A stretch of 64,000 bases of DNA. Source: Escherichia phage ime. How positions within the stretch are numbered: position 1 is the stretch's first letter; each line of letters starts with the position of its first letter. The stretch lies in sequence record MN850576.1; one strand, written 5' to 3'. The notes beneath the pieces are model-generated. The model had not been told where the DNA came from, searched no databases, and saw only the letters and a list, made by a program, of their open reading frames with translations. Positions 1 through 64,000 of the stretch are shown piece after piece. Both the position numbers and the translations under genes were made by a program.

Positions 1-237
1 ATTGATGGTATGTATTCAATCATTTGCGCTATCCGTGAACGCTTCGGCAACACAAAAACTATCTGGGTGTACACAGGGTATTTGTTTGAAGAAGTCCCCG
101 ATTACATTAAAGATAGTGTTGATTACATTATGGACGGTAAGTACGAAAAAGATAACCCCACCAAAAAACCCTTTAGAGGCAGTGATAACCAAAGAATGTT
201 TAAAAAGGTAGCAGATGGTTGGGTTCAGGTTGACTAA
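1..237 (+). CDS. nrdG: anaerobic ribonucleotide reductase activating protein NrdG, C-terminal fragment (5' end outside window)
   Basis: Frame open to window start; TIWVYTGY...FRGSDNQR tail resembles conserved NrdG C-terminus (E. coli DIWVWTGY...WRGSSNQ, from memory). Confidence 0.7.
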   Translation: MDGMYSIICAIRERFGNTKTIWVYTGYLFEEVPDYIKDSVDYIMDGKYEKDNPTKKPFRGSDNQRMFKKVADGWVQVD

Positions 238-240
238 TCG

Positions 241-270
241 TTGACAAAGCTTTGTTAAGTCGGTTATAAT
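241..270 (+). promoter_or_regulatory. sigma70-like promoter (TTGACA-18nt-TATAAT)
   Basis: TTGACA 241-246, TATAAT 265-270, followed by GAGGAGG RBS and ATG at 300. Confidence 0.5.
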
Positions 271-299
271 TGTCGTAATGAAAGCAGAGGAGGTGCCAA

Positions 300-413
300 A
301 TGGCTAAAAAAGCCTTGAAGAAGGCGTACAAGAAAGAGATTGCGCTTGAGCTTAAGAAAAAACACAAGCGTGAAAAGAAACATCATGAAGATGAAGAGGG
401 GGTGCAACAGTGA
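300..413 (+). CDS. small lysine-rich protein (37 aa), below ORF-track size cutoff
   Basis: ATG at 300 with GAGGAGG 8 nt upstream; stop TGA overlaps GTG start of next ORF. Confidence 0.4.
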   Translation: MAKKALKKAYKKEIALELKKKHKREKKHHEDEEGVQQ

Positions 414-760
414 CACAAGAACGTATCGATTTGGCTAATAAGTTTGTAGATCTCATTTTGCCACGGTTAGTTACTCAACATGCAGATGCTATTTCCACTA
501 ATCTTGATGGCTTACGCCTAATGCTGAATCGCACAGATGACCCTCGTATTCGGGCTGATTTAGAAGCCTCTGCCAACAAACTGGAAAAGTTCTTGCAAGT
601 AGACACGCAAGAAGCCTTGCACAAGATTATGGTGGAAGGTTTCTCTAAAGAATTTACCATTAAAGAGCTTAAGGAGCTGATCCACCAAGAAGAGATGAAT
701 ATTCGAGTTCAGGCTGTTGCAAGCAGCATGGAAGCGGCTATTGAAAAACTGTTGCAGTAA
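410..760 (+). CDS. hypothetical protein
   Basis: ORF track; GTG start overlapping upstream stop (GTGA). Confidence 0.5.
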   Translation: MTQERIDLANKFVDLILPRLVTQHADAISTNLDGLRLMLNRTDDPRIRADLEASANKLEKFLQVDTQEALHKIMVEGFSKEFTIKELKELIHQEEMNIRVQAVASSMEAAIEKLLQ

Positions 761-798
761 AAGTACTTGGCACATCTCAATCTGAAAGGAGTCCCAAC

Positions 799-1587
799 AT
801 GGGTCGAGCTAAAGAAACAAAACGCATGCGTGATGAAGCTAGAGAGGCTCGCAAATCTGATCGCCTGCGTAAGGCTGCTGAGAAATTTGCTGACGAAAGA
901 GAGCACACCGCTCCAGCTCTCCGACCAATGAATAAGAAGCAGCAAAAGTATCTTGATTATCTAGGGTCACGTAAGATTATTATTGTAAACGGTGTGTTTG
1001 GATCCGGTAAGACATTTATGGCATCTGCATATGCAGGTGATCTTCTGCGTAAGAACGAGATTGATAAGATCATTGTTGCACGTCCTTACGTCCAGACAGG
1101 AAAGACTTCAGGATTTAAACCCGGAAATGCAATGCAGAAACTGTGGCCCTATCTTCGAAGCATGATGGACACGATTTGTCGTCGTGTTGGCAAAGGTGCT
1201 TTTGCCGCAATGCTGGGAGACGGTCAGAACAGTCGTATCGAGATTTGTGAAGTTGAAAGCATTCGTGGTCGTAGTTTCGATGAGCGATGCTTTGTCCTGA
1301 TTGACGAGGCACAGCAAACTAACCCTGAAGAAATGTTGTCAATTATCACAAGGATCTCTGATCAAGCCACCCTTGTAATTATGGGTGATAATAGCCAACG
1401 TGACATCCCTGGTAAATCTGGCCTTGCATGGGTGACGGATTTCTTTACTCGTCATCCAGATCCTGAGGTTGGAATGATCAGCTTTGATAGTCCAGACGAT
1501 GTCGTTCGTTCCGGGTTGGGTCGTCAAATCGCACTCAATCTTATTGAGGATCGTGCAAATCATATTTGGACCCCTGTTTCCGAGTAA
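799..1587 (+). CDS. phoH: PhoH-like ATPase
   Basis: Walker A GVFGSGKT, Walker B VLIDEAQ; RBS AAAGGAG upstream of ATG. Confidence 0.8.
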   Translation: MGRAKETKRMRDEAREARKSDRLRKAAEKFADEREHTAPALRPMNKKQQKYLDYLGSRKIIIVNGVFGSGKTFMASAYAGDLLRKNEIDKIIVARPYVQTGKTSGFKPGNAMQKLWPYLRSMMDTICRRVGKGAFAAMLGDGQNSRIEICEVESIRGRSFDERCFVLIDEAQQTNPEEMLSIITRISDQATLVIMGDNSQRDIPGKSGLAWVTDFFTRHPDPEVGMISFDSPDDVVRSGLGRQIALNLIEDRANHIWTPVSE

Positions 1588-1631
1588 TACAGAAGGGTGG
1601 TTATTCCACCCTTAAATATCTAAAACAGTTG

Positions 1632-1660
1632 TTGACAAATAGGCAAGCTTTAGATATTAT
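1632..1660 (+). promoter_or_regulatory. sigma70-like promoter (TTGACA-17-TATTAT)
   Basis: TTGACA 1632-1637, TATTAT 1655-1660. Confidence 0.45.
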
Positions 1661-1688
1661 TATCGGACAAAACAAAGAGAAGGACAGT

Positions 1689-2000
1689 ATGGCTACAATA
1701 CAAGAGAAACTGAATAAAATATACTGCCTATTTGTCTATAACGGTGAGACAATTTTGGCAAATAAAGGATCCAAGAATGTGTGGACCAAGGACAGCGGTG
1801 GTAATATAATCAACTTAGCGTTGCTACGTGAGCGCCGACACAGATTCTTTATCGAGTCTCGAATTATTGAAAGCAGCACTTGCTACAGAACAGGCGATAA
1901 AGTAATTGTTGACAATGATACGTGGTATGTGGTAGATTGGCAATCATTGAGTTGTGATGCTTCTGACAATCGTAAGTACTCCATAGTGATTGCTAAATAA
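1689..2000 (+). CDS. hypothetical protein
   Basis: Internal ATG of track ORF 1566..2000 placed after promoter, with AGAAGGA RBS. Confidence 0.45.
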   Translation: MATIQEKLNKIYCLFVYNGETILANKGSKNVWTKDSGGNIINLALLRERRHRFFIESRIIESSTCYRTGDKVIVDNDTWYVVDWQSLSCDASDNRKYSIVIAK

Positions 2001-2060
2001 AGGTAAATGTGAATCAGGTTTAAATAAATAGCTTTCAACTTCCAATATTAAGGATTTCTC

Positions 2061-3110
2061 ATGAATTTAACACCTCGCAGCACCATGGTACACGGCATGA
2101 AAGAAAAACAGAACGGTTTCGAACCTATGAGTAATAAAATGTTTGGTATGCCGGGCGGTATCATGGAAACATACAGCTACCCAACACCTGTTGTTGACCA
2201 CGTTCTTTATATCGACGATTTGGAGGACCTGCAGGATCATATGTCTCGTCTGCAGACGATCCGTATGGCTCAGCCGGAAGAAAGCATTCGTGTGATCATC
2301 AATAGCCCTGGTGGTTGCGTGCACATTGCAATGGCCTATCTGCAGGCATTCCGCGAGTCTCAGGCAAGCGTTGTTGCACATGCTGAAGGGATGTGCTGCT
2401 CTGCTGGAACAATCTTATGGCTTGGTTGCAAAGAACGTACTGTGGCTCCGGACACAGAATTTATGTTCCACTACTATCAAGGTGGCACTTATGGTAACGG
2501 TGTTAACATGAATACTCAGGTCAGCTACTGGAAAAAACGTTTTGAACACCTGATCGAAAAATACTACGGTGGGGTGCTGACAGAAGATGAGATAGCATCC
2601 ATCACAGCTGGTGGCGAAGTGTGGTTGGACGGAGAAGAGTTGGCAGCACGCACTGGAGCTATTATTCTGGATGAAGGCAACATACAACGCATCCAGAACG
2701 GACAAAAACCGAAAAAGCTTCTGGCAAAAGGTGATGAAGAAGGCGTGTTAGGTGAAGCAGGTCTTCCGGAGATTCATCAGTGCACATCTTTAGATGAGTT
2801 AGTTCATGCTGTTGAATCTGCAAAAGCGGGTGGTTCGAAAGGTGATGTTCACACTGTGTTCCTGAATCTGCAGATGGAAAGTGGCGAGACCGTCCGAATT
2901 GCCCTGGGTGAGATTACTTCAGAAGATCTGCAGAGATTCTCTGTCGTTGAACTTCAGGATATTCTGTCTCAATTGAAGACTACTCTGAACGGCGGTGAAG
3001 AGGTTAAGGTGAAAGATAAGACTCGCAAGCGTCTTGTGGACAATATTATTAAAACAGCAAAAGAGCTCAATGAAAAAATCCTGGGTGCAGGAATTGTCGA
3101 AGAAGCTTAA
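2061..3110 (+). CDS. ClpP-family (S14) serine peptidase with C-terminal extension
   Basis: ClpP-like core INSPGG...AEGMCCSAG...FMFHY. Confidence 0.65.
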   Translation: MNLTPRSTMVHGMKEKQNGFEPMSNKMFGMPGGIMETYSYPTPVVDHVLYIDDLEDLQDHMSRLQTIRMAQPEESIRVIINSPGGCVHIAMAYLQAFRESQASVVAHAEGMCCSAGTILWLGCKERTVAPDTEFMFHYYQGGTYGNGVNMNTQVSYWKKRFEHLIEKYYGGVLTEDEIASITAGGEVWLDGEELAARTGAIILDEGNIQRIQNGQKPKKLLAKGDEEGVLGEAGLPEIHQCTSLDELVHAVESAKAGGSKGDVHTVFLNLQMESGETVRIALGEITSEDLQRFSVVELQDILSQLKTTLNGGEEVKVKDKTRKRLVDNIIKTAKELNEKILGAGIVEEA

Positions 3111-3123
3111 ACATTAATTCTAA

Positions 3124-3146
3124 AGCCCTCTTCGGAGGGCTTTTAT
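3124..3146 (+). terminator. rho-independent terminator
   Basis: AGCCCTC-TTCG-GAGGGCT stem-loop followed by TTTTAT. Confidence 0.6.
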
Positions 3147-3161
3147 GATCTGGAGATTTGC

Positions 3162-3695
3162 ATGACTTGTGCTAGAAAACCTGATGAACAACGTAACGCC
3201 TACGATGAGTATGTGACACCGGAGTGGTGTGCAGAAGGGCTGTATGACCTTATTCCGTTCCCAGAAGACTGGACCTACTTAGAGCCTTGCAGGAATAGTG
3301 CCTCAGGTGTGTTCTACTCCCGTATGCCGTTAGGATCTGCATGGGGAGAAATCCAAGAAGGTGTTGACTATCTGAATACAGAATACAACCATGTTGACTG
3401 TATTATCACCAACCCGCCGTACAGCCTGGCTCGTGAGTTTGTGGACAAGGCGTTGAAAGATGCCGACGTAGTTATTATGCTTTTGCGTCTTAATTTTCTG
3501 GAAAGCAAGGCCAGATTTGAATGGTGGCTTGATAATGCACCTACCACTGTGATCACAATATCTAAGCGTCCGTCATTCCAATCTAATGGTAGAACGGATG
3601 GGCAGGCATATGCATATTTTGTATGGGACAAGAAAAACCGTCTAGACTTGCCGCCATTTATGTGGTTGGCACCACCAGAGGCAGACTTGAAATGA
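3162..3695 (+). CDS. small DNA N6-adenine methyltransferase (phage Dam-like)
   Basis: NPPY catalytic motif (DCIITNPPYS); 177 aa; GGAG RBS. Confidence 0.6.
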   Translation: MTCARKPDEQRNAYDEYVTPEWCAEGLYDLIPFPEDWTYLEPCRNSASGVFYSRMPLGSAWGEIQEGVDYLNTEYNHVDCIITNPPYSLAREFVDKALKDADVVIMLLRLNFLESKARFEWWLDNAPTTVITISKRPSFQSNGRTDGQAYAYFVWDKKNRLDLPPFMWLAPPEADLK

Positions 3696-3976
3696 AAATG
3701 AGTGCTAAGGACAAGTTGCACCAGTTAGCGCTAAAACGTCCTGTAACGCTTCCTGACGAGCTTAACTCTATTTATGATGCGATTGTTGGGGAGATACAAA
3801 ATAAAGCGTTAGCAGGCTTTCTGGGATGTGGATTTTCGATAAATCTCCCATCACACCTCTCAGACTACTTCCCACACATTGTTGGGGATTTGAGGGCAGG
3901 AGGTCTGCAGGTGGATGTTGTTGGCATCTCTCCGGAGAAAAATAACACAGTTGCCTACTTGACAGTGACCTGGTAG
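3692..3976 (+). CDS. hypothetical protein
   Basis: Internal ATG of track ORF 3623..3976; overlaps upstream stop. Confidence 0.4.
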   Translation: MKMSAKDKLHQLALKRPVTLPDELNSIYDAIVGEIQNKALAGFLGCGFSINLPSHLSDYFPHIVGDLRAGGLQVDVVGISPEKNNTVAYLTVTW

Positions 3977-4011
3977 TAGTGTATTTTGTTTTCAACAAGA
4001 GGGGGCCATTT

Positions 4012-4251
4012 ATGTACAAGTCATTCTCAATCTACTCAAGACAGGCGAAACACTACACAGAGATCCTGATCACTCAGAAAAAGTCTGTAGAAGGTGAGTG
4101 GGAGTATCACCATAAAATGTTGCGTCCAGATTGGGTTTTTGATAGACTTATTGCTATGATCCCTCTTGGAGAAGTATACCCTCTGACAGGTCATAGGGAT
4201 GCTTGGGATTTAATTGATTACATAGATTCATTTAAGGAGCCTAGATTATGA
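4012..4251 (+). CDS. hypothetical protein
   Basis: Internal ATG of track ORF 3979..4251 with AGAGGGGG RBS. Confidence 0.4.
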   Translation: MYKSFSIYSRQAKHYTEILITQKKSVEGEWEYHHKMLRPDWVFDRLIAMIPLGEVYPLTGHRDAWDLIDYIDSFKEPRL

Positions 4252-4646
4252 AGATTGAGATTACTAAAGAAGGTAAGAAAGTGTCCGGCAACTATGCAAC
4301 AGTAATTCGGGATTTAATGTTTGAAGCCACCAAGATCGGTACATCTAAAGTTGGTCAAACTGTTAGTGTGAAAAGTAATATCGCCACAGGAGAGAAGGTA
4401 TTCATTGTGGTCAAAGGGCAGGATCCCGTGGAAGGAACAGTGGGCCGAGGTGGCTACCTGTGCATTTCTGAAGAGCCGCGTATGTTAGTGGCTGACGCTA
4501 CTATGGGTGGGAAACGTGTGTGCGAGGCGGATGAGGTAATGATTATCCAACCTGTTGATCCAGATGACCCAGCAACTTGGGTGGTAGGAAATGAAATCTT
4601 CTCTTTAGAAGAGTTATCCTTCCCAGCACCGCGCTCTGTTCAGTAA
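4248..4646 (+). CDS. hypothetical protein
   Basis: ORF track; TAAGGAG RBS; ATGA start/stop overlap. Confidence 0.5.
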   Translation: MKIEITKEGKKVSGNYATVIRDLMFEATKIGTSKVGQTVSVKSNIATGEKVFIVVKGQDPVEGTVGRGGYLCISEEPRMLVADATMGGKRVCEADEVMIIQPVDPDDPATWVVGNEIFSLEELSFPAPRSVQ

Positions 4647-4683
4647 TAATTTATCTTACCAGGGACGGTAGGTAGGAGGTAGC

Positions 4684-4917
4684 ATGAAAGTTAAATTTCT
4701 TACAGATTTAGGGTACCCTTCCTTGGTTGACTGTGTTGGTAAAATTGTGGAAGCAAAACGGCTATCTGCAAACGAGAATGTTGTCCTGGTTAAAGGGAAT
4801 GATTTACTAGCTGCAGGTGCAGAGTCTGGCAGGATCTCTCCTGATTATATGTATTACCTATCTTTAAGTAATCTGCCAGAGCGAGGCGGTAAAGGCCTTG
4901 AAGTTGTGGAGGAGTGA
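4684..4917 (+). CDS. small protein, paralog family A (MKVKxL ... KGxDLxxAGA ... EVVEE)
   Basis: TAGGAGG RBS; shared motifs with 8329, 8546, 10418, 10686 ORFs. Confidence 0.5.
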   Translation: MKVKFLTDLGYPSLVDCVGKIVEAKRLSANENVVLVKGNDLLAAGAESGRISPDYMYYLSLSNLPERGGKGLEVVEE

Positions 4918-4922
4918 CAGGT

Positions 4923-5447
4923 ATGCTTCTGATTAACTGGGAAGACCTCTATGGGGACAAAGACCCTGTTGCGTTTGTTGATCGTAGGTGGAGATATACT
5001 GAAGAACAACTGGCGGCAAAAAATTTAACTGCAAAACGCAGAAAGATCATCCAGTGCAAGTACAAATACGCACAGTTCGCTGCAAAAGTGTCTCCACAAA
5101 TCGAGAGCTTTGTGCTTAAATTGTATGACGAGTACCTCAAATTCAAATTGGATTTTGTGCAGGTGTACCGTGCACAGGTACGACCAGATACCAACATATG
5201 TAGATGGAAGGTTGTTTGTGAAGGTAAAGATTTGCCGCTCAGCTTGACAATTGAGTGGCGTTATGGGTATCATGAGTGTGGTCTGTATGATATTTGGGAT
5301 GTCATTGTAGATCCTGCTAAGCATCTGAACACAGAGGAGCTGGAATATATCAATAAGGTTATTCTCGATATGTTTTTCAGCTACACACATGAAAACTCTG
5401 AGAAAGAACGGGATAATTTTCTTGACACCCTCAGCGACCATTTGTAG
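4923..5447 (+). CDS. hypothetical protein
   Basis: ATG 4923 with GGAGGAG RBS (track ORF begins at GTG 4914). Confidence 0.55.
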   Translation: MLLINWEDLYGDKDPVAFVDRRWRYTEEQLAAKNLTAKRRKIIQCKYKYAQFAAKVSPQIESFVLKLYDEYLKFKLDFVQVYRAQVRPDTNICRWKVVCEGKDLPLSLTIEWRYGYHECGLYDIWDVIVDPAKHLNTEELEYINKVILDMFFSYTHENSEKERDNFLDTLSDHL

Positions 5448-5477
5448 TGTACAATTTAACCTACAAAGGGAGGACCA

Positions 5478-5705
5478 ATGAGTATAAATGTTGTGCTAAT
5501 AGCTTACCTGGTAATGTCCGTTATAACAGCGGTATTCTTGACAGGTGTATGCATCGTGTCCAGACGAAGGGTGAAGTTTGATGATTTTATCACCATCATC
5601 ACTGCTGCACCTTTTTGGCCTGTTGTTATCTTCATCGTAATAATGTGCCTAGTTGATTACTACAAGAATATCAGGAAGGAGAGTAGGGATGGAGACCGCA
5701 CCTAA
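5478..5705 (+). CDS. small membrane protein
   Basis: AAGGGAGG RBS; hydrophobic segments. Confidence 0.5.
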   Translation: MSINVVLIAYLVMSVITAVFLTGVCIVSRRRVKFDDFITIITAAPFWPVVIFIVIMCLVDYYKNIRKESRDGDRT

Positions 5706-5841
5706 AACTATCTATACTGTTCTTAAAGAGATTGCGTTCTACGCAGATCTTAGCCAGGCACCTTTATGGGAAAAGAGCATGTATTTAAAATGGTGCGTTA
5801 ATTTAGGGAGACCTTCCAGTGTTTCAAGCCATGTTTATTGA
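5689..5841 (+). CDS. hypothetical small protein
   Basis: Internal ATG of track ORF 5653..5841 with GGAAGGAG RBS. Confidence 0.3.
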   Translation: METAPKTIYTVLKEIAFYADLSQAPLWEKSMYLKWCVNLGRPSSVSSHVY

Positions 5842-5906
5842 GATGCTATCTGGGATATTGTTACTGGTAGCCATCTTAGGTGGTGCAGTTCTGATGTATA
5901 ACTATC

Positions 5907-6110
5907 TTGAAAAAGGAGACAGCAATGGCAAAAAATAAATCTTTAGAGCAGGCTGAAAACCTTCTCCACGAGCTGGTAAAGGAGTGGAAAGTTGAATACT
6001 CAGATTTTAATGCACGAGAGGGTGAAGATTATTGGCCTACGGAGCGCTCAGAGGGCGAATGGTATCAAGATTTCATAGAGTGGTTATATCAGACGTGCGA
6101 TGAGGGGTGA
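5907..6110 (+). CDS. hypothetical protein
   Basis: AAAAAGGAG RBS. Confidence 0.45.
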   Translation: MKKETAMAKNKSLEQAENLLHELVKEWKVEYSDFNAREGEDYWPTERSEGEWYQDFIEWLYQTCDEG

Positions 6111-6112
6111 CG

Positions 6113-6568
6113 ATGTTTGTTAAATATGTAAAAACGTGCCTCAACAATCTTGGTAGAGAGCATTGGTACACCTTGCTTGAAAAAGGAGAAATTTTAACAA
6201 AATCTGGAAAGATAACTTTAATACCCTTGGACGATAAAGACCCGTCACTACTTATCATAGATGATTACGTTACAGGTGTGTCGTACGAGGTCTCTGTGGA
6301 GAGGTTAATACGCAGATCTGGAGGTCCTTATGACCGAAGAGAGTATGTTTTCGATTCTATTACAGAGAAGGAAGATCCGTCTCTAATGTTTAGGATGGTA
6401 ATCAGGGATATGAAATCATCTATAAATAGGATCGTAAAGGACATTAAGGAACCTTTTAGAGTAAAAGTTAAGAAGTTTTTCGATTCTAAGATTAACATAC
6501 TCGCCGTTGCACTAGGTGTAGTTCAACTTCTGTTAATTTTGCACTATTTTGGACTACTATTTAAGTAG
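6113..6568 (+). CDS. hypothetical protein with C-terminal hydrophobic segment
   Basis: ATG 6113 after GAGGGGTG. Confidence 0.5.
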   Translation: MFVKYVKTCLNNLGREHWYTLLEKGEILTKSGKITLIPLDDKDPSLLIIDDYVTGVSYEVSVERLIRRSGGPYDRREYVFDSITEKEDPSLMFRMVIRDMKSSINRIVKDIKEPFRVKVKKFFDSKINILAVALGVVQLLLILHYFGLLFK

Positions 6569-6630
6569 TGGTTGAGATATGGCACAAAGGATGTGCCATA
6601 GTGAAATAAACTAAGAAAGAGGTAGAGAGA

Positions 6631-6978
6631 ATGCCAAAGATTAAAACGTTATTAATGTGGGTAGCTGTTTTAGCTTTTATAGGGTACTGGACTTGGGAAA
6701 CTGAATTAAAAGATATCGGATATACCAGTCTTGAGAGCAAGGCGTGCATTGGTATAACCGATGCATTCAGGCAAAATGCTATGGATCACGAATGTGTCGA
6801 TGCAGACATAGATGATAAACTGTCTAAGGACAAAGACTTCTACCACGGGTATGCTTTGCTTGACAGTGGGGACACTGTAGAGTTCTGGTCGTGGTTTCGT
6901 GAAGATGGAACAATAAAAACAGCAGTAAAAATCTCCAACAAAGAGTTAATGCTGTTGCAGCAGAAGGAGGTTCAATGA
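6631..6978 (+). CDS. hypothetical protein with N-terminal hydrophobic/signal segment
   Basis: AAGAAAGAGG RBS. Confidence 0.5.
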   Translation: MPKIKTLLMWVAVLAFIGYWTWETELKDIGYTSLESKACIGITDAFRQNAMDHECVDADIDDKLSKDKDFYHGYALLDSGDTVEFWSWFREDGTIKTAVKISNKELMLLQQKEVQ

Positions 6979-7262
6979 TCTGGATATCCTATGCGGATGG
7001 CACCATGCTGTATACTGCGGGTACCCGATACGAAGTTCAGGAGAACGATAAAAAATTTATCGTAAGAACATTTGACAAGGACGACAACCTTTTGCTAGAA
7101 TTGACTTACAAGGTTGGAGAGGTATCCAATATCCAATTGGATTGTGGTCATAAAGATAACCCACTCAAAAAACCTGGAATAGGCAAGGCTTCAGAAGAAC
7201 GTTTGTCTCGTATTGCAGAAAGCGTTTCTACACAAAAATCTAAGAAGGGGACTAGAAAATGA
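6975..7262 (+). CDS. hypothetical protein
   Basis: AGAAGGAGG RBS; ATGA overlap. Confidence 0.5.
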   Translation: MIWISYADGTMLYTAGTRYEVQENDKKFIVRTFDKDDNLLLELTYKVGEVSNIQLDCGHKDNPLKKPGIGKASEERLSRIAESVSTQKSKKGTRK

Positions 7263-7453
7263 AAAACTTACGTTTTAACACTTATTACTACAACACATTG
7301 AATGATTTGTATTATATTGTTCGAAGTAAAAGTCCTGAAACAGTCCTATTCTGCCGCGAACCTTTCAAAGGGGAGGAAGTAGAGTCTGAGATGAATGTTA
7401 GCCAGATCACCTCTTTGTTGCTCTCAGGTGCAATGGAAGAAGCAATATTCTAA
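7259..7453 (+). CDS. hypothetical protein
   Basis: ORF track; overlap coupling. Confidence 0.45.
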   Translation: MKNLRFNTYYYNTLNDLYYIVRSKSPETVLFCREPFKGEEVESEMNVSQITSLLLSGAMEEAIF

Positions 7454-7470
7454 ACCAGGCGGGGGGTTTT

Positions 7471-7656
7471 ATGAAGCACTATTGCCTGTCTGGTAGAATG
7501 GGTGCAGATTGTGATTGGGTTTTCTTAAAACTTGTCAGCATTCGAGAGTTCATCCCAGAGGAAGAGCAAGAAAGCGAGCTGATGTCATGGATCAACCATT
7601 ACGGTAACACTTTTCGGCATGTTAAGGTAGAAGAGTTGCCAAGCGAGGCTGATTGA
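7471..7656 (+). CDS. hypothetical protein
   Basis: ORF track; G-rich RBS. Confidence 0.45.
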   Translation: MKHYCLSGRMGADCDWVFLKLVSIREFIPEEEQESELMSWINHYGNTFRHVKVEELPSEAD

Positions 7657-7658
7657 CT

Positions 7659-7748
7659 ATGATTGCATCAATATTAACGTTTATGGGTGGCGTGGCATTC
7701 GGATTCATTGTTTGCCTGTTTATAGTGATTATGTCTATGCGAGGCTGA
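7659..7748 (+). CDS. small hydrophobic peptide (29 aa), below track cutoff
   Basis: ATG 2 nt after upstream stop; hand-translated MIASILTFMGGVAFGFIVCLFIVIMSMRG. Confidence 0.3.
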   Translation: MIASILTFMGGVAFGFIVCLFIVIMSMRG

Positions 7749-7751
7749 ATT

Positions 7752-8048
7752 ATGAAACTTTTTGAGTGGTTTAAAAAGTTTAAATATAAAGCTGTAGCCA
7801 TCGTGCCGTGGTCCATTCAGTGGGTTGATGAAGGTGGTCTACCGATACCTGGTGACAAAGATACTGGGTACTGGATTATGATGGAGAACGGGTTTGGAAA
7901 GCGAAAGTATACGTGCACAAACTCTACTCGATCTGCACTTAATAGAGTTCCTGGTTACAAACTTATGGTTGTGTGGAAAATGTCAGGCGTGCCTCCAGCC
8001 AATGCTCAATTTCTTACTGACAATCCGACCACGGTAGAGGGAGATTGA
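7752..8048 (+). CDS. hypothetical protein
   Basis: ORF track. Confidence 0.5.
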   Translation: MKLFEWFKKFKYKAVAIVPWSIQWVDEGGLPIPGDKDTGYWIMMENGFGKRKYTCTNSTRSALNRVPGYKLMVVWKMSGVPPANAQFLTDNPTTVEGD

Positions 8049-8050
8049 TA

Positions 8051-8332
8051 ATGAAAAAGATTAACAGTAGTGAAGTAGAGTTTAAACTTGTCGGAAAAGG
8101 CACTTACTGGGAAGTTCGTCAAAAGGTATATTTGTTCGGTATTATTCCCTACTGGTCTAAATTCTACTGGGGAGCTAACGAGTGGGGAAGATACGCCACC
8201 AAATCAATGGCACTTATTGGTATAGCAGAGTACATTGCAGCCCGAGATAGGGTTGGAACCACTTATTACTACACTGCTGACGATATTCGTAACAGTGTTT
8301 ACATCCCACAACCGCCTGAGGGAGACCGTTGA
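8051..8332 (+). CDS. hypothetical protein
   Basis: ATG 8051 (track ORF starts at TTG 8045). Confidence 0.5.
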   Translation: MKKINSSEVEFKLVGKGTYWEVRQKVYLFGIIPYWSKFYWGANEWGRYATKSMALIGIAEYIAARDRVGTTYYYTADDIRNSVYIPQPPEGDR

Positions 8333-8556
8333 TGAAAGTTAAAGTTTTAGATTCAAGCTTCTATATTGGTCAGGAGCCCTTAGTGGGGAAAGTGTTTACC
8401 GCTATCCCTAACGAAGATTATCCTGACCTTTTAAAAATAAAAGGTGCAGATCTTATTTCCGCTGGTGCATCTCAGGACTGCTTTGACAGCCAGTGGACCT
8501 ACAACTTTGCCCTTGGTGAGGATGTAGAGATAGTGGAGGACGAGAATGAAGGTTAA
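8329..8556 (+). CDS. small protein, paralog family A
   Basis: MMKVKVLD...KGADLISAGA motif. Confidence 0.5.
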   Translation: MMKVKVLDSSFYIGQEPLVGKVFTAIPNEDYPDLLKIKGADLISAGASQDCFDSQWTYNFALGEDVEIVEDENEG

Positions 8557-8800
8557 AATTCTTGATTCTAACGTCTACTTGGGACAATCCTTCCTGAAGG
8601 GAAAGGTCGTTCCTGCGGTATACTTTGAAGGGTTGCCGTGGGATGATCCTGTGCGGCAACATCGCAGTTATGTAGGCCACAACGTGGTGTTTATCTTGGG
8701 ATCAGACCTGATCGCTGCTGGTGCACCGGAATATTATTTCGGGGAAGAATCCTATTATGCCTTTGGGGCAGGGTCAGATGCAGAGATTGTAGAGCTGTGA
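8546..8800 (+). CDS. small protein, paralog family A
   Basis: MKVKILD...GSDLIAAGA...EIVEL. Confidence 0.5.
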   Translation: MKVKILDSNVYLGQSFLKGKVVPAVYFEGLPWDDPVRQHRSYVGHNVVFILGSDLIAAGAPEYYFGEESYYAFGAGSDAEIVEL

Positions 8801-8812
8801 TGGGTAACCGTT

Positions 8813-9211
8813 GTGAAAAATAAACTGTTCAAAGTTACAATGAAAATTCGCGGAGCTTGGAGCGTAAAGCAAGGGCGTATCCCAGAATTTGAGAAAGACT
8901 TCTACGTAGTCTCCACCTCGGAGGAGGCTGCATGCTGGCAGGCTGGCTATGCATATGCAAGAACCTGGTACGAAGGATACCAGACTGGTGGCTATGACGG
9001 AGAAATTATCAGCAAGGGTGTAGAAGAAATTAATGTGTTGACAAGTGAAAAAGTTTTTGTTATAGTGCATCCAGATTCCAGAGTGAAGCATTACTGGAAT
9101 GCCAGAACAAAAACTTGGACACCGTTTGCAGATTCTGCTACACCACTTTTAAACCAGAAAGCTCTTGACTCTGTCCCGAGCTATGGGGTTGTTGAAGAAA
9201 AGCTAAACTGA
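8813..9211 (+). CDS. hypothetical protein (paralog of 11018..11413)
   Basis: Shared FVxxHPxSxxxYW...WTP motif. Confidence 0.5.
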   Translation: MKNKLFKVTMKIRGAWSVKQGRIPEFEKDFYVVSTSEEAACWQAGYAYARTWYEGYQTGGYDGEIISKGVEEINVLTSEKVFVIVHPDSRVKHYWNARTKTWTPFADSATPLLNQKALDSVPSYGVVEEKLN

Positions 9212-9228
9212 AACGGTGAGGTACTAAC

Positions 9229-9519
9229 ATGATTGATTTAGTTCTAGACACTGATAACACCGGAGCGTTTAAAAAGGATGGTGTAACAAGCGTTGACCAA
9301 TCATTCCCTGCCAAGATTGACTCAAAATGGACCTACAAGTTTGATGGAGAGATCTTCGCAAATGATGAGAAGGTTGTAGATGCTGCAGCCATTTTGAACG
9401 CTCTAGGGTACGACCCTGTGAATTCTTTGATCAAGGATCCTGTTGAGTTTGCAGAGTATGTTCGAAAAATGGCAGATCTTGCTGTGGATATTTTAAAAAC
9501 TATCGACAACAATCTGTAA
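9229..9519 (+). CDS. hypothetical protein
   Basis: ORF track; GAGG RBS. Confidence 0.5.
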   Translation: MIDLVLDTDNTGAFKKDGVTSVDQSFPAKIDSKWTYKFDGEIFANDEKVVDAAAILNALGYDPVNSLIKDPVEFAEYVRKMADLAVDILKTIDNNL

Positions 9520-9525
9520 AAACTG

Positions 9526-9554
9526 TTGACACAACGCTTCAGATTTAGTATCAT
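9526..9554 (+). promoter_or_regulatory. sigma70-like promoter (TTGACA-17-TATCAT)
   Basis: TTGACA 9526-9531, TATCAT 9549-9554, upstream of HPF gene. Confidence 0.5.
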
Positions 9555-9601
9555 TGTTTTCAAAGAGGGTTTGGTTCCCTCTTCTTTAAAAGGAACACGT
9601 T

Positions 9602-9919
9602 ATGCAAATTGAAATCACTGGCAACGTAGAAATCACTGAAGGTATGGTGTCTTTCATTTCCCACAAAATGTCTAAGCTGGAGCGTTTGCATCCCTCTGCC
9701 AACTATGCACGTGTGAGTGTAAAAGTTGAAAATGATCACCAGGAAGTTATGGCGTTCATTTTTGACAATTCTGGAAAAGAAGTTATTGCCAAAGCTAAAG
9801 GCAGTGATGCTTACGAGGCAACTGACCGTATGGTAGATGTTGCAGCACGTCAACTGGCTAAATGCGGTGGAAAGAAAGGTAAGGGGAAAGGCAAAGTAAA
9901 GATTGACTTTGGAGAATGA
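9602..9919 (+). CDS. hpf: ribosome hibernation promoting factor / RaiA-family protein (short form)
   Basis: MQIEITGNVEITEGM...KLERL...ARQLAK closely parallels E. coli HPF MQLNITGNNVEITEAL...KLEQY...ARQLTK (recalled). Confidence 0.75.
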   Translation: MQIEITGNVEITEGMVSFISHKMSKLERLHPSANYARVSVKVENDHQEVMAFIFDNSGKEVIAKAKGSDAYEATDRMVDVAARQLAKCGGKKGKGKGKVKIDFGE

Positions 9920-9928
9920 GGTGCTACA

Positions 9929-10030
9929 ATGGGTGTGATCAAGAAATTAGTCCCAAATGTAGAGATTGCATGCTTTGAAATTATGTTTGCAATCGCAGTT
10001 GTAGTTAATGTGTTAGGTTACGGCTATTAA
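9929..10030 (+). CDS. small hydrophobic protein (33 aa), below track cutoff
   Basis: ATG 9929 with GGAGAATGAGGTG RBS; hand-translated. Confidence 0.3.
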   Translation: MGVIKKLVPNVEIACFEIMFAIAVVVNVLGYGY

Positions 10031-10056
10031 TATCAAATAATTGAGGAGACCTCTAA

Positions 10057-10326
10057 ATGAAAATTAAATTATTCAAAACTGAGCTGGCAGACAAAAACTG
10101 TGGACTGGTTGAAGGTATGATTGTCGAAGCACAACCAGTTGACTATATGAAGGTGGTTCGTGATGCCCTGGGTGAAGGTTTTGATCTGATGGAGCCAGCT
10201 CTGCGAGAAGATGTTATCGAGATGGCTAAAAAGCACACACCTGAAGGCATGGTGGTGTTTGTTGCACCGGGTAACGGAGAAGAGTTGATTGTAACTCCGG
10301 ATGTGTATGAGATTGTAGAGGAATAA
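10057..10326 (+). CDS. small acidic protein (family A-related, ...EIVEE)
   Basis: GAGGAGA RBS. Confidence 0.5.
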   Translation: MKIKLFKTELADKNCGLVEGMIVEAQPVDYMKVVRDALGEGFDLMEPALREDVIEMAKKHTPEGMVVFVAPGNGEELIVTPDVYEIVEE

Positions 10327-10417
10327 TCCTGCTTGGATTAGCATACTTCCTCGATAAGGAAGGTTTGTAATTATTTGTGGGAAAGGAATCCCAATCTCTT
10401 ACCAGAGGTGATACTAT

Positions 10418-10681
10418 ATGATTGTTTATTTTAAAACTTCAGGTGGATACCCTGATTCTCAAAGCTTGATCGGAAAAACGTGCACAGCATACTCACCTCT
10501 TGATGAGGAGGTAGGCGATATTCTACGAAATATGTATCGGATTGATCCTCAAGAAGCTTTTGATCAAAACCTTGTATTTGTCAAGGGCTCAGACATGAAG
10601 TCTTTGGGAGCATTCCCTGAAGCAGATGATGATGCCGTTTATTCGTTCATGACCCCTTTTGAAGCTATGGTTGTTGGGTGA
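10418..10681 (+). CDS. small protein, paralog family A
   Basis: LVFVKGSDMKSLGA motif. Confidence 0.5.
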   Translation: MIVYFKTSGGYPDSQSLIGKTCTAYSPLDEEVGDILRNMYRIDPQEAFDQNLVFVKGSDMKSLGAFPEADDDAVYSFMTPFEAMVVG

Positions 10682-10685
10682 TAAT

Positions 10686-11018
10686 ATGAAAGTACGCTTT
10701 ATTGGTGAAACAATTCCTGTGCATCTCCGGTCGCCTGAGGATTCTGCAGATCTTGCATCTCAAAAGGCGAGAGGTTATGATAAGAAAGTAACCTCAACTG
10801 ATGTAGTGCTTGAGGCTACTAGTCTACCTGACCCTGCTGCATTCTTTAATCATTATGGGTACTATTTCAGCAATCTGATGAATATCGGTGAGCTTGTGTT
10901 TATTAGTGGTGGAGAGATTGTTAGCAAGCTTGGCGGCGATCCGGATGTCTTTCATGAAACCTGTCCTTTTGCATTTGTGGTAGGTTCAGATGTGGAAGTT
11001 ATTGAGGAGGTGCGGTAA
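10686..11018 (+). CDS. small protein, paralog family A
   Basis: MKVRFIGE...VVGSDVEVIEE; ATG 10686. Confidence 0.5.
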   Translation: MKVRFIGETIPVHLRSPEDSADLASQKARGYDKKVTSTDVVLEATSLPDPAAFFNHYGYYFSNLMNIGELVFISGGEIVSKLGGDPDVFHETCPFAFVVGSDVEVIEEVR

Positions 11019-11413
11019 TGGTAAGCCTATACCGTGTTGAGTATAGCTCAGATACTGTATACAACGTAAGAAGCAAAGATCGCAGCGACAGAGTGCAAGA
11101 AATGTATGTTCTTGCCGACAGTCCGTTATCTGCAGCGTTCAAGGCAGGGGCTCTTGCATCTCGTTGGAAATTTGAAGGCGGATCTTTCTATGAAGAAACC
11201 CTTGAAGATTCTGTTGTTATTTCTTCTGTAGAGGTTTCAGATGACTACGAAGGGAAAAAGTTCGTAATGCGGCACCCACACAGCAACATTGCGTACTACT
11301 GGGATGTTCTGAACAACGAGTGGACCCCAGATCTTCAGAAGGCTACTGTGCTAACACCGTTTTTGGCAGATAAGTTCCCACCAGAAGGTAATTTATCCGC
11401 ACTGTTTCAGTAA
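11018..11413 (+). CDS. hypothetical protein (paralog of 8813..9211)
   Basis: Shared HPxSNIAYYWD...WTP motif. Confidence 0.5.
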   Translation: MVSLYRVEYSSDTVYNVRSKDRSDRVQEMYVLADSPLSAAFKAGALASRWKFEGGSFYEETLEDSVVISSVEVSDDYEGKKFVMRHPHSNIAYYWDVLNNEWTPDLQKATVLTPFLADKFPPEGNLSALFQ

Positions 11414-11492
11414 TTTTCTTGCACACAGGTGTTGACAACGCCAACCCTGTGTGAAATAATACCTTCATCTTAACAAGACAGGAGACCGATTG

Positions 11493-11750
11493 ATGAAGAT
11501 TAAATTGAAAAACCTTGAAACGGCAGAGATTCAGGACGGTGTTGATTTCCGTTCTAAAGATGGTGACATCTTAGAGGTAAATATTCCAACCTACGAGCTG
11601 ATTAAAGGTTTTGGCAACGTTCCGGAAGAGGATATTACAGAAATTCTTATGATGTTGATTCTTGACGGAACTGTGTTTGTAGGTGAAGGTGAGAACGCTA
11701 TTGCAATCCCAGGCCATTTTTATGAAGTAGTTGACGAAGAGGTGCTGTAA
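11493..11750 (+). CDS. small acidic protein (family A-related)
   Basis: ATG 11493 with AGGAGA RBS. Confidence 0.5.
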   Translation: MKIKLKNLETAEIQDGVDFRSKDGDILEVNIPTYELIKGFGNVPEEDITEILMMLILDGTVFVGEGENAIAIPGHFYEVVDEEVL

Positions 11751-12101
11751 ATGAAAGTAGAAATTACCGGTTTTGATGTGAATGTGGTTCCGGAAGATAT
11801 TTTAGCTAAACTTCCAGAAGGTTTTGGTAACGGCGTTGTGGTGGATGCTGTTCCTCCTACCAAAGACATTCTGCTGCAGTATGGTGTAGCAGAGGAAGAT
11901 GTCGATAAAGTTCTTACAATGATGGCAATCGATCGTGTTGTCGTTGTTAAAGGTCTCGATAATTTTGAGAGTGATCCCCTGATTATTCGTGGAGATGACT
12001 ACAAAATCATCGATAATGAAGGCCAAGAGTTCTATGAACCTTGTGCAGAAGATATTCTTAACTTATTACTGGAAGCAGGCACCGAAGAGGAGGACGAATA
12101 A
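11751..12101 (+). CDS. small highly acidic protein
   Basis: ORF track; abutting upstream stop. Confidence 0.5.
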   Translation: MKVEITGFDVNVVPEDILAKLPEGFGNGVVVDAVPPTKDILLQYGVAEEDVDKVLTMMAIDRVVVVKGLDNFESDPLIIRGDDYKIIDNEGQEFYEPCAEDILNLLLEAGTEEEDE

Positions 12102-12430
12102 TGAAGATTGACCCGTTACTGAAGGCTCGTGCAGAAAAAGCGTACACTATTAAGCTGACTAATCTGGTTCCTACTTGTCATCCGGATGTAGGTTGGCCCG
12201 AAGGTCTGGTAGAGGGAACTGTAACAGCTGCATACCTTCCTAACATCAAGTACCTTATGGAGATCTTAGAGATGGATGAGGAAACTGCAGAACAGTTCCA
12301 GTTAGATATGAAACAGAGTGGGACTCTGGTTATTCACGGGTGGTATAATACTAAAGATGCAGAAGACCCTCTGGTAACTTCTAATCTGGCATATGAAATC
12401 TTAGGGCCTTTGAACCTGGAGGAAGACTAA
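12101..12430 (+). CDS. small acidic protein
   Basis: ORF track; TAATG overlap. Confidence 0.5.
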   Translation: MKIDPLLKARAEKAYTIKLTNLVPTCHPDVGWPEGLVEGTVTAAYLPNIKYLMEILEMDEETAEQFQLDMKQSGTLVIHGWYNTKDAEDPLVTSNLAYEILGPLNLEED

Positions 12431-12717
12431 TGAAAGATCTGGTTAAGATTAAGATTAAAGATACCAATGGAGAACTCAGCCATTTTGGAATTAATGATGG
12501 TGACGAGCTGATCGCACACCTGCCTACTAAGGAGGTTGTAAGCAAAGCAGTTGCCGGAGAAGAAGCTGCAATGCAGGCTGCAGGTGTGGATGAAAACTAT
12601 GTAGCTATGTGCATGTGCCGAGATCAGGTTGTTCTGTATAAAGCGTATCGACCAAACGGAGCCACGGAGTGGCTTGTATTCCGACCCGAAGGATATGAAA
12701 TCTTAGAGGCACTATGA
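12430..12717 (+). CDS. hypothetical protein
   Basis: ORF track; TAATG overlap. Confidence 0.5.
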   Translation: MKDLVKIKIKDTNGELSHFGINDGDELIAHLPTKEVVSKAVAGEEAAMQAAGVDENYVAMCMCRDQVVLYKAYRPNGATEWLVFRPEGYEILEAL

Positions 12718-12806
12718 TAAATCTTGCCAAGGTTGCAACGGCACTGTTAATTATTTGCTGGTCTGTAACCTTAACACTGTGTCTTGTATTTCAGTGAGGT
12801 GCTTGT

Positions 12807-13070
12807 ATGAACATCCTGATGTGGGTTATAGCAGTGGCGTTTGTTGCATGTTTTTGCTGCTGGGTTGCGGTGAGGATTTCTGTAGCTACCCTTCGGAAGT
12901 TGGGGTTCTCAGAATGGGATATTAATATCCTTTCTTTTCGCAATGAAACAATCTCAGCCGCCCTGCTTTGTAAGAAATTCAAGTGGGAACCTTGTGAGGT
13001 CATGAGCTATCTAAGAACAGGCGATATCCCTGAAAGATTTAAAAAAGTTCTTGACGGCAAGGATAAATGA
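12807..13070 (+). CDS. small membrane protein
   Basis: ORF track; hydrophobic N-terminus. Confidence 0.45.
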   Translation: MNILMWVIAVAFVACFCCWVAVRISVATLRKLGFSEWDINILSFRNETISAALLCKKFKWEPCEVMSYLRTGDIPERFKKVLDGKDK

Positions 13071-13225
13071 CAGTATAGTGACTAACAAGAGGTGAGGAGT
13101 GACTGATTTTACTGAAGCTTTAATGATGGCCTTGTCTGTTTTAGCGCTATCGGTGTGTTTTGGGGCGTTATTCACATCTCTGGTTAAAGTTTTACATACA
13201 GTATTATTACCCAAGGAGCGCAGTA

Positions 13226-13477
13226 ATGACGAAGATTGACTTGAATGCTGGCGACCATGTTGTTGTCAAATGCATCGGAGATTATCTTGGATTCACAATC
13301 GGTAATACTTACGAGGCGGTAGTGGCGAAGGTTTATCATGATAAAGTCCTCAGTCTTGTATTTGACTGCGATGATGATGGAGATGACCGATACGTCTGTG
13401 AGGTGCTGGCACGAGACGACAGTGAAGACCAGAAATTCTTGGTTATTGAACTGAACGGTATTTTTGTAGAACGTTAA
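13226..13477 (+). CDS. hypothetical protein
   Basis: ATG 13226 with CAAGGAG RBS. Confidence 0.45.
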   Translation: MTKIDLNAGDHVVVKCIGDYLGFTIGNTYEAVVAKVYHDKVLSLVFDCDDDGDDRYVCEVLARDDSEDQKFLVIELNGIFVER

Positions 13478-13505
13478 TTTAAAACAACATAAGGGGACTC
13501 TTACT

Positions 13506-13811
13506 ATGGCTAAATCTAAAGTTGAACTGTTCACCTCTCTTCCTTCTGACACTGCAGAGCGTGATCGCCTTCGCAAGACAATCGAAGAACTGGTGGAACT
13601 CCAACTTCAGATTAAAGATCTGAAAGATGCCATTAAGGATATCATTCTCGTTGAGAAGCAGGATCACCTGTATTCTCCTAAATTCATCAAATCTCTGGTG
13701 GCTACCGAGTTCGATATTCGCTATGAGGCTGAAAAACGTCGAGCTAAAATCGAAGAAGAGGTTGAGCACATGTCCGAGGCAGACATTCTGTTCAAACGCT
13801 CTGTAGAATAA
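13506..13811 (+). CDS. hypothetical coiled-coil protein
   Basis: TAAGGGGA RBS. Confidence 0.5.
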   Translation: MAKSKVELFTSLPSDTAERDRLRKTIEELVELQLQIKDLKDAIKDIILVEKQDHLYSPKFIKSLVATEFDIRYEAEKRRAKIEEEVEHMSEADILFKRSVE

Positions 13812-13820
13812 TGACAAAAA

Positions 13821-13845
13821 GAGGGGCCCAAGCCCCTCTTTTTAC
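13821..13845 (+). terminator. rho-independent terminator
   Basis: GAGGGGC-CCAA-GCCCCTC followed by TTTTT. Confidence 0.6.
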
Positions 13846-13866
13846 TATCTATGAAGGAGATTTGAG

Positions 13867-14199
13867 ATGGGTATACCGATCACTGTAAAAGAATTGAATG
13901 AACGTGATGCAGGTGGTCTATGGCCTGCACGAAAAATACGCTGCATCCGTATGAAAGAGAACCTTGAGCATCTTGAGCAACAGAAACGGATTGAGGTTGG
14001 TGATATTTTCGAAGTATTTTATTCTGATCGCCGTAACTGGGAAACCATTCAACCTTCCGGTTTTGTTCTTGCTAAGCTTGACACTGGAGAAGTGATTGTT
14101 CCTGGGTTGGATATTGTCTTCGAAATTATCCAGGAGTGGGATCCGGACAAGATTAGATACGAAGAGCTATTCGGTGAAGGTATTATCAAACCTGTGTGA
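13867..14199 (+). CDS. hypothetical protein
   Basis: AAGGAGA RBS. Confidence 0.5.
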   Translation: MGIPITVKELNERDAGGLWPARKIRCIRMKENLEHLEQQKRIEVGDIFEVFYSDRRNWETIQPSGFVLAKLDTGEVIVPGLDIVFEIIQEWDPDKIRYEELFGEGIIKPV

Positions 14200-14207
14200 G
14201 GTGGATT

Positions 14208-14507
14208 ATGTCTACAAAGGCGGCTAAATACTCCTACATGCCATCAACCTCTGCAGAGGTAGACTTTAGTTTCGATGTGTTTCCACTGTTTGAGGTGGTT
14301 CTGGCATACCCAACAATACTATCTACTCCTGAATCACTTGTGCCTGTTAAGTTGCAGAACGCTATGCATTCCATGCACTACAACAACAAATGTAGGCACA
14401 GATGGTGTCAGGACGAGGAAAAAGATTTGGATAGTTTGAGAGATTTTGACAGTCACCTTTTGACACCTTTCAGCTACTCCAACCTTGATAAGCCCTCGTG
14501 GGTATAG
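14208..14507 (+). CDS. hypothetical protein
   Basis: ATG 14208 after GAGGTGG. Confidence 0.45.
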   Translation: MSTKAAKYSYMPSTSAEVDFSFDVFPLFEVVLAYPTILSTPESLVPVKLQNAMHSMHYNNKCRHRWCQDEEKDLDSLRDFDSHLLTPFSYSNLDKPSWV

Positions 14508-14531
14508 CAAAATATCAAATTTAAGACACCT

Positions 14532-14558
14532 AGGACGCTCTGTGGCGTCCTTTTCTTT
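14532..14558 (+). terminator. rho-independent terminator
   Basis: AGGACGC-TCTGTG-GCGTCCT followed by TTTCTTT. Confidence 0.6.
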
Positions 14559-14720
14559 ATCTGGTGCACGATTGCATACCTTGGGCAGTTAATCTCATTA
14601 CAGAGCGTTTAAGAGCTCCCTACAAACAACTCCATATTTCGAGCGTAGCGAGAACGCACGTCCGTTTTGACCCAAATCACCATACGCTCGGATTTTAACC
14701 AAACCCTCGCGGCGTTTCTG

Positions 14721-14749
14721 TTGACACATTACCGATCCAGTGATAGTAT
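14721..14749 (+). promoter_or_regulatory. sigma70-like promoter (TTGACA-17-TAGTAT)
   Basis: Consensus -35 and near-consensus -10. Confidence 0.5.
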
Positions 14750-14867
14750 CCACACATAGTTTGTAGAATATGGAGTACACAATGAGAACATTGTCCGAAG
14801 TTTTAGTGGTGATCCTGATGATCATTACGTCCATAGCGGCTGTTGCCGGAATACTCACGGGTGGAAC

Positions 14868-15080
14868 ATGATAAACACACATGCATCTGAAGAGACATCC
14901 AAAGGAGTGACTATATGTCCCTTGGCTGAGCCAGTGAAAGAGGAAAACTTAGATTCTGAAGATTCTCCATCTTCGCTCCAGGTAGATCCTGAGGCTGATG
15001 ACCTAACGTGGGAAGACATCGTAGATATCTGGTTCTCTATTATGCCTGAGCACGAAGAGTTCAGGGGTGGTAGACTATGA
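14868..15080 (+). CDS. small highly acidic protein
   Basis: ORF track; D/E-rich; start context weak. Confidence 0.35.
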   Translation: MINTHASEETSKGVTICPLAEPVKEENLDSEDSPSSLQVDPEADDLTWEDIVDIWFSIMPEHEEFRGGRL

Positions 15081-15201
15081 AGCACCGAGCCCACACAGGT
15101 TCCTCATGCTAAAGCATGGCCTGAAGAGGCAAACGTGCATAATTCCTGTGCATCGGAACGTATAAAACCCTGTTCACACTCTCATTTCCAGAGGAGATTT
15201 C

Positions 15202-15417
15202 ATGAAGATAGAAATATTTGGTGGAGCTGACAACACTCGTGGCCTGATTTACCTTGAATTCGATGAATCATACCTGCCAGAGGTGTTAAATATGGACTCT
15301 GTTGCTGATGCTTTGGGAGTAAGTCCTAAAGATCTCTACTCTGGTGCTGAGATTGATGGTTGGGAGGAGACCATGAACATTGATTTCAGTGAAGTAGGTG
15401 ATGAACCACTGGACTGA
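15202..15417 (+). CDS. small acidic protein (family A-related)
   Basis: GAGGAGA RBS. Confidence 0.5.
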   Translation: MKIEIFGGADNTRGLIYLEFDESYLPEVLNMDSVADALGVSPKDLYSGAEIDGWEETMNIDFSEVGDEPLD

Positions 15418-15546
15418 CACACAATTAGCTGCCAGGCTAAAGTGCTGGAAGCGCACCTATAACACATCTTTCAACTAAATTTCCTACCACCACAATCACT
15501 TACCTCCCACACATGACTGTTTGCTTGTTTAGTGAGCAGTCATGCC

Positions 15547-15574
15547 TTGACATTCTTGCCTATCCTGATAAAAT
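15547..15574 (+). promoter_or_regulatory. sigma70-like promoter reading into ORF-free region
   Basis: TTGACA 15547-15552, TAAAAT 15569-15574; no ORF of 60 aa or more for ~2 kb downstream. Confidence 0.4.
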
Positions 15575-16992
15575 TAAGTTCTTCTCTTTTCTTTTACCGA
15601 GTAATTCGGGTTTTCTGTTCTCTTCGGTTTGAAGGGGTATGGAGATACACCTGAGTGAACAGGGTGAACAACCGAACCATTGGCTATGGCATTAGCATGG
15701 CGAAGCGGACGGGTGACGAAAGAGGGGCCGGAGGACACCAGTCACTGCCATATGGTATATGGGTGATAACCTGAAGAGTCTGAATAAGTGTTTAAGTACC
15801 AGTCAGAGGAAAAGGTGAATGGTAGCCGAAGGGGGAGGGGGGTTTCTTGTATCTTTAATTTGTATATTATGTATACACTTGTAAACCAATCTCATCTGAA
15901 TCTGTTTACCACACAAAGCGGATAGAGACAAATATCACCTATTAAACTTGAATTATTTATAGAAAATACCACAACACCACTTAAGTCTTTGATTTTACAC
16001 ACAAATCCTACAGATATTCAACCTCCATATTTAACATACTTGTAACATATTCCATACTCTACCTGTCTGATCAATCTACCCAACCACATCCTTCATATTT
16101 TCCCTGTCTGTACCACCCCTGCCCCGCCGGGAGTCCCGTCATATCTGGCTTTCCAGTAAATAGCACACCCACAAATATCATTGCCTGAAGAGGGTTTCAT
16201 CCCATAATACATGCCTTACCTGAAGAGCGCTTCATACACCACGTAAATTTTTTAATTGACCTGCAATTTTCCCGTCATGACCCCCCCCCTGCCCCGCCGG
16301 AGAGGTTGGCTTTTCCCACACAGACCTGAAGAGTCAGCCAGAAATATCTGAACAGGTCCAGTTCTGCCTTGTCATGAGCCGTAGCGACTGGAGTGCTGCC
16401 AGGCGGACGGAATGGGAATACTTCTCATTCTTATAATAATTCTCAAATATCGAGGCAGTGAGGCAAATTAATAGGTGAGGCCGTTCACACAGTGGCACAA
16501 CATTTGCAATCTATTTTGTGAGGGTGAATGAGAATACCTATCATTGTGAGAACCTTTATCATTACGGGCAATTTAACATAATACCCATTATGCGCACCAC
16601 TGGCGATACATACAGGGATTGATACCATGAGTTACAGTTTACGCATATAACAATCATATTTCTTACTATTTGTGTGGGATATAGTTAGCAACCAATAGAT
16701 TAGATATTGACCTACAGACTTCCAACCGTCTAGACGTCTAAACGCCCACACACCAAGGGTTATACATACATTACTGAATGTAAACAGGGCCGCAAAAATG
16801 CTACCATACCAGTTTGTAAATTTTTCATGCAGCACTTGACAAAGAGGAGAAAAACTTGTCTGACATAATGTGACCTAACTGACACAACATGACACTTTTA
16901 CACACCTATTAGTTTACACACTGGATTGTTTACATTCCTGATTGTTCACATGCTAACCATTTACATGATTGACTGTTTACACACCGATAATC

Positions 16993-17244
16993 AGCCATGC
17001 CATTCGTTTGCATGACAATAATTATACATGACAATAATCGCACTGATTATAATTAGCATGACATAATATAAAAGCAGGGCAACTATTAGCAGATCTATAG
17101 TTGCCTTGCTTGTTATGTCATGATTAACTAAATACAAGGCAACTATGATCTGATTAATAGTTTGCAGACAAACTATCACGGGGGTGATGGTTACTGCTTT
17201 TATATTATGTCGCGACTCCGTCGCGCCATGCCATTCGTTTGCAT
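16993..17244. repeat. 20-bp direct repeats (GCCATGCCATTCGTTTGCAT) flanking nested inverted repeats; candidate ori/pac
   Basis: Direct repeats at ~16993-17012 and 17225-17244; inverted-repeat arms 17060-17077/17194-17211; palindrome GGCAACTAT-N10-ATAGTTGCC 17078-17105; ATAGTTTG-CAGA-CAAACTAT 17157-17176. Confidence 0.6.
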
Positions 17245-17859
17245 AGTTGCCTTATTGTTACAGATAAAATAATTGTATTGTTAATTATTTCTTATCTTTC
17301 TATTAGTCATCTAATGATTTCAGTTAATATAGTAACGTACAGTAAACATTAGACGACTAAAGATTTCTCTGCTTATGGTAACCTAACGTGACAATTCCAG
17401 ACTGTTTACGAAAAATGTTGACACCTGGGCCGATTTATGTTATGCAGTTTACACGAATAATTATTTTATGCAGGTATTGACTATTCCGTTATTCTATGGT
17501 TGGAATAAATGCTTAGCAGGCTATAGAATGGCGAGCGTACGTAAATTCTGAGATCTGGCGGCTATAGTTATACTCGATTTTTCACGTAGAAAACGCTTTT
17601 GTAGCTATGTAAGTGTATGACTTATAAAGATTTTTAGTTGTTGACAAGATATTGGAGATGTGCATCAGATTAAATTTTGTGCAATAGCTACATTACGTGC
17701 ACTTTTGGAAGAAAAAACGTGTAAAAATGGCCCTGCTACCACACAATGAAAGATTATGCAATAGTTATTTTATATGTATATTTGTACAGTGTGTGGGATT
17801 AATGGCTAGTCAATTATTCCACTTGCCAGGTAGGGCCGTTTATGGTAGGAGAAGAGCAG

Positions 17860-17888
17860 ACAAAAAGAAAGGGGCCTTTAAGCCCCTT
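17860..17888 (-). terminator. rho-independent terminator (minus strand)
   Basis: GGGGC stem-loop; on minus strand followed by TTCTTTTTGT. Confidence 0.55.
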
Positions 17889-17906
17889 GATAATTCAGTT
17901 AAGAAA

Positions 17907-18326
17907 TTATAATGATTCGTATATTTCAAAAATCCGATTTGCCAGGTCGTTACGGTAGCGGAATTTTTCATCACGCTTGATCATTAAATCCTTATAGCCG
18001 TACTCTTTAAGCACTTCATTAACTTTATGGCGGCATACCTGCATATTATCTTGAGCGTCACCAATAAACTTGTTGCTGTGGTGCATTGCTTTAATTTCTT
18101 CTTCCAGGACCAGGGCAACTACCCGGACCGGATCAAGCTGGTAGGCGGTAACATCCATGCGGCATTGTAGACGGCTTTTAACGTCTGCCACCGGATATAC
18201 TGCAACCTCTTCCCCGTCAACATTAACAATAACTAGTTTACCATCGATTTCGAATCCTTTCGCCGCCGGACCGTGACAAAAAGCGTTATCAAAGCTATAT
18301 GCCGGATTATCAGATTTAATGTTCAT
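17907..18326 (-). CDS. hypothetical protein
   Basis: ORF track. Confidence 0.5.
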   Translation of the reverse strand: MNIKSDNPAYSFDNAFCHGPAAKGFEIDGKLVIVNVDGEEVAVYPVADVKSRLQCRMDVTAYQLDPVRVVALVLEEEIKAMHHSNKFIGDAQDNMQVCRHKVNEVLKEYGYKDLMIKRDEKFRYRNDLANRIFEIYESL

Positions 18327-18433
18327 GGTGTTTTTACCTCTTAGTTAATTTTCTTACAACTTCCCTTCAAAAAGAATATAGCAAAACTGCCGATCCCTGT
18401 CAACCAAGGATAGCATAATTTTTATGTGATCAA

Positions 18434-18449
18434 GGGGCTTTATTGCCCC
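18434..18449 (-). promoter_or_regulatory. GC-rich intergenic hairpin (GGGGC-N6-GCCCC)
   Basis: Palindrome seen in sequence. Confidence 0.4.
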
Positions 18450-18469
18450 TGACCATGTAACTTGTTGTA

Positions 18470-18733
18470 TTATTTGTTGCTCATCCAGTTTTCCCAAGCT
18501 GCCTGATAATCTGCCTCACTACGGCGGATCTCTTCTTGTTCTTCACGCCGGATCTCTTCTTCCAGGTACCCCAGTATATCGGCTTTTTTGGTCTGGCGTA
18601 ACATCCAATCATCTTTTTTACGAGTAAAGATCTTATAAGCTTTCTCGCAAACCTCTTTTTTGCTACCTTTCTGGACTTCAAGAATTCTGTAGGCCATGTA
18701 CTGAACTAATTTAAGCTGATCCAGACGTTTCAT
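18470..18733 (-). CDS. hypothetical protein
   Basis: ORF track. Confidence 0.45.
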   Translation of the reverse strand: MKRLDQLKLVQYMAYRILEVQKGSKKEVCEKAYKIFTRKKDDWMLRQTKKADILGYLEEEIRREEQEEIRRSEADYQAAWENWMSNK

Positions 18734-18810
18734 GATGTTTCCTCTTTATGTGGTTCGTTTTGATTAGTTGATAATACAGCAGTTCGCAGATCAGTCTTTA
18801 GCAATTCATG

Positions 18811-19029
18811 CTATTTACTCACAACGGTGTCGAAAACAAATTTTTCTTTATTGTCTAAACTCACGTATCCGATTCGACCACGCAAGCCGCAAGTAGTGCC
18901 GTACTCGTAACCATTAAGGCCTTTAACCTTCCAATCCGTACCCATTAAAACCGCATTATATTCCTGACCAACTACAAAAGCGCCCCCAGTCGATTCAATG
19001 CAAACAACTTTAATTTTACGGGTTGTCAT
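18811..19029 (-). CDS. hypothetical protein
   Basis: ORF track. Confidence 0.45.
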   Translation of the reverse strand: MTTRKIKVVCIESTGGAFVVGQEYNAVLMGTDWKVKGLNGYEYGTTCGLRGRIGYVSLDNKEKFVFDTVVSK

Positions 19030-19089
19030 TTTCTTTCTCTCTTTGTGTGGTTCTGATTAGTGGACCTTTTGGCCCGTGTCATTATCTTA

Positions 19090-19362
19090 TTACTTGCGGC
19101 GGCAGAATTCAAGCGTTTTTAATTGATAATCTTCCTCAGCCTGGAGTACTACCGCCTCGATCATTTCGTTGGCATTGTTAAAGCCATAACCTTTAGCGAA
19201 CTCATCCGCGCCACCTTCGTGATCATGTTCTGCGTTCATCGCTTCCACAAAATGGAATTCCAAATTGTTGAGGTAGGGGCTTGATGTGCCGTCTTCTTTT
19301 TCGATGAGATCCCAAATAGCATTAAAACGTGATTCGACTTCTTGATTAATCCAGCTTGACAT
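19090..19362 (-). CDS. hypothetical acidic protein
   Basis: ORF track. Confidence 0.5.
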   Translation of the reverse strand: MSSWINQEVESRFNAIWDLIEKEDGTSSPYLNNLEFHFVEAMNAEHDHEGGADEFAKGYGFNNANEMIEAVVLQAEEDYQLKTLEFCRRK

Positions 19363-19391
19363 AGTGTTTTCCTCTCTCCTGGTTATTGTGT

Positions 19392-19405
19392 GGGCACTTT
19401 TGCCC
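19392..19405 (-). promoter_or_regulatory. GC-rich 5' UTR hairpin (GGGCA-CTTT-TGCCC)
   Basis: ~30 nt upstream of start at 19362. Confidence 0.4.
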
Positions 19406-19573
19406 CTTCAAGATAAATGTTACCCCACCCCATGGCAGATGTCAACGGTTTTTATAGTTCTTATATGACAGGCAGGCCCGGTGATTGTCTCCACCCGTCG
19501 CCAGGTGCCTGCCGTGAAACAAGTATAACAAAAAACAGGACCATTGCAAGCCCTGTTTTGTAGTTTATAAGGA

Positions 19574-19765
19574 TTATATTTTTTCGCCTATGTAGTCCGG
19601 TCGGTTTTTCTCTGTCATGCGCTTGAGCAATTCTTGCATGTTGCTTATGGCTTGCAGTGTATCCCCTTCCAGACTTGAATCAACATAATCAGGATCGTCT
19701 ATAACCTTTCTATGATTATGATAACGCAGTACCGCCAATACCTTTCTAACTTGTTCGATATTCAT
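19574..19765 (-). CDS. hypothetical protein
   Basis: ORF track. Confidence 0.4.
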   Translation of the reverse strand: MNIEQVRKVLAVLRYHNHRKVIDDPDYVDSSLEGDTLQAISNMQELLKRMTEKNRPDYIGEKI

Positions 19766-19777
19766 TTTTATCGCTCT

Positions 19778-19912
19778 TTAAAACAAGGTGCCAACCGTTC
19801 CCAATAGATCACTGACTACCAGGACAATACTGATCAGCACATACCTAACCATAAGGGGAAAGAGCGCCAGCGATCCAGCCACAATCCCCAAGGTGATGAT
19901 TATCTTTCTCAT
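19778..19912 (-). CDS. small hydrophobic protein (44 aa), below track cutoff
   Basis: ATG 2 nt after upstream stop; hand-translated, stop verified. Confidence 0.3.
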   Translation of the reverse strand: MRKIIITLGIVAGSLALFPLMVRYVLISIVLVVSDLLGTVGTLF

Positions 19913-19914
19913 GG

Positions 19915-20199
19915 TTAACGGTTTACGTAAGCTTTACCGTTTACGGTGATGGGCAGGTCTTCCAGGTCTGGATCTTCCTTAAGGTCGCGAGCAAGCTCAC
20001 CGCACCGGATACCCTCGAATCCGTAGTACTCTGTTGTGCCGTCATTAAAAGTTTTAGCGGCAAGGCATAAGCGATAAGTAACCCCGATTTGATTGACGGC
20101 ATGGATATCCGTTAGATTAACCTCTTTTGCCAGCTCTTTAGCCATTACAGGCGCATTAAGTCCAACAACCAGGGCAACTACTGCGATCATCTTTTTCAT
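19915..20199 (-). CDS. secreted/periplasmic small protein (signal peptide)
   Basis: MKKMIAVVALVVGLNAPVMA N-terminus. Confidence 0.5.
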   Translation of the reverse strand: MKKMIAVVALVVGLNAPVMAKELAKEVNLTDIHAVNQIGVTYRLCLAAKTFNDGTTEYYGFEGIRCGELARDLKEDPDLEDLPITVNGKAYVNR

Positions 20200-20290
20200 T
20201 GTGTCTAGCCTCTTTCTGCTACGTTTAAGGCGGCGGTAACCGCCTGTTTATGATTTATTGGTTAATTTTCAGGTATCGCTATAAATTAAA

Positions 20291-20515
20291 CTATGCTGTA
20301 CGCTCAACTATAACAACGGTTTGAGGGATCTCACCTTCTACCACTATCAAGGCCTTTTTCTGCGTGATGGATATCTTTACCCGTTGCAGCGTGGCGGTGA
20401 AGTCTTTCATTTCGTCACGTGGTGTTTTAGTGCAATGCCAGATCTCAGGCTTACCTATTTGCAAGCCGCGTAAAAATTCTGTTTTACCTGTCTTATTCGT
20501 GATCATTTGATTCAC
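20291..20515 (-). CDS. hypothetical protein
   Basis: ORF track. Confidence 0.45.
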   Translation of the reverse strand: MNQMITNKTGKTEFLRGLQIGKPEIWHCTKTPRDEMKDFTATLQRVKISITQKKALIVVEGEIPQTVVIVERTA

Positions 20516-20516
20516 C

Positions 20517-20720
20517 TTAACCGATACCGTGGGAAGATAGGATCATGTTAGCCATAGTTGCAACCACTCCAACCGATAATGCCAGGCCAACTACTACAAC
20601 CGTGAAAATTTTCTCTAACATGATTCTACCCTCATTAATGGGCGTTGCCTTATTGCCCCGCCCTACGAAATACAGTCTATCAAGTAATAAACTATTGTCA
20701 AGATTTATTTTACTTCCCAA
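20517..20720 (-). CDS. small membrane protein
   Basis: ORF track; hydrophobic C-terminus. Confidence 0.4.
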   Translation of the reverse strand: MGSKINLDNSLLLDRLYFVGRGNKATPINEGRIMLEKIFTVVVVGLALSVGVVATMANMILSSHGIG

Positions 20721-20842
20721 ACGGAAAATTCACTACCTGGCGGAATCATCTTTTTAATCTTGTTTGCTGCTGCTACCAGATCCACGGCTTGTACTGTAAT
20801 AATATAACCAATTGTCGAGGCTGTTGCGTTGAAAGTTTTCAT
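20705..20842 (-). CDS. small protein (45 aa), below track cutoff
   Basis: ATG with GAGGGTAA RBS; hand-translated, stop verified. Confidence 0.3.
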   Translation of the reverse strand: MKTFNATASTIGYIITVQAVDLVAAANKIKKMIPPGSEFSVWEVK

Positions 20843-20861
20843 TAAATTACCCTCATTAATG

Positions 20862-20878
20862 GCGGGAAGTATTCCCGC
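20862..20878 (-). promoter_or_regulatory. 5' UTR hairpin (GCGGGAA-GTA-TTCCCGC)
   Basis: Perfect palindrome between candidate promoter (~20891-20919) and start at 20842. Confidence 0.45.
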
Positions 20879-20924
20879 GCTATGTAGTACACTTTACCAG
20901 ATTGTTGACTGTTGTCAAACTATT

Positions 20925-21104
20925 TTAACGATAATCATCATATGCTTTATTGACCTGGCGAATATAACATTCAAAAGCTAAATCAATAGATTTATATTCA
21001 CGGATATATTCACCATAGGAAACCACATACATTTCTATAGCTTCCTCATATGCGAGGAGAATAGAATCTAAGCCTACGATCTCAGTCTTTGCAATAATAG
21101 CCAT
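20925..21104 (-). CDS. hypothetical small protein (59 aa)
   Basis: ATG with AAAGAGGATAAAAATC upstream; hand-translated, stop verified. Confidence 0.4.
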   Translation of the reverse strand: MAIIAKTEIVGLDSILLAYEEAIEMYVVSYGEYIREYKSIDLAFECYIRQVNKAYDDYR

Positions 21105-21129
21105 GATTTTTATCCTCTTTGTGGTTGGT

Positions 21130-21144
21130 GGGGCTTGTTGCCCC
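21130..21144 (-). promoter_or_regulatory. 5' UTR hairpin (GGGGC-TTGTT-GCCCC)
   Basis: ~25 nt upstream of start at 21104. Confidence 0.45.
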
Positions 21145-21179
21145 CTTTGATTTATATTCTACAGTCTTATAAGGTCATG

Positions 21180-21389
21180 TCAACTATTTTCAAAAAATTT
21201 TTCTGCTGTAATATTTTTCCCGGTAGGGTTCGCTACTTTCAAAATTTTATCATGCACTGGACGCCCAAAAGAATAATCGCCGTCAGGCTGTACTATTACA
21301 GCCGCATAGGGTACGCCTTTTTCGTTTTTGCTGACAAAATAGATCACGTTGCCATTAATAGCCTCGGCGCGTTTAATTTGTTCCATCAT
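21180..21389 (-). CDS. hypothetical protein
   Basis: ORF track; AAGAGAGG RBS. Confidence 0.45.
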   Translation of the reverse strand: MMEQIKRAEAINGNVIYFVSKNEKGVPYAAVIVQPDGDYSFGRPVHDKILKVANPTGKNITAEKFFENS

Positions 21390-21421
21390 GATGATTTGCC
21401 TCTCTTTATTTTCATAATTGG

Positions 21422-21438
21422 GGGGCCTTTTCGGCCCC
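21422..21438 (-). promoter_or_regulatory. 5' UTR hairpin (GGGGCC-TTTTC-GGCCCC), followed by GCCCCGCCAGGTT motif
   Basis: ~33 nt upstream of start at 21389. Confidence 0.45.
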
Positions 21439-21445
21439 GCCAGGT

Positions 21446-21730
21446 TTATTTATTGATAGCGTGCAGCGGGAAAGGTACGCCAGGTTGATAGATAACTTTT
21501 ACAACCTCATCAGAGCAAAAGAAATTACAAAATTCACCCTGGTAAGCCTCATCCTCTTTTAATTCTTCATCAACATACTGGAAAAAGTAGTCAATGCTTG
21601 GATAATCCTGACCGGGATTATATTCAACCATGGTTAATAACAATTCTTGATCATTCCGTATGATATGCATACCAGCTTTTAAGTATTTGGCTTCCATTTC
21701 TACTACATCGCCAACGGTAACAATAGCCAT
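21446..21730 (-). CDS. hypothetical protein
   Basis: ORF track. Confidence 0.5.
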   Translation of the reverse strand: MAIVTVGDVVEMEAKYLKAGMHIIRNDQELLLTMVEYNPGQDYPSIDYFFQYVDEELKEDEAYQGEFCNFFCSDEVVKVIYQPGVPFPLHAINK

Positions 21731-21939
21731 GGTTTTAACTCCTATCTATCCGGTTAATGATTGGAGGCCTCACCGCCCCCCCCCGACACCCTTTATTATC
21801 CATATTGTAGGACTTGATGCAAGTACTTCTTTAAAAATTTTTTAAGCGCCTTGGGGGCCGCTGTAACGCCAAAATAATAAAGGCTATGCAACCGCATAGC
21901 CTTTATGTGATTATATCGCTGCAGGCCCTGCCAGGGGCC

Positions 21940-22290
21940 TTATTTTGCATTCTTTCCTATATTGCCGCTACGGTACCAGCGTTTACGGTGAAAATGGTAA
22001 TAATCACCATCGGCATTAAACATCAGATGATTTTCAATAACCAGCTTACGAAGGTGGGCCGGATCTTGTTCCATTCTTGCCAGATTCTGGCGGCTGTTAC
22101 GTAAGCGGATAAATTCTATATTCAGGCCGTTGATTGCAGCATGGATGTCAAAGTAACCACCTTTGAGACGTTCACGCATGGCGTTAAGCTCAACACAATA
22201 TACAGATTTCTCACAAATCAAGGTATTAGCCAGGGCGCGGACCTGGGCAAGGGGGTTAAGCTCATTAAGGTAATATAGTTTTACTTTCAT
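21940..22290 (-). CDS. hypothetical protein
   Basis: ORF track. Confidence 0.5.
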   Translation of the reverse strand: MKVKLYYLNELNPLAQVRALANTLICEKSVYCVELNAMRERLKGGYFDIHAAINGLNIEFIRLRNSRQNLARMEQDPAHLRKLVIENHLMFNADGDYYHFHRKRWYRSGNIGKNAK

Positions 22291-22307
22291 AAAATCACCT
22301 GCTGAAA

Positions 22308-22628
22308 TTAGTTTGAGAAAACATCGTTCACAATAGCGATCACAATGCCGCCCACCTTGTCACGGTCAACAATGCACAAATCACCATAAATCATGTGGTA
22401 GTCTGGATGATCTTTGACGGAATAGTCGATAAGTGTTTTCTTGTCATCCAGCTTACTAACTTCCATTCTCATAACGATATGAGAATCATCAAAGGCATTA
22501 TTCCGAAAAGTCATAACCTGACCGCCAGGGCACCCGGTGATTTCCACCTCCACGCCGTCTACGATCTGACCATCAAAGAAATAAAGATTATTAGCCTGGA
22601 TAAACATGATCATTACTCCTTTTTGCAC
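22308..22628 (-). CDS. hypothetical protein
   Basis: ORF track; start may be an internal Met. Confidence 0.5.
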   Translation of the reverse strand: MQKGVMIMFIQANNLYFFDGQIVDGVEVEITGCPGGQVMTFRNNAFDDSHIVMRMEVSKLDDKKTLIDYSVKDHPDYHMIYGDLCIVDRDKVGGIVIAIVNDVFSN

Positions 22629-22651
22629 TGATTATTTTAACAGGGTTTAAA

Positions 22652-22696
22652 TTTACTTTATTGATGGCCCTGGAGTCAAGGCCATCTAAAAATAAA
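22652..22696 (-). promoter_or_regulatory. 45-bp repeat copy 1: candidate promoter with palindromic operator over -35
   Basis: Identical to 26367-26411; contains GATGGCC-N10-GGCCATC with TTGACT on the minus strand. Confidence 0.45.
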
Positions 22697-22698
22697 TT

Positions 22699-22899
22699 TT
22701 ACAGGCCTACAATCTCTTTAATTCGTTTTACTGCTGCCTCAGCGCCTTGAGGGTAAAAATTATGGTAACCAATCACGCGAGTGATACTAATCGCCGTTTG
22801 ATGATCTTCATAATCACCTTTAAAGATTTCTTGACCGTCAATCAGCACGGCAATTTTTTCTTCTTTTTTGAAGTTAATAACGCGGATATTGTTGCTCAT
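22699..22899 (-). CDS. hypothetical protein
   Basis: ORF track. Confidence 0.45.
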   Translation of the reverse strand: MSNNIRVINFKKEEKIAVLIDGQEIFKGDYEDHQTAISITRVIGYHNFYPQGAEAAVKRIKEIVGL

Positions 22900-22933
22900 T
22901 TTGTTTCTCCTTTTGGAACTTTGTCTATGCGGT

Positions 22934-22948
22934 GGGGAGTGTCTCCCC
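22934..22948 (-). promoter_or_regulatory. 5' UTR hairpin (GGGGAG-TGT-CTCCCC)
   Basis: ~35 nt upstream of start at 22899. Confidence 0.45.
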
Positions 22949-22995
22949 GTTGATTGTTATTATCCATATTCTGGATCGGATTGCAACACTCAGGG

Positions 22996-23036
22996 AGAAA
23001 AAAATTTGAAAAGTTAGGCCCCCATGATCGGGGGCC
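22996..23036 (-). terminator. rho-independent terminator (minus strand)
   Basis: GGCCCCC-N6-GGGGGCC hairpin followed on minus strand by TTTTTTTCTC. Confidence 0.5.
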
Positions 23037-23040
23037 GTTC

Positions 23041-23160
23041 TTAGTTACTTACAGCGATAAAGTACATCCCTACGCCTAGCAATATTTCAAGGGCGATAAT
23101 CTCAAGCCATACCATAACGCGGCGCACCTTATCGGTGCATGGCTTATCCTTGGTTGTCAT
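23041..23160 (-). CDS. small protein (39 aa) with hydrophobic C-terminus, below track cutoff
   Basis: ATG with GGAAAGGGGGAGACG RBS; hand-translated. Confidence 0.3.
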   Translation of the reverse strand: MTTKDKPCTDKVRRVMVWLEIIALEILLGVGMYFIAVSN

Positions 23161-23269
23161 CGTCTCCCCCTTTCCTTCTGGTAGTAGTGACGCGATCTAC
23201 AATGGCCCCCAGGAGTCCTATCACGACACACACCACAAGAAAAATTATCTCCGCTGTTGTTCGATCCAT
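23144..23269 (-). CDS. small membrane peptide
   Basis: Internal ATG of track ORF 23144..23329 with GAGGA RBS. Confidence 0.3.
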   Translation of the reverse strand: MDRTTAEIIFLVVCVVIGLLGAIVDRVTTTRRKGGDDDNQG

Positions 23270-23379
23270 TGTTATAAAATTCCTCAAGATCAGGCCTGAA
23301 AATAAAGCGTTCGTTATTGAATCCGTCACGCCAGGCGGCTGGCTTCAAATCTCCACTAAAGGGATTAATTAACGTGGCA

Positions 23380-23751
23380 TTATTTAAACGGTTGGCCCAC
23401 ATATTTTCTATTCCTCTCAAATAGGCGATCCGCCTCAGTTAAACAAATCTCATGGGCGTGATCTCTGGTTTTAGCTTCATCGAAAACCTGTTGTGCAAGG
23501 CTGCAACGTAGGGAGACTGGAAGATCACTATAATAGGCGTTGACAAACGTTTGAGCGTCGTACAGGTCTGAAAATACTTTACCCTTTCTATTATTCCCCT
23601 TGTCAACAATTGCAAGGATAACCAATACAATAGTTGCAACCACCCCCAGGAAAATAGATATAATAAACCATAAAAAGGCGGATCTTCCCATCTTGCCAGC
23701 GATCCAGGCGTTAAACAAGGCAACCAATACAGCCAAAATAATAAATTCCAT
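23380..23751 (-). CDS. membrane protein
   Basis: ATG 23751 with AAAAGAGG RBS; two predicted TM segments. Confidence 0.5.
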   Translation of the reverse strand: MEFIILAVLVALFNAWIAGKMGRSAFLWFIISIFLGVVATIVLVILAIVDKGNNRKGKVFSDLYDAQTFVNAYYSDLPVSLRCSLAQQVFDEAKTRDHAHEICLTEADRLFERNRKYVGQPFK

Positions 23752-23815
23752 TCTATGTACCTCTTTTACAGTTCTGATTAACAATAAGGCGGCAAATATG
23801 CCGCCTGCTACCTGA

Positions 23816-24196
23816 TTAAAAATTATCGCCGTAAATCTTTCCGCTTTCTACCCATACCACCACGCGAGGCATACTATCCCACACGTCTTGTTTTAGATTG
23901 AGCGCGTGCAATTCTTCGGTGGTGCTCATACCGGGCACGGGCTGATTGTATACTGCAAAACGACCGCCTGCATAATCATAGGCCAGGGTTAAATCACACT
24001 GGATCATCTTTTTGATCATGGCATTAAGCATGGCGTTAGCCGCATATTGATCACGTTTTAAAGGCAACTCTTTGATTAGTTTGCGATAGTTTTCGATATG
24101 GTCGCACACTGTTTCACGAGGAAGATCTTTCATATCTTCACGGAATGTAACCAGGTTAAACATAACGGTGTCAATAGCCTTGGTAGTGTTTTTCAT
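23816..24196 (-). CDS. hypothetical protein
   Basis: ORF track; AGAGGATAA RBS. Confidence 0.5.
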   Translation of the reverse strand: MKNTTKAIDTVMFNLVTFREDMKDLPRETVCDHIENYRKLIKELPLKRDQYAANAMLNAMIKKMIQCDLTLAYDYAGGRFAVYNQPVPGMSTTEELHALNLKQDVWDSMPRVVVWVESGKIYGDNF

Positions 24197-24221
24197 GATG
24201 TTATCCTCTTTGTTTTGTGTT

Positions 24222-24240
24222 GGGGCAAACGTCTTGCCCC
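24222..24240 (-). promoter_or_regulatory. 5' UTR hairpin (GGGGCAA-ACGTC-TTGCCCC)
   Basis: ~25 nt upstream of start at 24196. Confidence 0.45.
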
Positions 24241-24286
24241 CTTGAGTTTTAATATAGCAGGTTTTTAGGTTATTGCAACACTTTAT

Positions 24287-24910
24287 TTATGAAAAAGTCA
24301 TCTCACCATATTCATCGACATCAAACCGCCAATCATTGGCCTCGATAAGGCCGATCAGGTTTTCTGCGGTGAACTGTTCTAGATAGGCCTCCTCCAGGTC
24401 TACGTAAACCTTGCGGGATAGCTCCCGTACCGTCTCGGTGATCAGTTCTTCCAGGTCTTCCACTTTGTTTTCTTGTTTGGCGGTCAGATCTAGCCAAGTG
24501 GTATCAATGTACCCGCTTACAGTGTTTTCATGGCTGTAATGGCTGTACTTGTCGCGTTCAACACTGGCTGATAACTCGCCATCGTGCATTGTGCCGAACA
24601 AGTGACGAATTGATCGGAACTTGGTCAGGGCCTTTACTTTACGCAAAAATTTTTCTAAATCCACGTTTTCAGCACTGATTGACGCGCCGTCACCCTGGCA
24701 CCAAAAGCCTGACCAATGTACTTCGGTATCTTCAAGGCCATACTCTGGAAAAACATATTCTTTATAGTATTCAATTACACTTTCTGCAAAAAAGTTATCC
24801 CCGCTGTGTTCTTCTCTTTCGCGGACCATTTCAACGGCTTTTTCTTTTTGTTCGTCGGTCAGCACGTCGAAAGATAAATTGTAACCTGCGGTAATGTTAA
24901 CGGTGGTCAT
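24287..24910 (-). CDS. hypothetical protein (207 aa)
   Basis: ORF track; RBS AGGAGAAAA. Confidence 0.55.
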   Translation of the reverse strand: MTTVNITAGYNLSFDVLTDEQKEKAVEMVREREEHSGDNFFAESVIEYYKEYVFPEYGLEDTEVHWSGFWCQGDGASISAENVDLEKFLRKVKALTKFRSIRHLFGTMHDGELSASVERDKYSHYSHENTVSGYIDTTWLDLTAKQENKVEDLEELITETVRELSRKVYVDLEEAYLEQFTAENLIGLIEANDWRFDVDEYGEMTFS

Positions 24911-24938
24911 GATATTTTCTCCTATTTTCTTTGTTAGT

Positions 24939-24957
24939 GGCGGGAAGTTTTCCCGCC
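24939..24957 (-). promoter_or_regulatory. 5' UTR hairpin (GGCGGGAA-GTT-TTCCCGCC)
   Basis: Perfect 8-bp-arm palindrome between candidate promoter (-35 at 24990-24995) and start at 24910. Confidence 0.5.
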
Positions 24958-24984
24958 TGTGTGTTTAAGTATACTTATTGAGGC

Positions 24985-25245
24985 TTACTTGTCAACACTA
25001 TTTTTTAAATTATTGTGGCGCAAAATGTTTAAAATCTCCTCAACGTCATCAACACGGCGGCAATTTTTAAACGCTACCAATTGCCCCATGATTTTAATCA
25101 CTGGGCGGCCTTGCCAGTGCCCCTGAAGAAAGCGCGCCCTGACTTTATCGGTGGAACTATCACGCCACCAAATAGCCTTGTTGTTGCAGTAGTAAAAATT
25201 ATTCAGGATAACATCAACTTTATCAAAATTTTTTAATTTACGCAT
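24985..25245 (-). CDS. hypothetical protein
   Basis: ORF track. Confidence 0.45.
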   Translation of the reverse strand: MRKLKNFDKVDVILNNFYYCNNKAIWWRDSSTDKVRARFLQGHWQGRPVIKIMGQLVAFKNCRRVDDVEEILNILRHNNLKNSVDK

Positions 25246-25435
25246 GGCGTTTACTCCTTTCTCTCTTTGATGTGGTTAGTATAGCTAACCTGTTGACGAT
25301 GTCAATGATATTTTTAACGCCATGAAACGGCCCTGGGCGATGTTTTCAGGTTAAGGGGGGCGATTGCATAGGTGGGGGCCTTTTTGGCGCTTACAGGGCC
25401 AACCAGGGGCGCTATTCGTAGGATAGAAATAAAAA

Positions 25436-25455
25436 GCCCCGCACAATGGCGGGGC
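25436..25455 (-). terminator. rho-independent terminator (possibly bidirectional)
   Basis: GCCCCGC-ACAATG-GCGGGGC flanked by A-run and T-run. Confidence 0.5.
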
Positions 25456-25463
25456 GTTGGTTG

Positions 25464-25661
25464 TTATTTGTCTTTATGGCGGTATCGTTCTGCCTGTCGT
25501 TCACGTTCCAAAAGTAGGCCGGGCAATTTACGATCATAATGATTACGCCAGATCTTCCCAAACCTTTTTGGCTTATTCAGTTTATTGTTACGCTGGCGGC
25601 GTTCTGGCAGCTCTTCGGAATCATGAGGGCGCTTTACAATTTTCTCGAAATTAATTTTCAT
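25464..25661 (-). CDS. small highly basic protein
   Basis: ATG 25661 with AAGGGGGG RBS; K/R-rich. Confidence 0.45.
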   Translation of the reverse strand: MKINFEKIVKRPHDSEELPERRQRNNKLNKPKRFGKIWRNHYDRKLPGLLLERERQAERYRHKDK

Positions 25662-26004
25662 ATATTCCCCCCTTGCTAACTTCAATATTGGCCTGAATAG
25701 CCCGGATACGGCGCTTTATAACTTCCTGATCTGTGTGGTCGTATCCCCAAAAGTCTACAATTTTTGCGCCCCCCGCCTTCAGGCGGTATAGTGTTTCCTG
25801 CATTTTGTAAGCCGGGATCGGTCGCGGTGTTACTTGGTCACCTTCTTTATTTTTATACTTTATAATATAATCTTCGTTATCGTTGAATGCCCAAAATGGA
25901 TATTCTGCAAGGGCGGTACTTCCTCTTTCCTTTTTATCCTGGATCTTATTTACAATTAAAGCCGTAGCAATAGCGCCAATAATAAAACTTGCCCCGCTGA
26001 TCAT
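25651..26004 (-). CDS. membrane-anchored protein
   Basis: ORF track; N-terminal TM. Confidence 0.5.
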   Translation of the reverse strand: MISGASFIIGAIATALIVNKIQDKKERGSTALAEYPFWAFNDNEDYIIKYKNKEGDQVTPRPIPAYKMQETLYRLKAGGAKIVDFWGYDHTDQEVIKRRIRAIQANIEVSKGGIYEN

Positions 26005-26077
26005 GTACTTTCTCCTTTCATGGTGTTAATAAATTATCTTTATAGATGGCCCTGCAACCAGGACCACCGAAAAATAA

Positions 26078-26323
26078 CTATTTCACAATGCCTACAAAAC
26101 AGATCCCGCCTTCACCTATATAAGCAATATCGGTCACTTTATAACTTGTCAAGATCTGCTTATTTAGTTCATTAATAAAATCGGTCATTGCGTTGGTGTA
26201 GTTGTCTTCCGTGTCTAAGGCATAATCCCAGGTGTACACCTTTTTACGTCCGAAGCCTTTTACCATGATACGGGCGCTTTTGGTGTTGGTAGGGGCATAA
26301 TATTTGGTGATTAGTGCTGCCAT
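26078..26323 (-). CDS. hypothetical protein
   Basis: ORF track. Confidence 0.45.
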   Translation of the reverse strand: MAALITKYYAPTNTKSARIMVKGFGRKKVYTWDYALDTEDNYTNAMTDFINELNKQILTSYKVTDIAYIGEGGICFVGIVK

Positions 26324-26366
26324 GGTTTTAACTCCTATGCATTAGTTCAGTGTTAACAGTATAAAG

Positions 26367-26411
26367 TTTACTTTATTGATGGCCCTGGAGTCAAGGCCAT
26401 CTAAAAATAAA
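26367..26411 (-). promoter_or_regulatory. 45-bp repeat copy 2: candidate promoter with palindromic operator
   Basis: Identical to 22652-22696. Confidence 0.45.
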
Positions 26412-26412
26412 C

Positions 26413-26808
26413 TCAATAAGTTTTTAGTACTTTCCCGTCCAATCTGTCAAGCTGGATCTCGATAGCTGCAGAAAACCTATTGTAAACCACATCGCCCAGG
26501 GAGTCCAGCCAATCTATGACGTTATATACCTGCTCTTTATTCTTGCAAGTCCGGATCCGTTTCATTACGTAAGACGGATCAATATTAGCGCTCTCGTTGT
26601 TGTGGTCCTGCGCCTGGCCTGCTGCGCTAGTTATAGATTTTACAACCACCTGAAAGGGCTTTAAGGTGCCTTTTGCGTTCATCTCACGCGCTTTTGCGGC
26701 GCGGTTGTTATATGTTACACAACGGCGGCAAATGTTGACCAAATGCATATCAATAATTTTTTCATCGTTTGCCAGTTCGTTCATGATGCGGCGTACGTTC
26801 TTATTCAT
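26413..26808 (-). CDS. hypothetical protein
   Basis: ORF track. Confidence 0.5.
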   Translation of the reverse strand: MNKNVRRIMNELANDEKIIDMHLVNICRRCVTYNNRAAKAREMNAKGTLKPFQVVVKSITSAAGQAQDHNNESANIDPSYVMKRIRTCKNKEQVYNVIDWLDSLGDVVYNRFSAAIEIQLDRLDGKVLKTY

Positions 26809-26827
26809 GATCTTTTTCCTTTGTGCT

Positions 26828-26846
26828 GGCGGGAAACATTCCCGCC
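26828..26846 (-). promoter_or_regulatory. 5' UTR hairpin (GGCGGGAA-ACA-TTCCCGCC)
   Basis: Same arms as 24939-24957; ~20 nt upstream of start at 26808. Confidence 0.5.
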
Positions 26847-26890
26847 TTTTGTGTCTAGTTTACTTAAATTTTGCAGCGTGTCAATGATTT

Positions 26891-27289
26891 TTATTCGTGG
26901 GCGCATGTTACAATGTGTTTTTTATAGCCCAGGTGGTCAGCAAGTGCCGACAAAAACTCTTCTTCGTAGATCCAGCCGTCGGCAGTGATCCCCATAGCAT
27001 TTAATGCGCTCTCAAGTGCTGCGTTAGCTTTATCGTAACCGTGACCGCTCGCCTTGCCGCCAGTATAACCGTACTTATTGTTCTTGTTGTCGTGAATCCA
27101 AAACACGCAGTAGTGAGTGTTCCCGCTGGCGGCGGCATAATACCGGATCTCAGCTACTTCGTGCAAATTATTGTCATCGTCCAGGCCCACCAGATTATAA
27201 GCCTTGTAAAATCCACGATCACGGCGGCAGTTCTTGACATCAGAAAAAGAAAAGTCCGCATTATCAAAATTAAAGGTGGTGGTTTTCAT
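26891..27289 (-). CDS. hypothetical protein
   Basis: ORF track. Confidence 0.5.
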   Translation of the reverse strand: MKTTTFNFDNADFSFSDVKNCRRDRGFYKAYNLVGLDDDNNLHEVAEIRYYAAASGNTHYCVFWIHDNKNNKYGYTGGKASGHGYDKANAALESALNAMGITADGWIYEEEFLSALADHLGYKKHIVTCAHE

Positions 27290-27353
27290 GATTTTATCCT
27301 CTTAGTGTCTTTTGTGCTTTTAGTGTATTTGGTGTCGGACTATATGTCAATAC

Positions 27354-27551
27354 TTATTTTTTATTAAACCAGTGGTTGATCTGTCCTTTTGTCAGGGCGC
27401 AACGATTAAGCTGTTGCCGGGTATAGCTCTGACCGCGACGGAATTTATAAAGGCCTTGCCCGTTGTTGATGGTTACGTCCACCTGGCAAACCATTTGATC
27501 GGTGACCACCTGGCGAGTGTTGCGACGTACTTTGATCCCGTATGCGTTCAT
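27354..27551 (-). CDS. small basic protein
   Basis: ATG 27551 with AAAGAGGATAA RBS. Confidence 0.45.
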   Translation of the reverse strand: MNAYGIKVRRNTRQVVTDQMVCQVDVTINNGQGLYKFRRGQSYTRQQLNRCALTKGQINHWFNKK

Positions 27552-27647
27552 AAATTTATCCTCTTTACTGGTTAGTGCGGTGTTGTTCACCTTGTAGGGT
27601 AATAATACCATGATTAACCTTGTTGTCAACGATTATTTTAAATTATT

Positions 27648-27773
27648 TTTATGATAGAATCCACCTGCCGCCCCCGCCAGGTTAACCACCATTTTTTCGT
27701 ACTCTTCTTTATGTTCCCGCGCTTCTGTATCATTAATCACTACATTTCCCAGGTGAGTAGCATTACCTTTCAT
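27648..27773 (-). CDS. small protein (41 aa), below track cutoff
   Basis: ATG with GAAGAGGAGG RBS; hand-translated; overlaps GCCCCGCCAGG motif. Confidence 0.25.
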
Positions 27774-28030
27774 TTTTGTACCTCCTCTTCAATTGTTTAC
27801 CCTACAGCATGGGCCTACCAGGTTTGCAAGATTTCACCCTCTCCCACCTGGTCAGTTAGGTCCTGCCAGGCTGGCCCCGCCAGGTTGCAACGGTTAGCGC
27901 ATCAGGTTAGAAAAATTTTTTGAAAAGGTGTTGACAGCGGCCCCGCCAGGGGGCACAATATACCTATCGAAAGGACGGCAGGCACCGGTGACGGTGGAGA
28001 CAACCACCGGGGATGGGCGCTGCATAAAAT

Positions 28031-28053
28031 GAGAACGGTTATCATTATCATTT
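28031..28053. promoter_or_regulatory. Fur-box-like sequence A
   Basis: GAGAACGGTTATCATTATCATTT; about 15/19 match to GATAATGATAATCATTATC by eye. Confidence 0.3.
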
Positions 28054-28165
28054 AAAAATTTATGCAAAAAATCCTTGCCTTCTTTGTCCTGTGTGATACT
28101 ATAATAACAAGCCGGGGCAACAGGGGCCGGGAGACAATCACCGGGCCTGCCCGTTATTCTGCAAA

Positions 28166-28184
28166 CGAGAATGATTATCATTCA
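28166..28184. promoter_or_regulatory. Fur-box-like palindrome B
   Basis: GAGAATGATTATCATTC; core AATGATTATCATT versus consensus AATGATAATCATT. Confidence 0.35.
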
Positions 28185-28300
28185 AAATTCTAAATGAGAA
28201 CTCCTCGCATTTAATAAATTTAATTAGCATGCTAATTACCCTCCGTAACAATTTCCTATAAAACAGTATCCCATAAAATATTCCCATATAGAAATTTTAA

Positions 28301-28482
28301 AAATCCATTTCTGAAAACGAAAAATCGATTTCGTCCCCAAAAATTTCAGGTCGAGAGCTGGAACGATTTCCAGAAAATCCGATTCAGAAAACGAAAAACA
28401 GATCGAGTACTTGGAAATTTATCGAGAAAAATTTTCAGAAAATTCAATCTTTGAAACGAAAAACAGATCGAGTACTTGGAAA
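28301..28482. repeat. degenerate tandem iterons (~65-75 bp period), AT-rich
   Basis: GAAAACGAAAAACAGATCGAGTACTTGGAAA twice (28385/28451) plus variant at 28311; AAATCCATTT motif recurs to 28760. Confidence 0.5.
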
Positions 28483-28787
28483 GCTGTACCGCAACTTCAA
28501 GATAGTGGCTGGATTATTGCCATAAAAGGCCAAGGGCGAGTGGGAAAGTTCTGGTAGAAGGATGTGAGCATGTGTGGGAAAATCTATAATGGTGGCCTGG
28601 AATATGGTGCAAACGATAGGATGAGTTATTCAGCTTGTCGCGCCTACTCTGAAAAATCCATTTTAGTTTTCGATCCATTTTCTGATTTTCTAAGAATTTT
28701 AAAATATCCAGCCCGGTGAAATATCAAAAGGAGGAAATCCATTTTAGAAATCCCCCTTATACTTGATATGCCAGGAATTTTCAAGTA

Positions 28788-29117
28788 TCAGTTGTCTTTG
28801 TTTTTAGGTTTGTACATGCGCAGAGGTATGGTCTTTGTAACATTCCATTTCCTCAACCCTTCCCAGCTCCAGTTGTGGGCGTGGTATCCGGTTATGCATG
28901 CACTACTGGAGTGATCGTAAGCATAAGAGAACGCTAAGCGCACCAGGTGGGGCCAGTCCTTCCATGGTTGTGGACCGTAAGCTTTTCTCCAACACCGACA
29001 CAAACTAAATGTCTCAAGGATAGGAAGGATAACAAACCCATACACTGTCACCAAAATAGTCAGTGCAATGATTGTCAGGAACACATACCCTGCAGTTGAA
29101 ATGATGATCTCTGTCAT
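28788..29117 (-). CDS. membrane protein
   Basis: ORF track; hydrophobic N-terminal half. Confidence 0.45.
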   Translation of the reverse strand: MTEIIISTAGYVFLTIIALTILVTVYGFVILPILETFSLCRCWRKAYGPQPWKDWPHLVRLAFSYAYDHSSSACITGYHAHNWSWEGLRKWNVTKTIPLRMYKPKNKDN

Positions 29118-29317
29118 TTGTCGTCCCCTTTCTTACGGATATAGATGTGAGAACCTGCCTGTATATAAATTTCTCGACCATCTTCTGCGAAGATGTGGAA
29201 TACACGGTCACCTTCGTACTCAATACGAGATATCTTCATAATGGTCTTTCCACCTGGGATACGGATCTCGTCCCCCACAGCGATGTTCCATGCAGATTTA
29301 AGCTTAAACATCTGCAC
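29114..29317 (-). CDS. hypothetical protein
   Basis: ORF track. Confidence 0.45.
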   Translation of the reverse strand: MQMFKLKSAWNIAVGDEIRIPGGKTIMKISRIEYEGDRVFHIFAEDGREIYIQAGSHIYIRKKGDDK

Positions 29318-29549
29318 CCTCCTTTGGGAACTTGAACTCTGGCATAGCCATATACGCTACAACAGGGTTGTGATCAAAGTAGAACTGACCGTTAATTATC
29401 CCGGTTTTACTCACATAGTTACCAGATCCTGCAAGAACAACCTCGCAAGCTCCGAAATCTACATTGCCATCCTCATCAGCCATGGCTACGATATACTTTC
29501 CTAGAGGCATGTTTTTAACGCCGTCTACAAATGTCCACCCTTTGTTCAT
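29304..29549 (-). CDS. hypothetical protein
   Basis: ORF track. Confidence 0.45.
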   Translation of the reverse strand: MNKGWTFVDGVKNMPLGKYIVAMADEDGNVDFGACEVVLAGSGNYVSKTGIINGQFYFDHNPVVAYMAMPEFKFPKEGADV

Positions 29550-29569
29550 ACTTTATCTCCTGCACTTTT

Positions 29570-29902
29570 TTAAGGTAACCAGTAAACAATCTCGCCTTTC
29601 AGCTTCATGTCGTTTCCAACATAAATTTCCCAGCCATCCATCTTAGCAACTGTAGGCCCAAAGTCATCCGCACCCCTTACCTCTTTCCAGGCTCCGTAGT
29701 CAGGTTGCCAGATATAGAATCCACCTTCTTTGTCCCATGCTCCGTACACTACGTTTAACAGGTTTCCCATTGCAACAATGGTGGGCCGTGGGAATAATAC
29801 ATCTACAGATGCGCCACAATTTCGGGTATCTTTTAAGTTGCAATCCCAAAAGATGTCTGCCAGTGTGGCGGCGATAGCTTTACGTCTTTCCAATGTTACC
29901 AT
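29570..29902 (-). CDS. hypothetical protein
   Basis: ORF track. Confidence 0.5.
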   Translation of the reverse strand: MVTLERRKAIAATLADIFWDCNLKDTRNCGASVDVLFPRPTIVAMGNLLNVVYGAWDKEGGFYIWQPDYGAWKEVRGADDFGPTVAKMDGWEIYVGNDMKLKGEIVYWLP

Positions 29903-29912
29903 GGCACGATAC

Positions 29913-30104
29913 TCACTTGTTGTTAATAAGTTCTAAAACTTTCTGTCTTACTTTGTCAAGGTCTGTTGATTCAAAAACTGTGCGATATCCCCAACTTTGC
30001 CCATAGGAGTGACTGCAATCCCCGTAGCACCATTGCTCAATTTGATAGTATTCAAGGAACGGGTGCTGTCTAACTATGATACCATCCCGGTTAAAAATTA
30101 CCAT
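29913..30104 (-). CDS. hypothetical protein
   Basis: ORF track. Confidence 0.4.
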   Translation of the reverse strand: MVIFNRDGIIVRQHPFLEYYQIEQWCYGDCSHSYGQSWGYRTVFESTDLDKVRQKVLELINNK

Positions 30105-30167
30105 AATACATCGCTCTCTGTTAGTTTATGCGTATATTATACACTGCAGTTTTCAGATGTCAACCTC

Positions 30168-30419
30168 TTACAGATTGCTCCAGTACAATCGGCATTTACA
30201 TTTTTGGCAATGAGGTTCTTTTATGTAATAACCGTCAGTCTTTGGAACACTTTTTGGTGCAGTTTTAATATTGTACCTGGTAAAACATCGGAAGCAGGTT
30301 ACCTCTCCGATCTGTTGATCGTTAATCCACTCGCCAGAGTGAAGCTCTTTCTTGTTTCTCATAATTCTCTTCAAAATCCTCTGCAATCTTATACCAAAAT
30401 CTCCAGCCAGAAAGCACAC
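30168..30419 (-). CDS. Cys-rich zinc-ribbon-like small protein
   Basis: CFRCF...CQKCKC cysteine pairs. Confidence 0.45.
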   Translation of the reverse strand: MCFLAGDFGIRLQRILKRIMRNKKELHSGEWINDQQIGEVTCFRCFTRYNIKTAPKSVPKTDGYYIKEPHCQKCKCRLYWSNL

Positions 30420-30613
30420 GGGAACACTTTGAGGATTGAATCTTTACTTGGCTCGGAAGTTCTTTTTCCGTATGGTAGGTAGAAATACCCTCCTGCAGAT
30501 TCGAATATAGCTCCTTCGGTTGTATCTACCACAGCAAGAATTAAGATTTTAGTCTCCACAGTGCTCCCCTCTCTTAGTTGTTGTGGTGACTATACCATCT
30601 CAAAAACCAGCTG

Positions 30614-31111
30614 TCAACACTTTTTGTACTCCACCACGATAATATCCATATCAAAAGTGGCAAGGTTAATAACGTCCTCTACGTGCTCCCACTTCAAACC
30701 GCCTATGCCGCACCCGATCTTAGGGATGTAGAATGGTAAAGTCGATCCACTGAATACCTCATTGACTAGCTCAAAGCCTTTCAGGATTGAGAAATATTCA
30801 GCATTAGGTCCTGGGTAGAACTGAGTATACAGATTGATTCCGTAGACAATACCTCTCGGAGATAAGTGCTCCCATCGGGAGAACGCACCCAGTTTACTTA
30901 GGCAACCATGTCTGGTCTCTTTGTCAGCTGCCAATGCTTGAGGGAACTCACGGGTAATCTGTTTTGCTATCCCCTTGCCCATTGTGTGGAAGCAGTTACA
31001 ACCGTGGATCAGGTGACCAGCACCACTCTTAAAAAGGGAGATTAAATCTCCCTCTACAGTATCAATAATCACGGTATGCCAGCTCCTCTTCCACAATTTC
31101 AAAAAACTCAT
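30614..31111 (-). CDS. macro-domain protein (ADP-ribose binding/hydrolase family)
   Basis: HGCNCFHTMGKGIA and IPKIGCGIGG motifs; start set at internal Met, uncertain (track ORF extends to 31171). Confidence 0.55.
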   Translation of the reverse strand: MSFLKLWKRSWHTVIIDTVEGDLISLFKSGAGHLIHGCNCFHTMGKGIAKQITREFPQALAADKETRHGCLSKLGAFSRWEHLSPRGIVYGINLYTQFYPGPNAEYFSILKGFELVNEVFSGSTLPFYIPKIGCGIGGLKWEHVEDVINLATFDMDIIVVEYKKC

Positions 31112-31487
31112 CCCAACCTTGTGGCATATTTGAGTTGCCGAAGTGGCTTTCATAGTAAAGGTTCTCACCACTTGGGAGATAGAAATCTGTTACCTCGTAG
31201 AGTCCACAATCGTCGCACTCACCTTCTTCGAACTTGGCCTCAACCTTAATACCTAGGAAGGTGAAAAGTTTATGGATATCTTCAGTTTCGAACTCCCAGC
31301 AGATATTGTTTTCCGCATCGGTGTAGAACTGGATCAGCAGACCATTATCCAGTTTACCAAAATATTCTGTGAAGTAACTACCTTCCCAGAAATCTTTATG
31401 ACAAATAATATCCATGCGCTTGCCCATGATAAAGGTGTGGGCGTTTTGGGCATCGTCACGAATCAGTTTTGGCATTTCATAGATCAT
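31062..31487 (-). CDS. hypothetical protein
   Basis: ORF track. Confidence 0.5.
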   Translation of the reverse strand: MIYEMPKLIRDDAQNAHTFIMGKRMDIICHKDFWEGSYFTEYFGKLDNGLLIQFYTDAENNICWEFETEDIHKLFTFLGIKVEAKFEEGECDDCGLYEVTDFYLPSGENLYYESHFGNSNMPQGWDEFFEIVEEELAYRDY

Positions 31488-31555
31488 CTTAGTTCTCCGG
31501 GTTCAACAGGTGGTGGTGCTACAGGAAGATCATAAAACATAGCTATCACAGTCTC

Positions 31556-31753
31556 TTACACAGGAATTGCTTCAAACAGGCCGTTATCTATACCGTCCTT
31601 CAGATAGAGATTATATTCTATGTCGGTATCTGTATAAAGGGCAGCATCCAGCATTCTATCTGTGAGTCCATCCATTGGGTGGAGAAACCACCACCCACGC
31701 CAGTCAAAGTAACAGCCTGGTGCATCTTCTCTTACACGGATTCGATAAATCAT
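31556..31753 (-). CDS. hypothetical protein
   Basis: ORF track. Confidence 0.4.
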   Translation of the reverse strand: MIYRIRVREDAPGCYFDWRGWWFLHPMDGLTDRMLDAALYTDTDIEYNLYLKDGIDNGLFEAIPV

Positions 31754-31849
31754 GGGCAGTGGCCTCCTGTTAGTTATACATCCCAGTTTTCTTCGTTCAT
31801 CACGTCCTCCCGTTCTATGAAGTTATAATTGCACACCTTTCCACCTGTG

Positions 31850-32266
31850 TCAACAGAAAACTTCAACAAATTCTTCCACAGTTTTAATGTCGTGTGAAAA
31901 AGGTTTACGGCTATAACGGGCAATAGCACTATCAACCACCGCCCGGTACTCCAAATCTTCAGAATATTTCATGAAGCATTGCAGCGTCTCTGGGCAGATA
32001 GCTAAATAGCTCCACCACCCCTCTTCAGATTGGTAGTCGAATCCCATACTCTCCAACCATGAAGCATATACGCCTGCACCCTCAAGCCAGTGAGTATTTT
32101 CATCCAGAAACTTGTTAATAGACATGTGAGCTTCTAAGCATTTATCCAGCTCTTTTCCGTTAACCAGCCACGCACTGACCGTGGCGCATCCAAAGTCTAC
32201 AGATTGAGTTGACAGGTTGTATTGGTCATAGTTCTCAGGTTTAACAATGATATCTTCTAATGTCAT
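31850..32266 (-). CDS. hypothetical protein
   Basis: ORF track. Confidence 0.5.
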   Translation of the reverse strand: MTLEDIIVKPENYDQYNLSTQSVDFGCATVSAWLVNGKELDKCLEAHMSINKFLDENTHWLEGAGVYASWLESMGFDYQSEEGWWSYLAICPETLQCFMKYSEDLEYRAVVDSAIARYSRKPFSHDIKTVEEFVEVFC

Positions 32267-32328
32267 TTTTCAGATCTCCTTATACAAAAATGCCCCACCC
32301 TTTCGGGCAGGGCTATGTTAACTAGATG

Positions 32329-33555
32329 TTAGAATGGGATGTCATCATCAAAGGCGTACTGTGCTGGATTCTGATCCATCGGGTCATCTTCCTCGTCATT
32401 TACAGGAGGAGCGTCTACAGTATTTTGCTGTGAAGCAGCTTCCTGTTTGGCAGCTTGAGGTTCTTGATGGTCAGTGGACCCAGCACCGTTCTTGATCCAA
32501 TCGTACAACGGCTCAGCCAGATTAGTCAAGACATCTTTTGCTTCTGCAGTAATTGCCGCTGCAAAATCATCAACTTTCGTTTTCTTGTCAATACGGCGAC
32601 AAGCGTTCAACACCGCATTACCGACACTGGCACCTACTTCATCTTCAGTTCGGTTGGTGGCTTGAGCATACTCTTTCTTAAGCTCAATAGTGACTACGTG
32701 CAGTGTTTTAGCCACACCTAGTGGGTCGTCTACCTTAAACCCGCGATCCAGGATGATTTGCAACGCATTGATGCTATGTCCCGTCTCCACACCAATAGGG
32801 TCGTAAGAGGATTTACGCTTGCCACCAGAGCCTTGAGTGCCGTTCTCTGCCTTAGGTGGATAGGCTTTGAAACCACTGATAATGTTTCCGGTGTCTTTGT
32901 CAACAATGGCTGCAACACGACCACCTACCACCAGGTCTTTAAGCTGCTCATCAGTAACAACCATGGCACCTTCGCCAATCTTGTGGTCATTAACAGTAAC
33001 CACGTTGCCAACAATCTGAGTCACATCGCCATAGATGCGTAAAACGTCCTGATTGGCATTCTGCTGAGGTTTCTGCTTCTGGCCTTGTGATTGTGCACCT
33101 TGTTGCTGTTTTTGCTGCTGAGTCGCTGCTGGAGCCTCTCCTGCACCCAGCTTGACCATCTTAGCCAGTGAGCCTTTGTAATAGGTCTTACCGTTATGCT
33201 CGTTTGCCTTCAAAGGGATATTTACGATCCATCCCGGCGTTACGGTTTCCCACTTGTCATCAATCTTAACAGAGACAGAGTCTTGATGACCAGGTTTAAG
33301 CAGCTTATCACCCATACTGATCCAAACTTCTTCACCACCTTGAAGCAGGTTATCAGAGGAATCCAGTTCAGAAATCAGTAAAGAGATGGTGTGGCTGGAT
33401 TCAATTTTCTTACCTTGCCACACAGTGGTTTTAATACCTGTTGTAGGATCAGCACCTTTGATAGGTTTGATGCTGACACGTTTAATCATGCCGTGAGCCA
33501 GTAAAACAGTTTCACGCGGATTCATCGGGTTAGCGAATTGTTGAATAACGCTCAT
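32329..33555 (-). CDS. putative ssDNA-binding/replisome protein with host-SSB-like acidic C-terminal tail
   Basis: C-terminus ...AFDDDIPF matches the E. coli SSB tail; Q-rich linker. Confidence 0.55.
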   Translation of the reverse strand: MSVIQQFANPMNPRETVLLAHGMIKRVSIKPIKGADPTTGIKTTVWQGKKIESSHTISLLISELDSSDNLLQGGEEVWISMGDKLLKPGHQDSVSVKIDDKWETVTPGWIVNIPLKANEHNGKTYYKGSLAKMVKLGAGEAPAATQQQKQQQGAQSQGQKQKPQQNANQDVLRIYGDVTQIVGNVVTVNDHKIGEGAMVVTDEQLKDLVVGGRVAAIVDKDTGNIISGFKAYPPKAENGTQGSGGKRKSSYDPIGVETGHSINALQIILDRGFKVDDPLGVAKTLHVVTIELKKEYAQATNRTEDEVGASVGNAVLNACRRIDKKTKVDDFAAAITAEAKDVLTNLAEPLYDWIKNGAGSTDHQEPQAAKQEAASQQNTVDAPPVNDEEDDPMDQNPAQYAFDDDIPF

Positions 33556-33920
33556 TATTTGTCTCCTTGTTCTTCGTTAGTGTTTGCCGTGTGTGCAAAC
33601 CCTGCTTGAATTAATTTGTCCTGAACTTGAGCCAACAGGCCCATTGCAAAACTTGTGGTCCCAGAGAGGGCCATCAACATATCTCGTTGTTGAGCTACCC
33701 AACCTAAGGCATAGTCCAAACGACGATATTTTTCTTCTTCACGCAGAGCCTGAAATAATTGTTCAGCCTCCGGTTGTTGTGTGAGCTCCTGAAGTCTTCC
33801 CATGAAAGAAGAAAGCACTAGCAAAAGAGACACTTGATCTTTACTTAACCCTAAGAAAAATTCTTGAGGTTGTTCTTGCTCGTTCATCGCAACCGACGCT
33901 TGATCGTTCATTTGTTCCAT
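33555..33920 (-). CDS. hypothetical protein
   Basis: ORF track; ATGA overlap with downstream gene. Confidence 0.5.
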   Translation of the reverse strand: MEQMNDQASVAMNEQEQPQEFFLGLSKDQVSLLLVLSSFMGRLQELTQQPEAEQLFQALREEEKYRRLDYALGWVAQQRDMLMALSGTTSFAMGLLAQVQDKLIQAGFAHTANTNEEQGDK

Positions 33921-34003
33921 TATGGAATCTCCGATTTTATTTGAACAACATAGAAGGAGACACTATTTTAGCATCCCCTTCTGTAAATTACAATAGATAT
34001 TTG

Positions 34004-34249
34004 TTAGCCAATCACTTCAAAAGTTCCCCAATTCCCGTCCAGCAGGCAGGTGATCGGATCCCCATCGTCGTCAAAGATTTCAAAGTTTTCAGCATCCAGG
34101 ATGTGGCCCTCGAACACAATACTTTCGTCGCCACCACCAGAAATAACAGCGTATTCCTTACCTTGAGTCAAGTTTTGACACCCTTTGCCACCAAAACCTA
34201 CTTCAACACAACGTACTTTCTGTCCTGCGCGAGCAACTACTCCAGTCAT
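34004..34249 (-). CDS. hypothetical protein
   Basis: ORF track. Confidence 0.45.
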   Translation of the reverse strand: MTGVVARAGQKVRCVEVGFGGKGCQNLTQGKEYAVISGGGDESIVFEGHILDAENFEIFDDDGDPITCLLDGNWGTFEVIG

Positions 34250-34266
34250 CTTAAGGTCTCCTGATA

Positions 34267-34587
34267 TTAATCGTCAAGTTCAAAATAGATTTTAACAGCT
34301 TCATCAAAGATTGGAATCCCGATGTTGTTGATAAGCTGCCAAACTACCATATCTTTACCTGGGTCTGGGAGAATGTCAACCTTTCTCCATGCGCTGTATA
34401 TCCAGTTCGGACCACCTTCTGCACTAACTGGCAGATTTTCACCAGCCTCCTGCAGATACTTATACAGCAAAAGATATTCTGGATACTCTAGAACACTGTC
34501 CTCTGTAGTATATAGCAGTTCACGGTATACTTTTAAGAACCCTGCGGGGGTGATGTTTTCAGTCTTCATTTGCTGCTTCTCCTGCAT
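34267..34587 (-). CDS. hypothetical protein
   Basis: ORF track. Confidence 0.5.
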   Translation of the reverse strand: MQEKQQMKTENITPAGFLKVYRELLYTTEDSVLEYPEYLLLYKYLQEAGENLPVSAEGGPNWIYSAWRKVDILPDPGKDMVVWQLINNIGIPIFDEAVKIYFELDD

Positions 34588-34948
34588 TCATCAGATCTGC
34601 CATAGCGTCACCCACGAAGAGAACAACCACATCGTTGATCGCGTCAGCATCATCTTTGTTGACGTTGCTGAATTTAGGACACACAGCAATGATCATATAG
34701 ACACCGTTACCAACCTGGACTGTCCGTGTGGTGCACATCATGGCGGTATTTGTGCCTTCTTTGAAGGCGAAGCCTTGAAGACGCTCCTCTAAAGTGTTAC
34801 CGGTAGATTTCAGAAGCGCCAGCTCGTCCAAGGCATAGATGATATCTCCGGAAGTTAGTGTTGCCTTGCCATCAGACACCATAATCACTCCATCAGCACC
34901 GTCAAGCTTAGAGGCTTCAAAGATATCAATATCCCAAATATTTTTCAT
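34559..34948 (-). CDS. hypothetical protein
   Basis: ORF track. Confidence 0.5.
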   Translation of the reverse strand: MKNIWDIDIFEASKLDGADGVIMVSDGKATLTSGDIIYALDELALLKSTGNTLEERLQGFAFKEGTNTAMMCTTRTVQVGNGVYMIIAVCPKFSNVNKDDADAINDVVVLFVGDAMADLMNAGEAANED

Positions 34949-35220
34949 TACGCTTCCTCGTCGTCTAAGTAATCATCAAGAGAGGTGAAGATTTCACCGA
35001 AGTATTCTAAGATTTCTAGCTCACGTGTGGTGCAGCAAACATAATCGCCTTGGTCGTCCTTAATAGTGGCCTCTTTACCCAGAACATGCACTTCAAATTC
35101 ATCGTTCAGCAGGACGGCCCCTGTGTAAACTTTGTCAGCTGTGCAGTCCCGAAAAGCAGAGTCCTTTTCCAGATAGTCTGGCTTAACCTTGGCTTTAATT
35201 CGTTGATATTGTTTGGTCAT
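34948..35220 (-). CDS. small protein, paralog of 35284..35538 (AF[RK]DCT motif)
   Basis: ATG 35220 with AAAGGGGA RBS; start chosen by paralog alignment. Confidence 0.45.
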   Translation of the reverse strand: MTKQYQRIKAKVKPDYLEKDSAFRDCTADKVYTGAVLLNDEFEVHVLGKEATIKDDQGDYVCCTTRELEILEYFGEIFTSLDDYLDDEEA

Positions 35221-35251
35221 TGCTGTGGTCCCCTTTCGTTTTGATAGGGCC

Positions 35252-35280
35252 ATTATATTAGGCCCTATCACTGTTGTCAA
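35252..35280 (-). promoter_or_regulatory. sigma70-like promoter (minus strand; TTGACA-17-TATAAT)
   Basis: Plus-strand TGTCAA 35275-35280 and ATTATA 35252-35257; -10 sits in loop of TAGGGCC/GGCCCTA inverted repeat. Confidence 0.5.
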
Positions 35281-35283
35281 GTA

Positions 35284-35538
35284 TTAATGTTCAGGTTTTA
35301 CAAAAACTACTTCATTAACAGTGCACCAGACAGAGTCTCCTTCGTCATCTTTAAAGGTAAGGCACTGTGCTGAGTTTTCCAGCTCATCAATCTCTTCTTG
35401 TGATAAAGGGGCCCCTTCTTCCAGAAGGGCTTTTACCAGAGGGTTCTCACAAAACTCTGCTTCATAAATTGCACCGACTGTGCAATCTTTAAAAGCTCGG
35501 TCATTTGCAACGCATTCTGGCTTCAAAGTAATTTTCAT
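35284..35538 (-). CDS. small protein, paralog of 34948..35220
   Basis: AAGGAGA RBS. Confidence 0.5.
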   Translation of the reverse strand: MKITLKPECVANDRAFKDCTVGAIYEAEFCENPLVKALLEEGAPLSQEEIDELENSAQCLTFKDDEGDSVWCTVNEVVFVKPEH

Positions 35539-35614
35539 CTTGGCAGTCTCCTTAGTTATTTAAAAATCAACGCTCTGTTTGTGTGAAGCATCTTATATCT
35601 AATCTTACTTCTTG

Positions 35615-35986
35615 TCAATGGCTATTTTCAATCATCCACACAGGGTCGAGGTAAATTTGTTGACGTCTTGCCCAATGACAAACTTCATTGTACATCTGAA
35701 TCTCTTTGTCTGTCAATTCACGAATAGGCTCATCTATACCCTCATTTTTGTGGTAATCCCATTCTGCGTCTATCTCCCACAGCCATGACTTGTTGTCACC
35801 ACGCTTACGCACACAGAAGTCACCAGGGCGGCCTGCCAATGCATTTAAGAACTCGTTCTCCGCTCGCTCCTGGAGAATACTAAGGAGCAAAACGTTGGAA
35901 CATGACCGTAAAATATGCTTCAGCTCGCAGTCATCGATCTCAACTTCGATACGTTGTTTGACTGTGTGAGTACCTTTTACTAACAT
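35615..35986 (-). CDS. hypothetical protein
   Basis: ATG 35986 with GAGGAGG RBS. Confidence 0.5.
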   Translation of the reverse strand: MLVKGTHTVKQRIEVEIDDCELKHILRSCSNVLLLSILQERAENEFLNALAGRPGDFCVRKRGDNKSWLWEIDAEWDYHKNEGIDEPIRELTDKEIQMYNEVCHWARRQQIYLDPVWMIENSH

Positions 35987-35996
35987 TCTACCTCCT

Positions 35997-36191
35997 CTAT
36001 ACAAACTCTGCAAGGGTTGTGTCGCTCATTGCACTGTGATAAATAGAATACCCTAACCCGTTAGAGTGCAAAAACCATGGCGTGCCGAAATTATCTTTCA
36101 CGTAGACATCGCCGTTGCTTGTAAATGGCCAATATTCTTCACCAAGGGTGAAATACCTACTCATACCCTCAGCCAGATACTTTACTTTCAT
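35997..36191 (-). CDS. hypothetical protein
   Basis: ORF track. Confidence 0.4.
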   Translation of the reverse strand: MKVKYLAEGMSRYFTLGEEYWPFTSNGDVYVKDNFGTPWFLHSNGLGYSIYHSAMSDTTLAEFV

Positions 36192-36415
36192 AGGTCCTCT
36201 TCAACAGCTACAAACTTGGCAAGCAGGGTGGTTCCGTAGATATGATACTCACCGTTTGCCAGATGGGAGATAAACCAGGCAACCCCTTCCTCGTCTTTAA
36301 TCATTTTATTTGCACGAGCTTTATCGTAATAAACCTCGTAGGTCTTTCCTTCTTTAAAGAATGACAGGTCTGTCATCTTTTCTTCTACAAAGGTAGCTTT
36401 AACCAAAGTCGTCAT
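36188..36415 (-). CDS. hypothetical protein
   Basis: ORF track; ATGA overlap. Confidence 0.45.
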   Translation of the reverse strand: MTTLVKATFVEEKMTDLSFFKEGKTYEVYYDKARANKMIKDEEGVAWFISHLANGEYHIYGTTLLAKFVAVEEDL

Positions 36416-36696
36416 TGATCAGTCTCCTTCTTGTTAAGTCTGAATACTGCAATAATAGCATTCCCAAGGTGCAGTGTCAAATCATTTCCAAGATACCACA
36501 GCATCCCACGGTCATCTTTAATGAAAGGGTAACAATCTGGTGCCTTCCAGACATTGTACACTTTGCCAACCTGAAAGAAATCAGGCCCTGTCGGGATTTT
36601 GGTGCCAGGCCACACTTGAGATACCTGAACACACTCCACCTGCATAATAACAGGAATAGTCATGGATGTAAATGTTTTTGTTGGTTCTACTACCAT
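36412..36696 (-). CDS. hypothetical protein
   Basis: ATG 36696 with AAAGAGGAGA RBS (track ORF extends to 36786). Confidence 0.45.
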   Translation of the reverse strand: MVVEPTKTFTSMTIPVIMQVECVQVSQVWPGTKIPTGPDFFQVGKVYNVWKAPDCYPFIKDDRGMLWYLGNDLTLHLGNAIIAVFRLNKKETDQ

Positions 36697-36745
36697 AAAA
36701 GTCTCCTCTTTGCTCAACAACACTTCCATGTGTTGATAGTTTACA

Positions 36746-37099
36746 TTAGTGACAATCACCCCAATTACGACCACACAAGTATTCACCTGTGATCTGGAAC
36801 GGGACTCCCATCATTTTAGAAGCTTGCCAGAAGCAATGCACCACCATTTCACCCACAGGGCTCCAGATAAGTTCAAGCTTTCCGTCATCGTTCAGGATAG
36901 GATCGTACACCGTGTTTCCGTCTCTGTCAACCACTTCGTTTCCGTTTTCATCCTTGCGTGCCTTTTTGTACTTATGACCGTCAAACACATGAAGTTTGGC
37001 CTCCTGCTCTGCCTTAAATGCTTCCAATTCTTCAATTGTGTCGAAGGTGTACACAGTCTTATACTTAGGCGTGTCAGGGACCTGAAGTTGGTACTCATC
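36746..37099 (-). CDS. DNA polymerase (family A) C-terminal segment: putative exon 2 or C-terminal fragment
   Basis: Begins DEYQLQV directly after a TTG pseudo-start and ends ...NWGDCH like the conserved Pol A C-terminal His; no independent RBS. Confidence 0.55.
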   Translation of the reverse strand, partial: DEYQLQVPDTPKYKTVYTFDTIEELEAFKAEQEAKLHVFDGHKYKKARKDENGNEVVDRDGNTVYDPILNDDGKLELIWSPVGEMVVHCFWQASKMMGVPFQITGEYLCGRNWGDCH

Positions 37100-38001
37100 C
37101 AATAGTTCAGGTAGGTCGTTAAGCTACCCCGCACCATTACGTGCACAGCCATACGGTTTCCTGTATGGATCGGACTATCTCACTACCTTGTTACCAAGGC
37201 ACCTCTCATTTCGACCGCACTTGCTGGCCTACTCTACTCGCTTCTTCACACCAAACTATGTTGGAGCTATGCTTTCGATAGTCTCTGAACGTTACTACCA
37301 GGTGTAGTTTTTAGAGATATGTTTCCACTGTCTTCTTTGCTTTATGGCTCTGACCGTCTCATAAGGATACCCAAGATCCCTAATCTCACATTGTCGTAGA
37401 CCACTCTGCAACAGTTCACAAATCTCCATTACCTCATCCTCGGTCAGCACAGCGTTGGCATTATACTCACCGACTGGCCTTACTCTGAGCTCATTATCGT
37501 AGGCGTGTTTGATATTTTCACCGGGGGTAGTCCATTCCAGGTTCCAGTATGCATTGTTGTACTTATTTCCATCCTTATGGTTCACCCATGTGAGCTTTTC
37601 AGGATCAGGGTTCGGTACAAAGCATTCAGCAACCAAGTGGTGGACACCTTTTGTGCACTGCCTTCCATCGATGAGCATGGTTACGCAAAGGTAACCTCTA
37701 CCATTATCAAAACAAAACATTGTTGTATGATCACGTTTCGATAAAGGTATTGTTCCATCATCAAACACGATATACCCGTGATAATCAGCTGATCTAGCCA
37801 TTTTAACTACACCCCTTTAGTCTTCGCTGCGGATTAGCATATTGAGTTTTTACCATGTTTAGGTGTAAAAGTCAACTTAGCCTTCCCGTCAATTAAAGAG
37901 GTTTTCGACGTGCATCACTGCACGAAGCCACAATGTTATTTATGGTAATAAATAATACGACGAACACCTTCATCGTACCACCCACGCTTCACCATTTGGT
38001 G
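37100..38001 (-). mobile_element. ~900-bp insertion in DNA polymerase gene (putative group I intron carrying an HNH homing endonuclease gene)
   Basis: Interrupts Pol A at motif C (H|DE); stop-rich flanks of 134 and 193 nt around the HNH ORF; last nucleotide G before exon 2. Confidence 0.45.
37295..37801 (-). CDS. HNH homing endonuclease
   Basis: HHLVAECFVPNP...VNHKDGNKYNNAYWNLEWTTPGEN HNH signature. Confidence 0.75.
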   Translation of the reverse strand: MARSADYHGYIVFDDGTIPLSKRDHTTMFCFDNGRGYLCVTMLIDGRQCTKGVHHLVAECFVPNPDPEKLTWVNHKDGNKYNNAYWNLEWTTPGENIKHAYDNELRVRPVGEYNANAVLTEDEVMEICELLQSGLRQCEIRDLGYPYETVRAIKQRRQWKHISKNYTW

Positions 38002-40365
38002 GTGCATGAGTATCCCAACTAAGTCACACAACGATGCACCACCATTTTGTTGGTATGCATTAAGTAAAGAGTGTTTAGATCGGGTCCAGATAGCATGACC
38101 ATCAAAAGAGTAGATAAACTTCTTACCCGTTGCTTCCCAGAATTTCTCCAGATCCTCTTTACGCCCTTTAAGACCAGGGTTGGCATCCCAAAGCGCATCG
38201 ATTACCCTTTGCCCCAACTCTGGGGAGATATCCAGCATGTCTGCAACTTTATCTTTTTGTGCCCCATACATAACCCCGTACGTGATAGGTTTACCGTCGT
38301 TACGAGACACCTCTCTACCTGCTACTTTCGTATATGCCTCAGCATTGTTTTGGTGGGCATCCCCGTTACTTACAACATCGTAATACAGGCCGTTGTCGAA
38401 CTCAAAGGCACCCCAAGCCCCGATAAGCTGCTCTAAGTTGGACCCGTCAATACCGATCTCAAAGTATCCTGGAGGAACACCCCACAGACTGCGCATCTCT
38501 TTACCCATAACCACTTTAGGAGATGGTTTAGGCATGTTTGCACAAATACTGTGTTTCTGTCGGGAAGTGTTTGTTAATCCAGAGCTTTTAGCAGGAAGCT
38601 TATGGTCAATCTTCAAACGTGGGTGATTAAGAAGACCAGTATCAACCTTATCCTCCTTGATTGGATCAAGGACCGATCTGCGGTTTCGCAATGATAACCA
38701 CAAGACGATATCTTTAGCCATCTCTCCGTTCAATTTTTCAAGATTCGGACATAGGTGTCCAAACGTATCTTTCAGTTGCGGAGAAGTAATAAGTGCCCTG
38801 GCTTTTCTGCGTATTTTCCCGAACACTTCCTTTTTAATCCTTTCGGAGTTAGGAAAGCTTCGGAACTTGTGCACTGTTGTCTGAAACTTAGCATCAGTTT
38901 TGTTCCAGAAGTTGATAATTAGGTCACAATACTCTGACTCTAAAAGCTCGTCCATGTATGCATATACTCGTGCATCAACATCTGCATCAGGTAGAGCTTT
39001 CTTCTTGCTGTCCTTAGTTACATCCTTAGTTCTCCACATTGTCGGAAGCCAACCAGCACTGATCAGGTATCGCTTAATGTCGTCCTGGTTGCTGATTTTC
39101 ATAGGTATCTTGCAGTCAGGCATTCGCTTCTGCTGCAGATCACTTATTGCCTGATCCATCAGCTCTTTAGGTAAAGGTTGTGGTGTGGAGGTGCCCTTAA
39201 TATAACCTCTCAAGAAATCAGCCATCTTGTCGGGGTCTTTGCAGCCCATCTCTTCGCACCATTTTATCCCCATCTTGCTGACATCTCCTGTGGAGGTAAA
39301 TGCTCGCTTAGGCGGGGCTTTGAATTCTAAAGCGCTCATGTCTACAGGATAGCCAAGCTTATCTTTTAACCATTTCCAACCATTATTGGAGATTGTCCCA
39401 TCTTGGTTAAACGGCTTTTCAGGGAACTTGGGCCGCTGAGACATTGACAACTCTTTTAAAGGAAGTTGAGGTTCAACACGATCAGCGATCTCTTTCATCC
39501 ACGCATCGCAACGGTCACGTAAAGCAATAGCTCCATCTATGTCGAAGTATACACCCTGACGGGCCTGCAGCTCCATCAGGAAGTGCTGCAGCATGCCTCG
39601 ACGTAATGCGTTCTTCCAGGTGATCTTCTTGAACCCTTTCGGCTTCTCTTTGGCTGGATCGTACATAAAGTTCTGCATGTCAGATTTGCCGTAGAATACA
39701 CCTTTTGATTCCGCTACCAGCTCTTTCCAGAGCAGCTCCTGGATGATAACGTCCTCGAATACACGATCCACATACTTCCACAACGGAAGATCGCGCCAGT
39801 CATCAATTTGAACTTTCTGGTTACCAAGGGCGTAGCCCCATGCCATAAGGCCGTGAGGACCAACAGGCTGCATTTTCTTAGTAACCGGGTTGAATACAGA
39901 GTCCGGACAACCTTTTGGTAAAGGGCGATCAGGCCACAAGATTCTGCTCATCGCCAACGTATCAAACAGGTTAACCTGGTGGTCGTTGATAGTCCCCATG
40001 CATTTAGGATCACGGAACATATCAAAATGAATACCGGATAATCTTTCCATCAGCATAAAGTCATAACTGTAGCAGTTATGGCAGTTCAAAGCTGTTGGTG
40101 ACCAGTCGGAATTGCCTGTAAGCCAACCTTCCAACTCCGAAAAATCTGCTATGCGAACTTCAAAATCTTTATGAAGAGTTTTCTTTGCCAGAATAAAGTT
40201 CTTAGCCTTCTCTATATCCTCTTCGGAGTAGTGTGTGCGGTCATTTAGAGGAAGGAACAGCATAAAACGGTTCTTATTCAGCTCTTTAAACAGGCCGCAG
40301 TGATAATAAAGATCTGGATCTTCCAGCAAACCGGATGACTCAAAGTCGAACGACCACATGCTCAT
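38002..40365 (-). CDS. DNA polymerase, family A (exon 1: 3'-5' exonuclease domain and polymerase motifs A and B)
   Basis: Exo I FDFES; motif A IDGSNLEQL; motif B KPITYGVMYG; frame reads ...GILMH then runs on 21 codons into the insertion to stop at 37936; TAAGGAGA RBS. Confidence 0.8.
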
Positions 40366-40423
40366 ATACAGTTCTCCTTAAAGGGGAGGCGGTTGTACTA
40401 CCCCTCCCACTCTTTGTTAAACA

Positions 40424-42502
40424 TTAAAAAGGTGTTTCATCATCCTCAAAACCAGGGACCGGATCAGAGGATGGATCATCGTATTGGAGGTCTTCCTGCG
40501 TGTCAATAGGCTTGACAGTGGGTGTTACAACCTTATCAGCCACAACCTTGCCCATAGGTGTTTCTACAACTGCATGCTCCTGATCCTCAAACATAGCCTG
40601 AGGTCTCCAAACAACCTCCCCACCTTCTCCGTCTGTAAACATCTGCATTTCTTTGTCCCAGTACCAATTACTGGCATCATGGAACTTACCTGTATGCGGA
40701 TCCATAACTAAAGTGTCAGCAATACCTAAAGTTTTTGCTGGACGGTTTTTAAGACCTACCAGACGGACACGTCCACGAGAACGATCCACCATTTCTTCGG
40801 CCTCGACACCTATGACTACCCAACTCAACTGTTCAAGCCCAGCCGATCCTCGCAAATTCTCTTTTCGCACAGGATACCAGAAAGGTAATGGGTTACCATC
40901 CTTGTCCTTAGGGGGCACAATCTCTGTACGTTTGAGGTGAGCGATCACCAAGATAAACACGTTAAACTGCTTACAAAACGCAGCCAGTTGGGTCATAGCC
41001 ATGTCCAGTTCTTTTCGCTCATCCTTAACATTAAGCCCTGAAATTACCATGGACAGGTGATCCAGCACAATATAACGACAATGGTACAGGCAAACCATTT
41101 GCTTAAGCTTGGTAATCAACTCGTCCACTGGAATAGACCCGAAATGTTTGAACACTTTGATTTTTCCAGCTTTTGCCCATGATTGGTGAATCTCTGCGTG
41201 TTCTTGATCAGTTAAAAACTGGCTAGGATCTTCAACAAACTCTTTAACATCAAACCCTAACTGGTTTGCATACAAGGAGTTAATTGCTTCCTCTGGGTCC
41301 TCCTCAAGATGGATCATACATAGACGATCATCCTCTTCATAGTCATCAGCCTTCGGGCATGTTGGGTCCATTAGGTATCTTGCAATACAATGTTCCAGTT
41401 TTTTAGCTACGGTTGTTTTACCGCCACCTGATGGGCCTGTAAGCATTACAAGTGTCCCCTTGTGCAAGCCTTTTAACATTTTTTGCAGTTTTGGGAACTC
41501 TGCACTGATATCTACCCCGTTGGAAGTCTTTTTCCGCAAAGACTCGATAGAGAAGTCTTCTAAGTCCGACACAGCATCAGGCACGTATTTAACAGGATGC
41601 CGGAACATGTTGACAATATCTTCCAGCTTTTTAGCCTTCAGCATGTCACGGATATCTTTTACCCCGTCAGGGTCATTTACTTCACCAGGGTATTCTACGT
41701 GGTAAACGTTATCAGCCATCAAAAATGCTGCGATATTGTGCGTGGCCTCAACACCTTTAATGACGTGTTTTTGCTTCTCTACCTCGTTGGCTGCATCGTT
41801 ATCCATTGCCAGCACAACTGTTCCATAGCTACGGATAAACTTCTCATTGTTTGCAAAAGTATCTACTGCGTTTGCACATCCACAGTTAATTCCAACAAAA
41901 GGTAGGCAGGGTTTTCCTGCCAGATCACCACCGTTGATAACTGCATCGATCCCGTCCTGGACCTCTTTAGCCCACTGTTTCACCTTTGCCGGGGCTTTAG
42001 CATTGGTGAGAATCCCTTTTACTTGTATCTGATATGCAGCCTGCCATGCTGCAATAACATCGCCTTCCCCCTCACAAACGTTAATCTGCTTACGGTTGTT
42101 AGAAGATGCACACAGCTTTTGCCCAAACATTTGGGAGTTAGCCTTTACGATCCCAACCGTCGTAAAGTGCCCACGTTGCTCTTTGGGGATCGTCCAGTCA
42201 CGCTTTTTGAAACCGGACAGATTCCCGTAGCGGTCGTAATATGGGAAATATGTTGCAGTAACTGTCACACCGTCTTCTTGGGACAATGCTGATCGCACAC
42301 CAAAATATTGTGCAGCCATCAGACCGATATTTTGTTGTGGGACAGGGACAATTTTAGTATTTTCTAAAACAGTCTCTACAGTTTCAACTTCTTTTTCATC
42401 ACGATAGTCTCGTTTCACACTTCCCCCACTTTTATACTTAGTTGCTTTCGGGTTTGGCTCACCGAAACGGTTGTATGCAGATGCCATAAATTTACTTCCC
42501 AT
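40424..42502 (-). CDS. bifunctional primase-helicase (T7 gp4-like: TOPRIM primase plus DnaB-family helicase)
   Basis: TOPRIM-like CEGEGD/AMDNDAANE; Walker A GPSGGGKT; acidic C-terminus ...FEDDETPF. Confidence 0.85.
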   Translation of the reverse strand: MGSKFMASAYNRFGEPNPKATKYKSGGSVKRDYRDEKEVETVETVLENTKIVPVPQQNIGLMAAQYFGVRSALSQEDGVTVTATYFPYYDRYGNLSGFKKRDWTIPKEQRGHFTTVGIVKANSQMFGQKLCASSNNRKQINVCEGEGDVIAAWQAAYQIQVKGILTNAKAPAKVKQWAKEVQDGIDAVINGGDLAGKPCLPFVGINCGCANAVDTFANNEKFIRSYGTVVLAMDNDAANEVEKQKHVIKGVEATHNIAAFLMADNVYHVEYPGEVNDPDGVKDIRDMLKAKKLEDIVNMFRHPVKYVPDAVSDLEDFSIESLRKKTSNGVDISAEFPKLQKMLKGLHKGTLVMLTGPSGGGKTTVAKKLEHCIARYLMDPTCPKADDYEEDDRLCMIHLEEDPEEAINSLYANQLGFDVKEFVEDPSQFLTDQEHAEIHQSWAKAGKIKVFKHFGSIPVDELITKLKQMVCLYHCRYIVLDHLSMVISGLNVKDERKELDMAMTQLAAFCKQFNVFILVIAHLKRTEIVPPKDKDGNPLPFWYPVRKENLRGSAGLEQLSWVVIGVEAEEMVDRSRGRVRLVGLKNRPAKTLGIADTLVMDPHTGKFHDASNWYWDKEMQMFTDGEGGEVVWRPQAMFEDQEHAVVETPMGKVVADKVVTPTVKPIDTQEDLQYDDPSSDPVPGFEDDETPF

Positions 42503-43286
42503 TAATTCTGCTCCTTACTACAGGCTCGTTTGCTAAGAATACGGCTTTTGCCCAGCCACGTGGTGTGAGGCTTCGGATCATCTTCGTTCTTGCACTCTTC
42601 CCACCCAGCTTGGCGTGTTGCATGGAATACCCGCTAACCGCGTCAACTATTTGCGGGACAGGTTTTGTGGCCGGGATTATAAATCCATTACCTATCCAGC
42701 CGCAAGTTATTTTTGGATAGGCATCACGTGGAGCTATAAATTCAGGAAACCAGGGGTTTACATCATCCTCCGGTAAATACCCGCCATAGTCAGAAGGATG
42801 AAAACGGTAATCAGGTTTGCGCCACAGTGTGGACATAACACCAACAGGATTCTCTACATGCCACGGGCAATCGTAAATCTCTCCCAGCTCTTCCGCAACC
42901 CGAGCATCCTTTACAGCATTAATTTGGATCAAAGGATCCTTAGCCAGCTTTTTCTTAAAATGTGCAGCACCTGATACCGCTAAATGCGTGCACGGAGGAA
43001 ATGCAAGAATAAAGTCTGGAGCTGGATACATGCAAAAAGTTTCCTGAGGGAACCATGGGTCAATCCAATAATCCACATAGTGAATGTTAGGATGATCGGT
43101 TATCACCTCTGCATAACTGCCGTGGTCAGCACCTTCTGCATTAAAGCACAGGCACAGGTACCCAGCTTTTGCCCAGTCAATAACTGCACCACCAGACCCG
43201 TCAAATAGACTCCACACAACACCTTTGTGGTAGTGTTCTTTGTAGATGAATTTCAATTTGCTGTCTCCTAATGCAAAAAGCCCCAC
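42492..43286 (-). CDS. DNA cytosine-5 methyltransferase-like protein (atypical)
   Basis: Motif I LFDGSGG, motif IV AFPPCT (PCQ-like, Q to T), motif VI ENPVG; overlaps primase-helicase start by 11 nt. Confidence 0.55.
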   Translation of the reverse strand: MGLFALGDSKLKFIYKEHYHKGVVWSLFDGSGGAVIDWAKAGYLCLCFNAEGADHGSYAEVITDHPNIHYVDYWIDPWFPQETFCMYPAPDFILAFPPCTHLAVSGAAHFKKKLAKDPLIQINAVKDARVAEELGEIYDCPWHVENPVGVMSTLWRKPDYRFHPSDYGGYLPEDDVNPWFPEFIAPRDAYPKITCGWIGNGFIIPATKPVPQIVDAVSGYSMQHAKLGGKSARTKMIRSLTPRGWAKAVFLANEPVVRSRINGK

Positions 43287-43307
43287 CCTTTCGGGCAGGG
43301 CCTAGTG

Positions 43308-43790
43308 TTAAACCCGGATACCTATTGTATACTCGGTGGATACCAATGTCAAATCTAAATTTAAAATTTCTTGCATCTCATAATATGCGTCCAGGGTTAG
43401 ATACATTTCCCCATCCTTTTCTACATACTTGTCCAAGTGCTTGAGGCATTTCGGATAACTATCAAGTGCAGCTTTCAGGCACTCAAACTCTGTGCTGTTG
43501 ATGAATCCTTCCATCTTGGCTACCCGTTCTGGGGTAATGATAGCACTGTAGTGAGATTTAGCTTCCTGAATGCAATGGGTCCAAGCATCAACCTTCTCTT
43601 CGAAAAGTCCAAAGAACTTCTTTTTGGTGAGCTTCAGATTCTTTAAGTGCTTAAGCACTCGGTTGCCGATTACAGCCACATCACGAAACTTAAGGATCAC
43701 CTTGTCGATATCCTCGCGGCCTATTTTCACAAAGCAGGCTTCGCACATTTCAGGGGCTGCGTAACCTACTTTCCACATAAAATCTGACAT
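43308..43790 (-). CDS. hypothetical protein
   Basis: ORF track. Confidence 0.5.
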   Translation of the reverse strand: MSDFMWKVGYAAPEMCEACFVKIGREDIDKVILKFRDVAVIGNRVLKHLKNLKLTKKKFFGLFEEKVDAWTHCIQEAKSHYSAIITPERVAKMEGFINSTEFECLKAALDSYPKCLKHLDKYVEKDGEMYLTLDAYYEMQEILNLDLTLVSTEYTIGIRV

Positions 43791-43802
43791 ACCGCCTTCT
43801 CC

Positions 43803-44198
43803 TTATTCCTTAAAAGCTATGATATCATAGGAACTTGCAGATGATTCTGGTGAAGAATGACTCCAGTCCAGGTCATCAGAATAGTCAGCGTACTGTGCAC
43901 CACTACGTAGTTTATATTTTACCCACTTACCTGGTGCAGGGTTTTCACCACCTTCCCATACTTCCCAGCCTTCTGGCAGGCCGTCCTGGGGATAGTCATC
44001 CACCTCACTAATAATCTTAGGGTTTGGCACCAAGATCCCTGCAGGCTCTTCCTTCCGGATAAGTGTCCACACAACGTAGGTGTCTGAGCAGGCGCATGAT
44101 AGCAAAGTATATCCACTATTCAGAACTTCTGCAAGCTCTTTTTCAGCATCTTCCAATTTGGTTAAGTGGTATTGGATAATCTTCACACCTGTAATCAT
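43803..44198 (-). CDS. hypothetical protein
   Basis: ORF track. Confidence 0.5.
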   Translation of the reverse strand: MITGVKIIQYHLTKLEDAEKELAEVLNSGYTLLSCACSDTYVVWTLIRKEEPAGILVPNPKIISEVDDYPQDGLPEGWEVWEGGENPAPGKWVKYKLRSGAQYADYSDDLDWSHSSPESSASSYDIIAFKE

Positions 44199-44503
44199 CA
44201 GAAACCTCCCACTTCTTCAGCAAATGCAGCTGCTGTCGTCGCTGCATCCAGATAGGACTCTAGTTCACGGGCTGCACGTTTGTAAATTGAGTGGCGCATA
44301 TCGTTTGGCAGTTGGTGGAAGTCCACCTCTTCACCGTTGTGGTAAACATGCACATCGGTGATTTGTCTAAATCCGTAACAGTCAACATCAGAATCCCGGC
44401 ACTCCGGATCTGGCAACTGAACAACTGCCTGAGCTTCCACAGTAAACATATCGTCAAGTTCGAAATCGATTTCAAAAGTGTATGGTTTATAACGTTTCAT
44501 CAT
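44198..44503 (-). CDS. hypothetical protein
   Basis: ORF track. Confidence 0.5.
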   Translation of the reverse strand: MMKRYKPYTFEIDFELDDMFTVEAQAVVQLPDPECRDSDVDCYGFRQITDVHVYHNGEEVDFHQLPNDMRHSIYKRAARELESYLDAATTAAAFAEEVGGF

Positions 44504-44516
44504 TTGATTGTACTCT

Positions 44517-45842
44517 TTATTGATCAGAATTATCTTTCGTAATTAAGGTCTGGGTAAGTTTGTAATAGCGGAAGCCACCGCCACCTTGCCAGCTTGCAGA
44601 CTTAGAAATACCACCTTGATCTTCACCATCAATCACTTTTTGCAAGCGAGGGATAATATGGGTATGACAATGATCACCCAGTTCGATCAAGATCCAACGT
44701 CTTTTCATCTTGTGGGCTACAGCAGCAGTAGTTCCCGAACCGCCGAATGAATCCAATACCAAATCACCTTCTCGCGTACACATTTCGAGAATCCGCTTCA
44801 AAAGCGCTTCTGGTTTTTTTCCATTTTTGAAACTAACGCCGCCTTCATTTGCTATTCCATTCCAACTAATGTCTGTCCAAACATCAGTTATTAGTTCCGC
44901 AGGTTGCATCTCACCGTCAATTTCCAAAAGCCTGTTGGAGTAAAAGACCATTTGCCTACCATTTGCGATATAAAATCCTTCAACATCCTCATTCGGATGT
45001 GCATAAACCTTATCCCTATCTTTCTTTGACTTCTCGATAGTTTCTTTTCTCTTTATTTTAGCGCCACCACCAATTGCAACAGATTGAAATACACGTTCTG
45101 CATTATCAATTGCGAATTGTGCTAATTCATCATCGAATGTGTCAGGCAGTTTTTTCTTAGCTTCTTTTGCATCTTTATAGCCATTGGCCTTTGCAAACGC
45201 ATCGGCAATACCGCACCACGTCCAATTTTTATAATGGTCATCCGGGTTTAATAGGTATTTGTTATATCCTGTATCATACCCTTTAGGTATATAGATTTTG
45301 TTAAGCGGTTTCTGGGTGCGATCTTTTGCATATACAAGCAAAAAGTTTGCTGTGGAGAAAACTGTGGCTCCTGTTGCCTTAAATCCCGAAGGGGAATTTG
45401 TGGTCATCGATATGGTATTTAACTGATTTGCACGACCAAAAATCTCGTCCATCAAAACTTTTAAATACGCCATTTCGCAATCATCTAAGTGAACGAATAT
45501 TACCCCATCATCACTTAGAAGATTACGAATTATTTCTAACCTATCCCTCATTAAGCCCAGCCAAATGGAATGCTCAAGGCTATCATCGTAGTGCTCAAAA
45601 GCCCTTCCAGTATTGAATGGTGGGTCTATGTAAACACATTTCACTTTGCCTGCATACTCTTGCTCTAGCGCCTTCAATGCTAATAAGTTATCTCCAAAAA
45701 TCAGTTTATTATCAAAAATATCGTTTTCGGTCACTTTCTGGCTGTGGTAAGACTTGCTAGAATCTTCTAACAAAATGTGCGGCTCTAACTTTTTGCGCTC
45801 GTTTTTACCTATCCAGGTTAGTTCTAATTTGGTTTTACTCAT
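44517..45842 (-). CDS. DNA methyltransferase, beta-class (N6-adenine or N4-cytosine)
   Basis: Motif IV VYIDPPF N-terminal, motif I FGGSGTT C-terminal. Confidence 0.7.
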   Translation of the reverse strand: MSKTKLELTWIGKNERKKLEPHILLEDSSKSYHSQKVTENDIFDNKLIFGDNLLALKALEQEYAGKVKCVYIDPPFNTGRAFEHYDDSLEHSIWLGLMRDRLEIIRNLLSDDGVIFVHLDDCEMAYLKVLMDEIFGRANQLNTISMTTNSPSGFKATGATVFSTANFLLVYAKDRTQKPLNKIYIPKGYDTGYNKYLLNPDDHYKNWTWCGIADAFAKANGYKDAKEAKKKLPDTFDDELAQFAIDNAERVFQSVAIGGGAKIKRKETIEKSKKDRDKVYAHPNEDVEGFYIANGRQMVFYSNRLLEIDGEMQPAELITDVWTDISWNGIANEGGVSFKNGKKPEALLKRILEMCTREGDLVLDSFGGSGTTAAVAHKMKRRWILIELGDHCHTHIIPRLQKVIDGEDQGGISKSASWQGGGGFRYYKLTQTLITKDNSDQ

Positions 45843-45903
45843 CGTTTGGTGCTCTCCTTAGTTTTTGTGGGGAGGAGTGCCTCCCCTTTATACTCACATC
45901 TTA

Positions 45904-46245
45904 CTACTCAAGGTCTTCAGAGTCAAGCTCAAAAAGAATCAAACTGTGCATACCTGCAGAGAGATTAACACACCCTGCAACAATAAGGGTTTGATAGTAA
46001 GGTTCAGCACCCTCAATGTCTTCGTTAAAATCCACAACAAGGTAGTCACCTTTGTTAAAGGTGTATTTGTCCGATGTAAACGCAAAACCTGCCCAGTCCC
46101 CTACTGCAGGATCTTTATCAGTCACCTTTGTTAGCAGTAGATCTTTTTCACGAGATCTTTTAGTAAAATCGTGAATCACAACATCCTTCTCTTCAGGAGT
46201 CGGATTGCCACACACGTAGTTAACGATATTTCTCCACAAACTCAT
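45904..46245 (-). CDS. hypothetical protein
   Basis: ORF track; ATGA overlap. Confidence 0.5.
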   Translation of the reverse strand: MSLWRNIVNYVCGNPTPEEKDVVIHDFTKRSREKDLLLTKVTDKDPAVGDWAGFAFTSDKYTFNKGDYLVVDFNEDIEGAEPYYQTLIVAGCVNLSAGMHSLILFELDSEDLE

Positions 46246-47612
46246 ACGTCCCCCTCTTCTGCTCTGGTTTCAAAATCTTTCCTGACAATTTTGTCTAAGT
46301 CAGGGAATGTTGTATTGTAAAACTCTACTACTCGCGGGTCAACAATAATGTCAACTTCTCTTAGGGGACGCAACAAGTTTATTCCTTGTATTGTCTTAAC
46401 TCTACTCAAAGCGACATACGTCATCCCAGGAGAGAAAGCTCCGTTCTTTCCAAGGTCTAGGTTGTAACAATCTAGCGTAAGTCCTTGACTTTTATGAGAT
46501 GTTACGGCGTACCCAGATTTCAGAGGAAGTTGCTTGTATGACCCAATCACTACCCTCTCTATAAACTTCTCCATCTTCCTTTCTGCAATGTTGTATCTCT
46601 GAGAGGGCTTATACTCGTTATTCTCCCACAACCTCTGCTCTATGTCAACCTGTGTTCCATCTTCAAGCTCTACCACCACCGCCTTGTTCTTAAATTTAAC
46701 AATTGTGGCACGTGTTCCGTTAACATAATAAGGTACTTTGTGCGTCGGGTCAACATCGTTGGCGGTTATCATAACTTTCATGCCAATTTTCAACTTCATC
46801 TCCTGCTCAACTGGCAGGGTGGAGGGAAACTTACCCTTCATTTCACCAGTGTATACCTTCTCTGGGGCGTTGATGGCATCATAGAACCTTCTGTTTACTT
46901 CCTCTGCTTGTTTGTTGGTGGCGCAAATTGTGAGAGCATCTGTTGGTACACCACCTTTGTAACAGCGAGCATTAAGTTCTGCTACAACCTCTTTTATGCG
47001 ACGACCCTCACGAACACAGTTGAGCATTGTGGCAAATCGAATAGACTCCTGTCGGAACTGATCTATTAGGGCTATGTTGTGGAGGTCAAGCTCTTTCCAA
47101 GATTCGGTGTAGCAACACAGGTCCGTATGGTAGAAGTTGAAGTAGGCTTCCTTCTCCATAGAAGAGACAACAGGAGGTGCCTGGTAAAAATCGCCAAACA
47201 ATATGACCTGTATGCCTCCGAAAGGTTTGTCATTTTTTCGAAGGAAGCGGAGTTTCCTATCCATCTCTATAAACTTATCAGCACGGATCATAGAGATTTC
47301 ATCGATAATTAGGATGGTAAATGCCTTGCTTTTCAAAGGCTTTGCTGTTTTTGCCCTTATTGCGGTCCAGTCCGACTCCATGCTCACACCTGCTGCAAGA
47401 TCGAATGTTCGGTGTGCTGTTGCTCCATTAACGTTTAAAGCGGCTACCCCTGTCGGGGCAACCGTTATGCAAGAGTCTCCATACATTGACTGGATCATGT
47501 TGATGAGATACGTCTTCCCACAACCTGCAGGTCCTGAAACGAAGACATTCTCACCACTCATGATTGCAATGAGGGCAGCATCTGTGCCTACGTCATACTG
47601 CCCTTTTTCCAT
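46242..47612 (-). CDS. SF1 DNA helicase (Dda/RecD/Pif1-like)
   Basis: Walker A GPAGCGKT; Walker B IIDEISM; YVALSRV motif. Confidence 0.75.
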   Translation of the reverse strand: MEKGQYDVGTDAALIAIMSGENVFVSGPAGCGKTYLINMIQSMYGDSCITVAPTGVAALNVNGATAHRTFDLAAGVSMESDWTAIRAKTAKPLKSKAFTILIIDEISMIRADKFIEMDRKLRFLRKNDKPFGGIQVILFGDFYQAPPVVSSMEKEAYFNFYHTDLCCYTESWKELDLHNIALIDQFRQESIRFATMLNCVREGRRIKEVVAELNARCYKGGVPTDALTICATNKQAEEVNRRFYDAINAPEKVYTGEMKGKFPSTLPVEQEMKLKIGMKVMITANDVDPTHKVPYYVNGTRATIVKFKNKAVVVELEDGTQVDIEQRLWENNEYKPSQRYNIAERKMEKFIERVVIGSYKQLPLKSGYAVTSHKSQGLTLDCYNLDLGKNGAFSPGMTYVALSRVKTIQGINLLRPLREVDIIVDPRVVEFYNTTFPDLDKIVRKDFETRAEEGDV

Positions 47613-48817
47613 TACGCCTCCTCGTAGATAATGTCGATGATGTTACCATCACGGTCAACTACGTATTCAATCGGATCGCCATCTTTGCGTGATTCCGGTG
47701 CTGCTACGATTTCGTAGCGGCATGCACGGCACTTAGCACTGTTGTGTTGGTATGGCACACTAACCACATCCGCAGGGTCAACCATAACCATCATTATAGT
47801 GCCATAGCCCGCTGCATACTCTTTGCTGGCGCAGTGCAGGCCATAAGAACACGCAGCTTCCGGATCATCTTCTACAAAGTTACGAGGCATGGACACAAAA
47901 GCACCCTGGTATTGTGGAACTTTACCGCTGTGCCAATCCACCCACCTGCTCCCGTTAAACTGAACCCCCTTATAGCAAATGATTCGACCATCTTCTGCAA
48001 CCTGGATGTCATTAGCCTGCATGAAATCGTAGAGCATGTTCACAGATTTTGCAGACGGGTTGCGTAGCAGACGGACAAGGAATTTAACATATCGGTCGTC
48101 CAGTGTTCCATCTACATAATCTTCCTCAATTTTCTTTGCAATGGTGGATCGCATCTCTACACCGTAGTAGTAGAGCTTACCATCTTTCATGATCAGGTTG
48201 TCTGCAAGTGTGGTGAACTCATTCTTGCGTTCCAGCCAGACAAGGATTTCACCAATTGCCTCATCATATTCCTGAACAGAAATATGGTCGAAGACTTTCT
48301 GGTAAACTTCCTCACTTTCGCTGCGGCGAATTTCAAAAATGCCTTCGTTGCAGGTGATCTGGAGGAGTTCCCCGCAAATAACTACCAAAGGCTCGATGCT
48401 TCGAGACTGTTGCTGAGACACACTGCTCACCACTTCCAGCACCGGATCTTTGACTTCTACTAAAGGTTCTTCTGACTTGATTGCTACCCCAGTGACCCCC
48501 GCACCGTGAACAACACACAGTGGGTATACCACGCCCCAACGTTTAACGGAACCTTCACCTGAATCTAAGATCATGGCGTACTTACCGTTGTCTTCCAGTC
48601 CGTAGCGGAATAAACGGGCCTCTTCGCGGGTTTCAAAATCCTCACGGGTATAGCAGACACTGTCTCGGTCAGGATCAAACAGCTCTGGGGCACCTACTGC
48701 CAGTGTCCATGTTGTAGTACCTTTCTCAATAGCACATGTGAAACCCTTCTTCTCAAGTTCTGCACGGCGGTCGCGTGCTTCTTTACGAGTTTTGAAATGT
48801 TCGTAGATGAAAATCAT
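47612..48817 (-). CDS. rIIB-like protein (tentative)
   Basis: Immediately downstream of GHKL rIIA-like gene; C-terminal motifs recalled as rIIB-like. Confidence 0.4.
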   Translation of the reverse strand: MIFIYEHFKTRKEARDRRAELEKKGFTCAIEKGTTTWTLAVGAPELFDPDRDSVCYTREDFETREEARLFRYGLEDNGKYAMILDSGEGSVKRWGVVYPLCVVHGAGVTGVAIKSEEPLVEVKDPVLEVVSSVSQQQSRSIEPLVVICGELLQITCNEGIFEIRRSESEEVYQKVFDHISVQEYDEAIGEILVWLERKNEFTTLADNLIMKDGKLYYYGVEMRSTIAKKIEEDYVDGTLDDRYVKFLVRLLRNPSAKSVNMLYDFMQANDIQVAEDGRIICYKGVQFNGSRWVDWHSGKVPQYQGAFVSMPRNFVEDDPEAACSYGLHCASKEYAAGYGTIMMVMVDPADVVSVPYQHNSAKCRACRYEIVAAPESRKDGDPIEYVVDRDGNIIDIIYEEA

Positions 48818-48827
48818 AGCTGTCTCC

Positions 48828-50810
48828 TTATTTGGTGTTATTCTTTGCGTCGATCAGTTCACGGTATTCAATCATAGCAGGAGTGTCCCAATATTTCAAG
48901 CCCACATGCTTCAAAAGTGGATATTTCTTTTCCAATCTTGCAATATAGGCCTTCCCGCACTTGACTCGGTTGGCGATTAAGATTTTGGCACGATGATTTA
49001 GCTCACTGTGCTTCCACGCGGTGTTACCTTCCCACTTGTGGAAATGTGGCCGATAATTTCCAAAATCTTGCATGGGGATAATTTTCCCTAATTGTCTATA
49101 CAGGCTGTCATATGAAGTTTCATTTGCTGCGCGAGTCAGTAAGAATTTCCAGGCGTCCTCTTTCAACAAATGTTCCACATTTTTCTCTGTAACATACTGG
49201 CAATCAGGATCAGTCCAAAGCAGACGAGATTCTGATACCAGGTACAGATCTTCCCCTTCAGGAATCTGGAGTGCCGCACGCACACGGTCATAATTTTGCT
49301 GGTAGATGTTACTTAGCTGTCCCAGCCAACAACTTCCACGTTGGATATCACCCTCATAAGGAATGCAGTGCTTAATCTTCTTGAACTCTGCCTTAGTAAT
49401 ACGTTCACGACGGAAGTAACCATCCTTCTCAAGCTTTTTAACCCAATAACCTGGCTCGTAATGAGTTTTTGTTTCACCTTTCTTCGCAGGTCGGCGAGGG
49501 AGCTCTGATAACAATTTGACAGTATCTGCAAAGAACGGATGGTGTGCCGCCTCTTTAAACTCTTTCACCAGATCCGTGTTCCGGCAATAGAAAACGTTGC
49601 GTCCGGTGATTTCGCTTAAGTAGTTACACTTATTTCGGTTATATTTACCATCTCCGTCGTTAAATACAAGGTATACACCTCGTAAGAACTCCGACTTTCC
49701 GTAACGAGCATAGCCTATGCGGTCTTTATTTAAGCCGCCAGCGAAAATTTCACAATCGCCTAAGTCGCCAAGCCCTGTTTCTTCCCAACGGTTCCACATA
49801 AAGTTTTTGCCGAAGATGTGTCCGAACACTCCACTATTCTTCATCATTTCACGTGCTTCTGCGGAGGTTTTTGCCGTCTCCAGTTCTGCAATAACTTCTG
49901 CCCCGCGAAGACGTATACCTTCTTTGACAAAGGCCTCCAGGCGATCCTGGAATCCACCGTCGTCATGGCCCTCTATGGTCCATTCACGCCCAGGGTTAAT
50001 ATTGCAATCCCCAATAGGAATTTCCACGCAGATTGCAGGGTAATCGGTCAATGTCTCCAGGAACTTGGAGCGGTAAGGTTGGTGACCCATCACAACACGG
50101 CTCTCATCAGAACTGGTATAACCTTTCAGGATGGTCATTTTCCAGCCATCCTTCTCGTAATGATACTGTGCCTCAACCTTGTCACCTTCTAACATCTTAC
50201 TGGTCATAGGATCGGTGACGATGAACGGAAACTTCGCATAGCGTAAGCACGATGCAATAGCAGTGCGATATTTCAGGACATGCTCTTTCTTAACATGGAA
50301 CTGAACTTTTACCCCGTTGTGCTCTTCAGTCTTCCGCTCACGGATCTTGGTAACGTTTGGGATACCCTGATCCAAGAACAATAGATATGTGCTTTCAACA
50401 CCATTGTGCACACTGATAACATCGAAAGTGTCCACCATACTGAACGGAGCCTTTGAACCAACACCTTTATTACCTACCAGAGCGTTGCTGTTGCGCTTGG
50501 TTGACTCCCCGAGATTCATGAAAGTGTTGCGGACCATCTCTTCTGACATGCCCAATCCAACGTCCTGCACAAAGAAGTATGGTTCAAGGTCTGTAGGAGA
50601 GTGAATGATGATCGGTACATCACCCCGTCCAGACTCAACATGGGAGTCCACAGCATTGAAGATTGGTTCACGGCAGCTTGCCAGCACCTTATCTTCGTAA
50701 ATCCCTTTAATGATTAGCCCAAAAGTCTCTTTGTTCAGAGAAATTGAGCCCCTGGTGACCTCCATATTTCCGGTCAGCACTGCTTTAGTTTCATTACTGT
50801 TTACAATCAT
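48828..50810 (-). CDS. rIIA-like protein with N-terminal GHKL (histidine-kinase-like) ATPase domain
   Basis: N-box FNAVDSHVE, D-box QDVGLGMS, G-box GNKGVGSKAPFS; AAGGAGCG RBS. Confidence 0.6.
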   Translation of the reverse strand: MIVNSNETKAVLTGNMEVTRGSISLNKETFGLIIKGIYEDKVLASCREPIFNAVDSHVESGRGDVPIIIHSPTDLEPYFFVQDVGLGMSEEMVRNTFMNLGESTKRNSNALVGNKGVGSKAPFSMVDTFDVISVHNGVESTYLLFLDQGIPNVTKIRERKTEEHNGVKVQFHVKKEHVLKYRTAIASCLRYAKFPFIVTDPMTSKMLEGDKVEAQYHYEKDGWKMTILKGYTSSDESRVVMGHQPYRSKFLETLTDYPAICVEIPIGDCNINPGREWTIEGHDDGGFQDRLEAFVKEGIRLRGAEVIAELETAKTSAEAREMMKNSGVFGHIFGKNFMWNRWEETGLGDLGDCEIFAGGLNKDRIGYARYGKSEFLRGVYLVFNDGDGKYNRNKCNYLSEITGRNVFYCRNTDLVKEFKEAAHHPFFADTVKLLSELPRRPAKKGETKTHYEPGYWVKKLEKDGYFRRERITKAEFKKIKHCIPYEGDIQRGSCWLGQLSNIYQQNYDRVRAALQIPEGEDLYLVSESRLLWTDPDCQYVTEKNVEHLLKEDAWKFLLTRAANETSYDSLYRQLGKIIPMQDFGNYRPHFHKWEGNTAWKHSELNHRAKILIANRVKCGKAYIARLEKKYPLLKHVGLKYWDTPAMIEYRELIDAKNNTK

Positions 50811-51307
50811 TTATTGCGCTCCTTGTAGTAGATATGGCTCCCGAATTGAGCTGTCCTCTGCATCTTTTTTGCCCATTTCGGTCGTACTTTGGTTGTATGG
50901 TAGTGTGTTGCTCCACCTGTTATGTCCATAGCCATGTATGCAACATGGTTGTTATTATAGACCTTTAGAAGCATCTTTGCAAGACTTTTAGCGTGATCCC
51001 ATGAATCTTTTTCTGTCACCTTAAAAGTTTTGCCGTGGTTTGTCCACGAAAACTGGTTAGGTTGGTAGACAATCTTTCTTATAGTGTCTGGGTATTTAGG
51101 GTGGGATTTCCTGTTTAGTGTGGCAAACCCAGATGCCAGCATACCCATCGTGCCATCTCCTCTAGCTTCCCTGTAGATATTGCATGCCAGAATGTTTTCC
51201 TTAGTATCTGATGGCTTGCAAGTATGATATACTTTTTGTTTTTGTGCTGCAACAACAGGCAGCGATAAAAGTGCGCTCAAAATAATAGCAAAGATCTTAA
51301 TTTTCAC
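50807..51307 (-). CDS. SleB-type cell wall hydrolase with signal peptide
   Basis: NIYREARGDG...YQPNQFSWT motif; hydrophobic N-terminus; GTG start with GGAG RBS. Confidence 0.7.
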   Translation of the reverse strand: MKIKIFAIILSALLSLPVVAAQKQKVYHTCKPSDTKENILACNIYREARGDGTMGMLASGFATLNRKSHPKYPDTIRKIVYQPNQFSWTNHGKTFKVTEKDSWDHAKSLAKMLLKVYNNNHVAYMAMDITGGATHYHTTKVRPKWAKKMQRTAQFGSHIYYKERNK

Positions 51308-51319
51308 AATGACTCCAAA

Positions 51320-51343
51320 TAGAAAATCCCCGCCGAAGCGGGG
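51320..51343 (-). terminator. rho-independent terminator (minus strand)
   Basis: CCCCGC-CGAA-GCGGGG hairpin followed on minus strand by ATTTTCTATTT. Confidence 0.5.
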
Positions 51344-51356
51344 GAGGTCTTAGAAA

Positions 51357-51737
51357 TTAATCGTAGTGTGCCAAAATCTCTCCATCGTTGCAAGTTCCCT
51401 CTACAAAGTTATGAAGATTCATGCACTCATCTTGATAGAAGAATTTACCGCTTTTCAGCCGTAGGCCAAACAACTCCGCATCTCCACGATGGCAAGCCTC
51501 TACAAGTTCATAGATTTCATACGGCAACTCTCCGTCGTCATGGAAGAATCCAGCCTTATCGTTGACATAAATGAAGAAATAATCACTGCTATCGCAAGCG
51601 TCCAATATTTTAAACCAGACTTCATCTACATCTTTTTCTCGGATATCGATCACGCAAGTGGAGCTGCATTCGTACTCCTTCTCCGGCTCCTCGGTCAATA
51701 CCACCAGGTAGTTTCCCCGCTTACCTACTTTAGCCAT
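51357..51737 (-). CDS. hypothetical protein
   Basis: ATG 51737 with AAGGGGGG RBS. Confidence 0.5.
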   Translation of the reverse strand: MAKVGKRGNYLVVLTEEPEKEYECSSTCVIDIREKDVDEVWFKILDACDSSDYFFIYVNDKAGFFHDDGELPYEIYELVEACHRGDAELFGLRLKSGKFFYQDECMNLHNFVEGTCNDGEILAHYD

Positions 51738-51747
51738 ACAACCCCCC

Positions 51748-52932
51748 TTAAGCTTTAGCCAAAATGGCGCTAAACTCTTCACCAAACTCTTTTACAATCT
51801 TCATCAGGTTTGGGTATGCTTTGATCAGCTGAGCAACAATCTTGTCACGCCCTTTACCGATAAGCAAGGCATTTCCTAAGGCATTAGGTTTCATCATCGC
51901 CATAAAGACTGAGAATACAAAATCTCGGTTCTCGTCCTTGAAGTTTTCCCAAAGGAAATCGAGGAAGTTTGCCACGCAGCTGACAAGATCTTCGTCTGAG
52001 ATACTTGCATTTTCCATCATATTGCGAATAGCGATACAACCTTCAGATCCAAGAATCCACAAAATGTCTGGCTGCTTAGGACCTACGTATTCTTTGCAGC
52101 CACCTGCCATAATCCGACCGATTTCCGGTAAATTACGTTTCTTGGTGTGGTAAGTCCAGATCTCTACCGCTGCAGTGTGACCAATAGCACCTTGTAGAAG
52201 AACACGGGCCATAGCGTCAGAAATAATACCGCTGTCAAAATCGTGCAAGATGTCAGATGCAGCAACCCAAGATCGTGGTGTGGCAAAAGATGGACAATTA
52301 ATCTCAGCCATAGCCTCATAATTATCAATAGCTGATGGAACTCTTTTCAGATACCCAATTACAGAGGAGTGAACCCCGTTGAGGAATGCGTAGTCCTCAA
52401 TAAACACCTCTGCATTGCTTGTAACCTCTACAATGATAAAACGGTTAGCCAGAGGGGCTTCGAGCGCCGAAAGAACCGCACCATCTGTAGAACGGTTACC
52501 CGCAGCCACAAAAACAGAACCCTTAGGGAATGCATAGGTGCCGCACTTGTGGTCAAGCATAATTTGCATTGCAACCTTTTGCAGGTAGTTATCTGCATGA
52601 GTGAGCTCATCCAGAAAGATAATTCCGCTCCAGTCAGGATCCGCAGGCCAAAATTCTGGAATTGCAAACACTGTACGTGTAGTTCCATCCGCTTCTACAG
52701 GGATAGGTAGCCCAGATAAGTCGGCAGGATCTTTATCTGACAGTCGCACGTCAACAAGGTTGTCATCTCGCTCACCGAACATATTATCAGCGATCTGCTT
52801 CATCACCTGGCTTTTACCCACACCCATTGGTCCCAAAATTAGGACAGATCGGCTATGACGTTGGGCAAACTGAATAATAGCTGGCAACTCACGGACAGTG
52901 ATTTGACCACTTTCGAATACGTTTCTTGACAT
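51748..52932 (-). CDS. AAA+ ATPase, MoxR-like
   Basis: Walker A GPMGVGKS, Walker B IIFLDEL. Confidence 0.7.
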   Translation of the reverse strand: MSRNVFESGQITVRELPAIIQFAQRHSRSVLILGPMGVGKSQVMKQIADNMFGERDDNLVDVRLSDKDPADLSGLPIPVEADGTTRTVFAIPEFWPADPDWSGIIFLDELTHADNYLQKVAMQIMLDHKCGTYAFPKGSVFVAAGNRSTDGAVLSALEAPLANRFIIVEVTSNAEVFIEDYAFLNGVHSSVIGYLKRVPSAIDNYEAMAEINCPSFATPRSWVAASDILHDFDSGIISDAMARVLLQGAIGHTAAVEIWTYHTKKRNLPEIGRIMAGGCKEYVGPKQPDILWILGSEGCIAIRNMMENASISDEDLVSCVANFLDFLWENFKDENRDFVFSVFMAMMKPNALGNALLIGKGRDKIVAQLIKAYPNLMKIVKEFGEEFSAILAKA

Positions 52933-53201
52933 TAGTAAAAGTCCTCTACTTGTGTGTAAGTGTTTTCAAAGTTTTCCAAAACAGATATCACATCGAATCT
53001 GTCAATATCATACGTGACTCTCCAGTTGTACGCAACCCTTTCTGCTGTTGCCTCTTCTGGCGCTAGTCGTCTGCTGGCATAAAAGAGTGTTGGAGTACAC
53101 TTTCTTGCTTGCCCTCTAACTTTCCCATAATAATATCTGTGAATATCTTTGTCAAAATTTAACTCTTTTTCTGCACGAAGTTCATATTGCTGGTATAACA
53201 T
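52932..53201 (-). CDS. hypothetical protein
   Basis: ORF track. Confidence 0.45.
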   Translation of the reverse strand: MLYQQYELRAEKELNFDKDIHRYYYGKVRGQARKCTPTLFYASRRLAPEEATAERVAYNWRVTYDIDRFDVISVLENFENTYTQVEDFY

Positions 53202-53245
53202 CTCTACTACTCCTTAAGCAGCATCCTTGCCGCCATTCCTGCCCA

Positions 53246-53626
53246 CTAAAATGCAGTCCGAATCCAGACAAGGTTCTTATCTGCCCAATCATAGAGGCAA
53301 GTCATTGCACTATTGAATTGCTCACACGGAGGATAATCTTCTTCCATCTGGCGCATAGCAGAGCCTTGTGGGTAAAGCTCCCGTGCTGCAAACCACGCGT
53401 CGTAGTCATCAACGGTGTCGAAGTAGTATACAACATCCTCTAACTCAGGATCGAACTTTGAACTATCAGGATCCAGTTGTTCAGGGAACTTGGAGCGTAA
53501 CTTGCCAGCCACAATACTTGCCAACTCGCTAACATGCTTATTGTCCCACTCCACTAGCTTCCCGTCTTCAGTGATGCGTCCTAACCACTGATCATGAAGG
53601 TCAACTGTTGTCTTCCACTGAGCCAT
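53246..53626 (-). CDS. hypothetical protein
   Basis: ORF track. Confidence 0.5.
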   Translation of the reverse strand: MAQWKTTVDLHDQWLGRITEDGKLVEWDNKHVSELASIVAGKLRSKFPEQLDPDSSKFDPELEDVVYYFDTVDDYDAWFAARELYPQGSAMRQMEEDYPPCEQFNSAMTCLYDWADKNLVWIRTAF

Positions 53627-53628
53627 TA

Positions 53629-53889
53629 TCAGTCCACCTCTTCTTCTCGTTGTAGTTCAAGATACCCGTAGGTCTGGACATCTTGAAGGGTGTGGAACTC
53701 CCCCCCCTCTGCCGCTAAGGCACGAACAACTTGGCACAAAACCTTATGAGGAACTTCATCCAAACCTAGATTCAGTGCAGGAAACACCTTATCTAAGTCA
53801 ACAAAATAAACGAACTGTAGCTCACCAGCTTCAAAAGGTGTATCTTCAATAAACATCTTCTCGGCATTAGTCAAGATCTGCACTTTCAT
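53629..53889 (-). CDS. hypothetical protein
   Basis: ORF track. Confidence 0.45.
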   Translation of the reverse strand: MKVQILTNAEKMFIEDTPFEAGELQFVYFVDLDKVFPALNLGLDEVPHKVLCQVVRALAAEGGEFHTLQDVQTYGYLELQREEEVD

Positions 53890-54245
53890 TATTCTACCTC
53901 CTCTTCTTTTTCTTCGGCATTAGTTTCATGGCTACCCCACTCGGGAGTTTCCACCTCGATAGTAAACTCACGCACTACACGGTAATTGCCCATGAAGCGC
54001 TCTACTTCGTCAAGGCTTATGGAGAGGCCATTGGCAACCAGGTCTGCAGCACCCTCTTCTACCAGGTAGTCCAGATTGGCTTCCAGAGCCTCAGGTTCAA
54101 ACCCTGTCAATGCAATCAGATAACCTTCCCCTTCATCAGGGAGGACAATACAGCCCAATTGATTTTCTTTAAAAAGGCAGTGACCATCATTATTGATTGG
54201 GTGTTCATTGCAGTAAATAGCTGCACGATAAGTAACTTTAGACAT
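53889..54245 (-). CDS. hypothetical acidic protein starting MSKVTYRA
   Basis: ATG 54245 with TAAGGAGA RBS; first 8 codons lie in the 29-bp inverted repeat. Confidence 0.5.
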   Translation of the reverse strand: MSKVTYRAAIYCNEHPINNDGHCLFKENQLGCIVLPDEGEGYLIALTGFEPEALEANLDYLVEEGAADLVANGLSISLDEVERFMGNYRVVREFTIEVETPEWGSHETNAEEKEEEVE

Positions 54246-54250
54246 CGGTA
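54222..54250. repeat. 29-bp inverted repeat, copy A
   Basis: Reverse complement identical to 56085-56113 (TACCGATGTCTAAAGTTACTTATCGTGCA). Confidence 0.7.
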
Positions 54251-54258
54251 AGGTCTCC

Positions 54259-54537
54259 TTAGGCAATTGTCGTTTTACATTCTTGAAATTTTAACACAAG
54301 ACGGTGATTGTGTCTAGTGTCTAAAAAGATTTTTTCAACCATCAGGCACACGGTATAACCGTCAATCTTGTTGACAACAAAATCTCCAGGATGAGGGAGG
54401 ATGTCTCCCGGATTGGGGAAACATAGTCCACTCAGAAAGGCATCGTCAGTGGTGGACTTAATAGATTTCCACACACTGTCTGCCTGAACATGTTCACCGA
54501 CGTAATATACATTACCACATGCCTTCATCATAGTCAA
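54259..54537 (-). CDS. hypothetical protein
   Basis: ORF track. Confidence 0.45.
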   Translation of the reverse strand: MTMMKACGNVYYVGEHVQADSVWKSIKSTTDDAFLSGLCFPNPGDILPHPGDFVVNKIDGYTVCLMVEKIFLDTRHNHRLVLKFQECKTTIA

Positions 54538-55433
54538 ACCCTCGCATAAATTAAACTTGTATCAGTATACTTCTTTAATGGGTAAATATCCTGTCCATAG
54601 ATGCAATCATTAAACACCTCATCTACCCAAAGGCTACACTTATATCCCATCATTTCTAAAACACCCATCTCTTCTTCGGTAAACTTATCACCGCTCTTGC
54701 AAGATGTCAATACCTCATTCTGAACTCTTGCTACCTCGAAGCGGTTATTGGCAATATCGCTATTGGCGATCAAATACTCACCTAGAGGGTGTGCGGCATT
54801 AAAGATGCACAGTGGACGGCTGACGTAATAGTCTCCAGGTGTATAAAAATTGTTGAGGTCTTTCACTAGAACATTCTTATCAGTCACTTCATTTATAACA
54901 TCATGCATATCGCACATCTTTATATGTTTGAGGATTCCATCCCCCATCACAAAATAAAAACTTGCTGAGACACTTTCGGCATAGATCTTACTAGATCCGT
55001 TGTAGTTGTATTTTACTCGGATGCTAACGGGGGTTTTTCCTGTCGCGTTAGCCATCATCCAAAGAAATGGCAGCTCATACTTCTCCTCTGAGGAAACAAA
55101 AGGTGAGGTAGCCAGAGATCGAAAACCTCCAGAGAAGTTGAAAGTTACAGAACCGCTCCGGCGGTATGATACCGCGTATTCTACTTTTATATCGACATAC
55201 CCATTGGAATAGGTGTGTCCTTCATTATCTAAATATGTCCACTTATCAGACCCAGATACCAATCTACGCTCAATAACCTTCATCACTATAGGAATTAATG
55301 GGTTGGTACAAACCGCTTTTGAAGTAGCTTTATCATCTAAAGCCTCGTAAATTGCAGAAAGGATGTCCCCAGCTGAAAGATTGGTTGTTATGTCCTGTTT
55401 CCACCGCGTACTAAAACTGTTAAGATTTGCCAT
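54534..55433 (-). CDS. hypothetical protein (299 aa)
   Basis: ORF track; first gene of leftward block. Confidence 0.55.
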   Translation of the reverse strand: MANLNSFSTRWKQDITTNLSAGDILSAIYEALDDKATSKAVCTNPLIPIVMKVIERRLVSGSDKWTYLDNEGHTYSNGYVDIKVEYAVSYRRSGSVTFNFSGGFRSLATSPFVSSEEKYELPFLWMMANATGKTPVSIRVKYNYNGSSKIYAESVSASFYFVMGDGILKHIKMCDMHDVINEVTDKNVLVKDLNNFYTPGDYYVSRPLCIFNAAHPLGEYLIANSDIANNRFEVARVQNEVLTSCKSGDKFTEEEMGVLEMMGYKCSLWVDEVFNDCIYGQDIYPLKKYTDTSLIYARV

Positions 55434-55515
55434 AAGTAAGTGCTCCTATGTTAGTTTTCTTTCGAATGGGTGCACTATATTGTGGAGTTAGAGTAAAGTC
55501 AACACGTTTTTGATG

Positions 55516-55544
55516 TTGACATCTGTTGAGACAATTGATACGAT
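55516..55544 (+). promoter_or_regulatory. sigma70-like promoter (TTGACA-17-TACGAT)
   Basis: Divergent from leftward block. Confidence 0.5.
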
Positions 55545-55575
55545 TTCTTCACTTACAGAGCACGAGAGACGACTC

Positions 55576-56553
55576 ATGAATCTTGAAAAATATTATACAC
55601 CAGAAGAGTTAGAGCGCTTGCTCAAAAAATATAGACGCAAACAGAATAACGCACGGAAACGAGATATAGAGTTCGACCTGTCATGGGAAGAATACCTCCT
55701 ATTTGGTAAAAAACTTTTAGGAGATGGAGTATGCGACTATACCCTTATACCTTTTGACATGCACACAGATGAAAACGGGCTGGGGAATCCTTTCTACCCA
55801 TCTCTGGAGCGGATAGATGATGAAGGTCCTTATGCGGTTGATAACTGTTGTGTGGTGGGATTGAGATGCAACTCTCTAAAGGACTGTCTGGTAGATAAAA
55901 AGACTGCAGTCTTGATTAAAGACGAAACTGATCGAAAAATTGTCCAGCAGATGATGCTCCACCTGAGCGAAGAGCGTATGGAGAAATTGAAAGGTGATTA
56001 TACTTTTGAAGATTTCATCTTGCAATATGGAACGGAAGAGGATAAACTAGCACTCTTTGACGAAGAAGAGGAGGAAGATATGCTACCGATGTCTAAAGTT
56101 ACTTATCGTGCACCCAAGAAGCACATTTCCGACATTGTAAACGAGCCTATCACAGAAGAGATTGAAGAAATGACGCAACAGGTGCATGAAGAGGAAAAAG
56201 AGACTCAGGAGGTCGAAGAGGAGCTTACAGAAGAGGTTCCTGCACTACCTGATGATGTTGAGATTGCCAAAGCTTACACTTTCTATTGTCAAACGTTCTA
56301 CGATGTAGGTATGAAAGTTGATCTGTCGTTCAGCCAATTTAAGAGTTCGTATATTCGCAAATGCTGTGCTTTAACTGGTGAACGTCTTGGAGCTGGACTT
56401 AAACCCCTGTTGGTGACCGACTGGAATAAAGGTTTCACTAAAGGAAACTTTATGGTAGTATCTCCAATTATGGAGAAAGCTATGACAGATCTTATGAAGA
56501 CCACCCGCATGACAATGACCGAGTTGGCAGGTATTTTCAAACACGTTAAATAA
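55576..56553 (+). CDS. hypothetical protein (325 aa) with possible internal start at 56091
   Basis: ATG 55576 downstream of promoter; in-frame internal GAGGAGG RBS plus ATG at 56091 inside 29-bp repeat. Confidence 0.5.
   Translation: MNLEKYYTPEELERLLKKYRRKQNNARKRDIEFDLSWEEYLLFGKKLLGDGVCDYTLIPFDMHTDENGLGNPFYPSLERIDDEGPYAVDNCCVVGLRCNSLKDCLVDKKTAVLIKDETDRKIVQQMMLHLSEERMEKLKGDYTFEDFILQYGTEEDKLALFDEEEEEDMLPMSKVTYRAPKKHISDIVNEPITEEIEEMTQQVHEEEKETQEVEEELTEEVPALPDDVEIAKAYTFYCQTFYDVGMKVDLSFSQFKSSYIRKCCALTGERLGAGLKPLLVTDWNKGFTKGNFMVVSPIMEKAMTDLMKTTRMTMTELAGIFKHVK
56085..56113. repeat. 29-bp inverted repeat, copy B
   Basis: Identical to reverse complement of 54222-54250. Confidence 0.7.
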
Positions 56554-56565
56554 TGACAGGGGCCA

Positions 56566-58047
56566 ATGGCCCCTTCTGGAGTTTTAATGGATAGTAGAAG
56601 TTCAGAAATCATTGCCTCGCAGAAAGATGATGCCCTGAGAATGTTGCAGGCTGCACGTATGTATCTCCTTGAAAAGCTGCCGTTTTATGGCACACTACTG
56701 TCAGGGTTGCAGTTCGTAGAAAACCACACATGGTGCTCCACCATGGCAACCGACCATAAACGCATCTATTACAGTCCTGAGTTCATTATGGGATTGGCTG
56801 ATGAACGCAAGGCTATTCTTAAGGCTTCTCTAACTGACGAGCAGTTTGAGATGGCTGAAGTTTTCTATTCCCCAAAATCTGTGAAAGAGGTGGCCTTCCT
56901 TCTGTCACATGAGGTGGGGCATATTATCTGTGATCACCTAGTCCGTGGTAAAAGCTTTGAGCCGGAACTGTTCAATATTGCTTGTGATCACGTTATCAAC
57001 ACAGGCCTTGTGGTTGACTTTAGCAAACCTCCTTGTGTTTTCTTCCCGAAGGGGAAAAGCACTACGTTCATGAAAGGTAAGCCTTTTGGCTTCTTAGCCA
57101 GCTGCTACTGCGACATGAAGTTTCATGGATGGATTGCTGAGAACGTTTATGCAGTTCTTGATAAGCAAAGAGATCAGAATAACGGTAAAAGTAAGAACGG
57201 TAAAGGTGAGAACTCTCAAAGTGATAAGCGACAAACCGATGATCACATGAGTGGGAACGGTGGCACCAGTGATAATCTTGGAAAGGCTATGAGGTATGAT
57301 CAGCCACAACCTGTAATCAGCCAATCTGATAAAGATCAGGCCATGCAGGACTCTGGTGATATGCTGGAGGCAGCAATGCAAGCGTCCGGAGGCCGTTGCC
57401 CTGAGGCGGTGCGTGAGTTTGTCAAGAACAGAGGTAAGCCTGTAATCAACTATATAGACATCATTAAGCAACGTATGTTGTCTAAAAGAAAGGCCGAACT
57501 GACCTACAGAAAACCTGGTCGCCGATCTGGGTCTTTGACCAGCACAATGCGAAAAGTTGGGGCTATAAACAAGAACCAGCACGTTATTGTTCCTGGTCGT
57601 AATCCGGAAAACACTATAGATATTGTGGTGGCTTTAGACGTTTCTGGCTCGATCTCTCAAAGAACTTTAAAGAAAATGTTCAATGAAATCACCGGATTGT
57701 GCAATCTGTATAAAGAGTTTAAGGTTACAATGTTCTGTTGGTCAACTGAGGTTGGAGAGGTTAAAGTATACACTCGCGGCAACATAGACGAGATGGTCAA
57801 CTATGAGGTCCACTCAACATGGGGCACAACAGCTGCTTGCGTGTTCGAGTATCTGGATGCCAACATACCTAATGCAAAAGATGTCATCGTCCTGACCGAC
57901 CTATACTTTGAGCATAACTTTGAACAAAAGGTTGTTGACAACAAGTGGAAAAAGTACGATACTCTATGGGTCCTCACTGAGGGGTATAATAAAAATTATA
58001 TCCCGAGCTTTGGGAAAACTGTGGAATTAATCGAGTACGCTAAGTAA
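56566..58047 (+). CDS. VWA-domain protein with N-terminal HExxH metallopeptidase-like domain
   Basis: HEVGH; MIDAS-like DVSGS; alternative start ATG 56587. Confidence 0.7.
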   Translation: MAPSGVLMDSRSSEIIASQKDDALRMLQAARMYLLEKLPFYGTLLSGLQFVENHTWCSTMATDHKRIYYSPEFIMGLADERKAILKASLTDEQFEMAEVFYSPKSVKEVAFLLSHEVGHIICDHLVRGKSFEPELFNIACDHVINTGLVVDFSKPPCVFFPKGKSTTFMKGKPFGFLASCYCDMKFHGWIAENVYAVLDKQRDQNNGKSKNGKGENSQSDKRQTDDHMSGNGGTSDNLGKAMRYDQPQPVISQSDKDQAMQDSGDMLEAAMQASGGRCPEAVREFVKNRGKPVINYIDIIKQRMLSKRKAELTYRKPGRRSGSLTSTMRKVGAINKNQHVIVPGRNPENTIDIVVALDVSGSISQRTLKKMFNEITGLCNLYKEFKVTMFCWSTEVGEVKVYTRGNIDEMVNYEVHSTWGTTAACVFEYLDANIPNAKDVIVLTDLYFEHNFEQKVVDNKWKKYDTLWVLTEGYNKNYIPSFGKTVELIEYAK

Positions 58048-58062
58048 GAGAGGAGGTTATTT

Positions 58063-58326
58063 ATGGCAACAGAGTTAAAATTTGCATCAAACCGTAAAAC
58101 TAAGAAGTATCTGTCCTCAGTAGCTCCAGGCACTGTGGTGATGTTTGTTGATGAACTTGGGGATGTGAATACAGCACTTGTTGTAAAATCACATCCTGCA
58201 AACATATATGTTGGGGTATTTGACCTGTTCAGAAAGGTGTTTGTAGAACTGCCTCACAGTTTGGTTGTTACAGAAATGGATGCCTGCATAGAAATTCTTG
58301 GCGAAGTTATGGTGGAGGAACAATAA
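58063..58326 (+). CDS. small protein, tandem paralog 1 of 4
   Basis: GAGAGGAGG RBS. Confidence 0.5.
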   Translation: MATELKFASNRKTKKYLSSVAPGTVVMFVDELGDVNTALVVKSHPANIYVGVFDLFRKVFVELPHSLVVTEMDACIEILGEVMVEEQ

Positions 58327-58589
58327 TGGCTACCAGCATTGTATTCAATTCTAAGGTGAAGAACAAAAAGCGTGCAGACAGTTTTCCGTGTGGGACCGTG
58401 GTAAGTTGCGACGGAGACGGCATTCAAAACATAGTTATGATTGTCAAAACAGGAGAACATTGTGTGTGGGGGTTCGATTTAGAAAATAATGAGTTGTACG
58501 ATCTGCCGCCAAACATGAAAGTTACAGAGCTTGACACCAAAATTACCATCCTTGGAGAGACAAGCTATTCAAAAGAAGGAGGAGAATAA
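58326..58589 (+). CDS. small protein, tandem paralog 2 of 4
   Basis: TAATG overlap. Confidence 0.5.
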   Translation: MATSIVFNSKVKNKKRADSFPCGTVVSCDGDGIQNIVMIVKTGEHCVWGFDLENNELYDLPPNMKVTELDTKITILGETSYSKEGGE

Positions 58590-58852
58590 TGACCACAAAA
58601 ATCACTATCGCAGAACCGAAAGCTAACACTCAGCCTATCGAAAAGTTTAAGTGCGGTGAGGTGGTAACATTCACACCAGATAATGAAGATGCTAAGATTT
58701 TCGCAATGGTCACAGCTGAGTGGATGTGTGACAACACCACACAGGTTCTGCGTTTTGACACCTATCTTACCGATGAAATCAGGAACGACAAGATTGTGAC
58801 TGGTGTGGATACTGAGATTGTTTTCTACAAGAGCTTTTTAGAGGGTTTCTGA
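58589..58852 (+). CDS. small protein, tandem paralog 3 of 4
   Basis: TAATG overlap. Confidence 0.5.
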   Translation: MTTKITIAEPKANTQPIEKFKCGEVVTFTPDNEDAKIFAMVTAEWMCDNTTQVLRFDTYLTDEIRNDKIVTGVDTEIVFYKSFLEGF

Positions 58853-58853
58853 T

Positions 58854-59087
58854 ATGGCAAAAATTAGAAAATTATCTAGCAATCAGGTTGTGAAAGACTT
58901 CGAATCTGGAGAGATTCTTTATGTTCGTGATGCAGATGACGAAGGTGAAGATCTCGTTATGTTGGTGGGGCACGCTGAGGACGGATGCATCCAAGCTGTT
59001 TTTCTTGAAACAGCTATGGTGCACTGGATAGAGCTGGACCTGAAAGCACGAAAACCTAAAGCAGAAATCCTGATTTACGAAGATTAA
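58854..59087 (+). CDS. small protein, tandem paralog 4 of 4
   Basis: ORF track. Confidence 0.5.
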   Translation: MAKIRKLSSNQVVKDFESGEILYVRDADDEGEDLVMLVGHAEDGCIQAVFLETAMVHWIELDLKARKPKAEILIYED

Positions 59088-59103
59088 CAAAAAGGAGATA
59101 GCC

Positions 59104-59553
59104 GTGTTGAGCAAACGTGAATGCGACAGCATTAGCCTGAATTCTTATAAGAAACAATGGTTTGGGGTGGAAGTTTGCCGACTGCGGCTAGGCTCCTACC
59201 TGAACTTCGTTTATTATGAGAGTGACAGTCGTATCGTTTCTTATGAAGTGTTCTACACTAAGAACACATTCGAACTGCGCCGTAAAGTAGATGGCGGGAG
59301 AACTACCACCCAGAATAATTGGGAAACTATTCTGCCTCCAGATGTTATAGGAAGTCCCCTGAATGTATCTGAAGATGAAAATCTTATGGTTCATGCTATG
59401 ATGGGACTTGACAGCTTAGAGCTGGCAATCTATGATATGTCCATCGAAGCAGTTAAGCTGGACTACATCGAAAACACTTTAGAGGAAGGTATCAAGAAGT
59501 TTCTCAGTGAGAAATTAAAAGACCACTTTCATAAGGAGCTATATCTGTTATGA
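59104..59553 (+). CDS. hypothetical protein
   Basis: GTG start with AAAAAGGAGA RBS. Confidence 0.5.
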   Translation: MLSKRECDSISLNSYKKQWFGVEVCRLRLGSYLNFVYYESDSRIVSYEVFYTKNTFELRRKVDGGRTTTQNNWETILPPDVIGSPLNVSEDENLMVHAMMGLDSLELAIYDMSIEAVKLDYIENTLEEGIKKFLSEKLKDHFHKELYLL

Positions 59554-59795
59554 AGACCCGTAAAGAACGTAACAAAATTTTACCTGGAGCTCTCGAACAC
59601 CTGATGAAGTGCAGATCTATTTGGCACTCTGCCAAGGAAGGGCAGAAGGTGGTTGTGGTTAGTGACAATACCAACCCGTTTGGAGATTATACCACCATGA
59701 TGGCTCCATATGTCCGTGATGGCGTTGTAGAAGTGGTCCCTTACAACGGTTTGCATGAACGGCACTTTGAAAGCACTTTGCTAGTGGAGCTATAG
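59550..59795 (+). CDS. hypothetical protein
   Basis: ORF track; ATGA overlap. Confidence 0.45.
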   Translation: MKTRKERNKILPGALEHLMKCRSIWHSAKEGQKVVVVSDNTNPFGDYTTMMAPYVRDGVVEVVPYNGLHERHFESTLLVEL

Positions 59796-59797
59796 TC

Positions 59798-60364
59798 ATG
59801 GCGGTCAATGTGGCTTACAACACAGGAAAGCTTGACAGAGACATTGGGTGTCTTGTCCTTTCAGATACAGAAGAGTATTGGGGTTATGGGTTGCTGTCAG
59901 ACCCACACCCGAGCAACCTTGTATCAACAGTGCTATACCGCTACGACCCTGTGCCAACGGTACACGACAGAGACATTCACGACCTTCGGATCAAGTGTCT
60001 GGAAGATCTGCTGAACAATGGTTGCAACGATCTGCGGGTAGCCAAGGAGAAGCTTACAAACATTCACAAAGAGGAAGTGATGAGTACCCTCAGTAAAAGA
60101 TCAGTGCACAAAAAGATGATGCTGAACTTTGCAATGGGTATCTACATGGATGGGTATAAGGGAGGGGATCCGATCCTCAAGCTTCGCTGCCCGACACTGT
60201 GGGAAAGAGTGGTTGACAGTAAGGACGGTACTGCCCTGCTCGAACTCCACACTGCAGGTTGGATTTGGCGGTATGTAGACGGATACCCTCTGTGGGCATG
60301 TGGACCTGGGGAATTTGTTGACAGACCTAGCGCGGTGGTGGACTTACTATTGCAGTTTGAATAA
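59798..60364 (+). CDS. hypothetical protein
   Basis: ORF track. Confidence 0.5.
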   Translation: MAVNVAYNTGKLDRDIGCLVLSDTEEYWGYGLLSDPHPSNLVSTVLYRYDPVPTVHDRDIHDLRIKCLEDLLNNGCNDLRVAKEKLTNIHKEEVMSTLSKRSVHKKMMLNFAMGIYMDGYKGGDPILKLRCPTLWERVVDSKDGTALLELHTAGWIWRYVDGYPLWACGPGEFVDRPSAVVDLLLQFE

Positions 60365-60421
60365 AAAGGTGAGTTATAAGGTATTCATACACCTACCAAC
60401 AATACAACAGGAGAGACTAAG

Positions 60422-60697
60422 ATGACGAAAGAAGAGGCCGACGTATTAGATTTTGCACTAGAGGCTACGCAGGAGGCTTTGGTGTTAGCTTGGAAAATGA
60501 ACCAGCGTGCTGCAGAATGCAACCGCCGCATCAATGAGATCTTGGGCATGTCTATGTATGATTTCACCATGCATGCCGGAGAGATTCCTGAATTAACTGC
60601 CGAGATGAATGATCTTGACGATAAAATTAATATCATTCTGAAGACAGCAGAAACAACTCACCAAACCGCCCGTAAATTTATCAACGAGAAGGTGTGA
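60422..60697 (+). CDS. hypothetical protein
   Basis: ORF track; GGAGAGA RBS. Confidence 0.45.
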   Translation: MTKEEADVLDFALEATQEALVLAWKMNQRAAECNRRINEILGMSMYDFTMHAGEIPELTAEMNDLDDKINIILKTAETTHQTARKFINEKV

Positions 60698-61164
60698 ATA
60701 TGGACTACAGCTACTGCGGGGAAGAAGTCCCTTTTAATTACAGCAATCTTACCACGAGCAATCCATATGAGACTCGCCACGGCACGCACATCATTGCCAT
60801 CGACTTTGATGGAACGTTTAATGCGAGCCCTTTCATCTTCTCCAGCCTGATCAGGGATCTGAAGAAGGAGGGGTGGACAGTCTACCTTGTGACTTTCCGA
60901 TTCATTACTCAAGACAATGTAGACATTGAGTATTGGCGCAAGGAGCTCGATGTTGGTGTGTTCTACACAGGTGGTGTTCAGAAGGCAGCCTACCTGGCGC
61001 AGTTTGATATCTACCCAGATATCTGGATTGATGATTCTCCGGCATGTATTCCGGCTAAGAATCAGTTAGAGTTTGCAATGAAGGAGATTGAGTATAAGTC
61101 TGAGGCTAAGCGGAACGGATGGCCCTTTATTATTGAAGATTACCCAGATCCTGAACCGGAGTAA
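60694..61164 (+). CDS. HAD-superfamily hydrolase-like protein
   Basis: HAD motif I IAIDFDGTF. Confidence 0.55.
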   Translation: MNMDYSYCGEEVPFNYSNLTTSNPYETRHGTHIIAIDFDGTFNASPFIFSSLIRDLKKEGWTVYLVTFRFITQDNVDIEYWRKELDVGVFYTGGVQKAAYLAQFDIYPDIWIDDSPACIPAKNQLEFAMKEIEYKSEAKRNGWPFIIEDYPDPEPE

Positions 61165-61169
61165 GAGCC

Positions 61170-61340
61170 ATGAGGCGAAGATATCATTACCTGATGTGGA
61201 AGTTATATCAAAATGCTGCCAAAGCCTATCATATCATGTTTGGCAATGACGATCACTACATCATGTTACATCTCACCGCTATTGAGCATCACAATGAGTG
61301 GATTCATGCAATCGTGGCAGGTGATAAAGACTTTAAGTAA
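61170..61340 (+). CDS. small protein (56 aa), below track cutoff
   Basis: ATG with GGAG 8 nt upstream; hand-translated. Confidence 0.35.
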   Translation: MRRRYHYLMWKLYQNAAKAYHIMFGNDDHYIMLHLTAIEHHNEWIHAIVAGDKDFK

Positions 61341-61390
61341 AGTATACCTCAAAAACGTATAGTGCGGCTTTCTAGACGGAGACTGATTAA

Positions 61391-61771
61391 ATGTGCAAGT
61401 GTAAATCCTATAATTGGAAAGTGAAAGGTGCCAAGCATCCAAATGTTATCGTTGATGTGCCTAAAAATCTTCGTGACGGCAAAAAACGTGTGTGCCTTGA
61501 TAAGTGTATGGCTAAGCCTATCATGAGTTTGTGGGCAGCAGGTTTGAAAACGCTAAACTGCTGCTGTGGTCATAACAAAGATATTCCAAGCATCATTATC
61601 CCAGAAGATGCAGATCCTAAAGCTTATGCCAAAATACTGACCCGCTATCCCAGCACCTTCCTGATCGGAAAATGGTGTCACGATGAACTCCAATGGTGGA
61701 TAGCCTATGGTAGTATAGGCACTACTTTTGGCTTCCCAGCTTTGTCAGAGCGCTATGTCAAAGTGCCATAA
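61391..61771 (+). CDS. Cys-rich hypothetical protein
   Basis: ORF track. Confidence 0.5.
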   Translation: MCKCKSYNWKVKGAKHPNVIVDVPKNLRDGKKRVCLDKCMAKPIMSLWAAGLKTLNCCCGHNKDIPSIIIPEDADPKAYAKILTRYPSTFLIGKWCHDELQWWIAYGSIGTTFGFPALSERYVKVP

Positions 61772-61875
61772 TAGAATTTAAGGCCTCAAACGAGGCCTGT
61801 GCCTTCATAAATTTCTCCACCCTGTGCGATTGCCTTCCTGAATAAAATACCCTCTCAGATCTCTTAAAATTAAGC

Positions 61876-61904
61876 TTGACACCACCACCAGATCTATATA
61901 TAAT
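61876..61904 (+). promoter_or_regulatory. sigma70-like promoter (TTGACA-17-TATAAT)
   Basis: Consensus hexamers. Confidence 0.55.
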
Positions 61905-61932
61905 TCTCACCAACCAAACAGAGGAGATCGTC

Positions 61933-62340
61933 ATGGATAATCTTGCAGATGTAAATGTCGAAATTGTTAAACTAAAGTTCTTGGGCTTTCGAGACCCTTA
62001 TTCTTTAACAGCCATACTAATGGATACTCACTTCACACCAGGTAAAGAGTACACTGCCTTCCGTTATATTTGCGGAGATCACGAATCAGCTTACAGTGTG
62101 AATACAAACCTCGGCGAGGGATATTTCATCAGAGATATCACAGATCACTTGTGGGGTATGTGGGAGTTGGTGGAGGAAGAGAATAAATCCCTTCCTAAAG
62201 AGATTTGGGTGCACACCTTCCACACAGGTAAGTTTGGAGGTACGGAACATAAGTCTATCCACTATGATGAAGAAAGTGCCATCAAACAACAAGCTGTGCT
62301 TGGTGGATCTATAGAAAAATTTGTTAAATGCGAGGACTGA
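61933..62340 (+). CDS. hypothetical protein
   Basis: ATG 61933 with AGAGGAGA RBS. Confidence 0.5.
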   Translation: MDNLADVNVEIVKLKFLGFRDPYSLTAILMDTHFTPGKEYTAFRYICGDHESAYSVNTNLGEGYFIRDITDHLWGMWELVEEENKSLPKEIWVHTFHTGKFGGTEHKSIHYDEESAIKQQAVLGGSIEKFVKCED

Positions 62341-62343
62341 GAA

Positions 62344-62544
62344 ATGGCTGATTTTTGTAAAGATTGCTCTGAAGAGTTGTTTGGCTTTGACTGCAAAGAT
62401 TTGGAAGGTCTGATCACTGAGGATCAGTGGAAGGAAGGCTATGCAGCACCTGTTATTTGTGAAGGTTGTGGCTATACCTATGTTGACCATAAAGGTAAGC
62501 GCGTCAAGCCGTCTGAAGATGGGGCATGTTGGGAGTATTACTAA
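62344..62544 (+). CDS. Cys-rich zinc-ribbon-like small protein
   Basis: CKDC...CEGCG cysteine pairs. Confidence 0.45.
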   Translation: MADFCKDCSEELFGFDCKDLEGLITEDQWKEGYAAPVICEGCGYTYVDHKGKRVKPSEDGACWEYY

Positions 62545-62548
62545 CTAT

Positions 62549-62580
62549 AAAAAGAAAGGGGCCGTTTGGCCCCTTTTTAT
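62549..62580. terminator. bidirectional rho-independent terminator
   Basis: GGGGCC-GTTT-GGCCCC flanked by A-run and T-run, between convergent genes. Confidence 0.6.
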
Positions 62581-62591
62581 TTACCACCTTG

Positions 62592-64000
62592 TTAACGAGA
62601 AAAGGTTGCGTAGGCTTCTAGACGATACTGCTGGTCACCAGGGAACATAACACCTATAGAGGCTGTCCCTAGAATCCTGCCTTCCTTTCCAGACTCCATT
62701 CTGAACCCTACCCATCCTGAACTCCTTGCAGCCTCGATGTTGTCGCTATACCCGAAAGTGGCAAGATCGTCAACACCAGCCCCAAACAGCAACTGAAGCT
62801 GACTTCTCGGAAGCCCTATAATTTCAGGAATATACGCACCAAAGTACACCATCTGCCCTACCTTAGGACCGCTGCCGTACTCCATCGGTTTGCTTGTAGA
62901 GAAAGTCTTCATACCAGAAGTACCTGCCGGATTAGGGTATGCCCCGTTTGTTGCTGTACCTATCCACATTCTCCACTGTGGTGCCATCTGTTTGACAGTA
63001 AAAGATGTTGAAGACGTTTTGCGCCCTGCATCATCTGTAACTACAAACTTTATGGTGACATTCCCAGTAGCTTTAAATGTTACCAGTCCTGTGGTGGCAT
63101 CCACTGTTGCAATGTTGGTATTACTACTTTCCCAAGTCTTTCTAATCCCGGATACGTTGGAAGGGGTAATAGAAGGTTCCTGCATCTGCAGTTTACCACC
63201 CACAATCCCTATGCCGTTGCCCGGATTATACAGCACACCAACCTCGTCTATAATGTTCCCTGCTTTGAGACTATACTTCCTTGAGAAGTTGTAGGTTCCG
63301 TTATAAGTGTGTGTCCCTGAGAAGGTGACATCTGCCTTCCCGTAAGAGATGCAAACCAAAGCATACTTCCTGTCAGGCAACGTTTCTCCAGTCTCTGGGT
63401 GAGTTTTACCTACCTGGAACACACTCGGGTCAGTAGAGTCGTGACTATCACTAACGGAGCTTGGACCGCCCATCAACTGTGACAAACAATTCCTTACCCA
63501 TGTCCAGTTATTATCGCTGGAGAAGTCCACAGTCAAATCAAACACAACCCACTCATTTGGCTTCCACACAGGTGTTGTAATGGACTTGCCTACACCACCT
63601 CCTTGGAGTGTTGCCGACTGTTCGGTGATCAGGGCCGTATAGGCCAGAGTTCCTAAACTCAGAGTCTGGCTTGCTGTCCTCACTACCTTAGAATCAGCAT
63701 CTGTGAAGTTGTTGATGATTTGGAATGTGCCATAAGTGTTTTTACAGGTAATTCTGGCGTTCAGCGTGTCAATCTTCCTCACATCTGCCATAGCAGTGTT
63801 AGACACAGAGAAGTCAGAAGCTTTAGCTGAGTTTGCCGCAACAGCAGGATCAACGTTAAGAGTTGCGTTGAACTGACAGGCAGGGGTAACCAGCAGCTTG
63901 TTATCACCTATTTGCTTCCATGAAATACTTTGGACAGGTAGATTCCATTTAATACCTGAGAAAACTTTAGCAACCCTTGGCCCCAAAGCTCCAGTCCTGT
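62592..64000 (-). CDS. virion structural protein with bacterial Ig-like (Big_2-type) domain; 5' end outside window
   Basis: TNIATVDATTGLVTFKATGNVTIKFVVTDDAG Ig-like segment; frame open to window end. Confidence 0.6.
   Translation of the reverse strand, partial: RTGALGPRVAKVFSGIKWNLPVQSISWKQIGDNKLLVTPACQFNATLNVDPAVAANSAKASDFSVSNTAMADVRKIDTLNARITCKNTYGTFQIINNFTDADSKVVRTASQTLSLGTLAYTALITEQSATLQGGGVGKSITTPVWKPNEWVVFDLTVDFSSDNNWTWVRNCLSQLMGGPSSVSDSHDSTDPSVFQVGKTHPETGETLPDRKYALVCISYGKADVTFSGTHTYNGTYNFSRKYSLKAGNIIDEVGVLYNPGNGIGIVGGKLQMQEPSITPSNVSGIRKTWESSNTNIATVDATTGLVTFKATGNVTIKFVVTDDAGRKTSSTSFTVKQMAPQWRMWIGTATNGAYPNPAGTSGMKTFSTSKPMEYGSGPKVGQMVYFGAYIPEIIGLPRSQLQLLFGAGVDDLATFGYSDNIEAARSSGWVGFRMESGKEGRILGTASIGVMFPGDQQYRLEAYATFSR

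Follow-up and report, generated by a model that had tools for sequence, protein, structure and literature searches.

The genome of an rV5-type Escherichia coli phage holds three methyltransferase (MTase)-like genes without a nuclease partner, one of which belongs to a compact C5-cytosine-MTase-like family. The three-gene finding is in itself largely ordinary: orphan MTases are commonplace in phages, and the MTase annotation of all three genes is already public in more than 100 rV5-like genomes. The modest interest left lies in the compact C5-like family, which is widespread, yet missed by Pfam, NCBIfam and PADLOC, and which has neither a full target-recognition region (TRD) nor a motif X. Our explanation as a whole, in which a Vequintavirus genome of this type would carry three orphan, nuclease-less nucleic-acid MTases with the activities proposed below, is one that we consider probable, though well short of certain.

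Three methyltransferase-like genes in an rV5-type genome

The window, the 64,000-nucleotide stretch analysed here, matches Escherichia phage rV5_ev146 (Vequintavirus) at 99.7% identity. The preliminary description claimed three MTase-like ORFs with characteristic motifs, and all are present: 3162..3695 on the plus strand (177 aa), 42492..43286 on the minus strand (264 aa) and 44517..45842 on the minus strand (441 aa). A motif scan of the ORFs in the rest of the window identified no further credible MTase-motif ORF. Judged by homology, the three are genuine genes and not chance ORFs, because they match phrog_799 (E=5e-67), phrog_757 (E=5e-87) and PF01555 (E=8.5e-43). Their reading as multiple orphan MTases also stands, the window holding no nuclease partner for them. 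In curated GenBank entries for close relatives the genes already bear the names ‘putative N6 adenine methyltransferase' (twice) and ‘Dcm-like C5 cytosine methyltransferase'. The frequency of GATC (observed/expected 0.99) and of CCWGG (0.90) in the window gives no clue to the targets of the enzymes, and we found no methylome of any rV5-like phage in the literature.

The 441-aa protein is clearly a beta-class, Type III Mod-like orphan MTase, putatively of the N6-adenine kind. Its DPPF motif (45626) precedes FGGSGT (44747) on the minus strand, which is the beta-class order, and its FGGSGTT-containing sequence matches the PADLOC model MTase_III PDLC03636 with E=3.5e-202. The best PDB sequence matches are the Type III Mod proteins 6k0w and EcoP15I Mod (4zcf). 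With Type III Mod subunits it shares the DPPF-TRD-FxGxG order, the PF01555 domain and a near full-length PADLOC likeness, although the Mod models are longer, the protein covering positions 2-443 of a 575-position profile. We regard the gene as an orphan because no Res subunit adjoins it in this virulent phage; none of the products of the neighbouring genes, a PIF1-like helicase and three small proteins of unknown function, contains a Res or nuclease domain. The target of the enzyme would be the N6 of adenine within a short asymmetric sequence set by its internal TRD.

The 177-aa protein, whose gene lies directly downstream of a ClpP-like protease gene, is a catalytic core only, with the gamma-type motif order X-I-IV, an NPPY motif (3411) and no TRD. 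Its fold is that of a gamma-type class I MTase; M.TaqI is the best match, and rRNA m6A MTases score nearly as high. NPPY, motif order and catalytic fold are common to M.TaqI and the 177-aa protein, whereas the C-terminal DNA-recognition domain of M.TaqI is missing from the latter. Motif I reads A-S-G rather than G-x-G, with a 2-residue insertion in the rV5 clade. The label ‘Dam-like' that had been given to this protein goes back solely to sub-threshold Pfam matches and was not upheld: PF05869 (phage Dam) scores 19.2 bits against a curated threshold of 28.1, and TIGR01712 scores 16.1 against 97. The PF05869 model, at 169 positions, is near in size, the relationship being weak, and a relative that is 48% identical (P0353) does have a PF05869 match. 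This minimal NPPY amino-MTase, a Rossmann core and little else, would most likely make m6A in phage DNA.

The C5-like gene overlaps the primase-helicase gene

The C5-like gene most likely begins at TTG 43256, which gives a protein of 254 aa (42492..43256, minus strand) in place of the 264 aa reported from GTG 43286. A strong AGGAG Shine-Dalgarno sequence (43265..43269, minus strand), read directly from the sequence, lies 8 nt upstream of the TTG, and the GTG is enclosed by an intrinsic-terminator-like hairpin with 11 pairs, a GAAA loop and a T-run (43278..43303, minus strand). The shorter length agrees with the 254-aa cluster representative P0001 and with the 765-nt CDS of the curated record MZ501054. 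Just upstream of the hairpin is a near-consensus sigma-70 promoter-like site, TTGACA-17-TACAAT (11/12; 43324..43352, minus strand), a consensus match only, in a region where such sites are no commoner than shuffle expectation.

At its other end, the gene indeed overlaps the start of the primase-helicase gene, as previously described, by 11 nt (ATGGGAAGTAA; 42492..42502, minus strand), the helicase starting at ATG 42502 and its ribosome-binding site AAGGAG sitting within the 3' end of the C5-like gene. This downstream neighbour (40424..42502, minus strand) is a DnaB-type primase-helicase (phrog_239, E=7e-160) with DnaB_C and AAA_25 domains. Translational coupling of the two genes is likely. MZ501054 annotates this overlap as well, and in Kagunavirus SZH-1 a helicase gene is overlapped in a comparable way.

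A compact C5-methyltransferase-like family

The C5-like protein contains a motif I (FDGSGG, 43205-43188), a catalytic PPCT (42998-42987) and ENP (42854-42846), all on the minus strand, and a motif IX-like RSLTPRG near its C-terminus. ENP is the putative counterpart of the ENV of motif VI, whose Glu protonates cytosine N3. Residues 26-109 align to M.HhaI 16-91 (hhalign, E=3.8e-5), and the motif IV nucleophile is present, the invariant C99 of PPC being aligned to M.HhaI C81. The C5-MTase catalytic-domain fold is complete, with seven strands, and residues 243-263 form a C-terminal helix. The protein has no QxRxR, the sequence of motif VIII; conserved YGG, R187-D188 and K192 ahead of strand beta7 may be equivalents, for which no significant alignment was obtained. 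Beyond motif IV the likeness to canonical C5 enzymes is statistically weak. The window protein has no significant match in Pfam, NCBIfam or PADLOC, including none to PF00145 at E<=0.1, and its PDB sequence matches are at chance level. Among 45 homologues, 25 match PF00145 weakly; three exceed 22 bits, over only profile positions 4-94 of 324. The designation of the protein as atypical is apt: profile matches are missing, PCT stands in place of PCQ, and the protein is short.

PCT, ENP and shortness are not oddities of one gene, however, but conserved, family-wide features. The family (PHROG-757), which is phage-specific, comprises about 3,500 proteins in a set of 5.8 billion sequences, with 2,074 representatives at 50% identity and about 1,500 phage records; few phage ‘cytosine methylase' annotations are as widespread. 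Its members occur in rV5-like, T1-like, Kagunavirus, Krischvirus, Klebsiella Webervirus and lambdoid prophage genomes, with a median length of 233 aa. Thr follows PPC in 192 of 205 members, and ENP is found in 233 and a generic motif I in 218 of 245. The FxGSG loop, the Cys of PPC and the Glu-Asn of ENP are invariant across ~50% sequence divergence. Canonical C5-MTases (PF00145; M.HhaI, M.HaeIII and E. coli Dcm) have PCQ and ENV instead, although Gln after PC is not universal, since Ser occupies this position in CmoX and Asn in DNMT3B.

The target-recognition region is ~65 aa shorter than in canonical enzymes: a median of 91 aa separates ENP from the motif IX-like sequence, compared with 156 aa in M.HhaI and 165 aa in CmoX, so that most of the TRD is missing, and the ~40 aa left are conserved rather than variable across phage lineages. 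Past L[TS]PR the proteins end after a median of 16 aa, against 53 aa past motif IX in M.HhaI, and all but 3 of 245 members lack the GN[AS]V of a canonical motif X. When the family profile was aligned with E. coli Dcm by hhalign, only 27 columns around motif IV were paired (E=0.21), with no likeness in the TRD or over the full length. Because this alignment is non-significant and confined to motif IV, the GenBank label ‘Dcm-like' is uninformative on CCWGG specificity.

The C5-like domain also occurs in fusions with helicases and with an active-type Dam domain, and in prophages the gene is positioned beside Dam genes. Helicase adjacency is not universal, being absent in Krischvirus Phi1 and lambdoid prophages. 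In the literature we found neither a biochemical characterisation nor a methylome study of members of the compact family.

Proposed activity of the C5-like protein

The observations above show that the genes exist, which homologues and fold they have, which motifs they conserve and that they are orphans. That the enzymes are active and that their substrate is DNA we infer, and likewise their specificities and any part in protection. Most likely, the 254-aa protein is an active orphan 5mC DNA MTase. Standard C5 chemistry would be the likeliest course: Cys99 would attack C6 of a flipped-out cytosine, and SAM would then supply the methyl group for C5. On a seven-strand catalytic domain the protein keeps the FDGSG loop that binds SAM, the Cys nucleophile of PPC and, in ENP, the probable counterpart of the Glu of ENV. 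Because what remains of the TRD is short and is conserved in many lineages of phages, the specificity is probably short and common to the family. Newly replicated phage DNA would be the substrate, given the likely translational coupling of the gene to that of the replicative primase-helicase.

We considered that the protein might be catalytically dead, or repurposed for DNA binding or an accessory role in replication. The canonical motif X, which in M.HhaI helps to build the AdoMet pocket, is missing along with the full TRD, MTase HMM libraries fail to recognise the window protein, the coupling to helicase genes is tight in several lineages and extends to fusions, and the phages lack a restriction-resistance phenotype. 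In a pseudo-enzyme, however, one would not expect the residues that serve catalysis only (the Cys of PPC, the Glu-Asn of ENP and the FxGSG loop) to be invariant despite the divergence of the family; moreover, the fusion to an active-type Dam domain and the prophage Dam neighbours fit a methylation module, and Krischvirus Phi1 and the lambdoid prophages do without the helicase neighbour. We therefore judge loss of catalysis to be improbable. Slightly less probable still is that this protein, the 177-aa protein or both have RNA or single-stranded intermediates of replication as their substrates, instead of defined duplex-DNA sites. Precedents are Dnmt2, which has the C5-MTase fold and methylates tRNA, and the METTL5/Erm-type rRNA m6A MTases. 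The top matches of both small proteins are DNA MTases, however, and their contexts are DNA replication and nin-region modules, with DNA Dam MTases; the PF05869 phage Dam match of P0353 is precomputed, and the ClaI digestion pattern of Certrevirus CB7 is reported to be consistent with Dam-type methylation, for which host Dam could also account (PMC7344957).

That the enzyme is non-methylating, as had been suggested, is conceivable in general. One such alternative, an enzyme of the C5-MTase fold that moves a non-methyl group, for example carboxymethyl from Cx-SAM, and so provides a handle for hypermodification and not 5mC, could be compared with CmoX, the phage DNA cytosine C5-carboxymethyltransferase (PDB 8yf3). 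CmoX has 372 aa and a full TRD, and is marked by SPPC, by Arg350 in place of Asn in motif X (VGRMVPP; the M.HhaI N304 position) and by co-encoded CmoA and, often, CmoY, both of which accompany CmoX itself (PMC12783734). The rV5 protein has FPPC rather than SPPC, and with no motif X the Arg position is undefined. CmoA and CmoY are missing both from the window and from related phages, and none of the records listed with an Escherichia phage name contains a CmoA homologue. Motif and gene content thus lend carboxymethylation no support, and we consider transfer of a non-methyl group highly improbable.

There is also a slim chance that the PHROG-757 family is a mechanistically distinct, minimal branch of C5-pyrimidine transferases, with a cofactor pocket or substrate choice unlike that of textbook C5-MTases. 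The features on which this idea rests are the lack of motif X, the vestigial, family-conserved TRD and the invariant PCT, ENP and RSLTPR signatures. If it were true, one could envisage near-sequence-independent or very-short-motif methylation, an enzyme that works on the single strands left behind by the co-translated helicase, or a SAM analogue as cofactor, bound by the invariant Arg243. PF00145-based surveys of m5C MTases would systematically overlook the family.

Knowledge of the activity and specificity of the family would mend that blind spot, would define the smallest architecture on which C5 methyl transfer can still take place, and would show groups working on phage therapy and phage engineering whether these common coliphages carry 5mC, a point of consequence for restriction of the McrBC type and for analyses by nanopore or bisulfite sequencing.

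A broad anti-restriction role is doubtful

It had been proposed that the three MTases provide layered anti-restriction through self-methylation of phage DNA. All three are orphans in a virulent phage, and the Mod-like gene is present in about 86 rV5-like records as against about 116-118 each for the 177-aa and C5-like genes, a variation to be expected if the gene is an accessory one that serves counter-defence. The window lacks GC-rich 6-bp palindromes, and restriction pressure therefore exists. The proposal is at odds, however, with the phenotypes of the BASEL collection, whose Vequintavirinae carry these genes (for example, CarlMeissner) and are nonetheless reported as ‘exceptionally susceptible' to all six restriction-modification (RM) systems tested, of types I, II and III, without ‘any effective protection' under laboratory conditions (PMC8594841). 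Among the BASEL Drexlerviridae, MTase genes and restriction resistance show no linking pattern (PMC8594841), and Drexlerviridae carry the same C5-like family. Because of the exceptional sensitivity of the BASEL Vequintavirinae, a broad layered role is doubtful, and a shield formed by the three enzymes together is in our estimate unlikely, if still deserving of some weight. Protection against RM systems outside the six used in BASEL is possible.

Three methyltransferase genes in a known coliphage type

The best-supported reading of the window is that it holds three orphan methyltransferases (MTases). All three open reading frames of the preliminary description were found at the coordinates it gave, as was every motif quoted there: NPPY (3411) in a 177-aa protein (3162–3695, both on the plus strand), FDGSGG (43205), PPCT (42998) and ENP (42854–42846) in a C5-MTase-like protein, and DPPF (45626) and FGGSGT (44747) in a 441-aa protein (44517–45842), the last two genes and their motifs being on the minus strand. 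When every long reading frame of the window was scanned for MTase motifs, no credible fourth candidate emerged.

The 5.4 kb between 40424 and 45842 are 99.7% identical over their full length to Escherichia phage rV5_ev146 and 96–98% identical to ∼100 further Vequintavirus genomes; the window is therefore a piece of a known, heavily sequenced virulent coliphage type. In the curated BASEL record MZ501054, the 177-aa and 441-aa genes are each labelled ‘putative N6 adenine methyltransferase' and the C5-like gene ‘Dcm-like C5 cytosine methyltransferase', and similar names are used in further GenBank records. Since all three genes carry annotation in public records, the finding is not new. At a cut-off of 90% identity or more, counterparts occur in ∼118 phage records for the 177-aa protein, ∼116 for the C5-like protein and ∼86 for the 441-aa protein; on these counts, the first two genes form part of the Vequintavirus core and the third, Mod-like gene is limited to a subset. 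Methyltransferases go unmentioned in the original rV5 genome paper, and our literature searches turned up neither a methylome of an rV5-like phage nor biochemical work on one. Dozens of unannotated ‘Campylobacter phage' records (MG0656xx, host C. jejuni) are 97–99% identical to E. coli rV5-like genomes, and in other records of this series the C5-like gene is that of T1-like or Kagunavirus coliphages; the host labels look doubtful.

The C5-like gene had been described as a 264-aa frame opening at GTG 43286, a start that did not hold up. This GTG is enclosed by a terminator-like hairpin (43303–43278, minus strand; 11-bp stem, GAAA loop, T-tail), and TTG 43256 is preceded at 8 nt by a canonical AGGAG (43269–43265, minus strand), so the gene most likely spans 42492–43256 (minus strand) and encodes 254 aa. 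This is also the length of P0001, a cluster representative that is 99% identical, and agrees with the 765-nt matching coding sequence in MZ501054. A near-consensus sigma-70 promoter-like site (TTGACA-17-TACAAT, 11/12; 43352–43324, minus strand) lies upstream, such that the order along the minus strand from 43352 to 43256 is promoter-like site, strong terminator-like hairpin, then ribosome-binding site and TTG start. This odd layout possibly reflects attenuation, or a chance promoter match. The overlap of the gene with the start of the primase-helicase (40424–42502, minus strand) was borne out: the helicase ATG at 42502 precedes the stop codon of the C5-like gene by 11 nt, and an AAGGAG lies ahead of this ATG inside the C5-like gene.

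Two probable adenine methyltransferases

The 441-aa protein matches Pfam N6_N4_Mtase (E=8.5e-43) and, over residues 1–438, a PADLOC model for Type III MTases (E=3.5e-202). Type III Mod proteins, EcoP15I Mod among them, lead its PDB sequence matches. DPPF is followed after ∼290 aa by FGGSGTT; among amino-MTases this motif order is that of the beta class, and DPPF suits an N6-adenine enzyme. With high confidence, it is predicted to be a Type III Mod-like m6A enzyme. The neighbouring genes are those for a PIF1-like helicase and for three small proteins without an assigned function; no Res subunit is among them, and the MTase is therefore an orphan. The adjoining minus-strand region (46242–50810) encodes this helicase (456 aa), a 401-aa protein without a Pfam match and a 660-aa HATPase_c_3 protein (GHKL ATPase). 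Between the Mod-like and C5-like genes lies a 101-aa frame (44198–44503, minus strand) of unknown function that belongs to phrog_4240 and weakly matches the ‘DNA methyltransferase' families phrog_1573 (E=2.4e-6) and phrog_2060. The product may represent a small accessory domain that in other settings is joined to an MTase.

The 177-aa protein matches phrog_799 (E=5e-67) and stays under the Pfam and NCBIfam cut-offs, its scores being 20.1 bits for EcoRI_methylase, 19.2 for Dam (PF05869) and 16 for TIGR01712. In an alignment of 49 homologs, T-N-P-P-[YF] is invariant and both Y-x-T-P (motif X) and LEPC-x-G-x-G (motif I) are conserved, the latter reading A-S-G with a two-residue insertion in the rV5 clade. 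The C-terminal core is likewise conserved, and a separate recognition domain would not fit. We assign this protein, with moderate confidence, as a minimal gamma-type m6A enzyme.

A compact C5-MTase-like family

Searches with the 254-aa protein gave no match in Pfam, NCBIfam or PADLOC and nothing above chance among PDB sequences (an unrelated sperm-tail protein came first at E=0.053; M.HaeIII reached E=1 over motif I), and placed it in phrog_757 (E=5e-87). Past motif IV, likeness to canonical C5-MTases is weak in statistical terms. The family profile reached DNMT3B and M.HaeIII in the PDB at E∼0.4 over motifs I–IV only; in hhalign it aligned with the single E. coli Dcm sequence at motif IV only (E=0.21), and with a mixed canonical profile (M.HhaI relatives, Dcm and the phage cytosine C5-carboxymethyltransferase CmoX) it was significant in local mode for motifs I–IV only, the global alignment being unreliable mid-protein. 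Homologs of M.HhaI were at least 71% identical and hence gave no deep profile. PF00145 matched 25 of 45 family homologs weakly, with three of the 45 above its gathering score, their matches being confined to motifs I–IV in the first third of the model. A significant profile–profile alignment (E=3.8e-5) joins residues 26–109 to residues 16–91 of M.HhaI, whose reference sequence was checked as 100% identical to PDB 10mh_A; Cys99 falls on the catalytic Cys81, and motif IX (IRKLHPRECAR) has a weak counterpart in the C-terminal IRSLTPRGWAK. Pfam, NCBIfam and PADLOC are thus blind to the compact family, and surveys reliant on PF00145 (for example, PMC11954522) would overlook it.

This family comprises 3,539 proteins in a large protein database (2,074 representatives at 50% identity) and occurs in 1,503 phage records, its carriers being Vequintavirus, Drexlerviridae, Kagunavirus, Krischvirus (Phi1) and Klebsiella phages as well as E. 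coli and Salmonella lambdoid prophages. We counted its anatomy in 245 full-length members. PPC is present in 205 (PC in M.HhaI, PPC in CmoX), followed by Thr in 192 and by Gln in none, whereas M.HhaI has Gln and CmoX has Ser; motif VI reads ENP in 233 of the 245 and ENV in both references. Members have a median length of 233 aa, against 327 aa for M.HhaI and 372 aa for CmoX. The distance from ENP to the motif IX-like segment is 91 aa (median; 156 and 165 aa in M.HhaI and CmoX), and from there to the C-terminus 16 aa (median; 53 and 52 aa). Compared with canonical C5-MTases, the target-recognition region is thus cut to ∼40 conserved residues and motif X is absent, GN[AS]V being found in 3 of 245 (GN in M.HhaI, GR in CmoX). 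The PCT motif and short length noted in the preliminary description are real, but, being common across these members, they are family traits and not an oddity of one gene or marks of a degenerate copy. Cys99, Glu145-Asn146 and the FxGSG loop are invariant at ∼50% sequence divergence, which argues for a working enzyme. The literature searched yielded neither a methylome nor a biochemical study for the family, which appears never to have been characterised.

Genomic context and likely activity

The C5-like gene adjoins or overlaps a helicase gene in rV5-like, Kagunavirus and T1-like phages. Because this adjacency is missing in Phi1 and in lambdoid prophages, we dropped helicase coupling as a functional clue and read it as co-location in a replication module, with no mechanistic partnership implied. 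In lambdoid prophages the gene lies in the nin region, two genes from a PF05869 Dam; the gene order conserved in lambdoid prophage or phage contigs (L011–L015) runs PF05869 Dam, DUF6378, an unknown ∼165-aa protein, the C5-like gene, zero or one short frame, NinG and RusA. A 563-aa homolog, P0270, is a natural fusion of the compact domain with a D12-class Dam MTase. This fusion and the closeness to Dam in the nin region argue for a probable role of the family in DNA methylation. No nuclease partner was present in any genomic context examined. Another homolog, P0260, carries an HNH_2 insertion within the compact domain, and two BFVD entries from uncultured phages (A0A6J5SE15 and A0A6J5NPY6) have the domain inside helicase-containing proteins of >1,100 aa.

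A CmoX-like pathway was considered and rejected: the compact family has FPPC (Phe in 190 of 205) instead of the SPPC of CmoX and lacks motif X, and CmoA and CmoY are absent, with no CmoA homolog in the window or in phage records listed under the Escherichia name. There is a small possibility that the 254-aa protein uses carboxymethyl-SAM (Cx-SAM), given the invariant Arg243 with which its C-terminal helix opens and the fact that E. coli itself makes Cx-SAM. Most probably, and with moderate confidence, we infer that this compact C5-MTase-like enzyme produces 5mC in replicating phage DNA, at a short site conserved across the family.

A proposed anti-restriction role

The three orphan MTases of the preliminary description are supported, whereas its proposal of layered anti-restriction fares less well as a broad shield. 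Vequintavirinae with these same genes were ‘exceptionally susceptible' to restriction–modification (RM) in BASEL, where the panel comprised six RM systems drawn from types I, II and III, and seemingly lack effective protection; in Drexlerviridae, which carry the same C5-like family, MTase genes and restriction resistance showed no linking pattern (PMC8594841). These phenotypes speak against broad shielding. They are compatible with protection from other RM specificities, which the variable occurrence of the Mod-like gene would fit.

In a k-mer analysis of the window, GATC (observed/expected 0.99) and CCWGG (0.90) were unremarkable and therefore gave no hint of MTase specificity. CTAG stood at 0.45 and CpG at 0.73. 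GGCGCC, CCGCGG, CTCGAG, CCCGGG, GTCGAC and GCTAGC each have no copy in the 64 kb, with 2.7–6.2 expected for each; these six were chosen post hoc, and each alone amounts to ∼2 sigma. The absence of such GC-rich 6-bp palindromes suggests some restriction-site avoidance.

Elsewhere in the window, which has no tRNA genes, the ∼17 kb from 6600 to 24000 contain no frame of at least 150 aa and are presumably taken up by numerous small early genes.

Follow-up and report, generated by a model that had tools for sequence, protein, structure and literature searches.

The gene at positions 9602..9919 on the plus strand of the window, that is, of the whole stretch of 64,000 nucleotides of Escherichia phage ime DNA analysed (MN850576.1), belongs with near certainty to the ribosome hibernation factor (HPF/RaiA) family. 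In the list of open reading frames it has an ATG start and 105 aa followed by a stop codon; the Shine-Dalgarno sequence AAGGA (9590..9594, plus strand), read from the letters, lies 7 nt 5' of the ATG and is invariant in the alignment. The gene is the orthologue of gp139/ORF144 of phage rV5. The explanation that accounts best for the observations, and that we favour with moderate confidence, is that gp139 is a Vequintavirus short HPF-type factor binding idle host ribosomes weakly or transiently. Counted against it are the outcome of the expression of the rV5 protein from pBAD (PMC6375957), the replacement of several contact residues, and scores far below the equivalog cutoffs.

The family assignment is carried by profile HMMs. 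The 105-aa protein matches Pfam PF02482 (Ribosomal_S30AE; Sigma 54 modulation protein / S30EA) over residues 3-88 with 48.3 bits (E=1.8e-12), the curated gathering cutoff being 23.7 bits, and TIGR00741 (yfiA; HPF/YfiA family) with 45.9 bits, above the cutoff of 40.9 bits. The initial annotation had placed the protein in the HPF/RaiA family and had named an HMM search as the check, with the lack of any significant hit as the adverse outcome; a significant match was found instead, both family thresholds were passed, and the predicted fold superposes on solved HPFs. The end motifs on which that reading had relied also hold in alignment with E. coli HPF, MQIEITG-NVEITE being aligned with MQLNITGNNVEITE and ARQLAK with ARQLTK. 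A sequence comparison with solved structures ranked E. coli HPF entries first (2rql, 4v8h, 6h4n; E about 5e-12, 41-42% identity). At the level of subfamilies, NCBIfam NF007780 (short HPF equivalog) gave 55.8 bits vs a cutoff of 125, failing as an equivalog match and still being the best-scoring subfamily, and NF007654 (RaiA/YfiA equivalog) also failed, with 17.6 bits vs a cutoff of 158. Judged by these profiles, gp139 can be considered HPF-like and an equivalog of neither HPF nor RaiA.

Long HPFs of the Gram-positive type, about 180-190 aa in length, carry a dimerisation domain at the C-terminus after a linker. With its 105 aa the phage protein does not belong to this type, being without that domain; in long HPFs only the N-terminal domain was matched, e.g., residues 10-95 of 8uu4_w (187 aa). 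The designation as a short form is thereby upheld, and the remark that this form is typical of Gram-negative hosts agrees with its description as a gammaproteobacterial trait (bioRxiv 10.1101/2025.10.07.680626).

In the AF2 model of the protein (mean pLDDT 81) the elements follow the expected beta-alpha-beta-beta-beta-alpha order (E2-7, H13-29, E33-43, E46-55, E60-67, H70-88), which, together with Foldseek, delimits an HPF/YfiA core domain of residues 1-88 (9602..9865, plus strand). Averaged over blocks of 10 residues, pLDDT is 86-93 within residues 1-80 and 78 in residues 81-90. V. cholerae HPF (4hei_A) was superposed by Foldseek onto the model with TM 0.82/0.93 and an rmsd of 1.0 A, E. coli HPF on the 100S ribosome (6h4n_x) was matched with 41% identity, and the top 36 PDB matches are all HPF, RaiA or pY proteins; the fold itself is predicted, not solved. 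Alpha-2 ends at residue 88, where it is interrupted by C88-G-G, and is followed by the C-terminal tail of residues 89-105 (GGKKGKGKGKVKIDFGE; 9866..9916, plus strand), predicted to be disordered, with pLDDT <50 for residues 91-105. The tail had been described as lysine/glycine-rich, and this is so: residues 88-100 read CGGKKGKGKGKVK, and the net charge over residues 89-105 is +4. The C-terminal KxKxKxK pattern of E. coli HPF recurs 7 residues later in the phage protein, as K94-G-K-G-K-V-K100, within the segment predicted to be flexible.

All family-invariant residues (K22, D69, Y71, D75) and all near-invariant ones (G7, E43, A63, D79, Q84, K87) are retained. The family contact set checked comprised E. 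coli K80, R83, K87, and K91 on alpha-2 and T53, H55/E60, and residue 62 on the beta-sheet, with the contacts of Gram-negative HPF and YfiA taken as listed in bioRxiv 10.1101/2025.10.07.680626. Along the basic track of alpha-2 and the beta-sheet patch, R83, K87, K91, and E60 are kept; R83, K87, and E60, as well as E. coli K26 (= phage K25), are rRNA/uS9 contacts of HPF structures. Changed relative to E. coli HPF are K80, T53, H55, Y30, and K89 (K80V, T53F, H55F, Y30L, K89G), which are strictly conserved or strongly interacting contacts in Gram-negative HPF/YfiA (bioRxiv 10.1101/2025.10.07.680626).

The phage from which the window derives is a Vequintavirus, i.e., an rV5-like coliphage. Over 1.2 kb surrounding the gene its DNA has 99.8% identity with Escherichia phages nomine, WalterGehring, and PMBT16 and 90-99% identity with 117 phage records, all of them Vequintavirus, and the protein is 100% identical to rV5 gp139/ORF144 (YP_002003641, ABI79209). 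The gene and its promoter were thus already known: the reference annotation of rV5 contains both, and a paper of 2019 described the protein. YP_002003641 is annotated as 'ribosome-associated translation inhibitor RaiA; similar to Klebsiella oxytoca probable sigma(54) modulation protein', and in the rV5 record NC_011041 the site corresponding to 9526-9554 bears the label 'Sigma70-type promoter; P144'. Kropinski et al. 2013 reported 33 consensus promoters and proposed a transcription unit of genes 82-163, which includes the HPF gene (PMC3606486). In several GenBank records (MT884008-11, OR0625xx) the HPF gene is misannotated as 'ATP-dependent protease La type I'. The label 'sigma 54 modulation factor' is given in APCEc02, nomine, nomo, ECP32, and other records to the ORF at 10057..10326 (plus strand, 89 aa); this ORF was considered as a second HPF gene and, as it lacks any Pfam match, rejected as a propagated misannotation. 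The displacement of the label apparently began in APCEc02, where the genuine HPF gene is frameshifted, and spread from there.

In 2019 Mizuno et al. included the rV5 HPF (ABI79209, 105 aa) in their list of virus-encoded ribosomal proteins (PMC6375957). When it was expressed from pBAD in E. coli, its peptides were detected in the crude extract and none were found in high-salt-washed 70S/100S ribosomes, and there was no discernible change in 100S formation (PMC6375957). The authors flagged the stringent salt washes and the use of growing cells as possible causes of the negative result, and suggested that the rV5 HPF might compete with host factors (PMC6375957). Later functional work on phage HPF was not found in the literature. 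The lack of a discernible 100S effect bears directly on the canonical reading, in which the protein would act together with host RMF to convert 70S ribosomes into inactive 100S particles, or would block the A/P-site, as an early shut-off of host translation. This reading draws on the fact that both sequence and predicted fold are closest to those of E. coli HPF in the 100S ribosome (6h4n_x), with the HPF model outscoring the RaiA model (55.8 vs 17.6 bits), and nevertheless we regard it as improbable, since in addition to the expression result (PMC6375957) a general translation block would hit phage mRNAs too, and in its length the extended tail is similar to the feature of RaiA that is believed to clash with RMF.

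Purifying selection on the gene is strong, the Nei-Gojobori dN/dS values for seven Vequintavirus copies being 0.02-0.11, with dS up to 0.68. It is present in all of the phage records that carry the neighbouring gene (117/117). The phage collection also contains the MG0656xx entries, 18 UNVERIFIED 'Campylobacter phage' (C. jejuni) records 97-100% identical to E. coli Vequintaviruses in this region, whose Campylobacter host labels look doubtful. GNNVEIT, the form of E. coli, is found in the group of Murica, nomo, and V18, and the window has GN-VEIT, one residue fewer; the last residues are FGE, FLD or FWD, depending on the copy. Frameshifts in homopolymer runs alter the tail of APCEc02 (+1 G) and Murica (-1 A), and a tail of the APCEc02 type occurs independently in a Logan assembly (P0003). 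These frameshifts touch only the last roughly 10-15 residues and leave tails that are shorter and still basic; they may be sequencing errors or real, tolerated variants. Their occurrence in two or three lineages (APCEc02, Murica, P0003) is what could be said for a functionless passenger gene of host origin in the course of decay. Such a gene is, however, very hard to reconcile with the dN/dS values, by which it is effectively refuted, with the universal presence in the genus and an intact orthologue in a divergent lineage, or with the confinement of the frameshifts to homopolymer runs in the last residues, where sequencing errors are a possible cause; we consider it highly improbable.

The divergent orthologue (P0004) is a protein of 103 aa, 64% identical to that of the window and syntenic with it, encoded on uncultured contigs of about 125-137 kb that match Vequintavirus patchily, at about 77-80% nucleotide identity. 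It passes Pfam PF02482, and its tail has a different sequence (VKYSKSKGIDKRTAKWDY), of similar length and still basic. The contigs L011-L014 (Logan/ENA), 15.7-125.8 kb long (the longest recorded for P0004 is of 136,793 bp), have the gene order of Vequintavirus around the HPF gene and are absent from the phage genome collection searched; they represent an uncultured sister lineage of Vequintavirus. As a word-indexed homologue search had given only five proteins, 1.84 billion cluster representatives were scanned exhaustively with HMMER as well. The scan returned the protein's own cluster and then ordinary cellular HPFs of <=45% identity, the best of which are enterobacterial; no cellular relative of >45% identity was found among the 1.84 billion cluster representatives. 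The Salmonella HPF contained in the phage collection is 42% identical to the phage protein. A further candidate homologue, P0006 (1160 aa, eight matching stretches), was rejected as an unrelated repeat protein. These comparisons agree with an enterobacterial origin and disagree with a transfer that was 'relatively recent', as Mizuno et al. 2019 had suggested (PMC6375957).

The degree of divergence leads to another reading, of a neofunctionalised protein which has ceased to bind ribosomes stably and whose small alpha/beta fold for RNA binding, with the basic tail, serves a different target, e.g., RNA of phage or host or a host factor. The protein is expressed and yet not found on salt-washed ribosomes (PMC6375957), several ribosome-contact residues are lost, the identity to any cellular HPF among the 1.84 billion cluster representatives is 41-45%, which marks it as far diverged, and the strong purifying selection indicates that the protein does something. 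Set against this are the retention of all family-invariant positions and of R83 and K87, and the authors' own caveat that the assay combined stringent salt washes with growing cells (PMC6375957); moreover, no data point to an alternative partner. A new function of this kind is therefore a possibility we take seriously and consider unlikely on balance.

The promoter upstream of the gene (rV5 'P144'; 9526..9554, plus strand) consists of the -35 hexamer TTGACA at 9526-9531, a 17-nt spacer, and the -10 hexamer TATCAT at 9549-9554, and matches 11/12 positions of the sigma70 consensus. Both hexamers are conserved in nine aligned Vequintavirus genomes, A142 having TATTAT, and TTGACA is also found upstream of the orthologue in the divergent lineage (L011). 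In the 64-kb window there are 22 sites with a sigma70 match of at least 11/12, every one with a perfect TTGACA, vs about two expected, i.e., about one per strand in Markov-1 random sequence. All of them are co-oriented with the genes, on the plus strand at 241-15574 and 59408-61904 and on the minus strand at 18375-53155. At the sequence level P144 therefore has the hexamers, the 16-18 nt spacing, the co-orientation, and the conservation expected of a sigma70-dependent promoter. The initial annotation, whose coordinates 9526-9919 span exactly the distance from the -35 hexamer to the stop codon, had given the gene its own sigma70-like promoter, and this proved sound, as the site is a near-consensus match of a class enriched over chance, conserved, and independently annotated in rV5. 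The location in an 'early-gene block', also claimed there, concerns timing, for which the host-type promoters and the gene layout suggest early expression; Vequintavirus transcriptome, 5'-end, expression timing or knockout data were not found in the literature.

Between the promoter and the gene, at the predicted 5' end of the P144 transcript, lies a putative stem-loop, AAGAGGG / 7-nt loop / CCCTCTT (9563..9583, plus strand; MFE about -9.9 kcal/mol). All nine Vequintavirus copies keep some hairpin there (-6.7 to -13.4 kcal/mol), a weaker one in the Murica, V18, and A142 types; the stem shows no compensatory changes among these copies, and the divergent lineage L011 lacks the hairpin. As a regulatory element or terminator the hairpin was rejected: it has z=0.23 vs shuffles, was not called by the terminator scan, and shows no covariation. 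A second promoter-like site, TTGACT, 16 nt, TGcTACAAT (extended -10; 10/12 match + TG), is located at 9903..9930 on the plus strand, its -35 hexamer coinciding with the I-D-F codons in the tail of the HPF gene. It is conserved in the Vequintavirus alignment (Aya has TATAAT), is without annotation in the rV5 record, and has at the equivalent place in L011 a TTTACA-17-TACACT site after the stop codon; the overlap may help to keep this stretch of the tail conserved. As the 33-aa ORF145 has its ATG (9929) inside the -10 of this site, a transcript starting from the site would skip ORF145; this ORF is absent from the divergent lineage L011.

It is also worth mentioning that the window contains at 15420-17900, at the junction of the plus- and minus-strand gene blocks, about 2.5 kb without any ORF of >71 aa, corresponding to the 'non-coding' region noted for rV5 (104013-106618). 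At 16.8-17.8 kb the GC content is as low as 0.33-0.36. Direct and inverted repeats containing GCAACTAT are clustered at 17060-17260, positions 16994 and 17225 carry an exact 20-nt repeat, and a C-rich 18-mer occurs both at 16113 and at 16283. The region could be a replication origin or a regulatory region. Neither tRNA genes nor Rfam families were found in the 64-kb window.

Returning to the favoured reading of gp139 as a weak or transient binder of idle ribosomes, the following course of events can be proposed. Upon DNA entry the gene would be transcribed by the unmodified host RNA polymerase, and hence early. On non-translating ribosomes the protein would occupy, like HPF/RaiA, the region around the A/P-site of the 30S subunit, making contact through its flexible tail rich in Lys and through R83 and K87, both retained in alpha-2. 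Its binding is probably weaker or salt-sensitive, because several of the contact residues of E. coli HPF are replaced, and this would explain its absence from salt-washed ribosomes and reconcile the conservation of the gene with the negative assay of 2019. RMF is not required for short HPF to occupy 70S ribosomes, and the tail of RaiA points toward the RMF site (bioRxiv 10.1101/2025.10.07.680626). The longer tail of gp139 could likewise reach toward the RMF site, and the protein would compete with host HPF, RaiA, and RMF, so that idle ribosomes would be kept as protected, quickly reusable 70S monomers, e.g., in slow-growing gut hosts, rather than forming 100S dimers. Two points led us to propose a RaiA-like outcome instead of the promotion of 100S formation: the gp139 tail exceeds that of HPF in length, and in RaiA the tail runs to the RMF site. 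That gp139 acts on ribosomes at all we hold to be somewhat better supported than the contrary; the modulation of host translation in infection, which the initial annotation had raised, we infer, and the direction of the effect on ribosomes is a guess. A bolder version, put forward tentatively and on present evidence improbable, makes gp139 an anti-hibernation or ribosome-parking factor which, through weak, reversible binding and a tail placed in the RMF / anti-Shine-Dalgarno region, would block the formation of host 100S particles or, more radically, would have acquired a new RNA or protein target off the ribosome. If anti-hibernation were true, the phage would retain access to ribosomes in gut E. 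coli that grow slowly or are in stationary phase.

The value of the present analysis as a discovery is small, as it is preceded by the rV5 annotation and the 2019 paper; what remains of value is the function of a universally retained phage HPF homologue. To the known gene it adds the analysis of selection, the 64% identical orthologue, the scan without a cellular relative of >45% identity, and the contact-residue replacements. The genus comprises phages used for therapy and biocontrol, in which the gene is universal and strongly conserved, and if gp139 manipulates ribosome hibernation, this bears on how virulent phages handle slow-growing hosts.

Of the known systems, rV5 gp139/ORF144 stands nearest, being the same gene in a sibling phage, with a 100% identical protein, the same flanking genes, and the same P144; there is no difference of substance from the window. 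E. coli short HPF (YhbH; PDB 2rql, 6h4n, 6y69) has the fold in common with the phage protein at 41-42% identity, and the two share the N-terminal MQ(L/I)xITGN(N)VEITE, ARQL in alpha-2, R83, and K87. The phage protein differs in being 10 residues longer, in having alpha-2 broken at C88-G-G and followed by the disordered Lys/Gly tail, in the replacement of K80, T53, H55, and Y30, and in the one-residue deletion in GNNVEIT. Unlike E. coli hpf, which is found in the rpoN operon context, the phage gene has its own sigma70-type promoter. E. coli RaiA/YfiA/protein Y (PDB 4v8i, 1n3g) belongs to the same family and has the same fold, and both it and the phage protein extend C-terminally past alpha-2; the solved YfiA/RaiA-type chains are, however, only 21-24% identical to the phage protein in Foldseek, and the phage tail is basic and Gly-rich, whereas that of RaiA is acidic at its end. 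Among other phage-borne proteins, the HPFs of PHROG 8990 are matched weakly (E=1.5e-6 vs 7.5e-71 to the protein's own phrog_12469). The HPF of Cronobacter phage GAP32 is, like gp139, a phage-borne PF02482 protein; it was placed elsewhere in the tree than the rV5 HPF (Mizuno et al., PMC6375957), so that the acquisitions were independent.

Follow-up and report, generated by a model that had tools for sequence, protein, structure and literature searches.

The window, i.e., the whole 64-kb stretch of DNA that was analysed, comes from an rV5-like coliphage (Vequintavirus). Its last plus-strand gene before the gap considered here (15202–15417, 71 aa) and the first minus-strand gene after it (17907–18326) delimit positions 15418–17906, which correspond to the published ~2.5-kb non-coding region of the genus, flanked by convergent gene blocks. 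The flanking genes are identical in kind to those of the rV5/LL12/EdH4 region, with which the convergent gene blocks are shared. In the nucleotide comparison, 121 phage records were collinear with the locus at 90–99% identity, and at least 80% of 15400–17950 was covered in 97 of them. No homologue of the locus beyond Vequintavirus was found by blastn against GenBank phages. The locus does not differ in kind from the Vequintavirus non-coding terminus region and is another member of it. The papers found on the region (rV5, Murica, LL12, EdH4/HdK5, and Gotham) say only that ORFs are missing and where the repeat lies; none of them mentions the conserved block behind the promoter, the CCTGAAGAG array, or the C-rich tract, and a literature search for transcriptomics or function of the Vequintavirus region returned nothing. 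The locus and its 459-bp repeat were already known, and its internal anatomy (the promoter-driven block and the one-directional 9-mer) is new.

The initial annotation had marked an ORF-free convergent region from 15420 to 16400, and this was borne out. The mechanical ORFs in the gap (16632–16835 and 16991–17179 on the minus strand, 17697–17912 on the plus strand) have GTG starts throughout and are interrupted in many relatives. Substitutions were counted by codon position: no third-position excess was found in the gap ORFs, and the flanking genes had one (40/32/146 and 74/19/197). Protein-coding potential was rejected by six-frame translated comparison of the lineages, ORF intactness, and codon-position bias, and 15420–16400 is truly non-coding. 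The whole window was scanned for tRNA/tmRNA genes and none were found. Eight small proteins encoded in the flanks were scanned against PHROGs and Pfam, with families of unknown function as the sole matches.

Relatives with read-mapped termini served to place the virion DNA ends on the window by homology. In LL12, PhageTerm gave a 459-bp direct terminal repeat (DTR; PMC6658697), which aligned to 16402–16860 with 95.4% identity and zero indels; the window contains a single copy. Papers on relatives, in which PhageTerm was used, report 458–459-bp repeats. The base matching 16402 is the record start in EdH4, HdK5, ECP2309, bov10K2, bov11CS3, bov22_2, and bov25_3, and the base matching 16860 is the record end in ECP2303, ECP2309, and YN3, so that at least seven records from several laboratories begin or finish at these equivalents. 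In EdH4, the two genome ends carry exact copies of a 459-bp repeat, the right end being collinear with window positions 14603–16860 and the left end with 16402–17887. The left DTR junction reads GTGCTGCCA followed by GGCGGACGG. The termini of the source phage are assigned by this homology to 16402/16860, which makes 15420–16400 the final ~1 kb of unique DNA adjoining the right-hand DTR copy. For this reason, the packaging or terminus region, one of several options offered initially, is the right one for the locus: the relatives' DTR starts 2 bp past 16400. The physical ends lie just outside the interval first delimited.

A sigma-70-type promoter (TTGACA–16 nt–(TG)–TAAAAT) was predicted on the plus strand at 15547–15574, 855 bp from the DTR and pointing toward it. 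The promoter noticed earlier at 15547 was thus recovered, with 11 of 12 consensus positions and the upstream TG, and ties as the best match within 14.5–18.6 kb. Its equivalent is not annotated in the rV5 record; sigma-70-type promoters are reported in the rV5 paper. The hexamers are kept with a different spacer in L006 (TTGACA–18 nt–TAAAAT), and the sister lineage, clade B, has TTGCAA–17 nt–TATAAT. A palindrome with 8-bp arms (CATGACTG ... CAGTCATG, 15512–15544) ends 3 nt before the −35 hexamer and may serve as an operator or may weakly terminate the upstream operon. At this site, clade B has a palindrome of another sequence (ATACCTAC...GTAGGTAT).

The promoter is followed by an ultra-conserved, untranslated, G-rich block (15581–15850, plus strand), which is on its conservation a candidate ~270-nt non-coding RNA. 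The block has a 5′ pyrimidine tract, a small, weak hairpin of 5 bp (15597–15609) ~20 nt past the predicted start, and a GGGGGAGGGGGG run followed by T's at 15831–15849. Promoter and block together (15500–15850) were 98–99.9% identical across 17 relatives, compared with 87–97% in the neighbouring genes. The block is homologous in clade B, and with indels of 1, 2, and 5 nt separating the lineages, it is not coding. Translated matches occurred in several frames and on both strands, which argues for conservation at the nucleotide level and not at the protein level.

A consensus fold of the block from the two lineages had 78 pairs, 17 of them changed on both sides, and 92% of cells paired vs 45–53% in slid controls, with covariation coming from just two lineages and the structure derived from these very sequences. 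In single-sequence folding, the block was in both lineages no more stable than shuffled sequence (z-scores −1.0 and −1.4). Distant homologues were searched for with two short patterns in viral contigs, a profile search of all the loci collected, and one metagenome scan; the matches were mostly due to chance, and the few added members were all from the two lineages already known, so the power of covariation stays low. The structured-RNA covariance scan that had been proposed as a check was run and placed no Rfam family at the locus. Rfam 15 at the gathering score gave no match in the whole window, the permissive scan of 15000–18000 (E-value up to 10) gave none in 15420–16400, and 6S RNA was among the families checked without a covariance-model match there. 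A hammerhead was considered because CUGAAGAG fits the CUGANGA core and was rejected, the Rfam scans being without a match. The suggestion of a non-coding RNA locus is accordingly a mixed one: it is plausible for 15581–15850, which is ultra-conserved, non-coding, and has compensatory changes, but no Rfam family matches and the folding is unremarkable. From the promoter and the conservation, we infer that 15581–15850 is transcribed as a conserved untranslated RNA from the 15547 promoter.

At 15850, the strand that would be transcribed switches abruptly from G-rich (C/G 0.25–0.7) to AT-rich and G-poor. The untranslated, C-rich and G-poor tract at 15850–16300 (plus strand) is by composition a candidate Rho-utilisation (rut) zone, with C/G values of 1.8–7.75 against a window-wide 99th percentile of 2.6; 15926–16176 is the most C-rich, G-poor tract of the window. 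The plus strand had been called G-poor up to 16.9 kb, which holds in extreme form at about 15.85–16.30 kb but not at 16.3–16.9 kb, where C/G is 0.6–1.6. Two C-rich boxes lie in the tract: box 1 (CCACCCCTGCCCCGCCGG, 16113–16130) is inside an island of clade B homology (window 16102–16200, 75% identity), and box 2 (CCCCCCCTGCCCCGCCGG, 16283–16300) adjoins an indel hot spot. The segments 16250–16300 and 16350–16400 are rich in indels. The same order, a G-rich block and then a C-rich tract, is found in clade B.

Terminators are asymmetric around the gap. At the right edge of the non-coding region, leftward transcription meets a clear intrinsic terminator (17869–17888, minus strand), annotated at the equivalent position in EdH4, whereas rightward transcription has none before the DTR: no convincing hairpin with a T-run was found on the plus strand from 15417 to 16402, and the weak hairpin in the block (15597–15609) was the sole candidate. 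As in Rho-dependent terminators, a long untranslated C-rich/G-poor tract (at least 80 nt, C well above G) lies downstream of a promoter and follows a convergent operon lacking an intrinsic terminator. Unlike a simple rut site, the tract also bears conserved motifs, which such a site does not need. On these features, 15850–16300 may act through Rho.

The 9-mer CCTGAAGAG is present on the plus strand at 15120, 15770, 16184, 16219, and 16325, and once on the minus strand at 46189. The count of five had been given in the initial annotation, with three of the five coordinates off by 1–8 nt. By chance, 0.42 copies are expected, and none of 100 shuffles reached 6; the enrichment is 12 times the chance expectation, and the motif is the top 9-mer cluster over any 1.3-kb span of the window. 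Copy 1 (15120–15128) lies in the intergenic spacer that precedes the 71-aa gene and has a counterpart at the equivalent place in clade B contigs. Copy 2 (15770–15778), within the conserved block, is the least constrained, being missing in three of five clade B sequences and changed to CCTGAAAAG in L239. The three copies to the left of the DTR (16184–16192, 218 bp; 16219–16227, 183 bp; 16325–16333, 77 bp) are unchanged in 18 of 18 aligned genomes despite variable flanks, always on one strand, and are also kept in clade B. Copy 5 lies farther from the DTR in relatives with extra 25–60-nt segments.

The array recurs in relatives. Of the eight copies in the complete genome of MaxBurger (BASEL phage Bas54, 97% identical here), five are within 1.2 kb of the DTR on its left side and seven share a strand. 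Clade B contigs have 3–6 copies each, nearly all on the same strand and amid diverged surroundings, with one additional copy on the opposite strand in L005. No CCTGAAGAG array was found when the gap of a more distant relative (L007) was searched, and a literature search for the 9-mer returned primer sequences alone. For CCTGAAGAG, the earlier idea of a protein-binding array is plausible in view of its invariance, its orientation on one strand, and its retention in a divergent lineage; as all the copies are in the sense orientation of local transcription, a role at the RNA level fits equally well. The other short repeats fared differently. Two copies each were found of CCCTGCCCCGCCGG (16117 and 16287) and of CCCGTCAT (16135 and 16271), the order of the two motifs being swapped, as had been noticed. 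The second CCCGTCAT is within a 22-nt indel common to only 5 of 18 genomes, and the swapped arrangement is therefore not conserved.

Clade B is ~50% identical at the locus, yet retains the block, the promoter hexamers, and CCTGAAGAG copies. Both lineages also keep paired G-runs at the block end. In clade B, an HNH endonuclease gene, a 0.8-kb insertion, lies between the RNA block and the C-rich tract, and the elements are therefore not one spacing-dependent machine.

To the right of the DTR, hypervariable short direct-repeat arrays (TGACAC/TGACATAA and GTTTACA) occupy 16861–17050, where identity to relatives drops to 0.62–0.75; clade B has a different repeat at this site (AGGCATAC, 3 copies). 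A palindrome and iteron unit at 16994–17244 is bounded by an exact 20-nt direct repeat (GCCATGCCATTCGTTTGCAT) and contains GGCAACTAT/ATAGTTGCC repeats and an 18-nt perfect inverted repeat. Positions 17100–17250 are 98–99.9% conserved, and in clade B the architecture of the unit is kept with different repeat sequences. The unit is a candidate origin or protein-binding site. The DnaA box TTATCCACA is absent from the window, and a relaxed DnaA-box scan of 15420–16400 gave a single match (15993) and no clustered boxes or iterons. The IHF scan of the same region gave nothing convincing, with one weak IHF-like match at 15982.

The reading preferred here, to which we give a probability of roughly 0.55, is that 15420–16400 is a terminus-flanking control region with a promoter directed toward the concatemer junction, a polar motif array, and a Rho-type tract. 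It was demonstrated here where the region lies relative to the termini (by homology to the relatives with mapped ends), that it is free of genes, and that its elements are conserved and polar. An rV5-like phage would package its DNA with fixed ends and a 459-bp DTR, and 15420–16400 would be the right-arm flank of the concatemer junction. The host-type promoter (15547–15574) would give the conserved, untranslated, G-rich RNA of ~270 nt, and the C-rich tract (~15850–16300) would load Rho, by which rightward transcription would be stopped or thinned before the junction. The three invariant CCTGAAGAG copies would serve as recognition sites for a junction-finding protein, e.g., the terminase small subunit, and the motif-bound protein would direct a nuclease to cut between CCA and GGCG. 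Promoter, tract, and 9-mer array are all oriented toward the repeat starting at 16402. Judged by their placement and invariance, the junction-proximal copies are most likely recognition sites and may have a role in packaging. The annotations of the relatives examined list no terminase small subunit. Several observations speak against a packaging reading: the last 9-mer is 77 bp from the cut here and farther from it in relatives, some genomes have lost or mutated the copy at 15770, and the L007 gap is devoid of the motif.

Comparable arrays are known from packaging sites. In lambda cosB and P1 pac, several copies of a short motif lie beside the cut site and are bound by the small terminase subunit. 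Similarly, three invariant copies of a short motif are found here within about 220 bp of a cut that is, by homology, sequence-specific. The ends here differ in being a DTR, not cohesive or headful; the CCTGAAGAG copies face the same way and lie on one side only, their binding partner is putative, and the IHF-like match at 15982 is single and weak.

In T7, short-repeat arrays flank the terminal repeat, and a right-end promoter lies upstream of the right repeat. The T7/T3 junction resembles the present one in its short DTR, its fixed ends (here by homology), and its short-repeat arrays just outside the repeat, TGACAC/GTTTACA being to the right here and CCTGAAGAG to the left. A promoter in the right-end unique DNA points into the repeat in both; here it is predicted, and the C-rich tract in between may terminate transcription. 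The rV5-like phage also shares a T7-type replisome. The differences from T7 are a promoter of the host sigma-70 type, a lack of sequence similarity, a repeat of 459 bp in place of 160 bp, and transcription that converges on the junction from both sides, T7 being transcribed one way. A phage RNA polymerase gene is missing from the annotations of the relatives, the complete MaxBurger genome included. The likeness to the T7 junction, as an analogy, is a resemblance in layout only and not membership.

In T7, the terminase is recruited to the concatemer junction when RNA polymerase pauses there, so that transcription is coupled to maturation (PMC3276506), and an origin, a pac site, and a terminal repeat are required for packaging (PMC13236587). 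By analogy, the promoter-driven RNA and the CCTGAAGAG array could form an undescribed terminus-processing system in a large myovirus dependent on the host polymerase, a variant that we consider improbable. In this variant, the part played by T7's own polymerase would fall to the host RNA polymerase, which would transcribe toward the junction. Its transcript, or else a hybrid of RNA and DNA that ends at the G-runs, would mark the junction together with a motif-binding protein, and the marked junction would be cut and its 459-bp repeat duplicated.

The terminus-flanking control region has to be weighed against a stand-alone regulatory RNA gene, a possible explanation to which we give a smaller though real chance. 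Here, a structured RNA of ~270 nt from the 15547 promoter would have a job unrelated to packaging, e.g., regulating host or phage expression, the C-rich tract would be its Rho-dependent terminator, CCTGAAGAG would act in RNA as a protein- or RNA-binding motif, and the proximity of the terminus would be incidental. The extreme conservation of promoter and block, the compensatory changes between the two lineages, the sense orientation of all CCTGAAGAG copies, and the C-rich, G-poor tract directly after the block are consistent with such a gene, as is the 0.8-kb insertion that separates block from junction in the sister lineage. However, Rfam is without a match, the folding energy is no better than that of shuffled sequence, and no defined 3′ end or terminator is visible. 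The best-conserved 9-mer copies are moreover 330–480 nt past the block, beside the cut site, and the copy in the block is dispensable.

A replication origin activated or primed by transcription is rather unlikely. The G-rich transcript would end at GGGGGAGGGGGG and T's and form a stable RNA-DNA hybrid, which would prime DNA synthesis running rightward into the adjoining AT-rich sequence and across the DTR, aiding duplication of the repeat. T7 replication promoters, ColE1 RNA II, and T4 origin transcripts are comparable in principle. DTR phages must duplicate the repeat at every junction, a primase-helicase of the T7 type and a family A DNA polymerase are among the phage's gene products, and a strong promoter, a G-rich transcribed strand, and the abrupt AT-rich/G-poor switch at 15850 follow one another, with the paired G-runs kept in both lineages. 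On the other hand, DnaA boxes and iterons are lacking in 15420–16400, the better candidate on anatomical grounds is the iteron and palindrome unit across the repeat (16994–17244), and the HNH insertion right after the block in the sister lineage would displace any unwinding element.

Functionless decayed or spacer DNA between convergent operons, with a promoter match and repeats arisen by chance or slippage, is already disfavoured and very improbable: the indels at 16250–16300 and 16350–16400, the variable arrays, and the unconserved second CCCGTCAT copy resemble unconstrained DNA, but the block is conserved beyond the neighbouring genes, the 9-mer is invariant at 12 times its chance expectation, and both persist in a lineage whose identity here is otherwise about 50%. 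Missed small protein-coding genes are hardly credible, for although ORFs of 35–60 aa are called here in some records (a 'novel gene' in Murica, JEP1_129) and the G-poor composition gives long stop-free frames, the called minus-strand ORF has no counterpart of at least 40 aa in the window, the gap ORFs are broken in many relatives without third-position bias, and the lineage indels (1, 2, and 5 nt) and translated matches in several frames on both strands do not fit a coding sequence.

Few coliphages are isolated as often as those of the rV5 type, which are components of biocontrol and therapy cocktails. With the termini placed on the window, the "mystery" ORF-free region is the concatemer-junction region and offers three testable elements: the promoter with its conserved RNA, the polar 9-mer array, and the C-rich tract. 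With both locus and repeat already in the literature, the step forward is incremental. As several records call spurious genes here, the anatomy of the locus would help in correcting annotations. The elements would also matter for phage engineering, i.e., for where genomes can be opened or rebuilt and for what a packageable plasmid needs.

The region at 15420-16400 is most likely the right-arm control region of a concatemer junction. The terminal repeat of phage LL12, determined with PhageTerm (PMC6658697; record positions 104,966-105,424), was aligned with window 16402-16860 at 95.4% identity and with no indels. The base matching 16402 is the record start in EdH4, HdK5, ECP2309, and four bov phages (several laboratories), and the base matching 16860 is the record end in ECP2303, ECP2309, and YN3. 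The EdH4 record opens and closes with an exact 459-bp repeat; the final 2,232 bp of the record are collinear with window 14603-16860, and the initial 1,485 bp with 16402-17887. As judged from the relatives' repeats and record ends, 15420-16400 is placed as the final kilobase of unique sequence ahead of the right-hand copy of the repeat. The interval ends 2 bp before the left boundary of the repeat, where the junction (...CTGGAGTGCTGCCA|GGCGGACG..., at 16402) is conserved in the alignment of relatives. One of the options in the initial annotation, a packaging or terminus region, was thus borne out, and the observation as a whole was confirmed, apart from slightly shifted coordinates and a G-poor tract that proved shorter.

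For the conservation map, 17 relatives were aligned to window 15000-18400. Conservation was highest in non-genic 15500-15850, comprising the promoter and the next ~270 nt (98-99.9%, compared with 87-97% in neighbouring genes), and lowest directly outside both repeat boundaries. The sigma70-like promoter predicted at 15547 holds: TTGACA-16 nt-TAAAAT with an upstream TG (15547-15574, plus strand) agrees with the consensus at 11 of 12 positions. At 18375-18403 (minus strand), another near-consensus sigma-70 promoter, TTGACA-17 nt-TATATT plus an upstream TG, corresponds to P164 in the rV5 annotation; the promoter at 15547 is as good and has no annotation in that record. A palindrome with 8-bp arms (15512-15544) stops 3 nt short of the -35 hexamer and may serve as an operator or as a weak terminator of the upstream operon; the sister lineage described below has a palindrome of another sequence in this position.

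The divergent sister lineage consists of five metagenomic sequences (IMG/VR contigs L005/L025, L022, and L024, plus L181 and L186). Its homology over the non-coding region is reduced to islands, with only ~50% identity over the promoter block as aligned. The promoter hexamers are kept with another spacer (TTGCAA-17 nt-TATAAT), as are the early hairpin of the block, with compensatory changes (CCGA...TCGG vs CCAGAA...TTCTGG), the paired G-runs at the block end, the C-rich, G-poor tract, and the left junction CA|GGCG. The block itself is also retained. It (15581-15850, plus strand) is non-coding, because it differs between the lineages by indels of 1, 2, and 5 nt and gives translated matches in several frames on both strands. 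In L005 (reverse complement, ~1900-2650), an opposite-strand HNH-type homing endonuclease gene lies between the block and the C-rich tract.

The structured-RNA covariance scan proposed initially gave no Rfam match to the block, and single-sequence folding was unremarkable (z-scores -1.0 and -1.4). When five sequences drawn from both lineages were folded to a consensus, 78 pairs resulted, 17 of which keep pairing through two-sided changes; 92% of cells were paired, compared with 45-53% when partners were slid by 1-3 columns, and one helix joins the 5' pyrimidine tract to the 3' G-runs. This evidence for RNA structure is suggestive only, because there are effectively two lineages, the fold comes from the very sequences on which it was assessed, and tracts of pyrimidines and purines can pair in many registers. 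A possible but rather unlikely explanation is a stand-alone regulatory RNA that ends at a Rho terminator.

The plus strand is extremely G-poor at ~15.85-16.30 kb, where C/G reaches 7.75 (window-wide 99th percentile, 2.6); the G-poor stretch had been drawn on to 16.9 kb, and the part at 16.3-16.9 kb was not upheld. The 9-mer CCTGAAGAG, expected by chance in 0.42 copies, occurs on the plus strand at 15120, 15770, 16184, 16219, and 16325, and no other 9-mer in the window clusters as strongly over a 1.3-kb span; the five reported copies stand, the last three corrected from 16185, 16211, and 16328. The sole window copy elsewhere (46189-46197) is on the minus strand and lies across the terminus from the rest, so every window copy points toward the terminus, which may be chance, given so few copies. 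Across all 18 aligned genomes, the three copies closest to the repeat do not vary, while their flanks do. The complete MaxBurger genome has eight copies (seven on the window's plus strand, five within 1.2 kb left of the repeat). Sister-lineage contigs carry 3-6 copies each, all on one strand except a single opposite-strand copy in L005. The copy inside the block (15770) is deleted in three of the five sister-lineage sequences and mutated in another locus, L239, and is dispensable. All copies read in the sense direction of local transcription, and therefore the data fit DNA-level and RNA-level roles alike.

Two further repeats, CCCTGCCCCGCCGG (16117 and 16287) and CCCGTCAT (16135 and 16271), each occur twice as first described; their swapped order is not conserved, because the second CCCGTCAT lies within a 22-nt indel common to 5 of the 18 genomes (16261-16282, present here). 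The surrounding 16250-16400 is rich in indels. At ~16365, a segment of 25-60 nt left of the terminus, carried by all 17 compared relatives, is missing here; several relatives have small insertions with hairpins at these two sites and at ~17040.

Directly right of the repeat (16861-17050), direct-repeat arrays of TGACAC/TGACATAA and GTTTACA (~16-nt spacing) differ in copy number and content among close relatives, and conservation breaks within about 5 nt of the repeat's right boundary; the sister lineage has three copies of another short repeat, AGGCATAC, right of its putative repeat. A second ultra-conserved island (17100-17250, 98-99.9%) follows. The palindrome and iteron unit at 16994-17244, a candidate replication origin, has an exact 20-nt direct repeat, GCCATGCCATTCGTTTGCAT, at its borders; inside are GGCAACTAT/ATAGTTGCC repeats, a perfect inverted repeat of 18 nt (17060/17194), and the hairpin ATCAC-GGGGG-GTGAT. 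A unit of the same architecture in the sister lineage uses other repeat sequences (CAGCGTTATAGT; GCGCCATGTTATCGTTGCAT), as would be expected from co-evolution with a binding protein. Three perfect DnaA boxes, TTATCCACA, stand in tandem in L005 (reverse complement, 3534-3573), L022, and L024, probably inside the terminal repeat of that lineage; the window has no perfect DnaA box. A transcription-primed origin at 15420-16400, aiding repeat duplication, is unlikely, the iteron unit being more origin-like than the interval.

Spacer DNA without function is highly improbable; selection acts on the promoter and the block, as well as on the 9-mers and the base composition. Least probable are small genes missed in the gap. 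Plus-strand genes extend to 15417, and the minus-strand genes begin with the one at 17907-18326; both flanking genes are intact in every relative compared and show the substitution pattern usual for coding DNA (40/32/146 and 74/19/197 by codon position). The mechanical ORFs in the gap lack the third-position excess and are broken in many relatives; 15418-17906 is truly non-coding, in line with the ORF-free convergent gap originally described. The 17907-18326 gene (139 aa) is missing from a number of close relatives, among them EdH4, Alma, nomo, and pangalan, and is present at 81-91% identity in the otherwise far more divergent contigs L005 and L007, which suggests a mobile accessory gene. Its product matches a PHROGs entry of unknown function and has no Pfam domain.

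As a right-arm control region, 15420-16400 would work through the 15547 promoter, which would fire toward the junction, and the C-rich tract, which may load Rho and limit read-through. The role of Rho is proposed in part from an asymmetry in terminators, with a clear intrinsic one for leftward transcription (17888-17869) and none found for rightward transcription. The junction-proximal 9-mers would be recognition sites for a junction-finding protein. The layout is similar to that of the T7 junction, where polymerase pausing recruits terminase (PMC3276506) and an origin, a pac site, and the repeat suffice for packaging (PMC13236587). The region is not a member of the T7 system, however: its promoter is a host-type one, and the annotation of a complete relative lists no phage RNA polymerase. 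The variable motif-to-cut distance among relatives and the endonuclease gene splitting the sister-lineage block from the C-rich tract argue against a single tightly spaced machine.

Over 15400-17950, 121 GenBank phage records match at 90-99% identity, all rV5-like coliphages of the genus Vequintavirus, the nearest being Escherichia phage MaxBurger (97%); a distant blastn search against GenBank phages gave no match outside Vequintavirus. Nineteen were deposited as "UNVERIFIED Campylobacter phage" (MG0656xx, e.g., loci L012 and L013); they are classified as Vequintavirus, share 87-96% identity with the window phage over the region, and are probably mislabelled or contaminating coliphages. In the rV5 genome paper, a grey "non-coding" box stands for the region, and its skew analysis for an origin yielded none (PMC3606486); the Murica note cites sizes of 2,604 bp (rV5) and 2,554 bp (Murica) (PMC4591320). 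Terminal repeats of 459 bp with a single specific start sequence were reported for Gotham (PMC7471380), redundancies of 458 bp for EdH4 and HdK5 (PMC6563267), and PhageTerm-typed termini for the bov phages (PMC8407724). Both the locus and the terminal repeat have already been published for Vequintavirus, and the window is one more member. In the literature on the region, no description was found of the conserved promoter and block (neither is annotated in the rV5 record), the polar 9-mer array, or the extreme C-rich tract; for specialists, this internal anatomy would be useful rather than surprising.
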